Shown here: positions 1-64,000 of the stretch, one piece after another
How the letters are laid out: every line of letters begins with the position of its first letter
How positions within the stretch are numbered: position 1 is the first letter of the stretch
Source: Carcharhinus amblyrhynchos
Taxonomy: Eukaryota
Reading direction: 5' to 3'
Assembly: GCA_965287045.1 (NCBI GenBank)
Contig: OZ336885.1
Location: 63,922,001 to 63,986,000 of the forward strand
Length of the DNA: 64,000 nt
Translations under genes and position numbers: made by a program
The notes under the pieces: generated by a model
What the model was told of the DNA's origin: nothing
The model's input: only the letters and a program-made list of their open reading frames with translations
The model's database searches: none

Positions 1-4
1 ATAC

Positions 5-31
5 CTCTTTCTTTTGCCTTAAGATTCGATT
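5..31 (-). CDS. Micro-exon, 27 nt, phase 1: (E)SNLKAKER
   Basis: cacctcgacag|AATCGAATCTTAAGGCAAAAGAAAGAG|gtat; the donor is cut by the window edge. Confidence 0.6.
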
Positions 32-544
32 CTGTCGAGGTGTAACAGGCAACCAAAGGATTTTGAATTTATCGAGTGAAGAGGCACATTGGAAAATGTT
101 GTTTGTGAACACAGTAAGTCAGTAAACGGTATTTAACAGTTGGTATCCCAAACTGCTAATGTTGTCATTATTACTTGATTGAATTTGAATTCGACGAACA
201 CTGCGTTGCTTTGGTAACACTCAAAACAAGTCCACATCCGTTGGTTCACGAAAGCCAAGGAAGAATACTTTTTAGGTTATCAATAGTCACAATGTAAGTA
301 ATGCCACAATCGGTTCGCACAGAGAATCCCATATAATGGATAATTGTAATTAGGTGCTGTTTTAAATTGGTCATCAATAATAACGAGGAGACAAACATTT
401 TGCACTGATACTAGTTTCAAATTTGCGCCAGAAGATGATAGGTCACAAGAGCGCAAATCTCGAAATGCACCTGTTCAAATAGGCAAAGATTAAACAACAC
501 ATATGTACTGTTCTTTCACTGACAAAGGTAAATAAGGATATCAT

Positions 545-1100
545 TTTGAACATGTATACAAAACTGGTGAGGGAATATCCTGGGTATTGTGTGAGTTTCT
601 GAACAACACATTACAGGAATGACATAATTGCTGTGGAGAGGCTTCAAAGGACATTGATAATAATGTTGTCAGGGTTAGAAATGTGTAGCTTTGAGGAGAG
701 AACAGGTAGGTTGCGGTTATTTTTCCTTTGAAAATGAAAGTGCACAAATATGACTTGTGAGAGGAAGAGATAGAGAGGACATTTTTTTTTTCCTTCGGTG
801 GAAACTTCCAGAACTAGTGGAGATAGATTCAGGATAAGTGGATGAAGGAGCACCGGGGACGTGATAAACAGTGCTTTGTAGCAAGGGGTGTTGTATGTAT
901 GGAATTCCTTGCCGAGTCGATGGTTGAGGAAGACAGCCAGAAAGCTTTTACAATCTAGTATCGCGACCTGAACCGTGAACTTTCTCATCAACAGGTCGAT
1001 GAATGCATTGCCAGCTGAAATTAAAAAGGTGGTTGGGTGTCTTCAGACTGGCATGGACATATTTTGTTCGATGATCTTCTTTTGTGCTGTTTCTTGTTGA
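545..1100 (+). mobile_element. Degenerate CR1 LINE 3' fragment
   Basis: Remnants of YKTLVR..CV.F..HYRNDIIAVERLQR, VWNSLP, and a ggcatggac..tgtgctgt tail. Confidence 0.7.
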
Positions 1101-1304
1101 TTGAACTTTATATCCGTATTGGCTCTCATATGACGTTCAGCGATTTTAAAGGTACATGATTTTCGAAACGAGCAGTTGAAAATGTAAACGAATTTGGATA
1201 TTCGGTTCCGATCCCTGCCAATGAAGAGATCACATAGCCTATTCAGAAACAAACCAAACAGAAATTGTGGAAAACCGAGCAGGTGGAGAACATTCCCCCA
1301 TCCC

Positions 1305-1348
1305 ACCACCCCCCCCCCCCCCCCCCCCGCCACCCCCCCACCCCCCCA
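1305..1348. repeat. Poly-C tract (G-quadruplex-prone on the minus strand)
   Basis: Near-pure C run. Confidence 0.85.
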
Positions 1349-1978
1349 ACTTTGCTCAAACCCAAGTTGTCTCATCCATATGAAATCGCATCATGCAAAA
1401 CGTGTTTTTGTTTTCTGATGGACATCGATCTCATCCTTACACTGATTTAATTAATTCATAGAATTTGTTCAGCAAACAAACATTTATGCTTTGAGTGTAC
1501 AGCAATTGCAGCAACATGCATCACCTGCAAGATGCATTATGTGAAGGAACAGATTTCTTATGTCGGACCTTGAAAACCCACAGCTACTACCAGCTGGCAT
1601 AACAACGAACGCATGCAAAATACGGAGCATGACCCGGAAGCTCCCTTCAAGTCGCCGCCCATTCTCATTTGGAAAAGTATTGCAGTACCGTCACTGCCAA
1701 CGAATCTAAAGCAGGAATTTAACTCACAATGTGCCTCGTGAGTGTGTGACAGGGAAGAGAGTGCAGTCATTGCTAACTCCAATTTTCGTGGCAATGAATC
1801 ATCATCGGTGCAACGGTGCACACAACAAGATAAAGGATATTAAGAACTCATAGTCATTTCAGCTAGGTCCATCTTCCACTTATCTATTATGTTACACTCC
1901 GCCCCCCCCCCCCCACCTCTTCTCCCAAATCTCTTCAGGAGTTGCGTTGATGAGATGTTTTCCATCTTTTCGAGATAC

Positions 1979-2026
1979 CTGGCGCTCGTCGCTGATGATG
2001 ACAATGTTCAGCTTCATTGGTGACTT
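1979..2026 (-). CDS. Candidate exon, 48 nt, phase 1: (E)VTNEAEHCHHQRRAP
   Basis: ctttactaactcag|...GCGCCAG|gtatct; multiple of 3 and open, but the acceptor is only moderate. Confidence 0.4.
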
Positions 2027-2517
2027 CTGAGTTAGTAAAGCAATCCACCTCCAAAAGCCTTTCAGGTTTGGTAAGTCGCATACACTCCACGGGTGTGCCG
2101 GAAATACAACATTGCTAACAGAAGAAAATATCTCCTCATAATATCACAGACTTAACTCCAATCTTGTCACCGTCTCTGGACTCAGAATGAACTTCGTAGA
2201 TGCTGATAGTGCCAGAACGAATTCCATTCTAGTCGAAACTCATGCATAGCTGCTATCTCCATACCAAATTGATGTTCGCAGCAGATTAAAAAAAAGCCTG
2301 AGTGCAAAGATGCCAGAAATAATAGATACATTGCCATCCCCACGAACTGTTCGCTGACGAACGATTTATCTAGATAATTGATGGTGCTTGTCAAAATGTT
2401 TAAGATTTAAATATTAATTAGGTGTTCAATACTGTGTCTTTATGCAAATGCAATTAAATTCTACATTGGTATCAGAGACGATGTCATTGTCAATTCATTT
2501 GCTCAGCGTTTTCTCAC

Positions 2518-2553
2518 CAGATTCTTCAAGTTTAGCCGTAAGATCTTTTATTT
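2518..2553 (-). CDS. Micro-exon, 36 nt, phase 1: (E)IKDLTAKLEES
   Basis: tttttttttgcttctgattaccag|AAATAAAAGATCTTACGGCTAAACTTGAAGAATCTG|gtgaga. Confidence 0.8.
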
Positions 2554-2856
2554 CTGGTAATCAGAAGCAAAAAAAAACTTTTGTTTCGACGTTTAATTTT
2601 GCTGTTTTACAACAACACTACTGCTGGAATGAAGATTTAACAGTCGTAATAACATGATTCCGTGCTCTTGCAGATGAAGGACATTACGATTATATCACTT
2701 ATGCTATGAAATCACAAAATATCCACTGCATTTTTTACAGAATGATTTTCTCTCCCTTGAATACCATTCATGAAATTCAGATTCAAAATGAGGGCGCTAC
2801 AGTTTGAGGTAACACCAATGACAAAAAGTTCGTGCAAATTGCATTATATAGCTCAC

Positions 2857-2862
2857 CTGAAT
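2857..2862 (-). CDS. Candidate micro-exon, 6 nt: (Y)S
   Basis: cctttctccaatataaaatag|ATTCAG|gtgagc; needed to avoid a T+AA stop between its neighbours. Confidence 0.45.
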
Positions 2863-3321
2863 CTATTTTATATTGGAGAAAGGTTAACAGTTGTAATTGT
2901 TGGCAGCATAAGTTTTTAAAATGCATTCCTCATGTTTGCTACACTGAAATTATCAGAGAAGTCAAAGTGAGAAATTGCATTATACATCAAAATGTACCAA
3001 ACGTTGCTGGGATGTATTACAACAAAATACTGAAAGTTTTTTTTGTGTGTGTTACTGGTATCTGATGCAATTGTGTCTCTTTCTGATTTATCAAATGCCG
3101 CTGATTGTCATTTAAATATGTTTGAACGCACCAGCTGTCTCGTCGTTTACGTTCCAAGACAGTCCCTCCAACTAGCGCTTCATAACCCTATCAGAATTCC
3201 ATGCAAAAATATTTTCTTTGGTAGAAATATTCCAAATACGAAGACGTAAGTATTTGTTGTTTGTGTTGCCTGTGCTTTATATTAGTGAATCCTGAGTCTT
3301 GCATTACTGATTCATAATTAC

Positions 3322-3360
3322 ACGCATTCTTGGTAGAGGCATTTCCACTGTAATTCGTTG
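3322..3360 (-). CDS. Micro-exon, 39 nt, phase 1: (P)TNYSGNASTKNA
   Basis: Strong T-rich acceptor ...tttcttag, donor CGT|gtaatt; two N-x-S sequons. Confidence 0.6.
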
Positions 3361-3559
3361 CTAAGAAAAAAAAAACAATGTTAACCTGGCGCCATCTCAC
3401 CTCCGCCAATCCAATTCTGGAATTGTGAGGTGAGAGCAATGGCGCCAGAGACTGGACTGATATAACTGAAGCCCCTACCCCTCACTCTTCAGTAAACTAC
3501 AATTAAGGACACAGCTGGAAGTATTAGCAGCACTTTTATGAAATGTATCATCCACACAG

Positions 3560-4190
3560 ATAAGATTGAGGCGAAGGGATTCAGAGAAGGTGATGGAGTT
3601 AAAAGGACGTGAGATTTGTGGAGTTTTATGGAAAGTGGCTGTGACAAAACCTGTAATAGATACAAGCAGGAACTGAAATTCACGAGAAATTGAGACCGAC
3701 GTCACGGCAGGGAAGGAAAATGTTGGAGATAGGTCATGTGAAGATGCACGAGAATTTGAAGACCAGAAGTGAACTTGATTTTTTTTTTACACATCCAGGT
3801 AAGAGAATGTTGTGTCAATGAAAACAGTCCTACCGATGAAAGAGTTGTTGGAGCGCAAAGTAAGACAGGGAAACAAAGGTTCAATATATTCCAAAAGGCA
3901 ACAGGCATAACTGATACGCACCTGGGTCCTCAGAGCCACACACCTTCTTGGCTGGATTTGAGGCAGGTTAAGCAGAAATAGTAAAGTGAAGATGAAATTG
4001 AGTCAGATGTAGGAAAGTTGCTATGGATGGGAATTGCTTGGGCCACTGGTCGATGACAAAAAACAGAGAGTTAACAACACATCTTGGTTCAGAATGGCCA
4101 CATAGAGGGAATGGATATTCACGGCAAAAAACAGGCGGTTGATTCACGGTTTTGGACGTTATATACAATTTGGGAAATCCTGGGCAACAC
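3560..4190 (-). mobile_element. Very old L2-like LINE 3' fragment
   Basis: Minus-strand remnants resembling the L2 ORF2 C-terminus (LNQ.V.NL.V..DP; LLVFK..PYL). Confidence 0.45.
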
Positions 4191-4199
4191 ATTACTTAC

Positions 4200-4226
4200 G
4201 GTTGATCTGCTGATTATCTTTGATTT
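4200..4226 (-). CDS. Micro-exon, 27 nt, phase 1: (E)IKDNQQIN
   Basis: ttcgttcttgctcag|AAATCAAAGATAATCAGCAGATCAACC|gtaagt. Confidence 0.75.
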
Positions 4227-4899
4227 CTGAGCAAGAACGAAATTAACATATTCATAATGATCCAATACTAAAACACTTTAGAGTCTATAGGCAGAACTCA
4301 AAAGGGTGGACAATTTTCCCTTCTGCAATTAGTTTTATGCTGCACGTTCTCCTTGCAAAAGTAATACAGAATCGTGAGTTTCGAGACCTTCAGAGACAAT
4401 GGGTTGCTCAGCTTGAACGTGCCTTGTTTGGTCTCTGTTATTCCCTGCGGTGATTTTTTTTTTCAATCACAATGCTAAAAATAATATCTATGTCCGCCTG
4501 CAAAGGATGGTAGGATATCCGATATTGATGTTGGGTTCACTTATCTGAGCATTTTCTTTGAATTGAGTTCATTAAATAAATGCAATATTATAGATTTCTA
4601 TGAGCAATATGATTTACCGGACGGCATATATGCTTTTAGTAAGCTCCACAATGCTCGTGTGCAGTCTCAAAAGGAAGACCAGCAACGTTACTTAATTTGT
4701 TCTCTTCCAAACCACTTATACACAGAGGAGGTTGATGATATGGGCTTCAATTAGATGTGTCACTGACTCTGCTTCGTAAGTGATCAAAGTATTTCACGTC
4801 TGATACTCAGAGAACGGATGGCCAAATCACTCTTGTCAGGAATTTTCATGAGACATATCCGATTGTGTTCCAAGTTAGAAAAGAAACATGTTTGTCTTA

Positions 4900-5318
4900 T
4901 GTTACACAGTGCATGGGCACTGAAGAAGAGAAAGGGTTAATGAATGATGTACTTAGAATTTGTGCACTAGCATTGCAAACCTTATCTGTTTATGCAGGCT
5001 TTTGTGCCAACTAAACATAGCTAAAGAGCTGCAGACGCTGAACCGCGATAACGGCTGTTTGTAAGGAGCTGCAATCGAGACTGGAGCCATAAGAACTGTG
5101 GTCGTGACTGGAGCTGGGAACTGAGACTGTGACTGGGCCCGGGGACTGTGTCGCGACTAGGAGTGGAATACATAATATATAAATATCCACACTTACTTGT
5201 ACTTGGGGAGAAGTCTGCCAGATCGCTTCATGAAACAAATTCTCCCAAAAGCTTTTGTAATAAAGACACTGTAATTTGACTCAGTCACAACCTCAGAGGT
5301 ATTATTTTACCTACAACA
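4900..5318 (+). mobile_element. Possible solo LTR
   Basis: Internal gactggagc-type repeats, TATA-like tatataaa, AATAAA then a terminal ...ctacaaca; 5' end and TSD not identified. Confidence 0.4.
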
Positions 5319-6366
5319 GGGACCATGTGCTGAAGCAGGCATGAACATGTTGTTTGTTTTCTTGGCCAAAATAAACACAGAGACTATTTATTCCATGACT
5401 TTTTTTTTCAGATAAAGTAAGCAACGGTCCGTTATTCTATTCCTGGCTTTTAGTTGTTCCAAGTGTATATTTCCAATATTAAATACGTCCTGTGAACATC
5501 TGTTAAGAAATAACGGAAGCTCATTATTTATTTAATGATTTAGCATTTTATGTTCAGGTATAATGCCTGCGAACATTGTTTGATCGTGCACCTCGACATA
5601 TGCTTTGTGAACCCTAACATATCAATCGATTTCATAAGCCTCTGCCCCGTTCCAAAATTTGGTGCATTATTCTTATCAAGCTGGAAGTAAAAAAAAACAT
5701 GTAAACTTTTTTTTAGGAAAGACAATAACATTTATATGTGCAGAAATCCATTAGAGGTGTCGGTGCTTTTGAAGAAAGAAGTCTGTCGAAAAGTTGCCTT
5801 CGTCTTTTGCTTTGATTTTCCAGAGTGTTTGGGGGTGCAGAGTGAACAGCACAACGTCGAAAGAAACATAATATTTATTGTGTGAGTGAATTTCATTATG
5901 GTAAAACAAAACATGCTACACACAAAATGCTAAATGGAATTACATGTTGATTGTATCCTGGATACATAACTCATGGCCGTTCAGTTCAATACTCATGATA
6001 CAGAGTTCAGCGGACATAGTTGCTGGACACTCTTAGATGGCCATTCTGTTTATGTTCGGCTGGGCACATTATAATACATGTCAACAGAAACCACATTGTG
6101 CCTATCGCCATATACTGCACTGTACGTTAACGATGCCATTTTAAATGCAAACAATACGCTTGCAAAATGTTTAGAAGCAATAATATTTGTCATATCAAAT
6201 AACAGTAAGCCACTTGTTGCTCACTTAGATCTTTTAGGGATCGTTGACAGTCGCTCAGATCTGCAATTCAGAAAATGGAAAACCCAGTCTGAAAAAATGA
6301 ACAAGAATTGACAGATGTCCTATTGCATGAACGTGGACTTTAATAAGTTTGCTTGGTACATCTTAC

Positions 6367-6387
6367 CCGTTGGTGTCGACGAAACGA
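6367..6387 (-). CDS. Candidate micro-exon, 21 nt, phase 1: (F)VSSTPT
   Basis: Strong donor CGG|gtaaga, weak aag acceptor; needed to avoid a T+AA stop between exons 7167-7178 and 4200-4226. Confidence 0.45.
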
Positions 6388-6599
6388 CTTTTCAGGACAC
6401 AATTGCGAAATTGCAGATGATGTCAACCAATGAATTAGAAGAAGGGAATTTGATGATACGGTAGACGTCTGCAGACAGTCTTAGAGAATGTGAACACAAA
6501 CTACAGGTTACAGTTATGGACAACTGTTTCGCATGCAGTTAGAATGCAAGACAATCATGTATTTTAACATTGTATAGAATTTGACCCTGGGGCTTCTCC

Positions 6600-7050
6600 T
6601 GGGAATTATTAAATTGCAGCCATTGAAGTGAGCATGGAGTTGTCATGAAATCAATGCAGGATGCTTACATTTGGGGAAATGCAAAGCAGGAAACAGACTT
6701 CCTGGTAAACCCGCATGGGACTGCAGTTCTGACTCAAGTAGAAGATCGTGGATAATATGGGTATCACAGTTCAGCAAGAGGTAAGGATGTCACCGAGGGT
6801 GACAATACATTGCTGAGTCTCCAAGAACAAAAAATGTATACGCCTACGTGGGGGACTTGGGGTAATTTGCAGCTCCGGGGACTTCTTACGATAAAGTTGA
6901 ACTTATACTTGATTAAGATTTGGAATGACATGAACATGGAATGACGGCAGAACCTTTTAATACTTGGACTGGTTATGAGGCCAAACATGTTCGGTGATTG
7001 GAAGCAAAACTCGGCGAGGCATTGGGAATAAATAGGGTTCTGCAGATCGT
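6600..7050 (+). mobile_element. Degenerate CR1 fragment
   Basis: Remnant of the M.FN..C..LHFG..Q..F.VN region downstream of RT. Confidence 0.5.
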
Positions 7051-7166
7051 TCAGCTCAGTAGTGCATTACCAAATAATATTTTGAGCGCATATTTCAATA
7101 TAATGAAAAAATGAACGCTGCATCAATTGTTTTTCTTTCCCCTGCGTGGATTGCTAAATTACTCAC

Positions 7167-7178
7167 ACAGAGGACAGG
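7167..7178 (-). CDS. Micro-exon, 12 nt, phase 1: (A)CPL
   Basis: cttcttctttccctctatacag|CCTGTCCTCTGT|gtgagt. Confidence 0.7.
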
Positions 7179-7300
7179 CTGTATAGAGGGAAAGAAGAAG
7201 CGTGGCTTCATGCTGTTCTTAAATCAATCATATTATTTGATTTGGTGCCAATGCTGAAAGTCTTTTCAAAAGAGTCGTTTGCTGCCAAGCAGAGTGGTAC

Positions 7301-7488
7301 GGCGCAGCACAGTAGCACAGTTGTTAGGAGTGTTGTCTCACAGCGCCAGAGAGCCGGGCTCAATTCACATCTTGACTCACTGCCTGCGCGGTGCCGACAC
7401 ATTTTCTCCGCGTCAGTTTGTGTTTCAACTGGTTCCCTCCCACGGATCGAAATACGTGCTGTTAGTTAAATTAGCGATGTCAAATTAT
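7301..7488 (+). mobile_element. HE1-like tRNA V-SINE (old)
   Basis: gcagcacagtagcacagttgttag..ctcacagcgccag..; homologous to the young copy at 51498-51835. Confidence 0.8.
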
Positions 7489-8259
7489 TGTTCTTAAATG
7501 TGAGGAACAGCCAAGTCTTCCGAATGCGAATAGAATCTTCCATTGATTTCACTGCTGCAAATCCTTATGGAGAACAAAGAGGTATTGTGCAGGAAAATAC
7601 AACTTGCAGTGGCAAAGAACCGCAATTTATCAAAGCCGCACAATTAATTTTGCTAAAGTATTATCTCTGAAAACATGAATAACGAAACGGAACACCACAT
7701 TAATTCTCGTGACTTAACCTCTGACAATGTAGAAACTCGGCCTTCCATGAACATGAACATTAACATTAGTGAAGAGGCAAATGCTTGTTCACTAAAATCA
7801 TGTCACGCAAAGATCGTGTCTGCATATATGTTGTCAGGCCGTGCCACATTAAATCGAGGTGTTAGAATGTACTTTTTTGTTATTATTTTCCTCTTGCTTT
7901 TCCTTGAAAATTTTCAATCCTGATTTTGGAAATGCTGAGAACTTCCTCATGATTATCATTCAGCACAGAATAGAAGGGCATCGCCGAGCCGTTTGCACCT
8001 GTTCGAACGTTGTATTTTACACGGTATCTTTTTCAGGATTGCAAAAGTCATAAATCCTCACCGCCTGAAGGAACAGGGCTTTCCAAGAAAAGATACGAAT
8101 TTTATCAGAGGTCTGACAACGAAGAGGCTTAAATATCCTCATGATAATTTGAGCCGAGATCTCAAATGGAAGCTTAAGCTACAGTAGAGTTATGTTTCAG
8201 ACTTTGGTTTATTCGTCGTCTATTTCGACAGTCATATATTACATTATATTTCCACTAAC

Positions 8260-8274
8260 CGTTTTCACATTTCT
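8260..8274 (-). CDS. Micro-exon, 15 nt, phase 1: (E)KCEN
   Basis: tttctttctttctgttacag|AGAAATGTGAAAACG|gttagt. Confidence 0.7.
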
Positions 8275-8839
8275 CTGTAACAGAAAGAAAGAAATTATTG
8301 TGAAAACGATGATCCAATTAAAGGTAATTTTCTCGAATTACAATAATCACGTGGCTGCAGAAACTACTGTTAAGCTGAATAGAGAAGTGGAGAACGTTTA
8401 GAATGATATTGAATGGTTCATATTATTTTGATAACCGAACAGTCTATTCCGTCTTTAATCCTACATTGTGACCAATCGTTTTGTCGAAAAAAAAGTCAGT
8501 GGTGGAACTCAAGTTGGAACATGCAGCAAGATTAATTGAACAGCGATCCTCGGATTTCATGAGTATTCTGTGCGATCCTCCTTTCCCTGCTGGGTATCCA
8601 GATATTTTTTTTCAATTTCAAGTCAACAACTTGTTATGCTCACCCGAAATCTCCAAACACGTAGTTATTGCGCATGCATCTTCATTTAAATTCAGTGCCA
8701 GATCATTGTGCAGGCTGAACCAACACAGTGAGCTATTGAAACAGGTTGAGTAGCGCAAAGTCCTAATGTCCTGGTGGGGTTTTCAAAGAAAGATTTTCAC
8801 GCGGGGCCTTCTGAAAGACGCCGAAACAGACTTAATTTA

Positions 8840-8900
8840 AATAATAATAATAATCATCATCATCATCATCATCATCGTCGTCATCATCATCATCATCATA
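8840..8900. repeat. (AAT)n(CAT)n compound microsatellite
   Basis: Directly visible. Confidence 0.95.
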
Positions 8901-9032
8901 ACCGTAAACGCCCAACACTTCACTCTCTCCTATTTCAATTAGAAAACCAGGAAGTTGTGTCTGTGTAAATGTAAAATAATCAGTAGGAAATGAAATTACA
9001 GTATAACGTAGTTTTATTTTTAATTTGTTTAC

Positions 9033-9068
9033 CTAAAGCTTTTGCTGTTTCTTCATATTTGCTGAACT
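9033..9068 (-). CDS. Micro-exon, 36 nt, phase 1: (E)FSKYEETAKAL
   Basis: attatgtatttcag|AGTTCAGCAAATATGAAGAAACAGCAAAAGCTTTAG|gtaaac. Confidence 0.7.
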   Translation of the reverse strand, partial: SSANMKKQQKL

Positions 9069-9738
9069 CTGAAATACATAATGTTACTTTACAACAAGAA
9101 TTATGCTGCAGGTATATTTTAAATCAGCCTTGGAAACTCTTAAAACTTTTTCTTCAGTAGATGATGCATTGCACATATTGATTCCTCGACTTGAAAATAA
9201 AACATTCGTAAACAGTTAGCGTGAAAATATAATCGTACTTGACTGCAAGACGGAAATGCTTGTTCTCTACAGGCGAACTTGAAAATGATGCAAACTCAGG
9301 TTGACATTTCATGAATTGTTGCACGAGAAAATACAACAATCTTGAAACGCTTGACAAGGTGTCTCCTCACATTAAACCATTTTTTAATGTTCACCAGTCA
9401 GATCGAGGTGGAGATGGGAATAATTTAGCTCACCAAATGAGATGGTTCTGCAGGTTGACGAATTCGGCCTTTTCGAAATGGATGATGTTAAACAGGCGGC
9501 GTTCAGAGAAAAAGAAAACAAGAAGAAAATGAACACAAAGAAACGGCGGCATGCACAAGTAGGGCCAAAGGGCCTGCTTCCATGCCTTTAACCTCTATGA
9601 TTCTGTGACATCATCTATTCAATATCAAGTATGATAAATGCCTGCAATCTGGCGCTCTTCCAGCAGAGACAATTTGCACAACAACGTTCCTGCTAATCAA
9701 GTGAAACCGCTGAGTACCTGTGCAGTATGTAAACTTAC

Positions 9739-9753
9739 CCTTCTTTAACTTTT
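9739..9753 (-). CDS. Micro-exon, 15 nt, phase 1: (E)KLKK
   Basis: ctgcacaaatcacag|AAAAGTTAAAGAAGG|gtaagt. Confidence 0.75.
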
Positions 9754-9959
9754 CTGTGATTTGTGCAGATAAGTTTAAAATATTTGGTTAATTTTGGTAT
9801 CTCCCCATTGGAGGTAATTAGTTGATACATTAATATTTAAATACACTAGCAACAGCACTATTCTCTTCTGAACACTAATATCGTTATAGAAAATACGATT
9901 CTTGGGGTTTAATCCAATCGAATCCGGCACGATTATATTGAGTGAAGGAACACATTCCA

Positions 9960-11600
9960 GTGCCAAAACGCCGACTCATATTCCCATTCCATTTGTCATT
10001 ACGTTCTGCCATTAAATGTGATCTTGGCCGGCCATTCAACTCAACCGACCTTTCCCCATGCACCTGATGTATGTGTAATCCAGTACTCTACCCACATCAA
10101 CGTGTAAACACACTCAACGATCAACCTGAATGGCTTCAAGAGATCTCCAGAAATCGGCGAACATCCGAGAGGGCTCGAATCACATTTTCTCATTGCTAAA
10201 TAACGTCCTTTTACCGCCAGCTGCAAGACCGTGTTCTAAGCCGGCCAGATGAAGTAACATTCCTGCATCGAGTCAATCGACTCCAGTGCGAATTTCATCA
10301 ATGTGAGTTTAACCCACTCTTTCTTATTTATGCACAAGTGAATGCGGAAGCCGATACAATTTGTCCCCATGTGAAAAAACGGAAATCCCAATAATACTTT
10401 TAAACGTTGGTGCATCTCCAATCCGACAATTGTATTCTACCCTATATAGTTAAGCATAAATGCCGAAATCACGTGTTCTCTTTCATCGAAGGAAGCATAA
10501 CACTTGCCTTCCTCATTGCTTGCCAAAAACGTTGATTTCATGTTTTTTTTTGCCGAAGATCAACCAGATGCCTTTATCTTCCGATATGTCTTTCCTTTAT
10601 TTACGTTTTCAACAATGCCGTCTGACTCCCGTTTCAAATGGATAACATCATATTTATTCTGATTATAATGGATCATTTTTACGTCTGCCTGTTCACTCAA
10701 CATATCCACATCACTTTGCTGGACTGTAATGTAATCCGCACCATGCAGATTACCACCAAATGTCAGCAGTATATTTGAAAATGTTACATTTAGTTCTGCC
10801 ATGCAAACAATTTATATGCATTGTCAGTAGCAGTTCCCAAACACTGATCCTCGCAGGAAAAGGCTAGTTGCAGTCTTTCTCTTTGAAAACCGTCACTGAA
10901 CTTATTACCTGCTACGGAATTATCAATCAATGACACCGATGCATTCTTAACATGTGATGGCCTAGGTGTCACAGTTGGACAAAAACGCTGAAGAATAATG
11001 GGATTTTAAGACTAGTTTTGTTGTGGCAGCATGCTGAAGTTGACAGCAATCGTGACGAGTCATAGTTTGCAATCAGAAACTGGCATTTAGTTCTTGATAT
11101 ATTTCCGTCGGAAAACACATTGCAAATATTTAGCAAAAACAGAAAAAAAAGCTGGAAGTGTAATTGTTTAGTACAGCAATTTTGCAACTTTCTTTTTATT
11201 CAATTCATCGTACCTTTTTTCAAGTTCAGTTGTTTACGTTCAGGACACGTGAATAATACTGGGAGCTGTAACCGGTTACTCCAACATATTCATGCTTTAC
11301 AATCTAGTGGAGTAGTGGACGTTTTGATGCTGAGCCATTTTCCCCAATTACAAATGGTGATCTATTTCCTGACAATATACGAACATAACAAATGGAATAA
11401 GATGGAGGATGTTTGCCACATCCAACATCCACAACCAATCCACAATAATAACAGTGATCTAATTATGCCTCAGTTCCAATTCAACCATGCTCCTTGTAAC
11501 CAGTACTCAACAGGGCAAATGCCAGCTGCAATCGTTAGCCTCGTTTCTATATTCACAGATGTTTAGAAGCTCTTGATTATGGGCAAAATTTCGAAATCAT
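9960..11600 (-). mobile_element. Degenerate CR1 LINE (RT and 3' end)
   Basis: ORF remnants like QSDVDMLSEQA..M.YN..K.DVIHL and QGSVLG; CR1 3' tail near 10000. Confidence 0.7.
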
Positions 11601-12542
11601 TTCCGATTTCCAGCACTTATTTTACACTATTGTGATCCAACTGTTTTTGAACTTCGTTCAGCATAAAGATTTAAGGTTAAGTACATTTATTTGTGTTTAT
11701 CATGTGATAACGAATATACCACGCTGAATGGTAGTGCGCATACCACAAAATACCAACTTTATCTCTGAACTTATTTAATGGCAGAGCATTATTAAGGGTC
11801 AGAATGCTGTCTCTGCTCCCAATTCATTCGTTCTGTTCTTTGTTCAGGATCAGTTATTTGAGCTTGCTATTATATACCTCAGAACTTCACTTAAAATTTG
11901 CTATTGTAGTTACGCTAAACGTGACACGTTATCAAATGTCTGTTTTAATCGAAATGCTCCTAAGACTATGTATTGCCCTCTATCCACGCTGTTGCATTAA
12001 TCAGAAAGGGAAAAAAAAGCTGATCAATCAATCATGATTTCCCTTTGACAAAAGCATGTTACTATTAATTGAATATATTGTAGTTTTTCTAAATGTGCTT
12101 CTTCCACTGTCAATATTTCTCACGGCATTTGAGTGTGCAATATTGAGGGTTGCTTCTCCTACATGTTCCATCATTTTGACTCCATCTGCATATTTCACAG
12201 AGCTGGTTATTTGGTCATATGCTATTTACTGTTATGTTCCAAATGAATTTCCGCCTGACTATTATTAAAACGTAGCAAACTATTGTTACCGCGTCAGATC
12301 ATGACTTGTTTCATTACAGTGTTGAGGATTGGTTTAACCCATCCAAACTGAGCACCATATGCATTTTGGAATCGTTTGCTAACATAATGCCCAACATCAA
12401 GAACAGAAAACCATACACTATTAACAAGTTGCACTTCAATTTGGTAATCTCAAATGTTTTTCATATGTTTAACTGTAATATATATATATATAAATATGAT
12501 TTGTGTGAAAGTTGAATAGTGCAATTAATAATGCTTACTCAC

Positions 12543-12578
12543 CAAATTTATAATGAAGTTCTTTGCAGTCGCTCAGTT
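12543..12578 (-). CDS. Micro-exon, 36 nt, phase 1: (E)LSDCKELHYKF
   Basis: ttttttgttatccgtgttgacattgcag|AACTGAGC...AAATTTG|gtgagt; only phase 1 is open. Confidence 0.8.
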
Positions 12579-12675
12579 CTGCAATGTCAACACGGATAAC
12601 AAAAAATAATAAACTAACTACAGCTTAAATTGCCACCGGAAAGAAAGTTAATGTTTATTTTCCATATTCACATAC

Positions 12676-12684
12676 CTACAGCTT
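12676..12684 (-). CDS. Micro-exon, 9 nt, phase 1: (E)AV
   Basis: gatttgcag|AAGCTGTAG|gtatgt; 97-nt intron to the next exon. Confidence 0.55.
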   Translation of the reverse strand, partial: KL

Positions 12685-12828
12685 CTGCAAATCTATCATG
12701 TTTCAATTGCGAAGGTGTCTAGTTGTTAATTGATCTGGCAAATCTTCCGCATTATGCAAGTCTCAATAACACATTTCTGTGGCCGCAGTGGAAGGACCCA
12801 CATCCAGCAAATTGTCGTGACTTGCTAC

Positions 12829-12849
12829 CATTCTTAAATAAATAATTAT
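12829..12849 (-). CDS. Micro-exon, 21 nt, phase 1: (D/N)NYLFKN
   Basis: ctttttcttttcttattttctgcttag|ATAATTATTTATTTAAGAATG|gtagca. Confidence 0.65.
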
Positions 12850-13974
12850 CTAAGCAGAAAATAAGAAAAGAAAAAGATGACTTGATTCAAGGATTTCCCA
12901 CATGCCCTGATTATTCATGAAAACACCCAGTTTTCCGAGATCATCATGAAATCAAAGATTCCTCTTCTTCGTTGTTCTTTTCTATCACTGGCAAAATTAC
13001 GGTTATAATCTCAGGATTTTTTTTTCAATATAATTAACGTCATCCAATCAGCTATTTCTGCCTCATTTCCCCCTTTCTTAAAACACCTGAAAACAACTTC
13101 GTGTATTGCCCCGCCTATGTGCGACTTTCTTCCCCTCTACGTTGACATGATTTGCAGTTCAGTTGTATTATCAAATTATTTCATTCACGAAATGCATTCA
13201 TATATGCTCTGACTTTTCATCGAGTTGAAATGAACGTCAAATAATAAACCATAACTCAATGTTGGCCCTTTTTAACGTTGCCTCTCCTCGTATTTTCTCC
13301 CTTTTGTTTACTTTTTTTTCATTTGCACTTGCCATCTTTCCAAATAAGTAACATGGCTAAGTGAAAAAAATGGTAATCCAACACGCATCTCTCTTTCCCA
13401 CCTTAAAATGATGAAAGCGTTATCATTTTAGAATAAGTTTCCTTCACATAGGATATTTTCGAATCCTGCCCAAAACATCGACAAATGTTAACGCATCGCA
13501 ACTGTATCAAAGACAGAGGAAAATTGGATCCCAAATGGCTGTGACGGATTTTGAAGTTGATATGTGCATCTCACTTCACTTGGCTGAAGCCCGTGACATG
13601 ATTTAAAACATCAGTCTTCAATTTATGTCCAATATCTCCAGATGCATGGTGCTGTTCTCCATGATTCTATTTATATCCATATATATTAAGCAAGAAGTTC
13701 GTTTGCAGATGCATAATTGTTTACTCCTACAATTTCATTCAAATTTATGAAATAAATCAATGAATATCCTGCCACATTCACCGTTCCCGCATTGATACTC
13801 GAAAGATCATAGGAAGTGTGTGTTTTCACATGTAATGGAAGACACTGAGCTGCATCGCATCACCACTGGTCTTGAATCATGGTTTTTTTTTGAAATATCA
13901 CGCTGAAGTTCGGAAATCACCTTAGAGGAGACACAGATTTTATGCAACAAGGCATCGAGAATACTGAAAAGTTC

Positions 13975-14181
13975 CACTGTGAGGAAGGGTCATTCTGACT
14001 CAAAACGTTCACTTTTTTACGCAGATGCTTTCAGATCGGCAGTCATTTTATTTTTCATTAGACGACTGAAGAGCATCGCTCTGACAACTAGTGATTCCAC
14101 ATAAAACATTTGAACTTTAATCTGGTGTTGTGAGGAATCTTGTGGTGCTCACCCCTGTTTAACACCAGCATCTCCACCTCA
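13975..14181 (+). mobile_element. Two Penelope-like terminal-repeat remnants with decayed hammerhead-type cores
   Basis: tgaggaagggtcattctgactcaaaacgtt and ctgaagagcatcgctctgacaactagtgattcc...ccagcatctccacctca resemble shark Penelope ends (recognised from memory, not aligned). Confidence 0.55.
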
Positions 14182-14629
14182 GACAGAGATAAAGAACACA
14201 CGAGACGCCAAGATTCTGCACTTTGCCCGATACCGTCAATAATCGTTCCTCCAAAACATGCGGTCCTCGAATCTCTCGCACCAAGATACTTTAATCTTGT
14301 ATACCGAACTTCCCATATTGTCTAAATGAACGACACCTCATTAAGCTGATCAACGAACGCATGCATGACAAAACTTAGTAAGTTTCTGCTTTCTCAACAT
14401 CTGATGTATTGGTATCAGACAATTTCACTCTCTGCAAAAAAAAAAGAAAAATAAACCTGTTTTATAAACGACCTCCCCCTCCCCCTCCCCCATCATAAAA
14501 CATATAAATGGTGCAGTATCATCATAGGTCGTCGTTAAAATAATGTAACAATTAAAAAAAAACGTGTTTTTTTTAATTCGCCAAATCTTTAATATATGAA
14601 AGCAGAAAGAGCATGACCTTCTGTTATTA

Positions 14630-14970
14630 TCTTTCCAACCTTGACCCAGACCATGCCAACTAATGTTTGGGGACCCAGGATCGAGTCCCTCCACTGCAGC
14701 TGGTGTAATCTGAAATCAACTCAATCGAAGTCGAATTAAGAACTTAAGGATGGTCATTATAAGTTGTTGGGGAAAAAGATACAAAAAATGTCGGGTTCGC
14801 AAATTGTCCTTCAGAAAAAAGAAATTTGTCTGAGTTATCTGGTCTTGTCAAATGCGACTCCTGAGGCAAAGTAATGTGGTCAATTGTCAGTTCTGCCATC
14901 ACAAAATGGGCATTAGATGCTGGCCACACAGCGTCGCCCATGTTCAACGCATGTATGAAGAAAAAAAAGT
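14630..14970 (+). mobile_element. Old shark tRNA-SINE (second family)
   Basis: B-box-like ggatcgagtccc; tail gatgctggccacacagcgtcgcccatg..aaaa. Confidence 0.6.
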
Positions 14971-14999
14971 TATAAAAGTAATGTGATTTCCTTCATCAG

Positions 15000-17400
15000 T
15001 GCAAGTTTAAGACTATTTCGATTTTGCGTTTCTTCTCGAAGGCTGATCATTGCCTCCTCAGTTTGTATCATTGTCCGGATAACACTTTAGAATTCACGTC
15101 TTCCTTCCTACGTTGTGCGTATGCTCTTGTTCAGCTGTTTATTAATTGTCTGCAAATCTCTCCTCTTGTTCTGGATCCTGCATTGATTCTAGGACTCCGG
15201 CAGATTCCTTCGATGTGATTGCAAATTAATCCTGTTGTAGTCGTCAGATAGATTGGCAGAATCAGGAGAGTAACGCGTAAAACTAAAATTATTTTCTGCA
15301 GACATCATCGGATATGCTTTCGATTTTCTTTAGCTGATTTCACCAAATTACCTTCATTGTTTGACTCGCGAAAGCGGCAATCCCAGTTAATCCTTCGCAT
15401 TTTGCACTTCTTATAGATATATTTTCAGAAATTCCGCCCTTCGTTTGCTTCACATATGCTTCAGCTACATGCAGAATCGTTACATTGAACCTGTTCCTTA
15501 AACAGGAACGACCTCACTTCACCTGTCAGGTTCTCTTCTGTTTTGAAAATTTACGCTCCAAAATCTTTCCACGGTGTCTATCTTTTGCCTTCAGATTATT
15601 GTTTTCTTGACCATTTTTTTTTTGCCTCTGACAAGTGGGATATCAGTCCACATGAGCCTCCAGTTATGTCAACTTTAGAACGTTTGCAAGTGTATTTTCG
15701 CTATCGTATGAAAAAAGGATTATTATTTAAACTGGATCATCGAGTTTGTTGTCCAAGCTAACTTCCTAACTCACTCATTTGCCCTACGTTTTCACCATAG
15801 CTGCCAGAATCTTATTTAACATAATTATATTGCAGGGTGGCTATTTTGTTGTCAAGATTTCTTTTCTGTCTTTTTTTTTTCCTCTTGCAGCGACCAACGG
15901 CGCTGGCATGTCGTTGCATACACCATGGTAAGTTGCTTGACAGCTCTTATTGATACATTTGTATGTCCCCCCACCCCCGTCCTCTTGTTTGTGCAAACAG
16001 GATTATTATGGCAGTTAATTAGGAATTTTATACAGTTTGATCAAACATTCTTATTAAAATTGATATATTTTCTTTCTATCTGGAATATTAAAATGTTCCC
16101 ACTCCTCAAACTCCACCTTGCTCCCAGAAATATAATGGAAACATTCCTTTTTTTAAACAAATGCTCAATCACTTTCAAAAACGTACTGCATAATCAGTTG
16201 TTACCAATTTTCTTGAATGCCAGGATGTATATTAAGGACATGGATTTGCTTACCACTTGAAACTTTCCTTTTCACTGGTTTGTGCAATATATCCAGCCAA
16301 GTCAGTTATATCTTGATACAGCCCAGGCAAATAAAAGAGTGTTTTTTTGTGTGTGTGTTTTTTTTTTACTCATTGCAATTTCACGTTAGATGTTCTTACT
16401 TCGAAATGCCAGGCTTCATGTGTTTCTTGAAACACCTCCTTTCTAGAACACACTTCTAAAACAGCTTGATGAATTCCAACATGTTTATTTTTTCCTCTGT
16501 GTGAATATATAACATCTCCATTTCTTGATTAAGTTTTTATAATCGGCCTACTAACACTCCCATTTGCATACATTTGCTTTTGAGAATGTTTTCCAATCAA
16601 ACATTTTCTCTGCATTTTCTGCTGTCATTCTGCCAATTTGGCCGAACTGAAGTTATCCGCTTTATCCTCCATAAGTTCCTTTGTTCATCTGCCATCAAGT
16701 AAAAGATTGCTTCTGGTCTTTGAAACTCAACCGTGCCATGTGTTTTGTTTAAATTATTCGAGAACTCTCTCGATCGTTAAGTAATCTCGTTGTCAGAGAG
16801 CCAGGAAACGTTCCAAGCCATGCTTCGTACCACATGCCACTTATCTTATTTCCAAATCCTTTCTCAACCATAGTAGGCATTTCCCCCAACTGTGATCCAC
16901 CTTTATGGCTACTGAGAATACATCTATCGCTGAAAAGAAAACATTTCTGTAATTATCCTATCGCATGCACGATTCGGCATGCTCTCCACCCTTCCTTCCC
17001 ACAGTGGAAGAAAATCAGGTTCACATTCATTTTCACATATTTCTACGTTTCCTTGCAATAATTCTTCCAAGCTACTTACCTCTTCATATATAACCATTAA
17101 AGATTGAATTGATCCTGTTGTCTGTAATAACGTAACTTCTATGCCTCCTGCTACTTCTACAGACAAATAAAACGTAACCATCAAATTAAGATCTTCATAT
17201 GAATGTGATAGTTGTTCGTCAAGCAAGCACTGAACAGGCAATGCATTATGTTGCAACTCATTTTTTTTAAAACCAAAGTTCGTTTTGCCACTATGATAAA
17301 CACCGTTGGATTTTCCTGTTTTGAAACAACTCTTTGTCAGGACAATTCTCAAGAAACAAACAATGTGGCCCACTTTATCAGAATGAAAACAAATGCATTC
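15000..17400 (-). mobile_element. Highly degenerate CR1 ORF2 (endonuclease/linker) fragments
   Basis: GGIEVTLL resembles the GGGVALL endonuclease motif; other CR1-like remnants. Confidence 0.45.
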
Positions 17401-17404
17401 CTAA

Positions 17405-17790
17405 TTATAGAAACATGGAAGAACTACAACACAATGCAGGTCCTTCGGCACACAAATTTGTGCCGAACATTTCCCTACCTTAGCGATTGTTAGGCTTACC
17501 TATAACCCTCTAGCTTACTAATGTCATGTACTGATCTAAAAATCTCTTACAAAAAACCCCATCGAATCAAACTCCACCACCGTTGCCAACAGCCCATTCC
17601 ACGCAACCACCACTTTCTGAGTGCAAAAATTACCCCTGACATTTCCACTGTACCTACTCCCCAGCAACGTAAGCCTGTGTCCTCTTGTGACAACCATTTC
17701 AGCGCTGTGGTAAAAAAAAGAGCTCCCGATTATCCCTTTGATGAATACATCTCAACATCTTAATACCTCTCAACATCTTAAATTATCTTC
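17405..17790 (-). mobile_element. CR1 3' end
   Basis: Reverse complement of the VV.WN.L region and a ggtccttcggc tail. Confidence 0.7.
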
Positions 17791-18355
17791 CATCCTCATG
17801 TGTGAACTTTTGAAAATGACACAAGGCGGTCCGAATTTATCACCAATTTGCGCCCGTTTTCGGGTGTGGAATCGTGGTTAAGTCGAGTGTGACGTCTTCA
17901 TCGCGATCTGCACCCGCGTACACCAGATCGCCACTTTCGTGAGACCCACGAATAGGAGAATCCGTTCCGGGCCCAAGTCGGGCACTACGATGACTTAAAA
18001 GCATTTGCATGCATTTAAATTAAAATAATGCACTGCCGCCCAACTCTATCAGCATTTCCTCCTTTTTACCACCGCGTTTACCAAACCGTAACAGCGCTTT
18101 TAGGGACCTGCTAAGTAAAAGTCTGAATCAGGCGCTTCCTCAGTGAGGGTTGGCGAGGAAGTCGCTGCATGGCATCCGAAAGCTCTCAGCTACTCAAGTG
18201 TGTCCTGTTATTGTGGCCATTTCGCAGTCTCGGGTCGGTGGCAGTTCTGCGATTGTTAGGGTTTCGTGGGCGGGAGGGGGTGGGGGGAAGTGAGTGGTAG
18301 CTGTTGAGCTGTTGCTGTGCTCGATGTCCAGTGTTTGTCTGGCAAAACGGGCTAA

Positions 18356-19630
18356 TTGATCTTGCTATTCTTCAGATTGCCGCTGGAGCTGAGGAGGAGG
18401 AAATGGAGGAAGAATTGCTGGCCCAGGAGGCGCGGGCCGGACCATTTAGAGGAGTCGAATGAGACGACCATTAGAGGCAGGATGTGGACATCATTCATCC
18501 AGAGCAGGGGCTTTGGAGAAGGACGGGACAAAAACCTCGGCAGTTCCGTGCACGAATGCCGTTCGAGGAGATGTCCGACACCATATGCTGCCGACGTCTC
18601 TGATTCTGAAAGGATACCATGTGACACCTATGCAACCTGTTGCAGGAAAAGGCGCCTAAGTGCGGAGCTGGGGGCGGGGTGGGGGGGGGGGGTGGGTGGC
18701 AGGGGGGACCCGCTCTCAGTGTCTGTCAGATTGATGGCTGCTTTCAACATTTATGAAACTGGTGCATTCCAAACCCCGATCGTAGATGTCTGTGGTATAT
18801 CCTTGTCTTCAGTCTTCACCCGTGTCAAGCAGGTCACTGAAGACCTGTATGCCCAGGCTGGTCAAAACGTCAAATCCAACCTGGAAAAGGCCCATCTGGA
18901 CTCCGGGGCTGTGGAGATCGTTGCAATTGCGCGGGTGCTGAATGCACAGTGAGCGGTCGGCTGCACCTATGTCGCCCTCAGGGCCCCCTACACAATCCAC
19001 GGCAATTTGTTAATAGCAAGGGGTTCCACTCCCTGAATGTACAAATTGTGTGTGACAACAATATGAGAATCATGAACGACTGCGCGAGACATCCAGGCAG
19101 CTTGCATGACAAATCCATTGTAAGGAGGTCAGACATCCCGCAAGTATTTGAGAGCCCAAACTGCGGGGGTGGCTTCTGGGTGATATGGTTTACTCGCTTC
19201 CGACATGGCCGATGACGCCTCTGCGGAGGCCAGTGACTGCTGCGGAGACGCGCTATAATGAAGTCCATGTAGCCACCCACATGACAGTAGAGAGCTGCAT
19301 TGAGATCCTCAAGATGAGATTCGGGAGCCTGGACCTATCCGGAGAGGTCCTCCAGTGAAGCCTCCTGATCTCCTCCTGCATAGTGGTGGTTTTTGCAACT
19401 TGCACAATCCAGTTTTGCAGCGATGTGACATCTTGGAGGAGGAAAAGGGCGTGGAGAATGATCAGCTGATTGTCACTAGAGATGATGTGCGGCAGGAGGA
19501 CGAGGAAGGGGAGGAGGAGAAAGAGGAGGATGAAAACACCTTGAAACGCCTGTCAGATGGTGCAGGGCTGGGATCTCAGGTGAGGCATGGAAGAGCGGCG
19601 AGGGAGGCTCTGATCATTGGGTGGTTCAGT
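18356..19630 (+). pseudogene. Harbinger (HARBI1-like) DDE transposase, frameshifted
   Basis: AAFNIYETGAFQ..DVCGIS; NSKGFHSLNVQIVCD..CARHPGSLHD; WLLGD..W.MTP.R..ETRYNE.H..E.CI.ILKMRF. Confidence 0.92.
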
Positions 19631-20199
19631 CGCTCGAGGATGGCGATTCTGGGTTCCATACCATCACCCCCGCCACCCCGGAACTACCTTCCATTTATCC
19701 TCTACATTGTCGCTCTAGAGTGGTGGGCCCTTGTGCTCGGTGCTCGCGATATCTTTTCCAGACAGGAGGACGCTGACGTTGAGCTAAGCACCATTCTCAT
19801 AACGCCCTGGCGCAATTCAGTCTGACTGTTGCCTGGGACTCACATGCACGCTAGCACCTGGGTCCACAACTGTCTAGTGGGTAAGGGTACCGAAACCCCC
19901 ATACAAGGCCCTGGTGCGAATGGGATGCAGGGCGGGAGGTCATCACTCATGGGGTGTGAGTGTCCAATGGTTTCGTTTTCTTAGTTACACCACATTGAGG
20001 GACCACAGCATCTGATATCACCATGAGATATCCATGGGGTGATTGTCAAGACAACTGTTTGCAGGTAGCTGTGGAGAAAAAAACATATATTTACAATAAA
20101 GGTGTTCCTGTAAGATGGTGAAACTCAGATACTTGTAACGAGAAAGCAGTACGTTGCTTATGGTTCTTTATAATCAGGGCAGCTTTTTCTCCGTGCCTT

Positions 20200-22504
20200 C
20201 TCAGTGCAGCTACAACTTCGAGCCTTGCGCTGCCTGGCACAACGCCTCAGGCACTCTCCAGAATATTCATCAGAGATGGAGGGGGTCAGCTGCCGACTTC
20301 ATCCCGTGGCCTGTGATGTGTGTGGCGGGCGGCCTCTGGAGGCCCTGGATCCCGAGGGGCCTGGCTGGCTTCCAGCTGTCCAGGATGTTTCCATGACACA
20401 CTCTTCATTCCACTGCGCCTGAGATGTCCCAGTGTCAGGAAGGGGAGAGTCAGAATATGTTGCCATAGCCACAGTCTCCTGGCTAGAAGACCCAGTCCTG
20501 GGTTTGTGCACTTACTCTCCTCTGTTGGGGTCACTTTCTTGCTTCCTGGGTCCCTTCATGGGCTACTGGTTCTTCTGCAGTGAACTCCAGAAGCTCAGGT
20601 GTCACCTGTCACAACCAGTCCTGGAGGACCATTTGCATCCTACCCATCGTAGTCGACCCCTTCGCGATGTCCATTTGAGTAGTGGACCATCTCTCAATGT
20701 CCGCAGCAAGTGCCCTCTGAGACTGGACTATCCTCTGCAAGGCCTCGCTGTGGCCCTCTGAGACTGGGCCACCTTTTCAAGGGTTGCTGTCATTGCCCAC
20801 AGTGTCTCAGATTTGTCCCTCTGGACCTTCTGCAAGCTCGTAAACCTCTCAGCCATGGACCGAAGAATCTCAACAAACCTGCTCAGTCCCTCCGCTGTGG
20901 TTTGCTATGACTTGGCCACTACTTGGAGCTTGCAACCCATGGTGAATAACCCCTGCCATAGGATTTCCACAGCAGGCGCCATCTATGCTTTGTTGTCAAA
21001 GGAAGCACGCAAGATACGCAAGAGCTGCTCTATCTGAAAGCTTTGGGACTCCTCCCAGCAGCCTCACAGTTGGTCCAGTGTGGCCGTTAACCCCTCCTGA
21101 TTTCCCTGGCTCTGTTGCTGCATCTCCAACAGCTGAGGGAGAAGTGATCTCAGATGACCAACGTGTAGCCTAGGGCCAGCTGTGTCTTCACCTCCAGCAA
21201 GCCCCCGCATGCCAAAAGCCTTGGACTTTTCCTACTAAGCCCACGGTACATCAGCAGACGTGTTGTCCTCTCCAGAGAGTGACCCAGAAGCCTCAACACT
21301 AACTGGACCACCGACGTGTATGTTTCTGCGATGTTGAGCTGTGAGGTGAAGGTTGACGGATAAATGGTGCCACCCTCAGCTGTCCCTTCACCCAGATCCT
21401 CTGGAGACTTTTCCGAGCTGTTGCTCTCATTATGGGTGGGAGCTGTAGCCGGGGCACGTGGTCCAGACGGCCCTGGGATTTCAGGATTTGTCCCTGAAGC
21501 ACAGGACGAGGTTCAGTTGAAAGGGAGCGATAGAAATCCGGGATGTCACACACAGGAATCACATGACTGCCTTGAACATAGAACATTGAATCCAGACAAT
21601 TGCATCACAGGGCCAGGCCCTTCGGACATCCAATCCTGTAGGGACCACGCTGCCCATCTGATTTGTTTGCCCGCATATGCCTCTGTTCCCATTCCATTCA
21701 GATATCTGTAGACATGCCTCTAACGTCTCCCTATTGTTTCCGCTTCCACGACTTCCCCGGCAGCCAGTTCCACGCGCCCATTATCCTCTAAATGTCAATA
21801 AAATTCCTCGTATGTCTCCCTTACACCTTGCCCCTTGCACCCGGAAACCTTGCCCCAACAAGTTGCCTTAGTGTGAGGTATGTCAGGTGCTCACATCTGG
21901 ACGGCAGGCTGTCGGTGACAGCCCGCGCCTTTCCTTCTCTGGTGATCTCCAGCGCCCGTTCCTCGAATGGGGTGAGGACATGGAGGTCCTTTCACCAACC
22001 CCTGTCTTCGACCTCTCTCGAGTGTTGCGCTCGGCCTTCCTCTGTGGAGACAGATGAAATACATGGTGGCGTGACTCATGCAGAGAATAAGGTCGCGACC
22101 CTCAGAGGGCAAACACACTGGTTTTCATTGGGGGGAAAGGATGGAGGTGCTTGTGGGTCAGGAACTGGAGCATGTAGGATACTGGAAATAGGAGAATTAT
22201 CTGATTAATTCTGGGGGAGATATGGGAGAGCATGATGAATGGGGTTCAGCCCTCACTCTTGCTGCACAGATGAAGTCATTGTGTTTTTATTTCGACTCTG
22301 CCTCGCTGTTCGGTGGGTGAGGTTGTGAGTTGGGATGTATTCTGGTCCTGACCGAAGCGCCGACTACCTCCCAGGCCGCATGGCAATCAGCCCCCTGTGT
22401 CTGCGTCCTCCTAGGAGGGAAAATGTGGCCCGCCTCGCCTCTGCTGCATCCAACAGCCTTCCCAAGTCGTCATTAGAGAATCGGGGAGCTGACCGTGCTT
22501 GCAT
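20200..22504 (-). pseudogene. Harbinger Myb/SANT-like DNA-binding protein (spliced, degenerate)
   Basis: ATG at 22504: MQARSAPRFSNDDLGRLLDAAEARR; exon ~21895-22041 RERSKTG..VLTPFEERALEI; 3' extent uncertain. Confidence 0.8.
21574..21865 (-). mobile_element. CR1 3' end nested in the Harbinger
   Basis: aacatagaacat tail, ggcccttcgg, reverse complement of WNWLPG. Confidence 0.75.
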
Positions 22505-23028
22505 TGTCCTGTACTGTCTGCCTGTCCATTTTTTTCGACTTTCTGATGGAGTTGTCCTTCGTTAGGGCAGATCAGCTGCAGGCAGTTTGAAAGAACATTC
22601 TAACAAGTTTCATGTAGTTTGCTTCTTAGCATTGAGGGGAAGGCAAGTGAACACTTGCTGGTGTGCTGCTGGGGAGGAGGGGGCTCAGGGTTGTGGTGAT
22701 GGTTAAGTGTCTCAATGCTGAGCGACAGGGGAGAGGGGGAGGTATCAAACAACTATAAGTGTGTCAGTGGATATTGGGCCTTGGGTGGCATTATGCGGCC
22801 GGCAGTGATGTGACGGACGCGCTTGTGTTTTCTTTTCAACTGTGCATGCACGGTTCAGAGATCTGATCTTTCCGGCAGCGCTAAAACCCGCCCACAGCGT
22901 GAATCCGACTGGCGGTGGCTGAGGGCGTATCGGGGCCCTTGAAAGTGGAATTCTAAGTCGGATCCGTACTACGCCTAGAATCGGCATTTGGAATGAAAAT
23001 GGTAAAATCGGGTTCCAATTGCCTTTAC

Positions 23029-23067
23029 TCTCTCCGATTATATGGACATATATATTGCTTTGACCAT
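23029..23067 (-). CDS. Candidate micro-exon, 39 nt, phase 1: (D)GQSNIYVHIIGE
   Basis: gattttcccag|ATGGTC...GGAGAGA|gtaaag; same size class as 3322-3360 and 63122-63160. Confidence 0.45.
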
Positions 23068-24244
23068 CTGGGAAAATCATTCATTCTCATTTCCTGTCCT
23101 TCAAAGATTGAAATTGTTGAGTGACGTGTATCTTCATTTCTGCACAAATTCAAAATCCGGTACTGTTCCCCTGGCAGGTCTTCGAGTTTCAAGCGTGTGC
23201 TCTTCCGCGAATTAAATTTGGATATGTCTTTTCAATTCCTAAGTACAGATGGTCTCCAGTTTTATTTATCTTTTTATTTTCTGTTGAAACTTTCAACTTT
23301 TTTTCTGGTCTTTCATAAATGTCGTGTTGCTTTTTGTTTTCAGATTCTGCCAATGTCACACTTAAATTCATCAGCGACTCTCCTGTGTTACTCTCTGAAA
23401 TTGTTTTATTTTTGCCTTTTAGTTGTATCGCAGAGTGTTACACCTCTAATCCTTGATAAAGTTTATGTTAAATCGGATACAGCAAATTACAATTTTTCAA
23501 TGTGTGCTTCTGGGAAATTTAAATACTGAGCTATCACCCGAATTGCTTTACCTTTCCTGACACTATCAGGAAAAGAAAGTACAATTGCAACTGATTTCAA
23601 AACTAAAAAAAAAACTGCTTTAATAATCTTTTACAAACAACTCCCAGTGAAACCTTTGAGACTCAGGAAATCTTCGGCCACTGAAGAATTCAATTGTTTT
23701 CGATGCAATGACTGTATAAACTACGCAATCGTAAGACCTGATTGCTAAAAAAAAAGGAATTATTTAACGTCCACATTTTTTTTCAACAATGCGAAATAAA
23801 GCCCTGAATTGAAACACCAATATTTGTTTGGACGCCAGCGTACAGAAGCCACTGTGTATTACGATGCCAGACAGGAACATTTTTTCCCCAATTTGGCATG
23901 AATGTGAGAGAATGATATTTCGCCTCAGCATGCTAAATTAAGTTTTTTTTTAACAATCTTTTTCTTTCTTTCATTATAACATATTATCAACATATCACTA
24001 ACGAAATGGCACCGTTTAATGGTTAATACTTCAGCAATGCATGAAACGGAAACATTTCCCAACTTCGAGGGTTACAATTCAGGTCAGGTTTAGCAAGACT
24101 TATTACAAAGACATAAGCGAACTACAAAACCACTAAGCGACTTCAGGCACACGGTGCTTTGACTTTGTCTTTGACTTGGACCATCAGCTTTGGAACATTC
24201 GGGAATGCGTTTTCAGAGAGACAGACCGAAAGAGAGAGAGAGAC

Positions 24245-24912
24245 TGTTAGCGCGAGCGGGCGAACACGACCACTACGGACGCAGAATCAGCTTCCACAGA
24301 GGTACAGCATTATTTAACGTCGACGGAGGTGCAATCAGGACATACAAACAGCACTGTCCCTCAAGCACGCTGCATGCCCACCGCAATGGACTAGTTATAC
24401 CCGAACTTTGACACGTTGTATGATTCAAATGTTAATGTTTTGTTTACAGTGTTTGACTCTGACCATTGTGCTTCGATGTGTTCAAGTACAGTATCGATGT
24501 TTTAAGTGTTGTAATCGTTTCTGTCTGATGGGTTTATCAATGGTCTGGAATCTCGGGCGTTTCTTGAACAATGGGTGTTTGGCTGATCTCAGGGAGTCTT
24601 TCGAGGCCAAGAAGGCTTCCTTAGTTATGTCAATCCTCTCCTTATGTGTTTCGATAGAGGCTTCCTGATATCACTTGATTAGGTTAGTGGTGCTGATTTG
24701 ATTAGTCGAGGGTGTACTTTTTATTTAGTTTCCGTTGGTGCCATCCTGTCCAGTTCACTTTGTGTGTTCGACCTTATTTGCACTTTAAAAGCGTGGCTTT
24801 TGCCTGGTTGTATTGATCTGTCCGTTTGTGATCTTGTATGGAGGAGTTCTGAGTACAGTTTAGCCTGTTTCATATTATACACCTAATGTCAGAAATGTGT
24901 TGTCCTCTAACA
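24245..24912 (-). mobile_element. Solo LTR, family A, copy 1
   Basis: TGTTAG...CTAACA ends with a 4-bp TSD AGAC on both sides, inside an (AG)n tract. Confidence 0.9.
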
Positions 24913-25469
24913 AGACAGAGAGAGAGACAGAGAAAGGGAGACACAGAGAGATCGGCTCGAGGTTTCTTTCGTTATCCAACTACATTGTGCAGATGTCCTT
25001 CGGAGAAAAAATGAAAGCAGAACTGTTTTGTTTCTATCTACTAACAGTTTAGCTGCTTCCATTTCTAGTAATGCACTAGTCTGCGTGTCTAAATAACTCG
25101 ACGTCTTAATTTAATCAAAGCACGGTGAGCTTTCTGCTAAATAAACGCTTGCATGGCAAAAAAAAAATCACCTGCCCTCTCAGCATCTACTGCATTTTTT
25201 CCAGTCATACCGGATTTGTTCAGAGGAAAAAAAACCTTGTTGAAGCATTATCATGCATATTAAATGTGTGACATTCTCACATCAGCCTCTCAGTCGTGAC
25301 AATGCTGGAACAACAGTGTCGATCTCTGGAACAGGAGTAAGCTCCATGCCGGTGCAGCTGGTGCCCGTGCATCAGTGACACTTTCAATGTCCAAGGCTCA
25401 GCTGTCTGGTATTACATTATTATTTACTAAAAAAAAACTTTACAAATAATTAAATATTTCCTTTCGTGC

Positions 25470-25800
25470 CGATGAGACCATTCGTCCAATCGAGTATCCA
25501 CCTATAATTTGAAAGCATATTTTACGCAAGCCTTGACCCGCACTCACTCCAATCCCATTCTTTCGCCAGCCCTATTCAATCTAGTCTACATATATTGGGA
25601 CACTAAGGAAGAAATTGTATGGGTAATCGACCTAACTTGCATAGGTTTGGTTTGTCGGAGCAAACGGAGCATCCAGAACAATCCACATTATGCACGGGAG
25701 GCAATGCGAATTCCACGCCAGTCACTCTACGCAGGAATTGAATACGGGAGCCCCGAGATGAGAAGCAGCATGGCTAATCAATCTGCCATGATGCCGCACA
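25470..25800 (-). mobile_element. HE1-like SINE (old)
   Basis: ggacactaagg..acctaacttgcata..gcagcatggctaatca..gccgcac. Confidence 0.75.
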
Positions 25801-28800
25801 CCTTATTCTACCCCCTGCTCATCCACAGCCGTCATTGGAGTGTAAAACACACATTGGCTCGCGTTCAGGCGCTTCTTAGCTGTTTGAACTGTTATATCAA
25901 TTTCACTTTGTCGTGTAGAATTGTCGTTACCGAATACTGTATTTTCGTTCCAGCCCTCGCATTATTTGTTACCTGTCGAAATCGAATTATGTATCTTTTA
26001 CTATGGAAGTGATATTTACTCAACACTTTGTGGGCGTACATTGAATTGCTGACTCCAATGTATCTAGACAACTATAGCTGCATCATATTTTTCCGTCTTC
26101 CAATTACTTCGTTGAAGGCGCTTCCTGGCATTTATGCTGTCTTCATATTAGCTTTGTAATTCGTGCTTGCACTTTTTGGGGCACCACACATGATATTTTC
26201 TTTCCATGATTAACTTCGTTCACTGAGAATTTTCATTTGACAAATATTCCGCCGAATATCTGTATTTTGTTTGCAATTTTAGAGTATATCTGTATATTTC
26301 AAAGTATAATTTACGAGATTTAGCATACCGTCGGGCAGCAATTCTACGGATGCCCCATGCAGATGGTCGCACGTCTTACCCTCTGTTTAATTTTCCGTTT
26401 TATTAGAGATAAATATTGTGAGTGTTGCAATTTGGGCATCAAACGCAAACATCCCCCTTATTCAATGAAGTGAGCTGAACTGAGACGACTTTATCGCAAT
26501 ATTTGTTCCAAATTTTCAAATAATCGGAAACAGAAGTGAGATAACATAACACAATATATACCAAACATTCCAATCTCCCCTATTGCCTGTCTCTCCATCC
26601 GAATCAGTCCCCTGATCTCTTGATCCTCCTCCTGCGACATATCTATTTAACATCCTTTTACAGTCGCTTTTACAACCCAGCATTTTAGCTTTTTGCATCA
26701 CGAATGTGGCATATGTCCAATTATCCGTGTGCGGATATATGGCTTAAATTTAGCCTTTGATTTGAAGACGTATATTTAGCTTCAAATGGACAGAGCTGTT
26801 GGTTTAACTTGGTTACAGATGAACATGTCACTCCTACATATTTGTTGAACACGGCATAAATGAAGGCTTGTCAGACATAATAACCATGTGGCAATTTCTA
26901 AAGCCCATGCGACTTTAGACCAATATGACACTGGCTGCATCTTTAACATTTGCTACTTTATATTTTTGAAACTTAACCTTTTTGTTGAGCTTTCTGTTTT
27001 TCTTCTGATGGGGCGGGGCGGTGGTGGGGAGAGAAATAAAAACAAGAAAAGTAGCATTAGCGATTCAATTAGTCAAAACAGATATGAATCAATTAAGTGT
27101 GATAGACGTGTATTGACATGACAATGGACGTCAGCTGCAGTTATTTTTGATGCCTCAAATCGCTTCACAAACTCCCTACTGATATTATGCAACTGTAATG
27201 ATACGTCCATGCATGTTGCACACACATTCTTAAGTTCAACCAGAAATTATACGCGACTGGATTATTCATCCTATAAATATCATACAATATAACACCAATG
27301 AAAGCAATGTACCAAATTTATGCAATTGCCTCGAATAAATGTCATAAATGAGCACGCTGATAGTGTATGATCGGGTTAATAATCACCGAAGTTTATAAAT
27401 CACGCAGGCTTATAGACCAAGGTCTTCTTCAAAGATCATTCACAGACAGACCAAGGCCATTAGTCTGGCAAAGAATATAAACCTGTCATCCGTAGCTGGA
27501 ATATGGGAGAGATCCACTGATAACGCAACGATCTGTACTATGAAGTTTTCACGCTAATTGGATATTGTAAGAAATTAAACATAAAGTGATTGTGTTTGAC
27601 TTATTGTAATTGCCTGCAATTGATTTTGAAAAGTTTTATTGCATTTGTATTCGAAATATATCAGCCTTTTTAGCTACATGGATCTGAACTGTACCTCCCC
27701 AGCGATCTTTCTATAGATTGTATAAAAACACTTGATCTAACAGAAATGTGTCACTTGCCTGGTTACTCGAAGAGCTAATTTGTGTTCAGTTAGAAGGCTG
27801 AAATCACGGCGCACGACAATTTTGGAGGAAGATATGACTCAAGCAAGCTGGGGATAAATGTGAGTATATATCGTCTGATTGACACTCTGAGCTGTACTAT
27901 TGCAAACCCTGCTGTAGTAACATATTTAGGGAGTGAAACCCGAGCCCAGATTAAACCAGTCAAAGGGAGTTTTGGGGGGTCGATCCAACCGTGATAAGCT
28001 ATGAGCGTGCAGCGTGTTCAAAGAGAACAGACCACGGAGAAAACTAAAAAAGACAAAGCCGAAAAAGCTGTAAGCTGCAAAAGGCAGTAAACAGGAAATG
28101 TGATATGTTAAAGTCGATAATGCAGAAAGCCATAAAGTCCGTCAACCAGAAGGCATATTTTGAGGAATGGGGAGGAGAAACAGCTTGCTCTTTATTCATT
28201 TTGACTAAGCTGCACTGCAGTAATAAGAATAGTAAAACTTGAAATGTAACCGATGTATATCCATCTCCAGTAGAGTCGTCTGCCTTTAAAATTATAACTT
28301 TGTGCTGTGTGTTGGAAATAAAGCTGAAGAAGTTTATCAGGCACTGAAGTTTAGCTGCATGGTGCTGTCACTTTATGAACTGGGAGTGAGTTGAGCAAAA
28401 TAATATGGGCTGTGATTATATTGCGTGCTACGTTCTGTTTGAGTTTTGTACAAAAGTTAACAATTTCTGCAACCAGTTGACCTGATTGTACATCTCTCTG
28501 GAACTCGTGCTTTCATTCGCACATAATGACACATTTATGAGAAGGAATTTATGACAAGATATGTGAGCAGGTGGGAGGAATATGAAACAACTGTACAAAT
28601 GTGATACCCTTAATTTGTTAGGGTTAATTAAAACTTGATTGATTTGAAGTTATTGTGAAATCTCTATGTTGCATTGATCTTGAATCAAAACTTCTTGTCA
28701 GGTTGGCAAGAATTGGCAATGAAAATAGAACCCTAGAATTAGGTCCCCATTGTTTGTTAGGTGTGAAATTAAAAGAGTGATGATGTAATGATGTTTATTT

Positions 28801-29819
28801 GAGTAATTTGACTCAATCCCTGTTGAGAGGAGCAGAGGCAGCTGAAGATGTATTTAAATTTCCAGGAATTGGAACTAAAATATTTTGATAGTGAACTATC
28901 AGGTATGTTCAGATGAATTCATTCATTCTGCTGCAAGCTTTTTTGGTTGTTATTGTTAGTTTTGTGACTGATAACTGCAAATTGAAGATACTTGAGGTTT
29001 TTTTTTGCAATAAAGCCGTGGATGTTTCATCATGGGCAGACAAATTAAGTGAACCAATTCAGATCACGGGGAAGTAACTGATCACAGTACACAATGCGAT
29101 GTGAATTCTGAAGATCGGGAAAAACGAACACCAGACCGGCTTGTGGTGCGATCAACTGGAAAGCCTGCCACTGCGAGCAACAGTGCAGCGTTTTATAATT
29201 AGACAAAACGGAAATGAATTAGTGTGATAGATGAACATTGAAGGAAAGGAACACACATATGATGTGCAAATGAGATGGTTGGAATTGAACAGAGTAATAG
29301 TATGGGACAGCTGGCGTGACCCTATTGGTCAAAGTGCAACAGTCGTGTGAATGGAGAGCAAAAAAACAAGGTAGTCAGTATTTGAATCGCGTAGAAGGGA
29401 ATTATTGATGACATTGACTTGATCGTAATGAGAACGACCATATTGGGAAAAAATAATACAAAAAGAAGACTTAAAGAAAATGGGACAGTTAAATTGATAA
29501 CGATAGTTCTAAGCACACAAATGTTTAAGAGATAAAATAGGAACTAATGGGGATTTGGAAGCACACAGCGCTGTCGTTTGATATTTAAGACAATTCTGAT
29601 GAAGGATAAATATGTTTTTTTTAGCAAGCTACATTTACAATAATGTTCTCCACGGCAGACAAATTCAAATAGGTTAACATCCATACAAAAGTATAAAATG
29701 ATGATTTCTGTTTTTTTTTTAAACAAGCGGAATGGCATTATGCAATTAAAACAAAAGTTACAAGGAATTCGAAAGTAGATGGAAATTAGGACATTGATTG
29801 TAATTCAGATCATTGAAAT

Positions 29820-30775
29820 ACTTAGACTGCACACTGATGTATTTTCTGATGAAAACAAAGTATGGACGGGTGGATAAATTGGTCGGTATTTCTTCATGAT
29901 ATTTGTGCTCATATTTATGAATTTTTAGAGAAAAAAATCTGATAATTGGCCGCCAACAGTGCCACGTGCACCAAACAACATTCGATGTGACTAAGTTGTA
30001 CACTGTGGAAGAGGGAATGGAGGCAGAGACTATTTTCTAAATGATAAAATGTTTAGGAAATAAGAAACACAAAGGGGCTTGGGAGTCATCTTTCAAGGTT
30101 CTGTTAAGGTTAATATACAGGTTCAGGTGGCAGTTAGGAAGGCAAATGCAGTGTTCGCATTCATATCGAAAGGGCGAGTATGCAAGCGCAGGGATGTAAT
30201 GCTGAGGCCGTATAAGACTCTGGTGAGATCCCATATGAAGTATTGTAAGCAAGTTCGGGCCCAATATCTCAGGAAGGATGCGATGGCTTTGAAAATTTTC
30301 CAGAAAATGCTCCCTGGGATTATGAATTTGTCGTAAAACGGTTGAGGAATATGGGTCTGTACTCGTTGGAGTTTAGAAGGATGAGCGGGGATCTTATTGA
30401 AAGTTGCAGGATACTGTGACATCTTGATAGAGTGGATGTTGAGAGGATGCTTCCACTAAGAGGAAAACAAAACGAGAAACAGACAGCAAAACCTCAGGCT
30501 AAAGGGACAGTACGTTATAACAGTGATGAAGAACAGTGTCTTCAACCAGCGAGTGGCGATTCTGTGAACTTATTGTTACAGAAGGGTGTGGAGGCCAAGT
30601 CATTGGGTGAAATTCCGATTGAGATAGAAATGTTCTTTATTAATAAAAGGATCAAGGACTATTGGGACAAGGCAGGGCAATGGGGATATAATAAAGTATC
30701 TGCCATAAATGAATGGCGGAACAGACTCAATGGGCCGAGTGGCAAAATTTTGTTCCTATGTCTTACGGTCTTGTC
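29820..30775 (+). mobile_element. CR1 LINE 3' part
   Basis: QVAVRKANAVFAFISKG..YKTLVRSHMKYC..YLRKD; tail ttcctatgtcttacggtctt. Confidence 0.9.
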
Positions 30776-31549
30776 TTCTAAAACTTCAAAATATTTTCAC
30801 CAGGTCACCTGAGGGCCAAGGACGTGTTCACATGATATTGGGCTACTGTTAAAATATACACGAGTTACATATGAAATAACTGATATGCAAGTGATCACTC
30901 TCCAACAGACAAATTTAATTGTTTGGAAGTGCTTACAAAGATTTATTAAAGGAAAAGATTTAAATATGCGCACAACTAGAGGAATAATCTGGCGTGAAAT
31001 TAAACATTGGACCAAAGGGAAGTTGGTCACACCAAGAAGCATCATAATATTATTTCTGAGCGTTCACTACAGAAAGTGACATATCAGACAGATCAATTTG
31101 ATAGATATGATGGGTCGGTGCTGGTGGTGAAACGACTGGGGATGAAAACTGCACATCTTTCAAACAGTGCGCTACGTTTGTCGAGAACAACCCAGGAAAT
31201 GCCATTAACAAATGAACAATCACCAACCTTTTCTCAGAGGCAATTGGGAACGAATTTTATAAGTCTGTTACTCCCATGACAAAGCACAGAAATATTTACT
31301 AGTTATTATGGGGAAAGAAGAAACAGTGGATTGGACCCATTATACAGGGCCGATTAATCCCTTATAAGAAATCAAGGAGAGGGAACAAATGCAGTAACAT
31401 GTGGATGCAGGAGCCAAAGTTACTTTAAACAATTGAGAGAAATATTGGGTAAAGAAAGAAATTGGAGACTGATCGCCAGGGCAGGATTTGCAGAGCGGAC
31501 TGCAAGTTTAATAATCGGGTATACCAGAACTTGTCCAGAAGATGACTGC

Positions 31550-32211
31550 TGTTATCGGACAACACATTTTATGAAACTGGGGACACAAGATGGAAGCAGA
31601 CTAAAGTTGCATTCAGAGCCTCCCCACTAAAGGTCACAAGGGAACAGATACAGACGAGCAGGCAAGCACATGCTTTTAGAATGCAAATAAGGGCTAGCAC
31701 ACAAACGGAACCGGATAGGATGTCACCTACAGGAACTAAATTAAACAATACACCCCCATCCAACTAAATCAACATCTCTGATCTAATCAAGCAGAACTCT
31801 ATGGAGACATCTAAAAATTAGCATCACGAAGGAAGCATCCTTGGCCCCACAAACTTACTGAGAATAGTCAAACACCCATTGTTCAAACCCCGGAGGTTCT
31901 AGACCATGAATAAGCCCATCAGACAGAAACGATTAACACACGCTTAAAAACATCCTTCCAATACTTGAAGACATCGAAACAGGGTGGTCAGAGGCGAATA
32001 CTGTAAACACAACATTAGCATTTGAATTGTACAATGTATCAGGTTCAGTTATAATTGTAGCCCATTGCGACGGGTCTTTAGAGTGCTTTCGGGACAGTTC
32101 GGTTTGTATGCCCTGACTGCACCTCCGTCGACGTAAAACAAGATAACGCTGTACCGCTGTTGAACTTCACCCTGAGTCCGTAGTGGTCTTGTTCGCCCAC
32201 TCGCGCTAACA
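31550..32211 (+). mobile_element. Solo LTR, family A, copy 2
   Basis: TGTTAT...CTAACA with a 4-bp TSD CTGC; inverted homolog of copies 1 and 3. Confidence 0.9.
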
Positions 32212-32925
32212 CTGCAAATGTAGGACTGGAGCACAATAGTCTCCAACTGCGATGGCAAGGATATGATGATGTGATTATGACAGGTGATACATGCACGTTG
32301 CAAATAGAATGATAGGAAGTGGGCGGAAACATTATACTTCGTCAAATATGTACGCAGACCCTGACAAAATTAACAACCGCCCCACTGGTGGAGGAGAGCA
32401 TATATGTCTTAGGAGGCTTCTCTCTACTCTGAATACTGTCGTGGAATTGAATACATCCATTACGCACTGGAGAAATGGAACGGTGGAGAAGGAAACTTAC
32501 CATCTGGATCTGCGAAGATCCTTCGCCCCGAGAAAGGCAGGACTTACAAATCTGAATCAGAGATCCAGGCTGTAAGCTTTCTCAGATGGGATCCTGAGGT
32601 ACAAAAGACTCACCGAAGGTAAATCGGATATTTAATGTATCGGTGATTTAGATATTGGCGTCGACGAAACATTTATACAATGGTTTATACTTGGCTTTGA
32701 GGGCAAGCACTGCCAAGGATATGTAAACATGTAGTAAATGTGACTTGAATTTTGAGATGTTAGGTGTTACCATGTTAATATCATTTGATAACAGACAACT
32801 AATGGCGACTGAAATTGCAAAAAAGAAATCGCTTTTTCAATCTCGGTAAAGCAAGTTCGATTGAGATATGAAAACAAATAATTGATTTGAAAAAAATAAA
32901 CTGGGAAAACGTTTGGTCATCTCAC

Positions 32926-32961
32926 CTAAATTATTCAGTGATTTTTCCCAGTCTTTTAGAT
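32926..32961 (-). CDS. Micro-exon, 36 nt, phase 1: (N/D)LKDWEKSLNNL
   Basis: ttttattttactgcacgtag|ATCTAAAAGACTGGGAAAAATCACTGAATAATTTAG|gtgaga. Confidence 0.8.
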
Positions 32962-32984
32962 CTACGTGCAGTAAAATAAAATTA

Positions 32985-33617
32985 CCCCAGAATGAGAAGA
33001 CGTGAACATATTACAATGAAATAGTGCAGAATCTGGAAATTCTAAAGTAAGCACAATTGCCAATAATTATTCTTATTACAATGCAGCAACGGCTTCAATT
33101 GGATAGTATACAGGGGATGCACATGGTCTATGCACTGTCGGAAGTAATCTGCAGATGCAAAATTGTGTTCAAAGTTAACACACTCCAATATCTCTTCATA
33201 TTAATAAAGCAAATTAGTACCTCGAAATAGATGTAAGACATCGGCACTAAGTCAGGCTTTCATTCAAATACGTCAGTTTTACGTGGAGAGAAAAAAAAAC
33301 ATAGGCATGTTGATAGATGATTTAATTCTGAAAAAAAAGACTGAGGTATGGCCTGCGCTGCTATTTGCTACTAGTCGTTGTTCGAATGAACTAATTTTGC
33401 AATGGAATGAAATAATTGTTTTTTTGAGAAATACGTTTTTCTCAGTTTCCAATATTTAGTAAGTTGATTATCCCAGAATGAAAAGAGGTGAACAATATTA
33501 CAATGAAATTATTCAGAATCTGGAAATTCTAAAATAAGCACAATTGCCAATAATTATTCTTATTACAGTGCAACAACGGCCTCAGTTGGATAGCATAGAG
33601 AGAATGCACATGGTTTA
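32985..33617. repeat. Direct duplication, ~145-bp cores at 32985-33130 and 33471-33617
   Basis: Shared cagaatctggaaattctaaa.taagcacaattgccaataattattcttattaca. Confidence 0.92.
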
Positions 33618-33669
33618 CCATCAATTGTCTCTTAATTTCAGGAAGCAAAATGCCACACCAATGACTTAC

Positions 33670-33684
33670 TCTTTGCTGTTTTGT
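33670..33684 (-). CDS. Micro-exon, 15 nt, phase 1: (D)KTAK
   Basis: tttttttttctgcatcacag|ACAAAACAGCAAAGA|gtaagt; acceptor resembles that of 9739-9753. Confidence 0.8.
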
Positions 33685-33836
33685 CTGTGATGCAGAAAAA
33701 AAAACAAATTACATTTATGAACGAAAATATGCGTTGATTGAAGCTGTGGCATAATTGCACTGTTAGCGTTTCAATGTCAATACACGCATACCGTCACACC
33801 CTTTGAAGAAATGCCACTAATGACTGATGTAGTTAC

Positions 33837-33859
33837 CTAACAGTTCCTTGTCAATTATA
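33837..33859 (-). CDS. Candidate 23-nt exon (phase 2 to 1): IIDKELL
   Basis: ttttcttgttttcgttcggaattag|TATAATTGACAAGGAACTGTTAG|gtaact; not a multiple of 3. Confidence 0.4.
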
Positions 33860-35745
33860 CTAATTCCGAACGAAAACAAGAAAATTGCCTTGCCTGGATG
33901 CATCCACGTTTGTTGTATTTGCCTACTGGACTGCAAATTTCAGGCCTTAATGGAAAATGACCCAACTAACTGCTCGACTTTTCTATCATAACGTACAAAA
34001 TACTTTTTTTAAGATTGGAAATGGGCACATAAACATTTCATATCCAACACTGCTTTAAATTCTCAAGGGCCACAAAATTACGTCATTTTCGGGAGAATTT
34101 TGAAATCACATGGTGCCACCTTCACTGTCAACTATTATAGTCGATATGGAGACTTGGCTGCAAATTTTCTATCTCATTAGCGCATAGAAATTAAGCGGAA
34201 GCAAAAAAGGTCACACGGCGTATTTTTCGAGGTGACTTCGACAATGAATAATTTAAGTCAATTCAATAAGCTGAATTTCAGCTTAACTGTGCACTATCCA
34301 CTTGAATTTCATACTCACACTTCCAAACATGCATGATATCGTTACTTATGAAAATGTTTGAATTCCCTTCAAAGTCAGATTTTGAAAACTAGGATTTTCG
34401 TCACAAACAGCTCAAAGGAAATAATACCTTTTAATCACAGTTTTAAATGAATATCTTTTTTTTCAAACCGTGTCATACAATATTTCATTTTTCTGCACAA
34501 TTAAATACGCTGTTCACATTTACTCCATTAAGATCCTTTGGGAGAGTGTGTGTCTCAAACACTGATGGCTTACTCCCCTGAATATGTCACGTAAAAATAA
34601 ACATATCAATTTGCATGCGAAACTTCAATTTCAATGCCATATTTCGAAATTTCAATGCCAGCACGATGTGTTACTGTGAATAATTAGAATGCCTAATATG
34701 TTTTCTCTGTGGGCTAGGTGAGTGTAGCAGTAAGATGGTGTAGAATAGCATTCTACAAATAAATAATAAGTATACATCTTGGTCTTTAATCTGTTCGTGA
34801 TTGTACTCTACTGAGATAATTATTGGCCTGGGCAACCATATTGTATGCTGCTGCACACAGGCGTGCATTTATTATAAGACAGTTATCTGATGTAGGATGA
34901 ATATCTGAGTTGAGTTCTTTTTTAAATGAATCTATTTAGGGCAATATTCTTCTCAAGGATATGTTAAAGTTCTTCCCTGTTTAATCAACGCTGGTCTTTC
35001 CATTCCTGACAAGCTGAGAATGTATAACAATCATTGAGCCTACATCTTGAGACGTTTGTTTTCATCTGTGCTCATGGCGCGGATGCGGTGGTTCTCCTTG
35101 GCGATTGACGGTAACGTTGAATGCAATTGATCGACGCGAGTCAGTCACCTGACGGATTAAGATAGGGTTACCGATATATATATATATATAAATAGCCAGA
35201 CCATGTCTCTCTCCATGTGCATCTCATAGTGTGGAAATTGCTTTAAAATAAGCTTCACGATCCAAATGTTTTCTGGAGGCTGAAGGGTGTGCCGGATTCA
35301 CAGACGCATTTAAGACATAAGCGCTTTTGTTTTCTGACTGCTTTGCCGGCAAAAACCGAACAGAGGCATGTTAAAGCATTTCAATGCGGGGATGTTCAGC
35401 GAATTGTCTTTATTTTACTGAACGTTTCAAACATTGTTAAGCAACTATTATTTTGACAAAAAAAAAACCGTTGCATTGGATCAATAGAAACATGCCTTTG
35501 TGAAACGCCTTATACTCGCAATAAAACCAAAGACAAATGCAGCTGTGATGTAGTCCGTCTTCATAAGATACTTTGGAGTTTCTGATGTGGCTCAGAATCG
35601 AGTGGAGTCTCACTTCATAGCCTAACGTCTGATTGACAATCTCAATCTTTATGCAGCACCATAACTCGTCTCCAACGCCAACGGTGTCGCCAATTCAGCG
35701 ATATCACATCACAATCGTAATATTGGTGTAAACGATGAACCTTAC

Positions 35746-35790
35746 CATGGCAATGACAAGCGCACGCTCATTTAGGTGCCATATGTTTCC
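35746..35790 (-). CDS. Candidate 45-nt exon; phase 1 reads GKHMAPK-stop, phase 0 is open and ends in ATG
   Basis: ggttttgtaagcag|GGAAAC...GCCATG|gtaagg. Confidence 0.4.
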
Positions 35791-35902
35791 CTGCTTACAA
35801 AACCGATGTTGTCAAAAGATATATGTCAAATAAACCAGCTCTGCAGTCTTCTTTTTTTGTTGTTGTACTTTTATGTTCGTTCTGCGTTAATATCCTGCTC
35901 AC

Positions 35903-35938
35903 CAAGTTCGTTGACTTTGTTTTTCAAGTTTTCTATTT
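35903..35938 (-). CDS. Micro-exon, 36 nt, phase 1: (E)IENLKNKVNEL
   Basis: atatttgtgtttcag|AAATAGAAAACTTGAAAAACAAAGTCAACGAACTTG|gtgagc. Confidence 0.8.
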
Positions 35939-36720
35939 CTGAAACACAAATATCTGAATCGACATTTGCTCCTTCAGTGATTTCTCCTCATCATGACTTC
36001 TATCATCATTGTTCCTCAAAACTAGCAACTTCAATACTTTCATATTCATATTCGCAATTGTTAGTTTGTGTTGAAATTTGATGGTCCCAATATAATCTCT
36101 CGACATCCCAACGTATGTCAGCTATAATTAAAAATACAATTGATGTTTTCTATTTTGGAAATGCAGCAGCGACTTTGTATTTGCACACGCTCTGAAAAAC
36201 TGCAAAAAAAAATAGTGTTTGATATTGTCCATTAATATGAAAGTTCAGATATGTCACGTTGCCTTTTTTTTTAACCCCAGTCTGAGTTCTGAACTATACG
36301 AGAGTGATTATTTGTCTCAAACTTGCCAGTTGTTTCTGGCAGTCTGGCGATTTTGCACAAGATAATGATGTGAGAAAAGACAACAATAATATGATTGAGA
36401 TTCTTGGAACTTCTGACTGAGTGCTTCCCGCTGGCGCAATGTGCTGACTTGTTTGCTACAGGCGGGATTCTCTGGTCCGCCCGCTGTGCATCAGAATTTC
36501 GTTTGATGTCACCACATGCCGGCAGGGAACCTCGGGTGTGGGTGCACTGCCGGCGGTGCTAGAGATCTCTGGAGTCTTCAAGGATTCGATGCAGTGTTCC
36601 AAGATGTTAAAAAAGAATCAGTCAAATCAGTTTTCTCACGACGTAGGCCAAATGAAAGAAAACATATATATAGTATACGCAAAAATCAGCATTTGGTTGA
36701 CAACTACATATATATCATAC

Positions 36721-36747
36721 CTTCAGATTTTTGATTGAGTTCATTTT
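36721..36747 (-). CDS. Micro-exon, 27 nt, phase 1: (E/K)NELNQKSE
   Basis: cctcatctcgcag|AAAATGAACTCAATCAAAAATCTGAAG|gtatga. Confidence 0.75.
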
Positions 36748-37207
36748 CTGCGAGATGAGGTCAACATGTACAATCCAAATCTTAATTCCAGTGGCGCACT
36801 CATAGTTAGCATTAACACCAGGTTTTCTTATTTTCCATTGAAATAGTTGAGCCGCTGGCGAGATAAGCAATTATTGTCCATCCTCCTTATATTTAAAAGT
36901 TCGGATAGAAGCGCAACATACATTAATTTGAATCGTTCCACTATAAATTGCAACACTCAGTGGAAAATCTCCGGTCCAGCGGCAACACAATCATATGAGC
37001 CTTGGAACAGAATTTGGCAAGTCTGTCGACCGAGTCTGTGCCGCTACTCAATAATAAGTGGTGAAATAAAATTAAGATTTATTTATTAGTCAGTAGTATG
37101 CTTATGTTAACACTACAATTTAATTACAGTCAGAAAAATAAAACGCAATCAACAGACCCCAGCGCCTGTTTGGGTACATTCAGAGTATGGAACGTCCAAA
37201 GAACCGA

Positions 37208-38759
37208 ACTCGAATGATACACGGAATGTGGGAGGAATCTCGAGAAAACACATGCAGACACGATAGAGAACGTGGAGACGCAACACAGTGACACAGCCTG
37301 GGTAATCATACCAAGATTTCTGGCGCAATGTGGCAGCAGTGCACCCACTGTGCCATTCACAGTTTCATTGTTTTGACTTCTGCTCGTCACATTTGATCTT
37401 TATCTTCACCTGTCGAGAACCAATCGTTCTCCATCTTAACTACGCTCAAATACTAGGTCCAAATAGCCTTCTATGACAATGAATTTCAAAGATTCGCCAC
37501 CGTCTGGCTGAGGAAACTCTTCATTGTGTGTTCTCCAATTGATTTGCCCCTTCGTTTGACACTGTGCATTCGGATCATAGTTTTTTTTTTCTCGACGAAT
37601 CGAAGTGCGTTCCCAAATCATCCAGTTATTGACGAGCTGAATGAAATCAGGAACGAAAATCGTCATGAGGAAATTGATGGAATGAAAGCTGGATAAATAT
37701 CCATGTCCTGAAAGTCTTTAATCCGCGTATTTGAGGAATCGGTCATGGGGGAAAAAATAGCTCCAGTCGTGTCTAAAATATCATATGGACTGCAAATTGG
37801 GAACACCTCACTCGAATGGAAGAACCTCAAACGTTAAAAAATGGACTGAGGAAATGAATTTAACCTTTCTCCAAGGGCCTGACGGGGCATTCCATAACGT
37901 TGCTGCTTGAGGAATCACACTGATCAAGATTTCAGTTTCAGTTTGAACATTGCAACACTAACAATCAGAAACACAAACAGGAAAAAAAAATCAAATATTC
38001 AGAACTGAAATTTGAAATTGTCACGGTGCTTTGGATCTTCCTGTGCACAGGTTATCCGCAGAACCTTCCAAATTAACAACAGTGAGGTCACATTAAAATT
38101 AATCTAACCAGCTGTCAATAACTCTTGCTGGACTGGAGTTAAAGTCTCTAAGTTTATATGGGTATAATTTTGGAACAAAACTTGTACTTTAGACACGAAT
38201 TGAGCTACTTTTTTTTTCCCCATGACCGATTCCTCAGATACGCGGAGTGAAGACTATCAGGACATGAATATTTATCCAGCTTTCATTCTATCAATTTCCT
38301 CATATCGATTTTCTTTCCTGATTTCATTCAGCTCGTCAATAGACTGGATGATTTGGGAACGTACTTCGATTCGGCGAAAAAAAAAACTATGATCCGAATG
38401 CACAGTGTCAAACGAAGGGGCAAATCAATTGGAGAACACACAATGAAGAATTTCCTCAGCCAGACGGTGGCGAATCTTTGAAATTCATTGCCATAGAAGG
38501 CTGCTGGGACCTAGTATTTGAGCGTAGTTAAGATGGAGAACGATGAGTTCTCGCCTGGTGAAGATAAAGATCAAATGTGACGAGCAGGAGTCAAAACAAT
38601 GAAATTGAGAATGGCATAGTGGGTGCACTGCTGCCACAATGCGCCAGAAATCTTGGTATGATTACCCAGGCTGTGTCACTGTGTTGCGTCTCCACGTTCT
38701 CTATCGTGTCAGCATGCGTTTCCTCGAGATTCCTCCCACATTCCGTGTATCATTCGAGT
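37208..38759. repeat. Long inverted duplication: arms 37208-37780 and 38185-38759, ~404-bp spacer
   Basis: Mirror ORFs in the track; 8 differences counted in the outer 183 bp; arms consist of an HE1 SINE piece plus CR1 pieces. Confidence 0.95.
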
Positions 38760-39448
38760 GTGTCCATCTTTACAATGCAGGCAAATTTTCCAGGTCATTG
38801 CATGCACACTAAGGTCTTTCAGTATTATGTAAATATAAAAGAGATTTCCACTATAACCCCCATTTTCTATTAAACTCCGTCGAAAAGACGCAGGGTCCTC
38901 AAATACTCCAAAAAACGTCAAGCCTTTCACGTGCGTGTCACTCGTCTGTACCTCCGCTCGACTGTTTCCAAGACCAACTCATCCTTCCTTTCAAATGGTA
39001 CCCACATTTCTTGCAGCCTTCCAAAACGTGATCGCTGGGAAATTGCTATGACAGTGTACCATTTTGCAAGCAAACCGGCGTTGGCCATTTTGTGTTGTGA
39101 ATTAATTACACGTGGATATGAACGGATGAGTACGAAACGTTTCTCTTTCCTTTCGGTGTTTCTCGTCATTTGTTCAAATCAGAAATTTATAAACAAATCA
39201 CGAGGCGAATAATGTATGCGAGACGTTGAATTTAGTTCTGGAGGAGCACATATATATCTACATTAGCCTTGCAAGCATTGTACTTGCATTTAACAGGTGA
39301 TATGGGCGTTCTTCTTCCGGCATGTACTATCGGGGAGAATTCGCTCACCAATACCCAAACATATGCAATTCTGAGAATTATTTCTTTTTTCAGTGATAGA
39401 GAATGTTCGAAACATATGGTCAAGGGTTTTTTTTTCAAAAATACTTAC

Positions 39449-39485
39449 TTTCATTTGCGTATATTTCCCTAAGATTTTTTTTTAG
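39449..39485 (-). pseudogene. Exon-like 37-nt segment (36/39-nt class with an indel in an A9 run): ..KKNLREIYANE
   Basis: ttctgccagtatttag|CTAAAAAAAAATCTT...AATGAAA|gtaagt. Confidence 0.45.
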
Positions 39486-42400
39486 CTAAATACTGGCAGA
39501 ACAACAGAGTTGAATGTATCTGGTGGTATACTGACTTAGTGTTGCCGTCTGAGAACAATTCCATCAATAGATTTCATAAAAGTTGAGCAAGGCTTGAGCC
39601 TCCGGGTTTTGAATACGAGTGCGATCCGAATGTGGACCAGAAGTACATGGCAACGGTATAACATTCCACACCTCTAGAATCAGGTCTATTTTATCTGATT
39701 ATTAGGGCAAATGGATCTTAAAACAAAAAAACTCATTGTGCCGTAGGTAACGTGAAGGATCTTGGTTACAAGCTCAAGCATTATGTAACACTGGGAAGAT
39801 GTCGAAGATCATCTTTTCTGGCCAACAATAATGATGCAAAAACGTTGACAGGCCTTAGCAGTTTCTTGGGCCAGATCAATCATATATCCCGACTGGCGAG
39901 ATACAATGGTCAATCTTATTTGTGCCTCAGGACACAGTGAAAAATCATAATCATTAAATTATACTGACAATAAGTTAATTATTTTTTTTTCGGGAGCTGG
40001 CTGTTTGTCTGGCGCTTTCTATCCGACCCTGAAGACCCGTCAGCACGCTATATTGTTGAATTGATATTGGGGCGAACCAGTTGTTAAAATATTAACAGAA
40101 ATGTTTATTTCTGATGTAATATGCTGTCTCCAGAAAGTCCCACCATCCAGAGTATTATTCTGTACTGGGGCATTTAATAGACTGCAGTCGGACTGAAATA
40201 ACATGATCTGCACGATTTTCTGTTCTAATCTCATATTTCCACTGCAGTCTCACATGGTTCAATTCAATCCCTGAAGTACAGTTTGTGCCACTGAATTATG
40301 ATGTCACCAGTGCTACCTCATTTAGCACTGAAAGGTACACTGTAGCAAAGTAACATGCAATGTCTTCAGAACTTTATTGGAAGTGACTGTAACGTGCCAA
40401 CTGCCGCGGGGTATTTGCCCGACTACCATACACAGTAAAACAAAAAGATTTTTTTCTCTCTCTCTGCAAGACGAAATTCTTATATTGCAGGTCGGCAATT
40501 CCATGCCTGAACAGTTATCCAATAATTATTAGACCAGATATTTTCCAAACTAGCCACATGCTACTGCCGAACTCACCGACACATTTCTGTAAATATTTTG
40601 CTTACAGCAGCTGAGAGCATAAGTCTGACATGTATTCAATTAGCTCCTCGCAAGTGCTGACAATGCACCATCGCATGAAGCCCTTGGCTGATTACCTGAT
40701 TAGTAGTAAAATTCAATAAATCCACTTCCCACTCAAACATTTCTACTTCTGCCATCTATCTGAATGTCACACCTGGCTATCAATATAAAACAGCTCGCAA
40801 AGACGCCATTATACAAACAACATGCCTGTTGTTCCATCCACATCGCGTCTAATCAAAGACAAAATGCGAAAAATATCCATTCCATATCCAGAACCTAAAA
40901 CCTTCAAAAATGTCACATCGATCCAAACACATTCCCGTGTTTAATTCATGCAATCAAACATCTCTCGAATTAATTTTGCTAATCTATTTACCTACGTTAA
41001 TGTTTAAAATGCACTATTCATCATGACATGCTTCTGCTGGTGCAACAGCAAATGTTGTATTCCAATCCTTGATACAATTGGCTGAATAATGATGTCATGA
41101 GACAGCAACATTTCCTTTTTCAACGCATGTGGTCATTTAAAGGCAATCGCGGAAATTATCGATCAGTGTCCGACTGACTGTTTCTCCCTGTCACTGATTA
41201 CGAAAAAAAATGACCTTGATTATTAAATGAATCATATTCTAGTTCCACATTCCAGATTATCAGAATGCGTTTCCAGCCGGAAAGAAAAAAGAAACAAATT
41301 CCCTTGGTATTTTAATGAGAAGATTGAAATTCAACAGGATTTGTTTGTCTGTTCCTGGGGCATGCATTTAATGTAGGCATATCAGCGTAAAACAGGTTGT
41401 TCACGCTGTTTGGACAGAGGAAAGTTAAAGTTTTACCAGTAGCCAGTCTCCACCCAATATGGTAAGGAGCAGTCAATGCTGCAGCCTTAACATCAGTAGT
41501 TTGATTGTTATTGAGTTCACGCAAGACAGCTGGTAGAATAAGAAATGAATGCAACAATCATGAATTTAAATTATTGTCTCTTTTTTTTAGAAAAACATCA
41601 TAATATCCAGCGAATTCTGTATACTATTTTCATCAATTTAGTTTTATGAAGGAAACCCTCAGCCCTTGTATTGTCTGAGCAATAACAAATGCACATATGT
41701 TCCTGTAAAAAAAACCCTCTGAAGCAAATTAGCAGATATCTCAGAGAAATGTTAGTCGTCGAATTCCAAAAAAATTGCACTTGCCAACATTGACCATGTC
41801 ACATCGGATACAGTAAATCTAAGATTTTGCTATATTTGCTGCGGAGCGTTCCTTTGGATGCGTGGCAGTGCATCTGATATATGGACGTCATGACCTGGAA
41901 ATTCTATATGCGCAATTCGCTTTCAAAAAATCATGCAGGAAGTATTCATGATGTCATGGCTCTGCAGTGGTTGACATTGCAATCAGTAATTATTCAGAGT
42001 GGGCGCGCTTCAAGCTCATGATTTATTTTACTCTTGAAGGAGTGAAAGTTGAATTGTTCTTGATGTTGCATTCAATTATGCAATTTGACACAATCCAGTG
42101 ATAATTTTAACTTATACACCACATTTCTGAAATTGATAACATTTCTGAAGTGGAAGAGTTGTACCACCACAAAATGCATTGTCCGCCAGATGGCTGTTGC
42201 ATCCTGCTTGTTTAGATAATTGGTCAAGTTCTGTTCATAGCATGCACTCATATATGTAGCTATAAAAAAAAGCTGGAAATGCCAGTAAACATACTGGTGC
42301 AGTGCATAAATGCAATCTTGTAGATGGTGACATCAGGCGATAAGTCTACTCTCATGTAATGTACTAAATATCGCCCCAGAATGTGTGTTGTACAATTATT

Positions 42401-42499
42401 TTATAGAACTTCAACAAGGCAGAAGTCGCTCATATGGCCCAGGGAAACTGGACCAAAACTCTGAGGCAGCATGTTATCCACGCCCTCAGCGATAACCAC

Positions 42500-42705
42500 A
42501 CATATGTCCTCCAATATTCACACAAACCGACATATTTTGGGCCACTAACGTGCGATTCACGAGGCTAATGAACCAAAATTGCACATCGTTGGCCAATGGA
42601 TCACACCCATGCGGCAGGGACAGAAGGAGCAAGCTCCACACAGTGAGAGTGCCCCACGCTGGGATCGATCCTGGGCTGGTGAGGCATCGATGCTAATCAA
42701 CGCAT
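42500..42705 (-). mobile_element. HE1-like SINE (old)
   Basis: gcaagctccacacagtga..gggatcgatcctgg..gtgaggcatcgatgctaatc. Confidence 0.7.
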
Positions 42706-43127
42706 GTAAGCAACATCTGCATGTTTTATTGAGAAACAATGAACAAGGTAGAACATGCAATTCGGAAATTCTGATGGGACAAGTATCATCATACGATCGT
42801 TCAGCACTACACACTGACACGATGATCGCTGCGACAATGTGCCATTAATAAATTACTCAACCTCTAGCAATAGCACACATTTTCTCCTGTGATAGCAATA
42901 TTTCCACTAAGTAGGATTCCATCAAACATCCACTCGCAACTATCGTTTCTTATTGGCATTACCTTACTGAGATTGCATAAATATATTTTTTTTCGGATGT
43001 GACATTTGAACATAATAGAGGTCCATGTCTGATCGCGTATCAACTCTAAATCTGTAATTGGTATCTAACTGAAAACATTGAAAAAAAACATCAAGTCATG
43101 AAAACTGCTGAATGATTCAGTACGCAC

Positions 43128-43154
43128 GATACTTTTCTTGCAGGCCGTCAAATT
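43128..43154 (-). CDS. Micro-exon, 27 nt, phase 1: (E)FDGLQEKY
   Basis: tttatatttatgttactacag|AATTTGACGGCCTGCAAGAAAAGTATC|gtgcgt. Confidence 0.6.
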
Positions 43155-43489
43155 CTGTAGTAACATAAATATAAACCTGTGTTAACAGGCAAAATGTCGG
43201 TGTGCTTTAGATAGGATACACAGCAACTGTCTGAATTTCTTCATAACCAGCATAGAATATTTGTATAGACGGTTATTACTGAGTGCAATCAAGTGGGCCC
43301 TGTTGGAAACTATCAGTAATGTCTGAAGAAGCAGCACTTGTCATGATTCTATTCAGAGAAGTGTCATTGGTGAATTCTCCACTCACAAATTTGAATTGAT
43401 CTTATCAAAAAAAAACGAATTGGCAAAGGAGGGTGAACATTGGGGAAGTTTGAGGGATTATTTCGGACGAACTAATAATAACATCTTAC

Positions 43490-43510
43490 CGAAGCATTTA
43501 AATAAATAAG
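43490..43510 (-). pseudogene. Dead 21-nt exon (acceptor CAG>CAA): YLFKCF
   Basis: ttgccacaa|CTTATTTATTTAAATGCTTCG|gtaaga; shares TTATTTATTTAA with 12829-12849. Confidence 0.4.
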
Positions 43511-43678
43511 TTGTGGCAACATATGAAATTCACCAGCAGGATGAGTACGCCGGGGCTAAAGAGCCCAAAAGCCGGCTGATAGCAGCAGTGTACGCAGTTG
43601 CAATGTGCCACTGCCTCATCGAGCTGCATGGGACGTTCCTGGATGAAAGTCCCCCTACCCCACACAGATATGGAGCTT

Positions 43679-44327
43679 TGCTAGCGCAAGTGGGCGAAAC
43701 GACCACTATGGACTTGGAGTGAAGTTCAATAACGGCGCAGCTTTGTTTCCTTTACGTCGACGGAGAAGCGCAGTCAGGACATACAATCGGACTGTCCCGA
43801 AAGCGCTCTGCCCGTCCCTCGCAGCAGGCTATAGTTATACCTGAACTTCGGGGCAGTATGCGATTCAAATGTGAATGCTTTATTTACAAGTATTCAACCT
43901 CAGCCAACCTGTCTCGATGTTTCCAAGTATTGAGGAAATTGTTTTAGGTGTGTGTCAATTGTTTTGTCTGATTGATTATTTAATAGTCCAGAATCTCTGG
44001 GGTTTCAACCATAGGTGTGTCATTTATCTCAAAAGAGGTTTTGAGGAGCCAGGAATGTTTCTTAACTATGCTTTTTTTAGGTGTCTCCATGGGTTGTTTG
44101 ACTGTTTTAAAAGTGCTGATTTTGATGGGGTGGACATTTAGTTCCGGTAGTTGCCATCCTCTCCAGCTTCCCTTATGCGCCAGCCCTCATTTGCTTTCTA
44201 AAAGCATGCTCTTGCCTATTGATCGATGTCTGTTACTTTGTGATTTTTAGTGGAGGATCTCTGAGTGTAACTTTAGTCTGCTTCCATTTTGTGTGCCCAG
44301 TTTCATAAAATTTGTTGTCCGATAACA
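43679..44327 (-). mobile_element. Solo LTR, family A, copy 3
   Basis: TGCTAG...ATAACA; homologous to the other copies; flanks gctt/agtc do not form a clean TSD. Confidence 0.85.
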
Positions 44328-44329
44328 AG

Positions 44330-44970
44330 TCCAATCGCCACCCACTAAATCGACAGGACCGATCGCCACCATACACGCGCTCTCACCTGGAACATTCGTT
44401 GTCTCGCTTAGCCCGGTAAATTATTGGTCAAAGCCACAAGGCGGCCGACCGCCCCTCCCCCTTCCCGTGCCACTGATAATTGTAGCACAATGACAGCGTT
44501 TACTCCCTTCTTCTTTCAATTTTGCAGAATGGCAACTGTCGTTGCCCCCCGCCTCCCCCCCCCCCCCCACCCCCACCCCCAACCCTCTCATATAACGGCC
44601 TGGCCCTGGTCCTCTTCACACTAAGTCATTGCCCAGTTGGTACTGCCCCCAATGCTATCTGGGCACTGCCAGGAAGCCAGGTTGTCAGTGCCAAATTTCC
44701 AGGGTGCCAAACGTATTCATCGCCAGAGAATAGTTTTTCCCGGCAAAGGCATGCCGACAACTGAGCTCAAACAATGTTTCTGCGGGGTCAGAACTAATTT
44801 TAAAACACATTTAAAGTTTAAGATCGGCGTTTTGTACTTTTTTGTGCGTGAGTTTCATCCCCCCGTATTTCTGGTGCCATTAGTATGACAGGACGCGAGA
44901 AACTGGGCACAGACCCGGTGTCGCCGACCACGGAGAGACGTTTACACATCATCATGATCGTCTTGCACGG
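44330..44970. mobile_element. GC-rich remnant, possibly a non-autonomous Harbinger element
   Basis: ggcactgcc/cagtgcca motifs and a C tract; weak. Confidence 0.35.
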
Positions 44971-44974
44971 AGAT

Positions 44975-45700
44975 AACTTTTTTGCTTTCTGCTCTATCCA
45001 CGCCACTCATGATTCCATACCTCTGAATCATGCCCCCCGCTCCATCTCCCCTGCTGAAATAAAAACTATCTGACTTTACACAATGTCAATCCTTCATGCC
45101 GGTAACATCCAAGCAAAATTCATTTGTGACCATTCCAGTACGATCGCATCTCTCCTGTAATGTGATTTCCAGAACTCTATATGATCACCCCCCGGTATCG
45201 TTATTCATTTGCAATAGACAATTAGCACTAACTCACTGTTTTCAATCTCAATGCCATGGCGAACACCGACAAATATAAGATATGCCCTCTAAATCTATGC
45301 TTTCCCTGCCTTCTTGCTAGTGTGACCGGTGCGTATGAACAATCCTGTCTCTACTACTCGGTCCTTTCAACATTACTGCTATTCATCATGAATTTCACTG
45401 ACTTTTTTGACTTGCCCCAATTCACCAATGAATAATTACCCAGCTTTCCTTCATGTGCACCTTTTGCTCTCCTAATGTTCCGTTCAAGTTTGTCGTCCAC
45501 GCACTGCATTGGCGATTGACTTCAACTTTTTTGAACCCTCGACAGCAGTTGTATCCATACGCTCAACGGTCTCGCTCAACGTTGTATATCCATCGATATC
45601 CACAGTTGGGAGAATTTACAGGTAACACATTTCATTTATTTATTATAGCAATTTTGCACTGGACGGTCCCTAATTCCTTCTTGAATTGTCCTTGCTCTTC
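44975..45700 (-). mobile_element. Degenerate CR1 fragment
   Basis: Reverse complement of CR1 ORF2 C-terminal region (FWKSHYRRDAIVLE-like). Confidence 0.6.
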
Positions 45701-47609
45701 TCTCAGTTATACAGGTATAGTATTCTCTTGCCAGTCAACTCCGGTCAATTGACATGATTTGGTGCAATGAGGCCTTCCCCCAGATAAAACATTTGTTTCA
45801 TGGCCAGATTGTTCATTTTTTCACGAGCATCCTCAATCTACCAGCTTCATGATGGTTGTCTGAGAATACCGTCTCATTGAGCGTTTAACTGATCGTCTTG
45901 CCTCAGTACATGAATTTCAGTTGAGAACCGCCCCTCTCTTGTCGAACTTTCAAAGTACCTTCTAAGAAGAAATGCTATTAATACTTAGTAAATATTCTAG
46001 TAATACTAAGGCGTTTATGCCATGACCAGTGCAGTTAATATTGACGAAGTTTGAGTCCCCCTATTTCACTACATTAATACATTTATATTGCTCTGAGATC
46101 TGTCCACACATCTGTTCTTCTATTTCTTTCAGGATATTTAGGGACCTACAGACGACTCCAAGCTAAGTGTATGCACTTGATTTGTTTTTTAAGATCTCCT
46201 TTCATATCATTTGAAATGCCGACTAAAGTGTCCATCATTCCTGCTGCTGTAATAGACTTTTTGTAAAGAGCTCCAACACACCATCCTATTTTAGACCCTT
46301 CGCTGTGTTTGTTAAACTCCTACATCACAGAATAAAGTCCGGAAAATCCGACTATCTCACACCAAAGTCAACGTGACAACAATTACGTCATGCACACCTT
46401 TGATTTTGATCTTGTGACCTAAACTGATCAGTCATTTCAACCAGATTATTTGCATTAAACGAATTACCATCCAAACTTGCGACACGCACTTTTTCCTTAA
46501 CTGATCTTAAACTTGGATGCCTTGCTGGACATTTGTTGACTATTCTAAGATTGTTTGTGCTCCTCCCCAGATGGCCCTTCGCTCAGTTTCAACACTTACC
46601 CCAGCCCCCCGCCCCCACCCCCCAACCTCCTTCCCCACCACTCTCCCCTATGCCCAGATAAAACTTTGCTTGATGCCTCCCAAATAAACTAGCTAGCCAA
46701 TTTCCCTACAAGGAAGTTGGTCCTGTTTGAGGTTAGCTGCAAACGTTGTGCCTGATAAATGATCTAATCTCCCAAAAAAAATCACACCAGGAGAAATCCA
46801 GAGATTCCTACCTCTACGCCTTGTCGGATCTGCTTCTTAGCTCCCTAAATATTACTTGCAGAATCTCGTCCGTTATTTTTTAACCAAAATCTTCAGCGTC
46901 AATATGCGACAGATATTTGATATTTACTTGCTCATCAGTATGACCTGAAGACATTCACTGACAGCAGTGGCAATGCCAACGTGAAGGAAGGCAACATTGT
47001 GAAGCATATTTTTCAGCGCAGTAATACACGCCTGTTCCCTATACAAATAAATCAGTTGCCGCTGCAGACCTGCCGTTTATCCTGCTCCACACTTGTGCAG
47101 CGGGATTGGTTGTGTTCTCATGTTGTTGGTTCTTACCGCTTTCCAAATGCATCGTCATTGTTCCATGCAATGTCTACTAATGTTACAGCTGTTAGAAAGT
47201 AGGATTGCCATAGTGGGCCCTTGCGCTACGTCCCATATTCTAATCTGCCCCGTGGTGGCATTTTCCCGCACTATCTGTTATATACAACTGCGGAGTTACT
47301 ATAGTGCTATCCACATCTTGTAAGCGATTGTGGATGCTGCACGCAAAAAAAAACATCAATTTCAAGTCCGACACGCAATGCAGTTTGCTTGAAGGTGCAG
47401 TTGGGCACACTTTACGTACACGAGGTTACAAGGAAAAGAATCTTCCTCGAGATGTCACATGCCACAGGAGTAACATATCATGGACTTTAACTATGCCATC
47501 ACGACTGTATATATTTATTCTCTTTTATATTCAACAGGATATGCTTCTATAAAAATGATTTAAGTCAAATCATTGGTCAGGATAACATTTGACGGACAAT
47601 ATAATCAAT

Positions 47610-48400
47610 ATAGAAATATTGGAAAATAAAAACAGTTGCAAACAATTCAGCCCTTCAATCCAACTTTGAAAAGAATTATGATCATGACTGATCATCAAAA
47701 TCAATAGGGTGATCCAAATTTACATCTCTGTATTGAGATCCCTTTCGCCTCAAGTGTCATATCTCACAGTTCATTGAATTCTCCAATGCTTTGGCCTCAA
47801 GTACGCCCTGTATCCTAAACGCAAATGGCTAATCACTATCTCGGAAATTTCTCCTCATCACTTTCCTAATCAGACTAAGCAGTATCTGCAAATTCTGACT
47901 CTTGGTTCCAGACACAAGTAGAGACATTCTTCTTGATTCTATCGTATACAACACTGTTGGAATATTATAACTCTGCATGAAAACCACACCATACCCATCC
48001 ACTAACCGCAGCCACCACCCCCATCGCCGACCCGCATGATTCTACTGAACTCCAGAGAACACCATACCAACCGATTCATATCCTGTAGAAGCATCACCCC
48101 TGCCAACCAACGCAACTGTCTGTTGGAAAGTTCCTGAACTCCCGCCAGAGCAGCAAGTTTCGTCCCAGATCAGGCGATCAGAAGTGAATATCCCAGGCTT
48201 TGTCACGTCATGGTCCTGCAACATTGCTTCGAGGTATCCCTGCTCCTATGCTTGAAACCTCTCACTATGAAGTACAACATGCAATTTGCATTTTCCTGGT
48301 GCCTGCTGCATCTACATTCTTAACCTTACTGCTTTTTGTACCAGGATATCAAGGTTCAACTGCACATCTTTGTTCTAAAGTATTGCTGTTCAGATAGGAA
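47610..48400 (-). mobile_element. Degenerate CR1 3' end
   Basis: attcagccctt..atgatcatgactgatc tail; atttctcctcatc. Confidence 0.65.
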
Positions 48401-48779
48401 CTTGTCGTTCACTTGTTTGCTCCTGAAGACGTTGCATGAGGTTTCAAGTGCATCACTTATTTATGTCCCTACAACATTTGCACCGAAACATTTTCAACAT
48501 GTTATTCGATGACACACACTATATCGTTTTCTCTTCAACTGAAAGCAGTCTTCCACAATGACGGAAACAACGCGATTTCGATCAAAACAACAATAGTGTT
48601 ATATAGCTTCGAGAAGATTCCTGATTCAGTTTGTAAAATGGAGGGCTTCAGGATCAACCATTCATTTGGAAAAAAAAGGACACATGTTGTCCAACATAAC
48701 ATATAGTGACGGTCTCGAGCCAGTTTTATGATTTCTTGACTTACAGATTTCGTTCTTTTCAAAACTCTAAATTACGTAT

Positions 48780-49800
48780 GTATCTGTTTCTTATTCAAAA
48801 GTGTTCGTCTGTGAGGGCATGCAATGTGGTTAGGACAGAGCAAAACACTCCCCTGTCACTTCGAGCATAATTTAGTCTTTTGAACATTACTGAGACTAAA
48901 ACGTGCTTATTGATGTAGTTTGGCATTCTTGAGATGAGACATCGTTTAGTTTTGAGAAATGTCCCATATTGAGAGTGGATAACGTTTGCTCTGGATGCCA
49001 TGTCACATGCAGCAGATTTGTTGTTGGGAATGCTGAAGAATTTAGCTAAGGCGAAGAGTACTGGTTTTGTTGACATTGATTACCCATTGGAAACATAGCT
49101 GGCTGAAGCTCATGAGTTCGGTGATCTGTGTTAAGTAGCTAGCAAAAGTTTCACTATCATAGAGATCAGTAGCGACAAAAATATTCCTGTAGGCTAAAAC
49201 CATTGGCTACGTATCATCTATTTGTTGTTCGTGCATCACAGAGAGACACATAATGCACTGTTGAAAAAGCTTGCCACGTGTGACTTTCTGAGAGATGCAT
49301 CTGTCTGTTTCTGCAAAATTCCCATGAGTGTACGGTTGATCTAAAGACGCCTGTCTGCTATTTTTACCTATTTTTTTCTTTGAAAATCCATGTCGAGATT
49401 TGACCGAGCCTCTGTAAAGGCCAGAATAATATGTTCTCAGAGGAACCAATTGCCGCAATTTCATAGCCCCGTGTTCATCCACAGCATTTGGAAAACGAAG
49501 CAAATTAATTGAACTCAGCTCTGTAAGGGAAGATACATCGTTCAGTCAAACAGTACTGAAGAACAATTGGAGAAGATTGGTTTGTGACAATTTCACCATG
49601 TCAGAAAAGAACTTTACGTTTTATAGTTGTTGGGCCGATGCTCTGAGTGTGTGACATTCACTTTTAAATTCATAGATTGTGTTCTGTGCAAGGGCGGTTC
49701 ATTGCGTATCCTGTTTGCCTGACCAGGGTTGGAATGCCCTCTATTTATCTGTGCAATGAGTATTGATGTTGTATGCTATTCTGAAAACTACTGGTGTGAC
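48780..49800 (-). mobile_element. Possible Penelope RT/GIY-YIG remnant
   Basis: Weak peptide remnants (YSGLY..KIG; RCISQK; NYINK). Confidence 0.35.
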
Positions 49801-50460
49801 AAGTAGACATTCACCCTATGAACGATATGATTCCTGTTACAATTAAAAATAAAAAACTAGCAGGTCAAGAATATTAAGTGTCCATGTTTCAGATTCACAC
49901 TACAATTCTTAATGAATCCGAAAATACAGTTAGTCTATTTGTTTTCTTGCTTCGTGGTTCGCATATTTCAACCATTTTGAAAAAAAAATCAGATATAATT
50001 GAAACGGGTGAGCTTATAAAGAGAACGAAGTGTTTACAACTTGTTTTTAATACAGTGGCAGACGTAGATGTAAAATAGTTCCGTGCAATTTTGGACATTT
50101 TCATGTTGGGTTAACTAAGTGTGAAGTCATCATACCCCTGGAAACTCTTATCGTGGCGCCTGCATATCTCTATAGACCACTTTCCTTTGCAAGTCCACTG
50201 TCCCCGTCAGATCCACATCGTTCGGAGCTCGTGTATGGACATCTATGCTGTCTAGGGGATTCCATGCCTTGGAAGATACATTGCCAACCCTCCACCAACT
50301 TAACAGGTTGACACATGTTTTACAAGATCGAAGTTATGGGGGAAAAATGAAATATATTACTGTTCACTCGTATATGCACATCAGAACAGCATCGTCATTT
50401 TGATTAATCTAAATATCTATCTACAGCTCTAATTGGATCGATTTTTTTTTCACCCATTCA

Positions 50461-53317
50461 TGCTGCCGGGATAGTTTCCTTGAACAGTGTGTGTTGGAGC
50501 CGACGAGGGAGCGAGCTATCTTGGATCTGGTATTATGTAATGAGGAGGGTAGAATTAGGGACCTTGCGGTGAAGGATCCTCTTGGGGAGAGTGATCATTG
50601 TATGGTGGAATTTCTGTTGCAGATGGAGGAGGAGAAAGTGGGTTCCCGGACACGCGCCCTTTGTTTGTACGGTAGGGTGAGAGAAGAATTGGCGAATGTG
50701 GACTGGGGGAGCACGTTGGAAGGTAGGTCTGTTGAGGAGCAGTGGAGGATCTTTAAGGAGATCTTTCTTGGTGCTTAGCAGAAATTTATTCCGATGGTCA
50801 AAAAGGACCGTAGGAGGAGGGGGAATAAGCCGTGGATAACGAAGGAGGTGAAGGAAAGTGTTAAATTAAAAGCGGAAGCGTTTAGAGTAGCTAAGAGTAG
50901 TGGGCGAGAAGAGTATTGGGAGAGGTTTAAATGTCAACAAAGATTGACAAAGAATTTGATAAAGAAGGGTAGGAGAAACTATGAAGCTGGTCTAACGCTT
51001 AATATAAAAAAAATAGCAAGAGTTTTTATAAATATATAAAAAGGAAGAGGCTGGCTAGGGTGAACGTTGGACCCTTAGAGGATGAGAAGGGGGACTTAGT
51101 GGTAGGGGATGGGGAAATGGCTGAGGTCTTGAATAACTTTTTTGTTTCGGTCTTCACGGAGGAGGATGTGAATACTTTGCCGGGTGTTAGAGATGGAAAG
51201 GTGGTAGGACTGGAGGGTCTCAATGACATTATTGTTACTAGAGAGGCGGTGCTCGACAGACTGGAGGGACTGATTGTGGACAATTACCCAGGACCGGATG
51301 GAATGCATCCGAGGGTTCTGAAAGAAATGGCGGCGGTGATAGTGGATGCCTTGGTGGTTATTTTCCAAACGTCGCTGGATTCCGGGGAAGTGCCGGAAGA
51401 TTGGAAAACAGCTAATGTTACGCCGTTGTTTAAGAAGGGTGCCAGGCAAAACGCAGGGAATCATGGGCCGGTTAGTTTAACGTCTGTTGCGGGTAAAATA
51501 GAATCATAGCACGCTACAATGCAGAAAGAGGCCCTTCGGCCCATCGAGTCTGCACCAAACACAATGCCACCCAGGCCCTACCCCCACATCCCTACATATT
51601 ATACCCACTAATCCACACATCCCTGGACACTAAGGGGCAATATCTTAGCATGGCCAATCAACCTAACCCGCACATCTTTGGACTGTGGGAGGAAACCGGA
51701 GCACCCGGAGGAAACCCACGCAGACACGAGGAGAATGTGCAAACTCCACACAGACAGTGACCCGAGCCGGGAATCGAACCCAGGATCCTGGAGCTGTGAA
51801 GCAGCAGTGCTAACCACTGTGCTACCGTGCCGCCCAGTGTATTAATTCATGGGATGCAGAAGTCGCTGCTTAGTTTAGCAACGGCTTCCCATTCCCTTAC
51901 TGTCCCCTGAGGTGTCAATGTCACTGGTGAGGCCACCGTTATGTTAGAATCCGTCATCAAGGAGGAAATAGCGAGGCATCTTGAGGGGAATTGCTTGATA
52001 GAGCAGACGCAGCACGGTTTCTTTAAGGAGAAGTCGTGTTTGACAAATTTACTGGAGTTCTATGAGGATGTGTCTAGGGCGGTGGATAGAGGAGAGCCGG
52101 TGGATGTGGTCTTCCTTGATTTTCAGAAGGAGTTCGACAAGGCACCTCACAAGAGGTTGTTGCAGAAGGTCAGGGGACATGGAGTTGGGGGTAGGGTGTC
52201 AGCGTGGATAGAGGATTGGTTGTCAAATAGGAGGCAGAGAGTGGGGGTCAATGGGTGTTATTCGGATTGGCGGATGGTGACTAGTGGAGTGCCTCAGTGG
52301 TCGGTGCTGGGGCCTCAGCTATTTACCATTTATATAGATGACCTGGAGGAGGGAACCGAGTGTGTGGTGTCGATATTTGCTGATGACACCAAGATTGGTG
52401 GAAAGGCAAATTGCGCGGAGGGTGTGGAGAGTCCACAGAAGGATCTAGATAGGCTGGGCGAATGGGCCAGGAACTGGCAAATGCAATTTAATTTTGGCAA
52501 GTGCGAGATGGTCCACTTTGATAGGCATAATGGTAGGAAGGATTATTACTTACGTGGCGAAAACCTGCAGCAGGCGACGGTGCAGAGGGACTTCGGGGTC
52601 CTTGTGCATGAGCCGCAAGAACCCAGCCTGCAGGTGCAGCAGGTGGTCAGGAAGGCTAATAGCATGCTGGCCTTCATAGCGAGGGGGTTGAATATAAAAG
52701 TAGGGAGGTCTTGCTGCGGCTGTATAGGACATTGGTGAGGCCGCAGCTGGAGTCCTGTGTGCAGTTTTGGGCGCCGTACTTACGCAAGGATATTTTGGCC
52801 TTGGAGGGAGTGCAGAGGGGGTTTACTAGGCTGATGCCGGAGTTGAAGGAGTTGAGCTATGAGGAGAGGCTGAATAAACTGGGCTTGTACTCGTTAGAGA
52901 TTAGAAGAATGAGGGGAGATCTCATTGGGACGTATAAGATGATGAATGGGATGGATAGGATAGAGGTGGAGAGTCTCTAACCCGCTCAGAAAGGACAGTA
53001 GGACTAGGGGTTACAGCCTCAAGATAAAGGGGGGGGGGGCGCGGTTTAGAACGGAGTTGAGGAGGAACTTCTTCACCCAAAGGGTGGTGAATCTCTGGAA
53101 TTCTCTGCCCATTGAAGTGGTGGAGGCTACCTCGCTAAATATTTTCAAGACGCAGGTTGATGGGTTTTTGATAAGCGAGGGGATTAGGGGTTTTGGGGAG
53201 AGGGCGGGAATGTGGAACTGAGCCATGACTGATCAGCCGTGATCTTATTGAATGGCGGGGCAGCCTCGAAGGGCTAGATGGCCTACTCCTGCTCCTATTT
53301 CTTATGTTCTTATGTTC
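50461..53317 (+). mobile_element. CR1 LINE, 5'-truncated, relatively young (end of endonuclease + RT + 3' UTR)
   Basis: PTRERAILDLVL, GESDH, PGPDGMHPRVLKE, QHGF, VFLDFQKEFDK, SGVPQWSVLGP, FADDTK; (TTCTTATG)n tail; several frameshifts and stops. Confidence 0.97.
51498..51835 (-). mobile_element. Young full-length HE1 SINE inserted in the CR1
   Basis: GGGCGGCACGGTAGCACAGTGGTTAGCACTGCTGC head, B box GGGTTCGATTCC, V domain, CR1-derived tail; splits SLTSVAGK|MLES. Confidence 0.95.
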
Positions 53318-55299
53318 GACAGGTATGCAAGCTGTTTTGCCAACAATGCAGCACGTTTTTTTTTATTAATTAACGTGACACATTGTTGTCGCTTACCTTC
53401 CTCCTTTTTTTTTGCAATTCCACATCATCTCTCAATCTACTATTTAAAGGCCGTCGCAAAGTGCTTTCATCGGCTGACGTTGAGCTTATTCACAAAAGTT
53501 GTTTCATAAAATGTTGGCACACTGAAATATCTAAGTGAAGGAAAAAAAAAACGGTTCTCAGTCGTCAATTGTTTCTCCTCAATTAAAACAGATATTGCCT
53601 TTTAGTTTTGCATTAAGATTGGTTTCTGTGCATGTGTAAAAACATAGAAGGATAATATCAATGCATGAGTTTATGTGTTGTAAATTATGTCTATGAGTGA
53701 AAAAGAATATTGTTCAGTAATCCACATATTTTCGTTAACATTGTGACAGGAACGCCAATATTCAAACTCCCGTTTCAGACATTGCTCTTTTTTTAAGCTT
53801 GTGGTTGAATGGAGTTTTAATTTTAACGTGCTGAAAGGTCGTCAATCAAGCAAACCTGTCTCTTTTTTTGGTTAAAGCTGTCTGTTTCACTATTCTGGAA
53901 TATCCTTGTCACCAGTAGCCTTGAATTTGTCAAAGTAAATCAAGTGTAAGAATCCATAGCTTGACCTTAGCAGGGGTGAGTTGTGAACTCACTTTTGGAG
54001 GTCAGTGTCCCTTCGCTGGGCGTTAGAATGTAAACAATATATTCATAATAATAAAGTATGAAGAGTCAAATGATACGACGATTGGATTTAATTGGTCTAA
54101 TCAAACAATGCAATTGGGCTTCTGATCAATTCATTGTCTGATTACTAAGGAACTTCTGGAGTTTTAACTCTGACAGCACAAAGAGCTTGGTCAGAAAGTG
54201 TGAAGATCCCGGGAGCCAAGAACACAAGAAGAGGCAATGTCTGGAAAGGGATGAGAAGAAAAAACTCATTCCATGTGACAACAAAACCTTGGACCGGTTT
54301 TAAGCGCAAGGTGAAGTCAACCTTACTTTATTAAAAAAAGACGTCGTGAGTATTTGGTTTATGCGTTACAAGTATTTACCGTTGTTTATATAGATACAAA
54401 GTAAAGGAAATCGCGTTTAACGATTTAATGTCGACTTCGTGTCTTTATTCTGTTGCAGAACTTAAAACACAAAGGTTTGGAAAACAGAAACGTCACCCCA
54501 GATGCGACCTGGTCAGAAATAACTGTAAAGGTTAATCCGGGTTGGACTCTAAAATAAACAAATGATTTTCATCAAACTTAATGTTTTCTCTGAGCGAATA
54601 AATGCAATATAAGTGGCCCTAACTCAAACTCTAGAGACAAAAATAGCTAACGCTGTAGACAGCCGTGATTGGGATTAAAGCCCTATTTTTTGGTAGGATT
54701 TTAGGAGAAGGATGGATTGGGCGTGAATTGCTTCACGTTCCTGATACGCCAGTTGCAAGGGGAGTCGGAAATGTTTTGGGATGCTTGGGGTGGATTGATT
54801 CACTTCCCTGATACGCCAGGCGATGGGGGAGTAGGAATTATTTTTTCAACAAAACAAGTTCCTGGGAAAAATGGTTTGCCCTCCACCTTTGATATCATCG
54901 AGAAGCAATGGGAAAAATGGCAGAGTTTTTGAAATATGAAGAAATATAAAGAGATTGTCACATTGGGTGGAATTTTATACCAATCCTGAACAGGATCTGG
55001 GAACCGTGGATCATACATTTTGGAAGGAAGGGAGTCGAGCCCAAGGGAAGTGAGCAGATAAAATGAGTAAAGTCGTAGCAATTGCAAGTTGTTTGAGAGA
55101 GTTACAAGGAAAACAAAGGGAAGGTAATTGTTTAAATGGTGAACTGCAGTTGCAAGGTTAGAAATAGAACAACTGCGAGTAACAATGATGATGAGATATG
55201 ATGACATGGAAAGTGTAAGAGGATGTTAAAATTAAAACGAATAGCATGGAGAAAGATATACCCATCTTTTGATAGAAGTGGCAGTTCAAGATTAACGAA

Positions 55300-56493
55300 A
55301 TCAAACGAATATGCGGCATATGGCTTAGTTTCAGGTACAGTGTGAAAAAAAGTTTATCATGAAATGGAGGGATTCAGTTTTGAAAGGCATGAGGGAGAAA
55401 AAAAATGTGTCTGTGTTAACAGAGTAATTCACAAATCTGCAGGCAGCATTTAAGTTTTTGCATCAAGTTAGTAAAGAAAAGATGTTCCAAAATCACTATG
55501 TCCCAGTGACAGTTTGAAGAGTTGAAGTCATAATTGGCAGTACAGCAACGAATGATAGGTGCATTTTCGAAAGTTGAGTTGCAGGATAAGGATACTTCAG
55601 GAGATTGTGGTGATTTGCAGGCAACAACTTAGCAATATTCAGAACATGGGAAGTTTCCGTTCAGCACTCACAGCCACCTCTATTCCAATCAACACAATTA
55701 CGGGGCACAATGATTCTGAGACAGTTACGTATCCAACTCCATTCGCTGTCGCACAGTTAGCTGAGATAGTCAAGAATGTCTCTGTGTTTGAGTCAGCAGC
55801 AGGCCAGTTTGCTTCCGTTGGAAGTATGAGACAGCAGGGTGTGCTTCATGGGTTGCATCAGGCAGGTGAGGTAAAAGTTTGTGTAAAGCGACTTTTTTCC
55901 AACTGTGAAATCTACATTCCCGATGTTCAAACTGTTGGGGAGGGAACTTTAGTGGAGATGAAAGAAGCGATTTTAACTGCAATTGGAAACAATAAAGATG
56001 CCTCGGTAGAAGGTAGGCAGCATACGGGGGAACATCCAACGCAATTTGCCAATCGCTTATGGATCACTTTTCAGAATTGCTTGGGGGAATTAACACAGTC
56101 CGCGTTCATATAAGGAAGGCGCTGCCGTTGATATCACATGCACCTGAGGGGAACCAGAAGGCTTGCGTGCCCATTGAACCAATTAATATAACATATATTG
56201 AGGCATGGACTATAAGGTATATCATCCAAGCTTGGTAATGGGAAATACTGGATTTAGAAAAGAGGGAAAACAAAGCTACAAATAGTGGGAAAATGTTGCC
56301 GGTGAGAACTTCTAATCCTGCCCCTAAATGGAAAAATGAATGTAGACGGCCAGGCAATGGTGTTTACTCACGGAATTCTCCACCATATGGGTTTCATGGT
56401 AGAGGTCAGTCTATGGGTGACTTTAGGCAAATAAAGTGTTTTCATTGTGGGCGATTAGGACGTTTTGCTCGTGACTGTAGGGGACATTTCTAA
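55300..56493 (+). pseudogene. gag: gag remnant with zinc knuckle
   Basis: Q..GEHPTQFANRLW capsid-like motif; CFHCGRLGRFARDC (CCHC with H>R); start approximate. Confidence 0.8.
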
Positions 56494-56699
56494 TCATATA
56501 CTCGATGTCCACGACCTGAGCTGGGACCGATGCCCAGCCAGGATTCAAGACTGGAGTCGAGTCTGATTCTGACAGGGTCATTGTAAGTTGTCGTTAGAGG
56601 GATCAGTGCAGCAAGCCCCAGTTTGGGAGACAGGAAATGGCAGTTTGCTTTGTCCTGAACTCGCGGCATATGAAATGAGACAATGACAGTGCCTGTCCT

Positions 56700-59600
56700 C
56701 TCTGGGTGTGCAATGGAAATTGCGATGGTGTAAGGCGACTCTTAGTCCTTGGGGAGGAACGAGGCCGAGTTCTAATAGGACACAGGGGGTTCCCGCACTC
56801 CTCTGATGACATCCAGCATTATTGAACAATTGTAGCGTACTATTGATGGGATCTTGCTGAATGGACGTTTTGGTCACTTGCAAGAAGAATTTATTACAGA
56901 ACAATTAAAATTTCGATTGGACAATGTTGTTTGATATCACCCTGCAATTCTAGTAGTTCTTATCCCGATGGCGAAACACATTTTAGGCTGTGACTTCATG
57001 ATAACGTGTAACCTTTCTTTTGATCCAGTCAATTGTTGCATGTGGCAAATGGCTGATAGAGTGAAGCTGCAGCAGATGGAGCTGCCGGTTTTTCCACTAG
57101 ACACAATTTGGTCAGTGGGTGAATTTTGTTTTAATCCCGAGACAATGTCTGATGATCCCGATCTGCAAAGGATTACCTTCGAACACCCGGCTGTGTTTGC
57201 GCACAATAAGCATGATTGTGGAAGGGTAAAGAATGAGATCATGGTTGAAGGTCCAGATCCGAAATCAAAGAAATAATATTATTTCCCTAAAAAGACTGAA
57301 GTTCGGGTTGTCAAAGTGATCGATAGTTTGCTACAGCAGGGAGCGCTGCGTCATTTGTCTTCTAACAATTCTCCGATTTAGCCAGTACGAAAGCTTGGAG
57401 GTATTTGACGTTTTACGGTAGATATGAAATGTTAAACAAGATTATTCCGTTAACAACACCAACTGTAGCCACGAATCCAGCTGCGCTGCTGAAAAAAAAT
57501 TCTACAGGCTAATTAGTTCACTGTGCTGGATTTCAGTAACGGGTTTGTGTCAATACCGTTAAATCGACATTGTCAGTATAAGTTTCTTTTTACTTTTGAC
57601 GGCCAATAAATAGGTCGGCTTGTTTACCTTAGAGGTTTCATAATCCTTCATCCTTATTTCAGCGTCGGTTGGCTACAGGATTAGGCATGCTTTCAGGGTC
57701 TGAATTTTTATTTTTTTTGTTACAAACTGAAACTTAATCGGAACATCGCCAGTTGTTAGATGACTTGCTGGCCCCCCTTTAATAATTTAGGTTGTAAATT
57801 TTACCCCTAATAAATCTCAAATCATGCAATCTCATGTGGTTTGTTTCGGTTTAAGCGTTAATCAAGGTGACTGAGAGATTGAGCTAAAAAAAAATTATCT
57901 TACAATGCCTCTTCCAAAGAATGTTGTTGCACTTCGATTTTCCTCAGTTTAATGTTATACAGCAGAAATTACGTTGATGGATTTGCAACTAAAGCTGATC
58001 CATTGTCAGAGCTAATGCGCAAATATGCTCTATGTCTGTGGAACGAGCAGCACATCCGAGCATTATATGTTTTAAATCATTTTATTAATTGAAAACATTA
58101 TCGGATTTAAATCACTACAAGTTTTGACTAATAAAATTGGCTTTAACTCCTCAAAAAAATTAACAGAGCGCACACATCTACAGCTTTCGTTGCATGGTCG
58201 AGTCAAAGATGTCTCTGTCAGTCAACGTAGCCAAACCTCTTCTTTTTAGCTGATAATATTCATTATGGGGCCGAAAGTCATAAATCCCAAATAGTATTAG
58301 CTAATGATCCCAACGGATCTTTTGTGCCAAAAAAAACAGGGCGGGGGGTGGGTGGGGGGGGGGACGTGGCGGGGGTGGGGTGGGGGGGATTCGTTTGCTA
58401 TACTGGCATATAACGGATAACAATTAGACATGTTTATGTTGATGGACCTTCAGGAGTAGAGGTTGGCGTCAGAAGACAGGCTGTTGGATATATGTAGAGG
58501 ACCAGCAGGGAAACCTACTCCTGGAATTGGCTTTAAAATTTTCCAGTATCATGAGTGCTCAGATGGCGCAATTAACAGATATTGCCAATACTGTAAGCCA
58601 TCATGATATATTGCCACTGCCTTTGGACATTTAGTCTGATAGCATGTATGTTTTTCTGTCAATATGGGACACTCATAATTTTGTGGCTACATATGGAAAA
58701 CATTACCGTACGCAGCCTTGTTAAAAATGTATTCTTTGGAAGGATATTGGTTGAATATTTGGCATTATTAAAGTTAAGGGTCCCATTAAATTTCAACAAG
58801 AGTAATAACAGGGCAGATGAGTTGGGCGAAACAAAACGGTCGTTTCAGAGGTTTTTGGCAACCTCAAATTGTGGATCAGATTGATGTGGTTACAGCCAGA
58901 CAGGCTAATGTTGAAGAAATAAAATCGGCTCAGAGTGGAGATGCTGATTTGTAACACATACAGCAAGGGGTATTACTAACTCCCCGTAACAGATTGAAGG
59001 ATGACTTGTAATAGAAAGGTAGGTTGATTCTTTAAGAGGGGCAGTATGCAGTACCGAAGCAGGATAGGAATCAAATTATTTACCAATAAAATGATGGCAT
59101 GGTTGTCAAGGCATAGGTGCCACAGTTGAACTGATTAAGAGATTCAGTTTGTTGGCTACTCACATTTGTTATGTGAGTCATTACATTTAAAACTGTTTGA
59201 TCTGTGAGCAGAACAATCCAAATAAGTATGTACAGAAGGGAACGTCATGACATACCCGGGCTGTAGACTGATCATGGAAAGATCTTAAAATTGATTGCAT
59301 TGGTCCACTAGCACCATGTAAGGGGGAGTCACACCTGTGTCAGGGTTATCATTGGCACGTTTTCCAAGTGGGTTGAGATATTTCCTGTGTCATTCAATAC
59401 CCTGAAGCCACTGCTCAAATTTTGATATAGCAGGTTTTTACAGGATGGGTTTACGACGGAGAATGGAATCAATCAAGGCTACGCATTTTATTGGGAAATA
59501 GTGTAAATTGTTATGAAAGTGTTTGAAATTACTCAGAATTACACATAGTATATCATCCTCAGTCTGATGGGATAGTGGAGCGAATGAACCGTACTTTAGA

Positions 59601-60110
59601 CATGTGGCTAAAACAATGGTACAAAAAAGTAATTCTACCTGGGACATAGAGTTGCCTTTTGTACCAATTATAATATGAAACGGTGTTTCATATTCTACTG
59701 AGTATGCACTTCAAATGCTAATGTTTGGGTCTCTTTTGAAACGTGTTAAACATCTGTTGGGGACAGATGATGAAGATCCCGTACTTACGCTCTTAATCAT
59801 GAAGACATACTGCAGCAATTGTTAGAGACTGTACAGACTGCACATTTAGCAGCAACTGTCAAGATGGAACAGAAGAAACGTCAGAGCAAGGCCTGTTTTA
59901 TGAGTAGTGCAAATTCAGTTGAATATGCTGTAAGACAAACGGTGATGCTTCTGTAGAATCCTGGTAGAGTGTTTTTTATTCCCTCCAAGTTGTTCAGGTC
60001 CTTATGTTCTAATTGAAAAAGCTATCCCGTCTCTGTACAACTTGCCCTTAGAAACTGGGAAAGCTGGTTGGTGCCATGTTAAGCAGTTGAAATTATATGG
60101 GGTACAAATT
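56700..60110 (+). pseudogene. pol: pro-pol remnant (protease, RT, tether, RNase H, integrase)
   Basis: ILGCDF; NSPI*PVRK; VLDFSNGFVSIPL..QYKF.FTF; GFHNP; YxDD segment appears deleted; YVDG at 58435, SAQ.A.L, SDSMYV, NNRADEL; CLIC; IDCIGPL; FSKWVEIFP; YHPQS.GIVERMNRTL; GPY; WCHVKQLK. Confidence 0.92.
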
Positions 60111-60699
60111 AATTATCAGTATCACATGACGTTAGAAACTTATTACATTGATGACATTTCTTCAAATGATTCAGACCCTGAACACATTCTTAGTCATTTT
60201 CTTTCAAAGTCTAGGTCAGTAGAACTCCTTTAGATGCTTCTATAGAAAACAAGAGTCCTGAATTATCTGCAGACTTTGCAGAAAATTCCGAGCATTGGAA
60301 GCATTGGGACGTATAGATTTAGTACATACTTCTTGTCATAAAAAAAGATAAAATCTTTTGCCAAAGGGAAGTCTAGTATTCCAAAGTTCGAAGGTCGGAA
60401 ATGATATGTGACAGATACTAATGACAATATTCAAGAGTCAGTGGTGAGTCAGTGGAAGGGTGATCAGCAACTATTAGTTAGACAGGCTTTTTCAAAGCAA
60501 AATGCTGCTGCAATTAGTGTAAGGCTATAAAATGAGCTTCTAGGTAGACAGAATGATGTACGTATTAAGAAAAGTGCGATAAACCTATTAAATTTGTGCC
60601 TAAACAAGCTCTCAAATAATGAAACAAATTTTAATTCTCATGGGGCTCCAGGCCAAAGTTTCTGAGGGTAATTCTTACATGTTGCGCTATCTTGTCGAT

Positions 60700-62400
60700 A
60701 AATTACACTTCATTTTGACACCCTATGTTCTTTGTGCAATCTAGAGTTTCTCTTATTTTTCTTGGATGGATCATCCCTCATTTTGTCTGATCAATAGTTT
60801 TCTATTGCTTCTTCTCACGAGAATTGGTTACTGCCTTTCATCATGGAATTCGTTTCATTATGGGACATTGTGTTATCATCCTATAGAGGTAATGATTTGC
60901 AAATGCTCATGTTGGTAAAATACATCGTTTGAAGTTGTTATCAATTTTCCAGTGTAAAGGGTAGAACTTTCGATTTAAACCACGTTTGTTCGAACAGGAA
61001 GATAAATTCTTTCGTTTCAAAATAAGAACAGGAGCTAATTTAAACTGCGCATAGCAAGGTACTGCCTTGGTTTGTTGCAGGGGAAATAACTTTTTATTTT
61101 CCGTTGGAACTTGTCGTATTTTGCAGAATGATGTGGAGCCGTCAAAGTCGGTATCTTACAACAGTTGTAAGAATGGACAGCAGCGAGATTCATGGTTATT
61201 CCCTCGACTGAAGCACGGTGCGAAGATGGACATTTCTGGGTGAATCCAGATGCAACCGTTATGTTTGAATGTCTATACATGTTTAAATATGAGTTTGCTG
61301 TACAAAGATATAATCAAACCCATTGCCGCATGTTTTGGTTTGTAAGAGGTTTGATTATATCATTAGGCATATCGTCTTTTAGTGATAACTGTACATTTTG
61401 AAATATTATGTTGAACTGACCTGCCCTGAATTGAGATTTGTTGAATTCAAGTTCCAATACACATTTCTGATAAGTATTGACATGTTATTGACGAAGGAAT
61501 TCATTATGGAGATAATTATGACCTTAATTATTAAGTATGTTGGAGAGTTGAACTTAACTCTTTAGTACCTTCTTTGGTCGACAGCACACTTGCATTTAAA
61601 TCTGATTTTTACTCATCCATCTCATCTTCACCAAAGGTATATTCTTGCCGTGTGAATGCACTTTGACCTCAACATTGTTTAGTAATAACAGATACAAACA
61701 GGATCAGGTATGAAAATATTCATCATGAATTGATATCAGTTGTATTGGATTTCATTAAAATGCATTCGTTTGATTGATGTCACACTCAACTTTAGGATTT
61801 TTATTCATATGTAACTCAGAGGTTGGTAAATCGAGAAGCCAGAAATGAAGAGTGAGACTTTTTTTTTTGCTTTACGGTCACCAGAGTAGGAAGTCAGTGA
61901 ATGATTTGACAAATGCTAAGAGAGCATAAATGTACACGCTTAATACGCTCGATTTGGAAATCTGGTCGTTAAACTTCAAACACTAACGTGCAGGTTAAGC
62001 AAGAAATGAAGTAAATGACAACAATCAGAACGCTGCATCAGGATCATCGTTCTTGCAACGTGCTTATAAATATGTAAGAGCTATTTTGGAGATACATGCT
62101 AAAATCATTGTTCAAATTATTAGAGACGGGGAGATTGATGACAAAAAAAGAAAATAAAACATAATAAAATCTTATGTAGTGTTTATTGGAACTAGATATG
62201 AGACCAGACTAGAGAAAATATGGAATAAGCCAATCAGGTGAATGTTCCTTCCTGGATTAATAATGATCTGTTTGATTATCTGAATCGTGTACAAGGACAT
62301 CCTAATGTGCCCCGATTTCAGTTTCGACAATTAGCTACGAGACTACGACGAATAACTGTTTTGAAGGGTGATTTGTCGTGAACAATCAGGTGTCTGAAAT
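60700..62400 (+). pseudogene. Putative env remnant
   Basis: Located after IN; Cys/Trp-rich fragments; SRKSVNDLT..TLNTLDLE..KLQTL and VPSWI suggest a decayed cleavage site and start of TM. Confidence 0.4.
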
Positions 62401-62439
62401 TTCTAGGTGTTACCAAAACACTTCATACAGATCTGTGAA

Positions 62440-63011
62440 TTCTTCTTGAAGTTGGACAAGAATTTGGTAAGGGGACGATTGGAAATAGTGTGTACCGTTC
62501 TGGTCACCTGTTTTGGGAATAATATTATTAAAATAGAAAGAGTGCGTGACATATTTCATGGGACGCTGCCAAGATTTGGTGGCTGGAGTTACGAGGAAAG
62601 GTAGGACAGACTGGGACTTGTTTTCTTTTTCTATGGAGCGTCGAAGTCTTAGAGGTGACCACTTAGTGACATTTCAAATAATGAGGAACATCAATAATGT
62701 GGTTAGTCAATATTTTTACCTAAAATTTGGAGAGCCTGTAACTAATAGGCTCAGGTTTAACATGAAGGGGTGAGATGGAAAAGTAGTCCTGGGGGCATTA
62801 TATTTTCCAGACACAGCGTGGGGAGTGTTGGACCGAGTGCAAACATTCGTCACAGATGCGGGTACAATTTTGTATTGAGCAAAAACATTTAGTGTTAAAT
62901 AGTCAATTTTGGTACAGAGGGATTGGGTAGATGCGGGCAATGTGGGCCAATTTATTGTGAAAGTGGGCAACATGGACAAGTTGGGCCGAAGGTTCTGTTT
63001 CCATGATGTAA
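62440..63011 (+). mobile_element. CR1 3' fragment
   Basis: KNLVRGRLE..IIKIERV..SYEER; tail catggacaagttgggccgaagg. Confidence 0.85.
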
Positions 63012-63121
63012 GCGCACGCAACATCATAACTCGAAAAAAAGCAATGGCATAGGAAGACATGTTGAGCAATTCAAATGTGCGGATTATGTCCGGATAGGCC
63101 ATCAAAAATGTCGGCATTTAC

Positions 63122-63160
63122 TTCCGAGTCAGGTGTTATGCAGAAAGTTGTTTTCTTTCT
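63122..63160 (-). pseudogene. 39-nt exon-like segment with an in-frame TGA: (E)KENNFLHNT*LG
   Basis: gtcctttattttcag|AGAAAG...CTCGGAA|gtaaat. Confidence 0.45.
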
Positions 63161-63921
63161 CTGAAAATAAAGGACTGTGTATACCGTTTTGTACGCGAGC
63201 ACAACGGTGGTGATGGTTCACTGGTCGCAGCTTAGGAACACTCAACTGATATTTACTTAAATTTCCTCAATTGCAAACTTTTTTTTTCGACGGGTTCAGG
63301 AGAGTAAAATATACCCAATCTCCTCTTGTGGTCAAGATGATAACAATGAGACCTGTATGATACTCAGTTCAATGTTCACAACAAAAAACATCGAACAACA
63401 TTTCAATCTGTTCGTGCCTGCTCTGAGTAGACGTAACATTGGGCTCAAGACAAGTACAAAGGACTATTTTGCACAGCTGTGCGCGGTTTGCAATGAACGA
63501 GATAATGCCTTTGAAAGACAACATCAAACACAGGTGTCATCTTCCGAGGCATGAGCAATTTGATTCCATTCTTCTGATATATCACAGACAAGGAGCATCA
63601 CTACAAAGTCACGATTTATTCTCCATTTATATATTTTTGAACTTATTCAACAATGAAAATGTGTCTGTTCGGTTGGATGCCAGAAAAAAATATTTTCAGT
63701 TTCCAAATTATCTGAATATGTTGATGACCCTTGGGATAATAATACATTTCCTCCAAAACGATGCGTTTCGTTTGTGGTTATTAGTCATATCGTTTAAAGT
63801 GTCACCCTCTATATCCGAAGTATTATTTGACTCCAGGTGTTTCATGACAAAACTTTTACCAGCTTGAAAAGTGTTTTAAATCATAATACATTGATTCAAA
63901 ATAAGAATGTAAAATACCCAC

Positions 63922-63957
63922 CTGACTTCTTCAATGCAGCTTCGTTGGCACTGAGAT
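63922..63957 (-). CDS. Micro-exon, 36 nt, phase 1: (D)LSANEAALKKS
   Basis: tattttctgcattgcag|ATCTCAGTGCCAACGAAGCTGCATTGAAGAAGTCAG|gtgggt. Confidence 0.8.
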
Positions 63958-64000
63958 CTGCAATGCAGAAAATATACGGAACCGCCTGAAAGTTCGGGCT

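What the first reader, a model, noticed from the sequence alone, without database searches (positions are those of the whole stretch)
5..63957. Hidden micro-exon gene: about 20 symmetric phase-1 exons of 6-48 nt across the whole 64 kb
Seen: reading the minus strand for polypyrimidine-YAG ... GTRAG pairs gives short segments that are mostly multiples of 3 (six of exactly 36 nt, four of 27, three of 15). They are open in phase 1 and E/K/L-rich, e.g. DLSANEAALKKS, EIENLKNKVNEL, xLKDWEKSLNNL, ELSDCKELHYKF, EFSKYEETAKAL, EIKDLTAKLEES. Only two comparable candidates were noticed on the plus strand. Known: runs of symmetric micro-exons allow combinatorial skipping (schistosome MEGs, chicken BG/butyrophilin-like heptad exons, triadin). 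Inference: a shark gene with a variable-length coiled-coil stalk or tail built from exon cassettes, easily missed by ab initio annotation. Family not identifiable because the domain-coding exons would lie outside the window.
Basis: partly seen in the sequence, partly recalled or inferred. Interest (0 to 1): 0.88.

Follow-up and report, generated by a model that had tools for sequence, protein, structure and literature searches.

The report
Megabase shark micro-exon B30.2 rod gene
The tiny exon-like segments are far more numerous than chance allows and belong to a run of about 1.7 million bases in a cartilaginous-fish genome that likely splices into one very long helical rod protein tipped with a B30.2 binding domain, a gene type that database annotation appears to break up and mislabel.

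Summary
The window has 13 strong and 2 weaker phase-1 exons of 36, 27 or 15 nt on the minus strand, against 1 on the plus strand and 0.25 in shuffles. Its 6- and 48-nt candidates are unsupported.

The array runs from about 65.44 to 63.74 Mb of contig C16 (an 0.8-Mb part was only sampled, about a third read) and ends 186 kb downstream in an intact B30.2 (SPRY) exon. Paralogous exons show a coding substitution pattern, and genomic exon order keeps the heptad register (0 of 200 order shuffles match it), which argues against free combinatorial skipping.

Six such B30.2 exons lie on C16 and one on the MHC contig. With shark, ray and chimaera database models they form a clade apart from the TRIMs and butyrophilins sampled. 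No Ig, RING/B-box or transmembrane exon was found, so membership of the butyrophilin, BG or TRIM families is not met. The N-terminus and localisation are unresolved, and no RNA could be laid on this gene.

This scan has already reported this family on other DNA of this and other genomes; seven literature searches found no description.

The parts
63922..63957 (-). 36-nt phase-1 exon, DLSANEAALKKS
53599..53625 (-). weaker 27-nt exon candidate, ETNLNAKLK, weak GC donor; may be degenerate
   Evidence: same order as paralogue exon ETKLKAKMQ
43128..43154 (-). weaker 27-nt exon, EFDGLQEKY
   Evidence: same order as paralogue exon EYQNLQAKC
36721..36747 (-). 27-nt exon, ENELNQKSE
35903..35938 (-). 36-nt exon, EIENLKNKVNEL
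   Evidence: 79% DNA match to the paralogue 490 kb away
33670..33684 (-). 15-nt exon, DKTAK
32926..32961 (-). 36-nt exon, DLKDWEKSLNNL
12543..12578 (-). 36-nt exon, ELSDCKELHYKF
9739..9753 (-). 15-nt exon, EKLKK
   Evidence: paralogue ERIKK
9033..9068 (-). 36-nt exon, EFSKYEETAKAL
8260..8274 (-). 15-nt exon, EKCEN
6225..6260 (-). 36-nt exon, DLSDCQRSLKDL
   Evidence: paralogue ELADCQRALRHR
4200..4226 (-). 27-nt exon, EIKDNQQIN
2518..2553 (-). 36-nt exon, EIKDLTAKLEES
5..31 (-). 27-nt exon, ESNLKAKER; the array continues beyond this end of the window to a terminal B30.2/SPRY exon outside it (coding part G000:C16:63,735,737-63,736,257, minus strand, about 186 kb away)
   Evidence: terminal exon

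Best explanation
The window is a 64-kb middle slice of a minus-strand array of phase-1 micro-exons, about 1.7 Mb long and ending in an intact B30.2 exon, that is likely spliced in order into one protein of roughly 1,800 residues, predicted to be a long parallel coiled-coil dimer holding a pair of B30.2 ligand-binding heads at its tip. Shown: the exons, their phase, the heptad pattern (a 36+27-nt pair is exactly three heptads, with Leu/Ile at a and Leu/Cys at d), the terminal exon and the paralogues. Inferred: splicing into one mRNA; a dimer (from the a/d composition and the analogy with butyrophilin, TRIM and BG coils); a rod of about 240 nm; inter-chain disulfides at the d-position Cys; and export from the cell, which I put at about even odds. 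The rod would act as a spacer or cross-linker grown by exon-plus-intron duplication; skipping would be a minor modifier rather than a combinatorial code.
For: Strand and length bias. 111 strong exons, 1,109 codons, in the 700 kb next to the B30.2 exon. Continuity upstream: 15 minus versus 1 plus exon in 28 samples of 10 kb, 11 of 28 samples positive, then 14 more of 21 nt or longer up to 65.42 Mb. No other B30.2 exon of this group between 63.74 and 66.44 Mb among the 150 of 332 genome-wide candidates scored. Same layout (21-nt zone, then 27/36-nt zone, then B30.2) and matching exons in the head-to-head paralogue. Paralogous exon pairs chosen by DNA identity: codon positions 1/2/3 identical at 111, 125 and 92 of 166, flanks 333 of 1190, p=2e-4 for position 2 versus 3. 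Heptad power in genomic order 0.641 versus 0.324+/-0.071, 0 of 200 order shuffles. A catshark database model joins ELAILRQKY and KELEVK, matching two of the last exons of this array, to a B30.2 of this group. A 1,697-aa chimaera model has the same rod plus SPRY; 49 exons of 36 nt match it better than heptad-preserving shuffles (25.3 versus 22.6+/-0.4, max 23.6 of 50). Cys lies mainly at d positions (11 of 17 in 36-nt exons at position 5; 12 of 20 in 27-nt exons at position 7). Two of seven related models inspected begin with a hydrophobic stretch.
Against: No spliced read for this gene was seen. About 530 kb of the 814 kb between 64.44 and 65.25 Mb were not read, so a hidden terminal exon or gene boundary is possible. 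No first exon was identified: the one signal-peptide-like candidate near 65.457 Mb is no rarer than background (2.3 per 100 kb), and five of seven related models lack a hydrophobic start. The tandem paralogue downstream shows no recognisable first exon in its 80-kb upstream interval. In a relative's DNA two window exons carried 3 changes in 51 nt (1 silent, 2 replacing), no fewer than the roughly 5.7% background; only 40 of 91 difference rows were displayed and the sample is tiny. Exon matches to the chimaera model are not collinear (Spearman p=0.39). The exon sets used for the paralogue test were pre-selected with an amino-acid composition term.
Confidence: 0.62

Rival explanations
1. The 1.7-Mb array is two or more transcription units (for example a separate gene at 65.27-65.44 Mb, or internal promoters giving short rod-plus-B30.2 proteins), and the window's exons belong to a shorter gene or to an array that shares exons by alternative first or last exon use.
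For: Database models of this group are mostly short, 175-460 aa. The downstream paralogue starts mid-array with no first exon found. The most upstream zone has no counterpart in the head-to-head paralogue. Two thirds of the 64.44-65.25 Mb part were not read.
Against: Unbroken strand, phase and heptad register over the 700 kb read in full; collinear layout with the head-to-head paralogue; a 1,697-aa chimaera model exists. Short automated models are expected where micro-exons are missed (inference).
Confidence: 0.2
2. The exons form a combinatorial cassette system: skipping produces many rods of different length, like schistosome micro-exon genes.
For: All exons are symmetric phase 1. Automated isoform models of related genes differ by single in-frame blocks of 9 aa (catshark, ray, chimaera) and 6 aa (ray).
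Against: Exon order preserves the register, and the hydrophobic position within 27-nt exons depends on their neighbours, so single skips shift the register. The isoform models differ by one block each, belong to other members of the group, and their RNA support was not checked.
Confidence: 0.1
3. The array is the cytoplasmic tail of a conventional butyrophilin/BG-type receptor, or the coil of a TRIM, whose Ig plus TM or RING/B-box exons were missed.
For: Heptad repeats followed by B30.2 is the butyrophilin tail plan (PMC8813856, passages); best solved relatives are BTN3A1 and TRIM7 domains.
Against: 0 of 57 butyrophilin-type IgV matches lie on C16. tblastn with fetched TRIM and butyrophilin proteins hit only the B30.2 exon or repeats in 63.42-64.44 and 65.25-65.69 Mb. 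No TM exon stood out. The B30.2 falls outside the TRIM/BTN rows of the tree.
Confidence: 0.05
4. The array is a decaying or silent relic.
For: No extra conservation in one tiny relative comparison; one exon with a weak GC donor; large gaps of 27 and 20 kb between strong exons, each holding a mobile-element remnant.
Against: All six B30.2 frames on C16 are open; coding signature between paralogues; strong splice sites across more than 100 exons.
Confidence: 0.03

Closest known systems
Butyrophilins (BTN/BTNL)
   Same: Heptad region followed by a C-terminal B30.2 (PMC8813856 and PMC4046983, passages); best PDB sequence hit BTN3A1, E 3.6e-18.
   Different: No IgV/IgC or TM found; the heptad region is over 1,100 residues instead of short; the B30.2 belongs to a separate clade; two His positions of the BTN3A1 phosphoantigen pocket align to non-His residues (alignment; residue roles recalled).
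Chicken BG genes and the soluble zipper protein
   Same: Long coiled coil encoded by strings of small exons, 13-36 exons of 21 or 24 nt per gene (PMC4046983, passages); the upstream zones here also use 21-nt exons.
   Different: BG has IgV plus TM and no B30.2; here there are about 170 or more exons, mostly 27/36-nt pairs, over about 1.7 Mb, ending in B30.2, and this cluster is not on the MHC class I contig.
Enterophilins (guinea-pig leucine zipper plus B30.2; architecture recalled, paper not held; only the SNX1 link seen in PMC13749957 passages)
   Same: Long heptad zipper ending in B30.2 without Ig or RING (recalled).
   Different: Much shorter and mammalian; no sequence comparison was made here.
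TRIM class with PRY-SPRY
   Same: Coiled coil then B30.2; fold matches TRIM7, E 5e-9; database models of this group are auto-named TRIM39-, TRIM58-, TRIM69- or A33-like.
   Different: No RING or B-box in the genome region read or in the four models scanned; separate clade.
Callorhinchus milii predicted protein XP_042192744.1 ('nuclear-pore anchor-like', 1,697 aa)
   Same: Same B30.2 clade, long rod with similar 12-residue units.
   Different: Automated prediction with no function known; exon matches are not collinear, so it is a family member, not a shown orthologue.
Schistosome micro-exon genes and triadin (recalled, not read)
   Same: Runs of short symmetric exons.
   Different: Here the lengths are fixed at 21/27/36/15 nt and tied to a heptad register, and a folded terminal domain is present.

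Membership tests
Butyrophilin/BTNL | Extracellular IgV (plus IgC) domain | tested here: not met
   0 of 57 matches on C16; none in 1.45 Mb read in full; part of the array unread
Butyrophilin/BTNL | Transmembrane segment before the heptads | tested here: inconclusive
   No convincing TM exon; first exon not identified
Butyrophilin/BTNL | Heptad exons followed by B30.2 | tested here: met
   (linkage by splicing inferred)
Butyrophilin/BTNL | B30.2 groups with butyrophilin domains | tested here: not met
   15-row clade at 100/100 apart from 6 BTN rows and 14 TRIM or other rows; tree unrooted
Chicken BG | Single IgV plus TM, no B30.2 | tested here: not met
   B30.2 present, IgV absent
Chicken BG | Long coil from small symmetric exons | tested here: met
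Chicken BG | MHC linkage | tested here: not met
   80 of 80 MHC class I matches on C9, none on C16; one member of the group is on C9 at 106.38 Mb
TRIM | RING and B-box | tested here: not met
   Pattern scan and tblastn negative; none in four related models
B30.2/SPRY domain proteins | SPRY domain above the Pfam cut-off and B30.2 fold | tested here: met
   PF00622 50.7 bits versus cut-off 26.3; fold matches (model pLDDT 64.7, first 39 residues poor); PRY not matched by Pfam
Combinatorial micro-exon genes (MEG-like) | Extensive exon skipping in transcripts | not testable with these tools
   No RNA holder listed
Secreted coiled-coil proteins | Signal peptide | tested here: inconclusive
   Candidate not above background; 2 of 7 related models have a hydrophobic start

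The most novel reading that the evidence does not exclude
Cartilaginous fishes have their own ancient family of megabase genes, each with 100-200 micro-exons, that encode secreted or surface-tethered, disulfide-stitched coiled-coil rods a quarter of a micrometre long carrying a distinct Trp-rich B30.2 recognition head; paralogues differ in rod length, and register-preserving exon-pair skipping tunes the reach of the head.
Probability: 0.25. Interest if true: 0.85.

Novelty: new variant of a known kind. Interest (0 to 1): 0.6.

Why it matters
If spliced as inferred, this is among the most exon-fragmented vertebrate gene designs: about 170 or more exons of 15-36 nt over about 1.7 Mb, with seven related B30.2 loci in one genome and relatives in sharks, rays and chimaera. 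Current databases hold mostly short 3' fragments under TRIM names. It offers a natural test of how chains of micro-exons are recognised across multi-kb introns, and of whether exon phase or coiled-coil register limits skipping. It also bears on the origin of the heptad-plus-B30.2 tail shared by butyrophilins and, in part, BG proteins. The weight is reduced by the lack of RNA evidence and of a known N-terminus, and the building blocks are all known.

Tried and rejected
RNA: no RNA holder listed. The four runs laid on the terminal-exon region behaved as genomic DNA of relatives, so they say nothing on expression.

N-terminus: Ig, RING, B-box and TM pattern scans, tblastn with fetched TRIM and butyrophilin proteins, hydropathy scans and a signal-exon scan gave nothing above background. 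A 111-nt candidate exon at 65.441 Mb matched only itself in the genome. The skate model's N-terminal 122 aa found nothing useful (1 match, E 3.45). The Atlas search of the chimaera rod gave only hits under 0.9.

Dropped candidates: 6-nt, 48-nt and other off-size candidates in the window; a first, too strict scan recovered only 1 of the 6 quoted exons. The first trained model was circular and was replaced by the leave-window-out test. A few array exons outside the window overlap repeats (13 of 141 touch a self-match, 8 from a local tandem duplication) and may be false.

Literature: seven searches returned no description of this family; most subscription papers and all supplements were not seen. 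One search was uninformative. No complex prediction was run.
Full report
Observation. The six quoted peptides are present on the minus strand with proper acceptors and donors in phase 1. The window lies at G000:C16:63,922,001-63,986,000 in a 2.92-Gb genome. Using generic splice scores only, over 864 kb around the window, 49 of 329 minus-strand candidates were 36 nt long and 38 were 27 nt, against 2 and 4 of 216 on the plus strand. A model trained on 93 exons outside the window found 15 candidates at threshold 17 on the minus strand (13 distinct), 1 on the plus strand and 0.25 on average in 20 shuffles. Two weaker 27-nt exons fit the order of the neighbouring paralogue. The window therefore holds about 15 exons, not 20.

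Extent. The array continues on both sides. Downstream it ends at 63,736,257 in a phase-1 terminal exon with an open 172-codon frame, a stop and an AATAAA. This is a SPRY domain (E 2.4e-13), closest by sequence to the BTN3A1 B30.2 structure (E 3.6e-18) and by fold to TRIM7 and BTN3A1 (model of moderate confidence). In the 700 kb upstream of it, read in full, 111 strong exons give 1,109 codons, median gap 3.6 kb. From 64.44 to 65.25 Mb I read 28 samples of 10 kb (280 of about 814 kb): 15 minus-strand exons against 1 plus, changing from 27/36 nt to 21 nt upstream of about 64.8 Mb. Fourteen more of 21 nt or longer reach 65.42 Mb. By extrapolation there are about 170 or more exons and about 1,800 residues (inference; weak exons are missed).

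Family. The genome search returned six close B30.2 exons on C16 (60.45, 61.08, 63.07, 63.15, 63.74, 66.44 Mb), all with open frames, and one on C9. The gene ending at 66.44 Mb lies head to head with this one and shows the same layout and matching exons in samples. The gene ending at 63.15 Mb follows in tandem with collinear exons. A tree of 35 domains, with outgroup rows picked from my search hits and cut to their last 200 residues, puts these seven with eight database proteins (shark, skate, ray and chimaera models plus one unnamed) in one clade at 100/100, on a long branch apart from TRIM and butyrophilin rows; the root is only the midpoint. Those models carry automatic TRIM-like or 'nuclear-pore anchor-like' names. 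All 80 MHC class I matches are on C9, so this cluster is not on the MHC contig, although the C9 member is.

Evidence that the exons code. Seventeen exon pairs between the tandem paralogues, paired by DNA identity, are identical at 111, 125 and 92 of 166 sites at codon positions 1, 2 and 3, with flanks at 333 of 1190 (p=2e-4); the exon sets themselves were selected with a composition term. In 36-nt exons hydrophobic residues sit at positions 2, 5 and 9 (79%, 76%, 90% of 63), and a 36+27 pair spans three heptads. Genomic order gives heptad power 0.641 against 0.324+/-0.071 for shuffled order, 0 of 200. A catshark model joins peptides matching two of the last array exons to a B30.2 of this clade, and 49 exons of 36 nt match a 1,697-aa chimaera model better than heptad-preserving shuffles, though not collinearly. 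Against: in one relative, two window exons showed 3 changes in 51 nt, 2 of them replacing, equal to the local background and with no indel in the exons; 40 of 91 rows were visible.

How it most likely works. Shown: exon anatomy, register, terminal domain, paralogues. Inferred: in-order splicing into a parallel coiled-coil dimer of about 240 nm with two B30.2 heads at the C-terminal end, acting as a spacer or cross-linker for a ligand not yet known. Cys concentrated at d positions suggests inter-chain disulfides, and two of seven related models begin with a hydrophobic stretch, so export is about as likely as not; my own first-exon candidate is not above background. Single-exon skipping would keep the frame but shift the register; automated isoform models of relatives do show single 6- or 9-residue blocks missing, so some skipping is likely, but a free combinatorial code is not supported.

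Comparison with known systems. It works like the heptad-plus-B30.2 tail of butyrophilins and the exon-per-repeat coil of chicken BG (PMC4046983 and PMC8813856, passages read; PMC12841164, passages), and recalls enterophilins (recalled; only a table row and a citation seen in PMC13749957). It is not filed in these families: no butyrophilin-type IgV on C16 (0 of 57), no RING/B-box or TM found in about 1.45 Mb read in full, and a separate B30.2 clade.

Novelty. Seven literature searches found no description; supplements and most subscription papers were not seen. This scan has reported the same family on other windows: 8 notes shown of 10 in at least 5 genomes, and 8 shown of 33 notes fitting the words in this genome. 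Those notes are not independent support. Verdict: real feature, new variant of a known kind, interest 0.6.

Noticed in passing
window 18841-19212 (+), within the GC-rich stretch at about 18-22 kb: Fragment of a DDE_Tnp_4 transposase (E 1.9e-9), a degenerate Harbinger-type element (type name recalled) in the 20-kb gap between strong exons.
   Followed up: partly
window 50413-52980 (+): Broken LINE with a reverse-transcriptase fragment (RVT_1, E 1.3e-21) in the 27-kb gap; it supplies the best plus-strand false exon (52127-52168).
   Followed up: partly
window 55559-56113 (+): 184-codon open frame with no Pfam match, resembling by eye another frame about 16 kb further on in the flank; possibly an LTR-element remnant.
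   Followed up: no
L004, about 39-40 kb beyond the window end, minus strand: Intronless frames with IQ-like motifs inside an intron of the array; looks like a processed pseudogene of a calmodulin-binding protein (recalled resemblance).
   Followed up: no
G000:C16:63.65-63.735 Mb: The tandem paralogue begins at the level of the middle of this array and no first exon was found in the interval; shared upstream exons with alternative B30.2 last exons are possible.
   Followed up: partly
P0208 (chimaera model), N-terminal 70 residues: Hydrophobic start followed later by RRKKR, which reads like a signal peptide plus a furin-type site (motif recalled); an automated model, unverified.
   Followed up: no
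alignment A4: The clade's B30.2 keeps several invariant or near-invariant Trp plus Asn97, Arg106 and Gly109, which may mark a shared ligand site.
   Followed up: no
G000:C16, about 64.39-64.42 Mb and 65.389-65.418 Mb: Local tandem duplications of exon-bearing blocks within the array, showing how it grows.
   Followed up: partly
G000:C9, C41, C46, C53, C73: Large clusters of conventional B30.2 exons and butyrophilin-type IgV exons on C46, C53 and C9, separate from this family.
   Followed up: no

Follow-up and report, generated by a model that had tools for sequence, protein, structure and literature searches.

TRIM proteins carry cytosolic B30.2 domains. Butyrophilins, in the available parts of two papers, end in a B30.2 domain that comes after heptad repeats (PMC4046983, PMC8813856) and lies in the cytosol (PMC4046983), and the chicken BG proteins have a cytoplasmic coiled coil encoded by 13-36 exons of 21 or 24 nt, according to the same portion of the former (PMC4046983). 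The vespryns, such as ohanin, are presented in an excerpt of a further source as PRY-SPRY/B30.2-like proteins that carry a signal sequence and are secreted (PMC4566206). The MEG of Schistosoma, in the accessible text of one preprint, encode a signal peptide and secreted, alternatively spliced products over many very short exons; they have 10-20 exons and proteins of up to 189 aa, and B30.2 is not mentioned in that text (bioRxiv 10.1101/2023.06.21.545858). Our study examined a 64,000-nt stretch of Carcharhinus amblyrhynchos DNA (the window) and suggests, with a probability of roughly 0.55, that its coding segments are exons from the interior of a single predicted gene of 1.72 Mb, whose 220+ symmetric micro-exons would encode a coiled-coil rod, likely secreted and at least 2,250 residues long, with a terminal B30.2/SPRY domain. 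The one-stranded array, the heptad pattern of its exons and the terminal B30.2 exon are directly observed, and a single mRNA would run from a signal-peptide exon through the array to the B30.2 exon.

The initial annotation had joined 14 segments at one end of the window into an exon chain. All 14 are present at the proposed coordinates on the minus strand, where each is flanked by an AG before it and a GT after it. Every length is divisible by three (348 nt in total), and joining the segments gives the proposed peptide with no stop. Stop-free joining was also found in 294 of 957 random 14-segment chains drawn as decoys from the plus strand (31%), so an open frame over symmetric micro-exons is weak evidence by itself; open phase-1 AG..GT segments of length 3n within positions 1-12849 number 446 for the minus strand against 463 for the plus. 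Candidates were scored using a splice-plus-composition model that was trained on 121 exons outside the window and penalises composition unlike coiled coil. At a score of ≥10, 13 distinct minus-strand loci were found in the window, compared to none with a GT donor on the plus strand, where one GC-donor candidate reached 15.2. Seven of the 14 segments are among these 13 loci and are strong phase-1 exons: 12543..12578 (36 nt, coiled coil, score 13.5, with an internal paralogue at -45728), 9739..9753 (15 nt, 17.0), 9033..9068 (36 nt, 11.0), 8260..8274 (15 nt, encoding a Cys, 18.4), 4200..4226 (27 nt, 10.3), 2518..2553 (36 nt, 22.4, with paralogues at -18713 and -84712) and 5..31 (27 nt, 11.8, with a paralogue at 53599-53625).

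Five others (12829, 12676, 7167, 3322 and 2857) are uncertain, with scores of 2.7-4.8, a range also filled by the plus-strand control, and the remaining two are unlikely: 1979..2026 (48 nt, -2.7), which breaks an in-register 35-residue module, and the heptad-neutral 6367..6387 (21 nt, -10.1). The chain also omits a strong 36-nt phase-1 coiled-coil exon at 6225..6260 (13.1), located between two of its members, which makes a full 36+27 module with 4200..4226 and is paralogous, flanks included, to the exon at 63922-63957. The chain as drawn lacks both a start and an end. With half of its segments well supported, two scoring below zero and 6225-6260 missing, the 14-exon chain is not likely to be an mRNA, and only part of it was confirmed.

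Several of these segments could be compared to X1, a related DNA run that shows no spliced joints and behaves like genomic DNA at 2-3% divergence. Exon 6225..6260 is identical in X1, against 36 substitutions in the rest of 1501 nt, and 12543..12578 shows no change among the differences listed. The moderate 12-nt exon at 7167..7178 (3.9), with which 36+15+12 nt restores a 21-residue module, retains its splice sites, and 6367..6387 has a better acceptor and a weaker donor there, the sum staying negative. At 12826..12849, a 21- or 24-nt candidate (12829-12849 in the initial annotation), the donor may lie 3 nt further on, as X1 lacks the proposed GT, and the GC that stands 3 nt beyond it in the window reads GT there; the 9-nt candidate at 12676..12684 scored 2.7. 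Elsewhere in the window, also on the minus strand, the same gene has four more strong exons, at 32926-32961 (36 nt), 33670-33684 (15 nt), 35903-35938 (36 nt) and 36721-36747 (27 nt), with scores of 13.5-17.7, together with a 27-nt exon with a GC donor at 53599..53625 (12.3) and a 36-nt phase-1 exon at 63922..63957 (18.3), the gene continuing from beyond the window's end. That the locus is an unexpressed, decaying duplicate is scarcely credible: several splice sites in the window are weak and retro-elements have inserted into introns, but the SPRY exon is intact and hundreds of stop-free exons have strong splice sites, while the identity of exon 6225 in DNA 2.4% diverged points the same way with little power.

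The peptide had been interpreted as a short extracellular stalk of helix, cysteine/proline hinge, glycosylated linker and helix, an interpretation that was partly supported. Its helical, coiled-coil character is plausible, as is an extracellular, cysteine-linked state, but on evidence from outside the proposed coordinates: a signal-peptide-like first exon, the lack of a detected transmembrane exon and cysteines at core positions of the 36-nt exons. The hinge and linker fared poorly. The hinge proline, in 7167..7178, is a serine in X1, and both sequons fall in a 39-nt S/T/N-rich candidate at 3322..3360 (acceptor 8.7, donor -1.7), which ends in T and creates a junction stop unless the 6-nt candidate at 2857..2862 (acceptor -3.7, donor 7.4) comes next. 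With 6225-6260 restored, 3322+2857 and 1979 break the heptad register, whereas omitting them preserves it. Across the gene, 4 sequons were seen compared to 5.5 +/- 2.2 in shuffled sequence, and the B30.2 clade likewise shows no enrichment. It is very improbable that the mRNA follows this exact chain and codes for a hinge and N-glycosylated S/T linker in such a stalk; its stop-free join is matched by almost a third of decoys, and it includes two negative-scoring segments at the expense of 6225-6260, although the 3322 acceptor is strong. Candidate 3322-3360 counts as uncertain rather than unlikely, because the model penalises its composition while its splice sites alone score 7.0, similar to 9033 (7.1). 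S/T/P-rich 27-30-nt exons elsewhere in the gene (window coordinates 499984-513108) mean that 3322+2857 could be a real optional linker. Between 12543 and 9033, no 12- or 27-nt exon was found to mend the register. The segment makes up about 5% of a rod more than 2,000 residues long, and the window is best explained as an irregular stretch of that rod in which the register breaks at least once (36+15 nt), rather than as a separate glycosylated stalk.

Beyond the window, the phase-1 micro-exon array continues on the same strand, with 223 high-confidence exons and 2,078 codons catalogued in 1.62 of 1.72 Mb scanned, an incomplete catalogue in which scores at 63.74-64.69 Mb, the training set region, are partly circular. 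In non-training sequence, minus-strand exons outnumbered plus-strand exons by 37 to 1 in 350 kb and by 19 to 1 in 180 kb, and strong short candidates were of length 3n in 91/135 cases on the minus strand compared to 23/70 on the plus strand. Hydrophobic residues occupy positions 1, 4 and 8 of the 36-nt exons in 76, 88 and 80%, and a cysteine occupies the core position (position 4) in 19 of 66. Of the 61 intervals that separate 36-nt exons, just 21 keep the register (13.9 +/- 3.2 shuffled, p=0.026). The joined catalogue contains 2 junction stops in 222 and no R-x-K/R-R motifs, and its 43 confident 21-nt exons include a block, at about 64.80-65.27 Mb, made mostly of exons of this length. Retro-element insertions are present in the introns. 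An improbable reading, given this continuity, is that the array comprises several shorter transcription units or isoforms, through alternative starts, internal polyadenylation and heavy skipping, so that the window exons need not join B30.2. A gene of 1.7 Mb is very long, exon type shifts along the array, gaps of 20-30 kb occur between confident exons, public models of relatives are just 372-1697 aa and symmetric exons can be skipped in frame. However, the array is one-stranded throughout the scanned parts, and no convincing internal SPRY exon (among 150 of 332 candidates scored) or second signal-like first exon was found (the latter scan excluded 64.93-65.345 Mb), although a terminal exon lacking a domain could escape. 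At C16:64.898 Mb lies a signal-like ORF, which was discounted because it has no good phase-1 donor.

The single predicted gene would end, 186 kb downstream of the window, in an intact phase-1 B30.2/SPRY exon on the minus strand (G000:C16:63735737-63736258; L030:3737-4258), to which strand, phase and array continuity suggest that the window exons are spliced. This exon can be assigned to the B30.2/PRY-SPRY superfamily by its Pfam SPRY score (E 2.4e-13, 50.7 bits against a curated cut-off of 26.3) and by its predicted fold, a model (pLDDT 63) that matches the B30.2 domains of TRIM7 and BTN3A1 (E 3e-10 to 1e-9, TM 0.62-0.66). No second SPRY exon was found on C16 at 63.74-66.44 Mb among the 150 of 332 candidates scored, and SPRY, Ig and RING gave no match at E < 0.1 in the 1.62 Mb scanned. 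In the B30.2 tree, 11 rows occupy their own branch (100/100, length 0.84, support read off the tree), separate from 5 BTN rows; the one-clade test of 12 rows (p-AU 0.298) took in a Heterodontus TRIM row and is void. The domain belongs to a clade distinct from butyrophilins and TRIMs, whose members to date all come from cartilaginous fishes. Among solved structures, the clade profile best matches the BTN3A1 B30.2 domain (E 9e-32), and the ESM Atlas returned generic SPRY clusters only. Three public proteins likewise combine a coiled-coil-like body with a B30.2 domain of this clade, namely the 'nuclear-pore anchor-like' P0149 of Callorhinchus milii (1697 aa), P0140 of Scyliorhinus and P0141 of Narcine; SPRY is their sole Pfam family above cut-off. 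Compared as proteins, they differ in their shorter gene models and share 32-35% B30.2 identity. They are likely to be members of the same family under unrelated automatic names. A search of titles and abstract openings, with subscription journals mostly outside its coverage, found no paper describing this family.

At the 5' end of the array, 1.47 Mb upstream of the window and on the array strand, lies a candidate first coding exon of ATG, 23 codons and 1 nt (G000:C16:65457104-65457173; L148:7104-7173), judged signal-peptide-like by eye from its hydrophobicity, and by position and paralogy. It has the same length and phase as the first exon of a sister gene and agrees with it at 35/70 nt, the best among 1169 such ORFs (background 20.2 +/- 3.7); a genome DNA search with the sister exon matched only itself. 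No recognisable domain was seen by eye among the ORFs listed near the 5' end, and no convincing RING motif was found there. An unlikely but serious alternative is that the same giant gene has a cytoplasmic rod and B30.2 domain, as in butyrophilins and BG, the first exon being an uncleaved anchor or a transmembrane exon having been missed. The BG coil in 21-nt exons and the cytosolic butyrophilin B30.2 domain, in the excerpts available (PMC4046983), are in keeping with this, as are the block of 21-nt exons, the lack of sequon enrichment in the rod and a basic cluster after the hydrophobic N-terminus of P0149. Against it, the first exon encodes a hydrophobic core of just 9 or so residues, with small residues after it, and the B30.2 domain falls outside the butyrophilin group. 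Eight hydrophobic candidates for a transmembrane exon were seen in 1.62 of 1.72 Mb, none convincing, although a helix split over micro-exons would escape; the one searched further, at C16:65.403 Mb, is a high-copy repeat. Searches by tblastn found no Ig exon with 4 butyrophilins in 1.62 of 1.72 Mb and no RING/B-box over the same span with 3 RING-bearing queries, and butyrophilin-type IgC (PF22705) had no match on C16 among 87 candidates; the genome search for V-set domains scored 150 of 1793 candidates. The secreted-rod reading is favoured by the hydrophobic N-terminus of P0149 and its 4 R-x-K/R-R motifs, compared to 0.63 in shuffled sequence. It is weakened by the 3 sequons of P0149, compared to 10.3 expected, and by P0140 and P0141, of the sister subclade, which begin without an obvious signal peptide.

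If the predicted rod is secreted, two chains may wind into a parallel coiled coil, with core-position cysteines stapling them by disulfides in the secretory pathway, and the paired B30.2 heads would be held some 300 nm from the N-terminus, a geometry that could serve long-reach ligand binding or cross-linking. The gene probably grew by duplication of cassettes of 21 nt, 36+27 nt and 36+27+27+15 nt. The terminal exon is one of six related B30.2 exons on the same chromosome arm, and we tentatively propose, with less than even confidence, that cartilaginous fishes have an ancient, undescribed family of megabase-scale genes with hundreds of micro-exons each, secreting disulfide-stapled coiled-coil rods hundreds of nm long that bear B30.2 heads. 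Such a protein would amount to a butyrophilin-like tail facing outward, for extracellular recognition or matrix cross-linking, its length tunable by in-frame exon skipping. Were this true, a 1.7-Mb gene with >220 coding micro-exons would cap a giant rod outside the cell with an immune binding domain that is normally cytosolic. Sharks, rays and chimaeras would share the family, and it would bear on how butyrophilins and BG genes acquired their heptad-exon tails.

Compared to known systems, the shark gene shares heptads and a terminal B30.2 domain with butyrophilins (BTN/BTNL), but has hundreds of heptads rather than few, a separate B30.2 clade, a topology predicted to be extracellular and no Ig or transmembrane exon found. 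TRIM39, TRIM69 and A33-like proteins likewise combine a coiled coil with a C-terminal B30.2 domain, and the named sequence matches share 24-43% identity; the shark gene differs in its separate clade and in having no RING/B-box match in the scanned span. Chicken BG and zipper protein also use many tiny exons for a coiled coil, these being small and phase-symmetric in the shark gene, but BG has an IgV domain, a transmembrane helix, a cytoplasmic coil and no B30.2, whereas the shark gene has B30.2 and >220 exons, mostly of 36 and 27 nt. The Schistosoma MEG belong to an unrelated organism and offer an analogy of gene design only. Vespryns, likened here by description and not by sequence, are small proteins of venom whose N-terminal extension is short and which lack a giant rod, yet as far as the available excerpt describes them they provide a precedent for an extracellular B30.2 domain.

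In the 2.9 Gb genome of Carcharhinus amblyrhynchos, the initial annotation had joined 14 segments between positions 5 and 12849 of the window into one 116-codon frame, and all 14 lie on the minus strand with AG before and GT after them, have lengths divisible by three (348 nt in total) and join without a stop into the peptide proposed. This open frame is weak evidence, because the same interval holds ~450 comparable AG..GT open segments of length 3n per strand and 294 of 957 random plus-strand 14-segment chains were likewise stop-free. A model of splice sites and composition, trained on 121 strong exons that all lie outside the window and then applied within it, scored 13 minus-strand loci at ≥10, and no plus-strand locus with a GT donor reached that score. 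The proposed chain is confirmed in part: seven of its 14 segments (12543, 9739, 9033, 8260, 4200, 2518 and 5-31) were among these 13, but five scored at background level and two (1979 and 6367) below 0, and the chain left out a strong exon within its span, 6225-6260. This exon is a paralog of that at 63922 and is identical in X1, a genomic-DNA-like run, where 36 of 1501 surrounding bases differ. Segment 3322-3360 has a strong acceptor and a weak donor, and it is kept as a candidate exon because the model penalises linker-like composition. X1 lacks the donor GT of 12829-12849 and has a new GT three bases on; the window has GC at that site, and both could therefore use a 24-nt exon.

Codons were counted between successive 36-nt exons, and the heptad register was kept across 9033-8260-7167 and 6225-4200 (21 residues each) and across 2518, 5-31 and two downstream exons (35 residues). 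Inserting 1979 or 3322+2857 destroyed the register and inserting 6367 was neutral, while 12543-9739 (17 residues) breaks it unless some exon was missed there. The 36-nt exons encode a heptad pattern with cysteine in the core, as hydrophobic residues fill positions 1, 4 and 8 in 76-88 % and cysteine occupies position 4 in 19 of 66. The suggestion of a disulfide-linked extracellular stalk is partly supported, being plausible as regards this coiled-coil pattern but poorly supported as regards its two sequons: both require the weak pair 3322-3360 and 2857, since the former ends in T and its junction to 2518 creates a stop unless the 6-nt segment is included.

The same kind of exon was found over hundreds of kilobases outward from the window. 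Across 664 kb, lengths of 3n made up 91/135 strong short candidates on the minus strand versus 23/70 on the plus strand, most commonly 36 and 27 nt, and sequence outside the training set gave minus/plus counts of 37/1 and 19/1. On contig OZ336885.1 (C16), where the window occupies 63922001-63986000, the array extends upstream to ~C16:65.44 Mb and downstream to a terminal phase-1 exon (C16:63735737-63736258, minus strand, 186 kb beyond the window), which encodes an intact SPRY domain whose predicted structure matches B30.2 structures. In the scanned 1.62 of 1.72 Mb, 223 confident exons (2,078 codons) were catalogued, including 81 of 27 nt, 68 of 36 nt, 43 of 21 nt (almost all within 64.8-65.3 Mb) and 12 of 15 nt; the same scan yielded no match to Ig, RING or a second SPRY. 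That several shorter units replace one gene seems quite unlikely.

A 36+27-nt exon cassette is repeated in tandem at C16:64.63-64.78 Mb (pieces L108-L113, L119 and L164) in six or more nearly identical copies, which appear to show recent gene growth via duplication, and near the 5' end a five-exon cassette is duplicated (C16:65.37-65.42 Mb; ~22 kb, 83-94 % identity). A cluster of S/T/P-rich 27-30-nt exons at C16:64.42-64.44 Mb (499984-513108 in window numbering) may interrupt the rod with a mucin-like or flexible segment. Introns also carry insertions, identified by eye. A GC-rich insert at 18350-21600, with plus-strand Harbinger-type transposase-like ORF fragments, sits in a 20-kb gap separating confident exons, and 50400-53000 and 55500-57300 hold plus-strand CR1-like LINE reverse-transcriptase fragments and a gag/protease-like LTR-element remnant. 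On the minus strand, C16:64.253-64.259 Mb (L058:7305-10000, L059:1264-2585) holds an endogenous retrovirus-like remnant with gag-, RNase H-, dUTPase- and env-like frames, and ORFs resembling an IQ-motif protein at C16:64.025-64.026 Mb (L015-L016) are possibly a processed pseudogene.

Just upstream of the array, a candidate signal-peptide-like first exon (C16:65457104-65457173, minus strand) shares its 70-nt length and phase with that heading a related plus-strand sister array (C16:65827943-65828012), and it was the best match to the latter among 1169 comparable ORFs (35/70 versus 20.2±3.7). No convincing transmembrane exon was found in the scanned 1.62 Mb. Our preferred reading, at a probability of about 0.55, is that the array would be spliced into one mRNA encoding a secreted protein, whose chains would dimerise in parallel, be stapled together through cysteines in the core and display paired B30.2 heads to a putative ligand. 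Coiled coils rise ~0.15 nm per residue, so ~2,080 rod residues would reach ~300 nm. Against secretion count the lack of sequon enrichment and the lack of an obvious signal peptide in the Scyliorhinus (P0140) and Narcine (P0141) gene models. A butyrophilin-like cytoplasmic topology is a less likely alternative.

Scoring of 150 of 332 candidates gave at least six related B30.2 exons on C16 (60.4-66.4 Mb) and one on C9. In a midpoint-rooted tree with 30 outside rows (TRIM, butyrophilin, NLR and other), these exons formed one branch (support 100/100) with P0140, P0141, a further relative (P0120) and the Callorhinchus milii model P0149, so the family probably arose before chimaeras diverged from sharks and rays. 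The N-terminus of P0149 is hydrophobic and leads into a long, charged, helical body; SPRY is the one Pfam family in it that passes the cut-off. Same-strand micro-exons restart ~95 kb beyond the SPRY exon, at C16:63.635-63.642 Mb (L039-L040), and probably belong to the next paralog; the SPRY exon at C16:63.149 Mb may be where that paralog terminates. Plus-strand 21-nt exon candidates at C16:65.52-65.55 Mb (L128, L155-L157), ahead of the sister signal exon, possibly belong to another family member.

Literature searches returned no publication on this family. In gene design the locus resembles the butyrophilin/BG tail (PMC4046983, PMC8813856), but the 1.62 Mb scanned gave no match to the Ig domain that butyrophilin and BG carry. 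Nor is it a TRIM, as that span gave no RING match either. Secreted B30.2-like domains have a precedent in the vespryns (PMC4566206), and micro-exon genes with secreted products have one in the schistosome MEGs (bioRxiv 10.1101/2023.06.21.545858).
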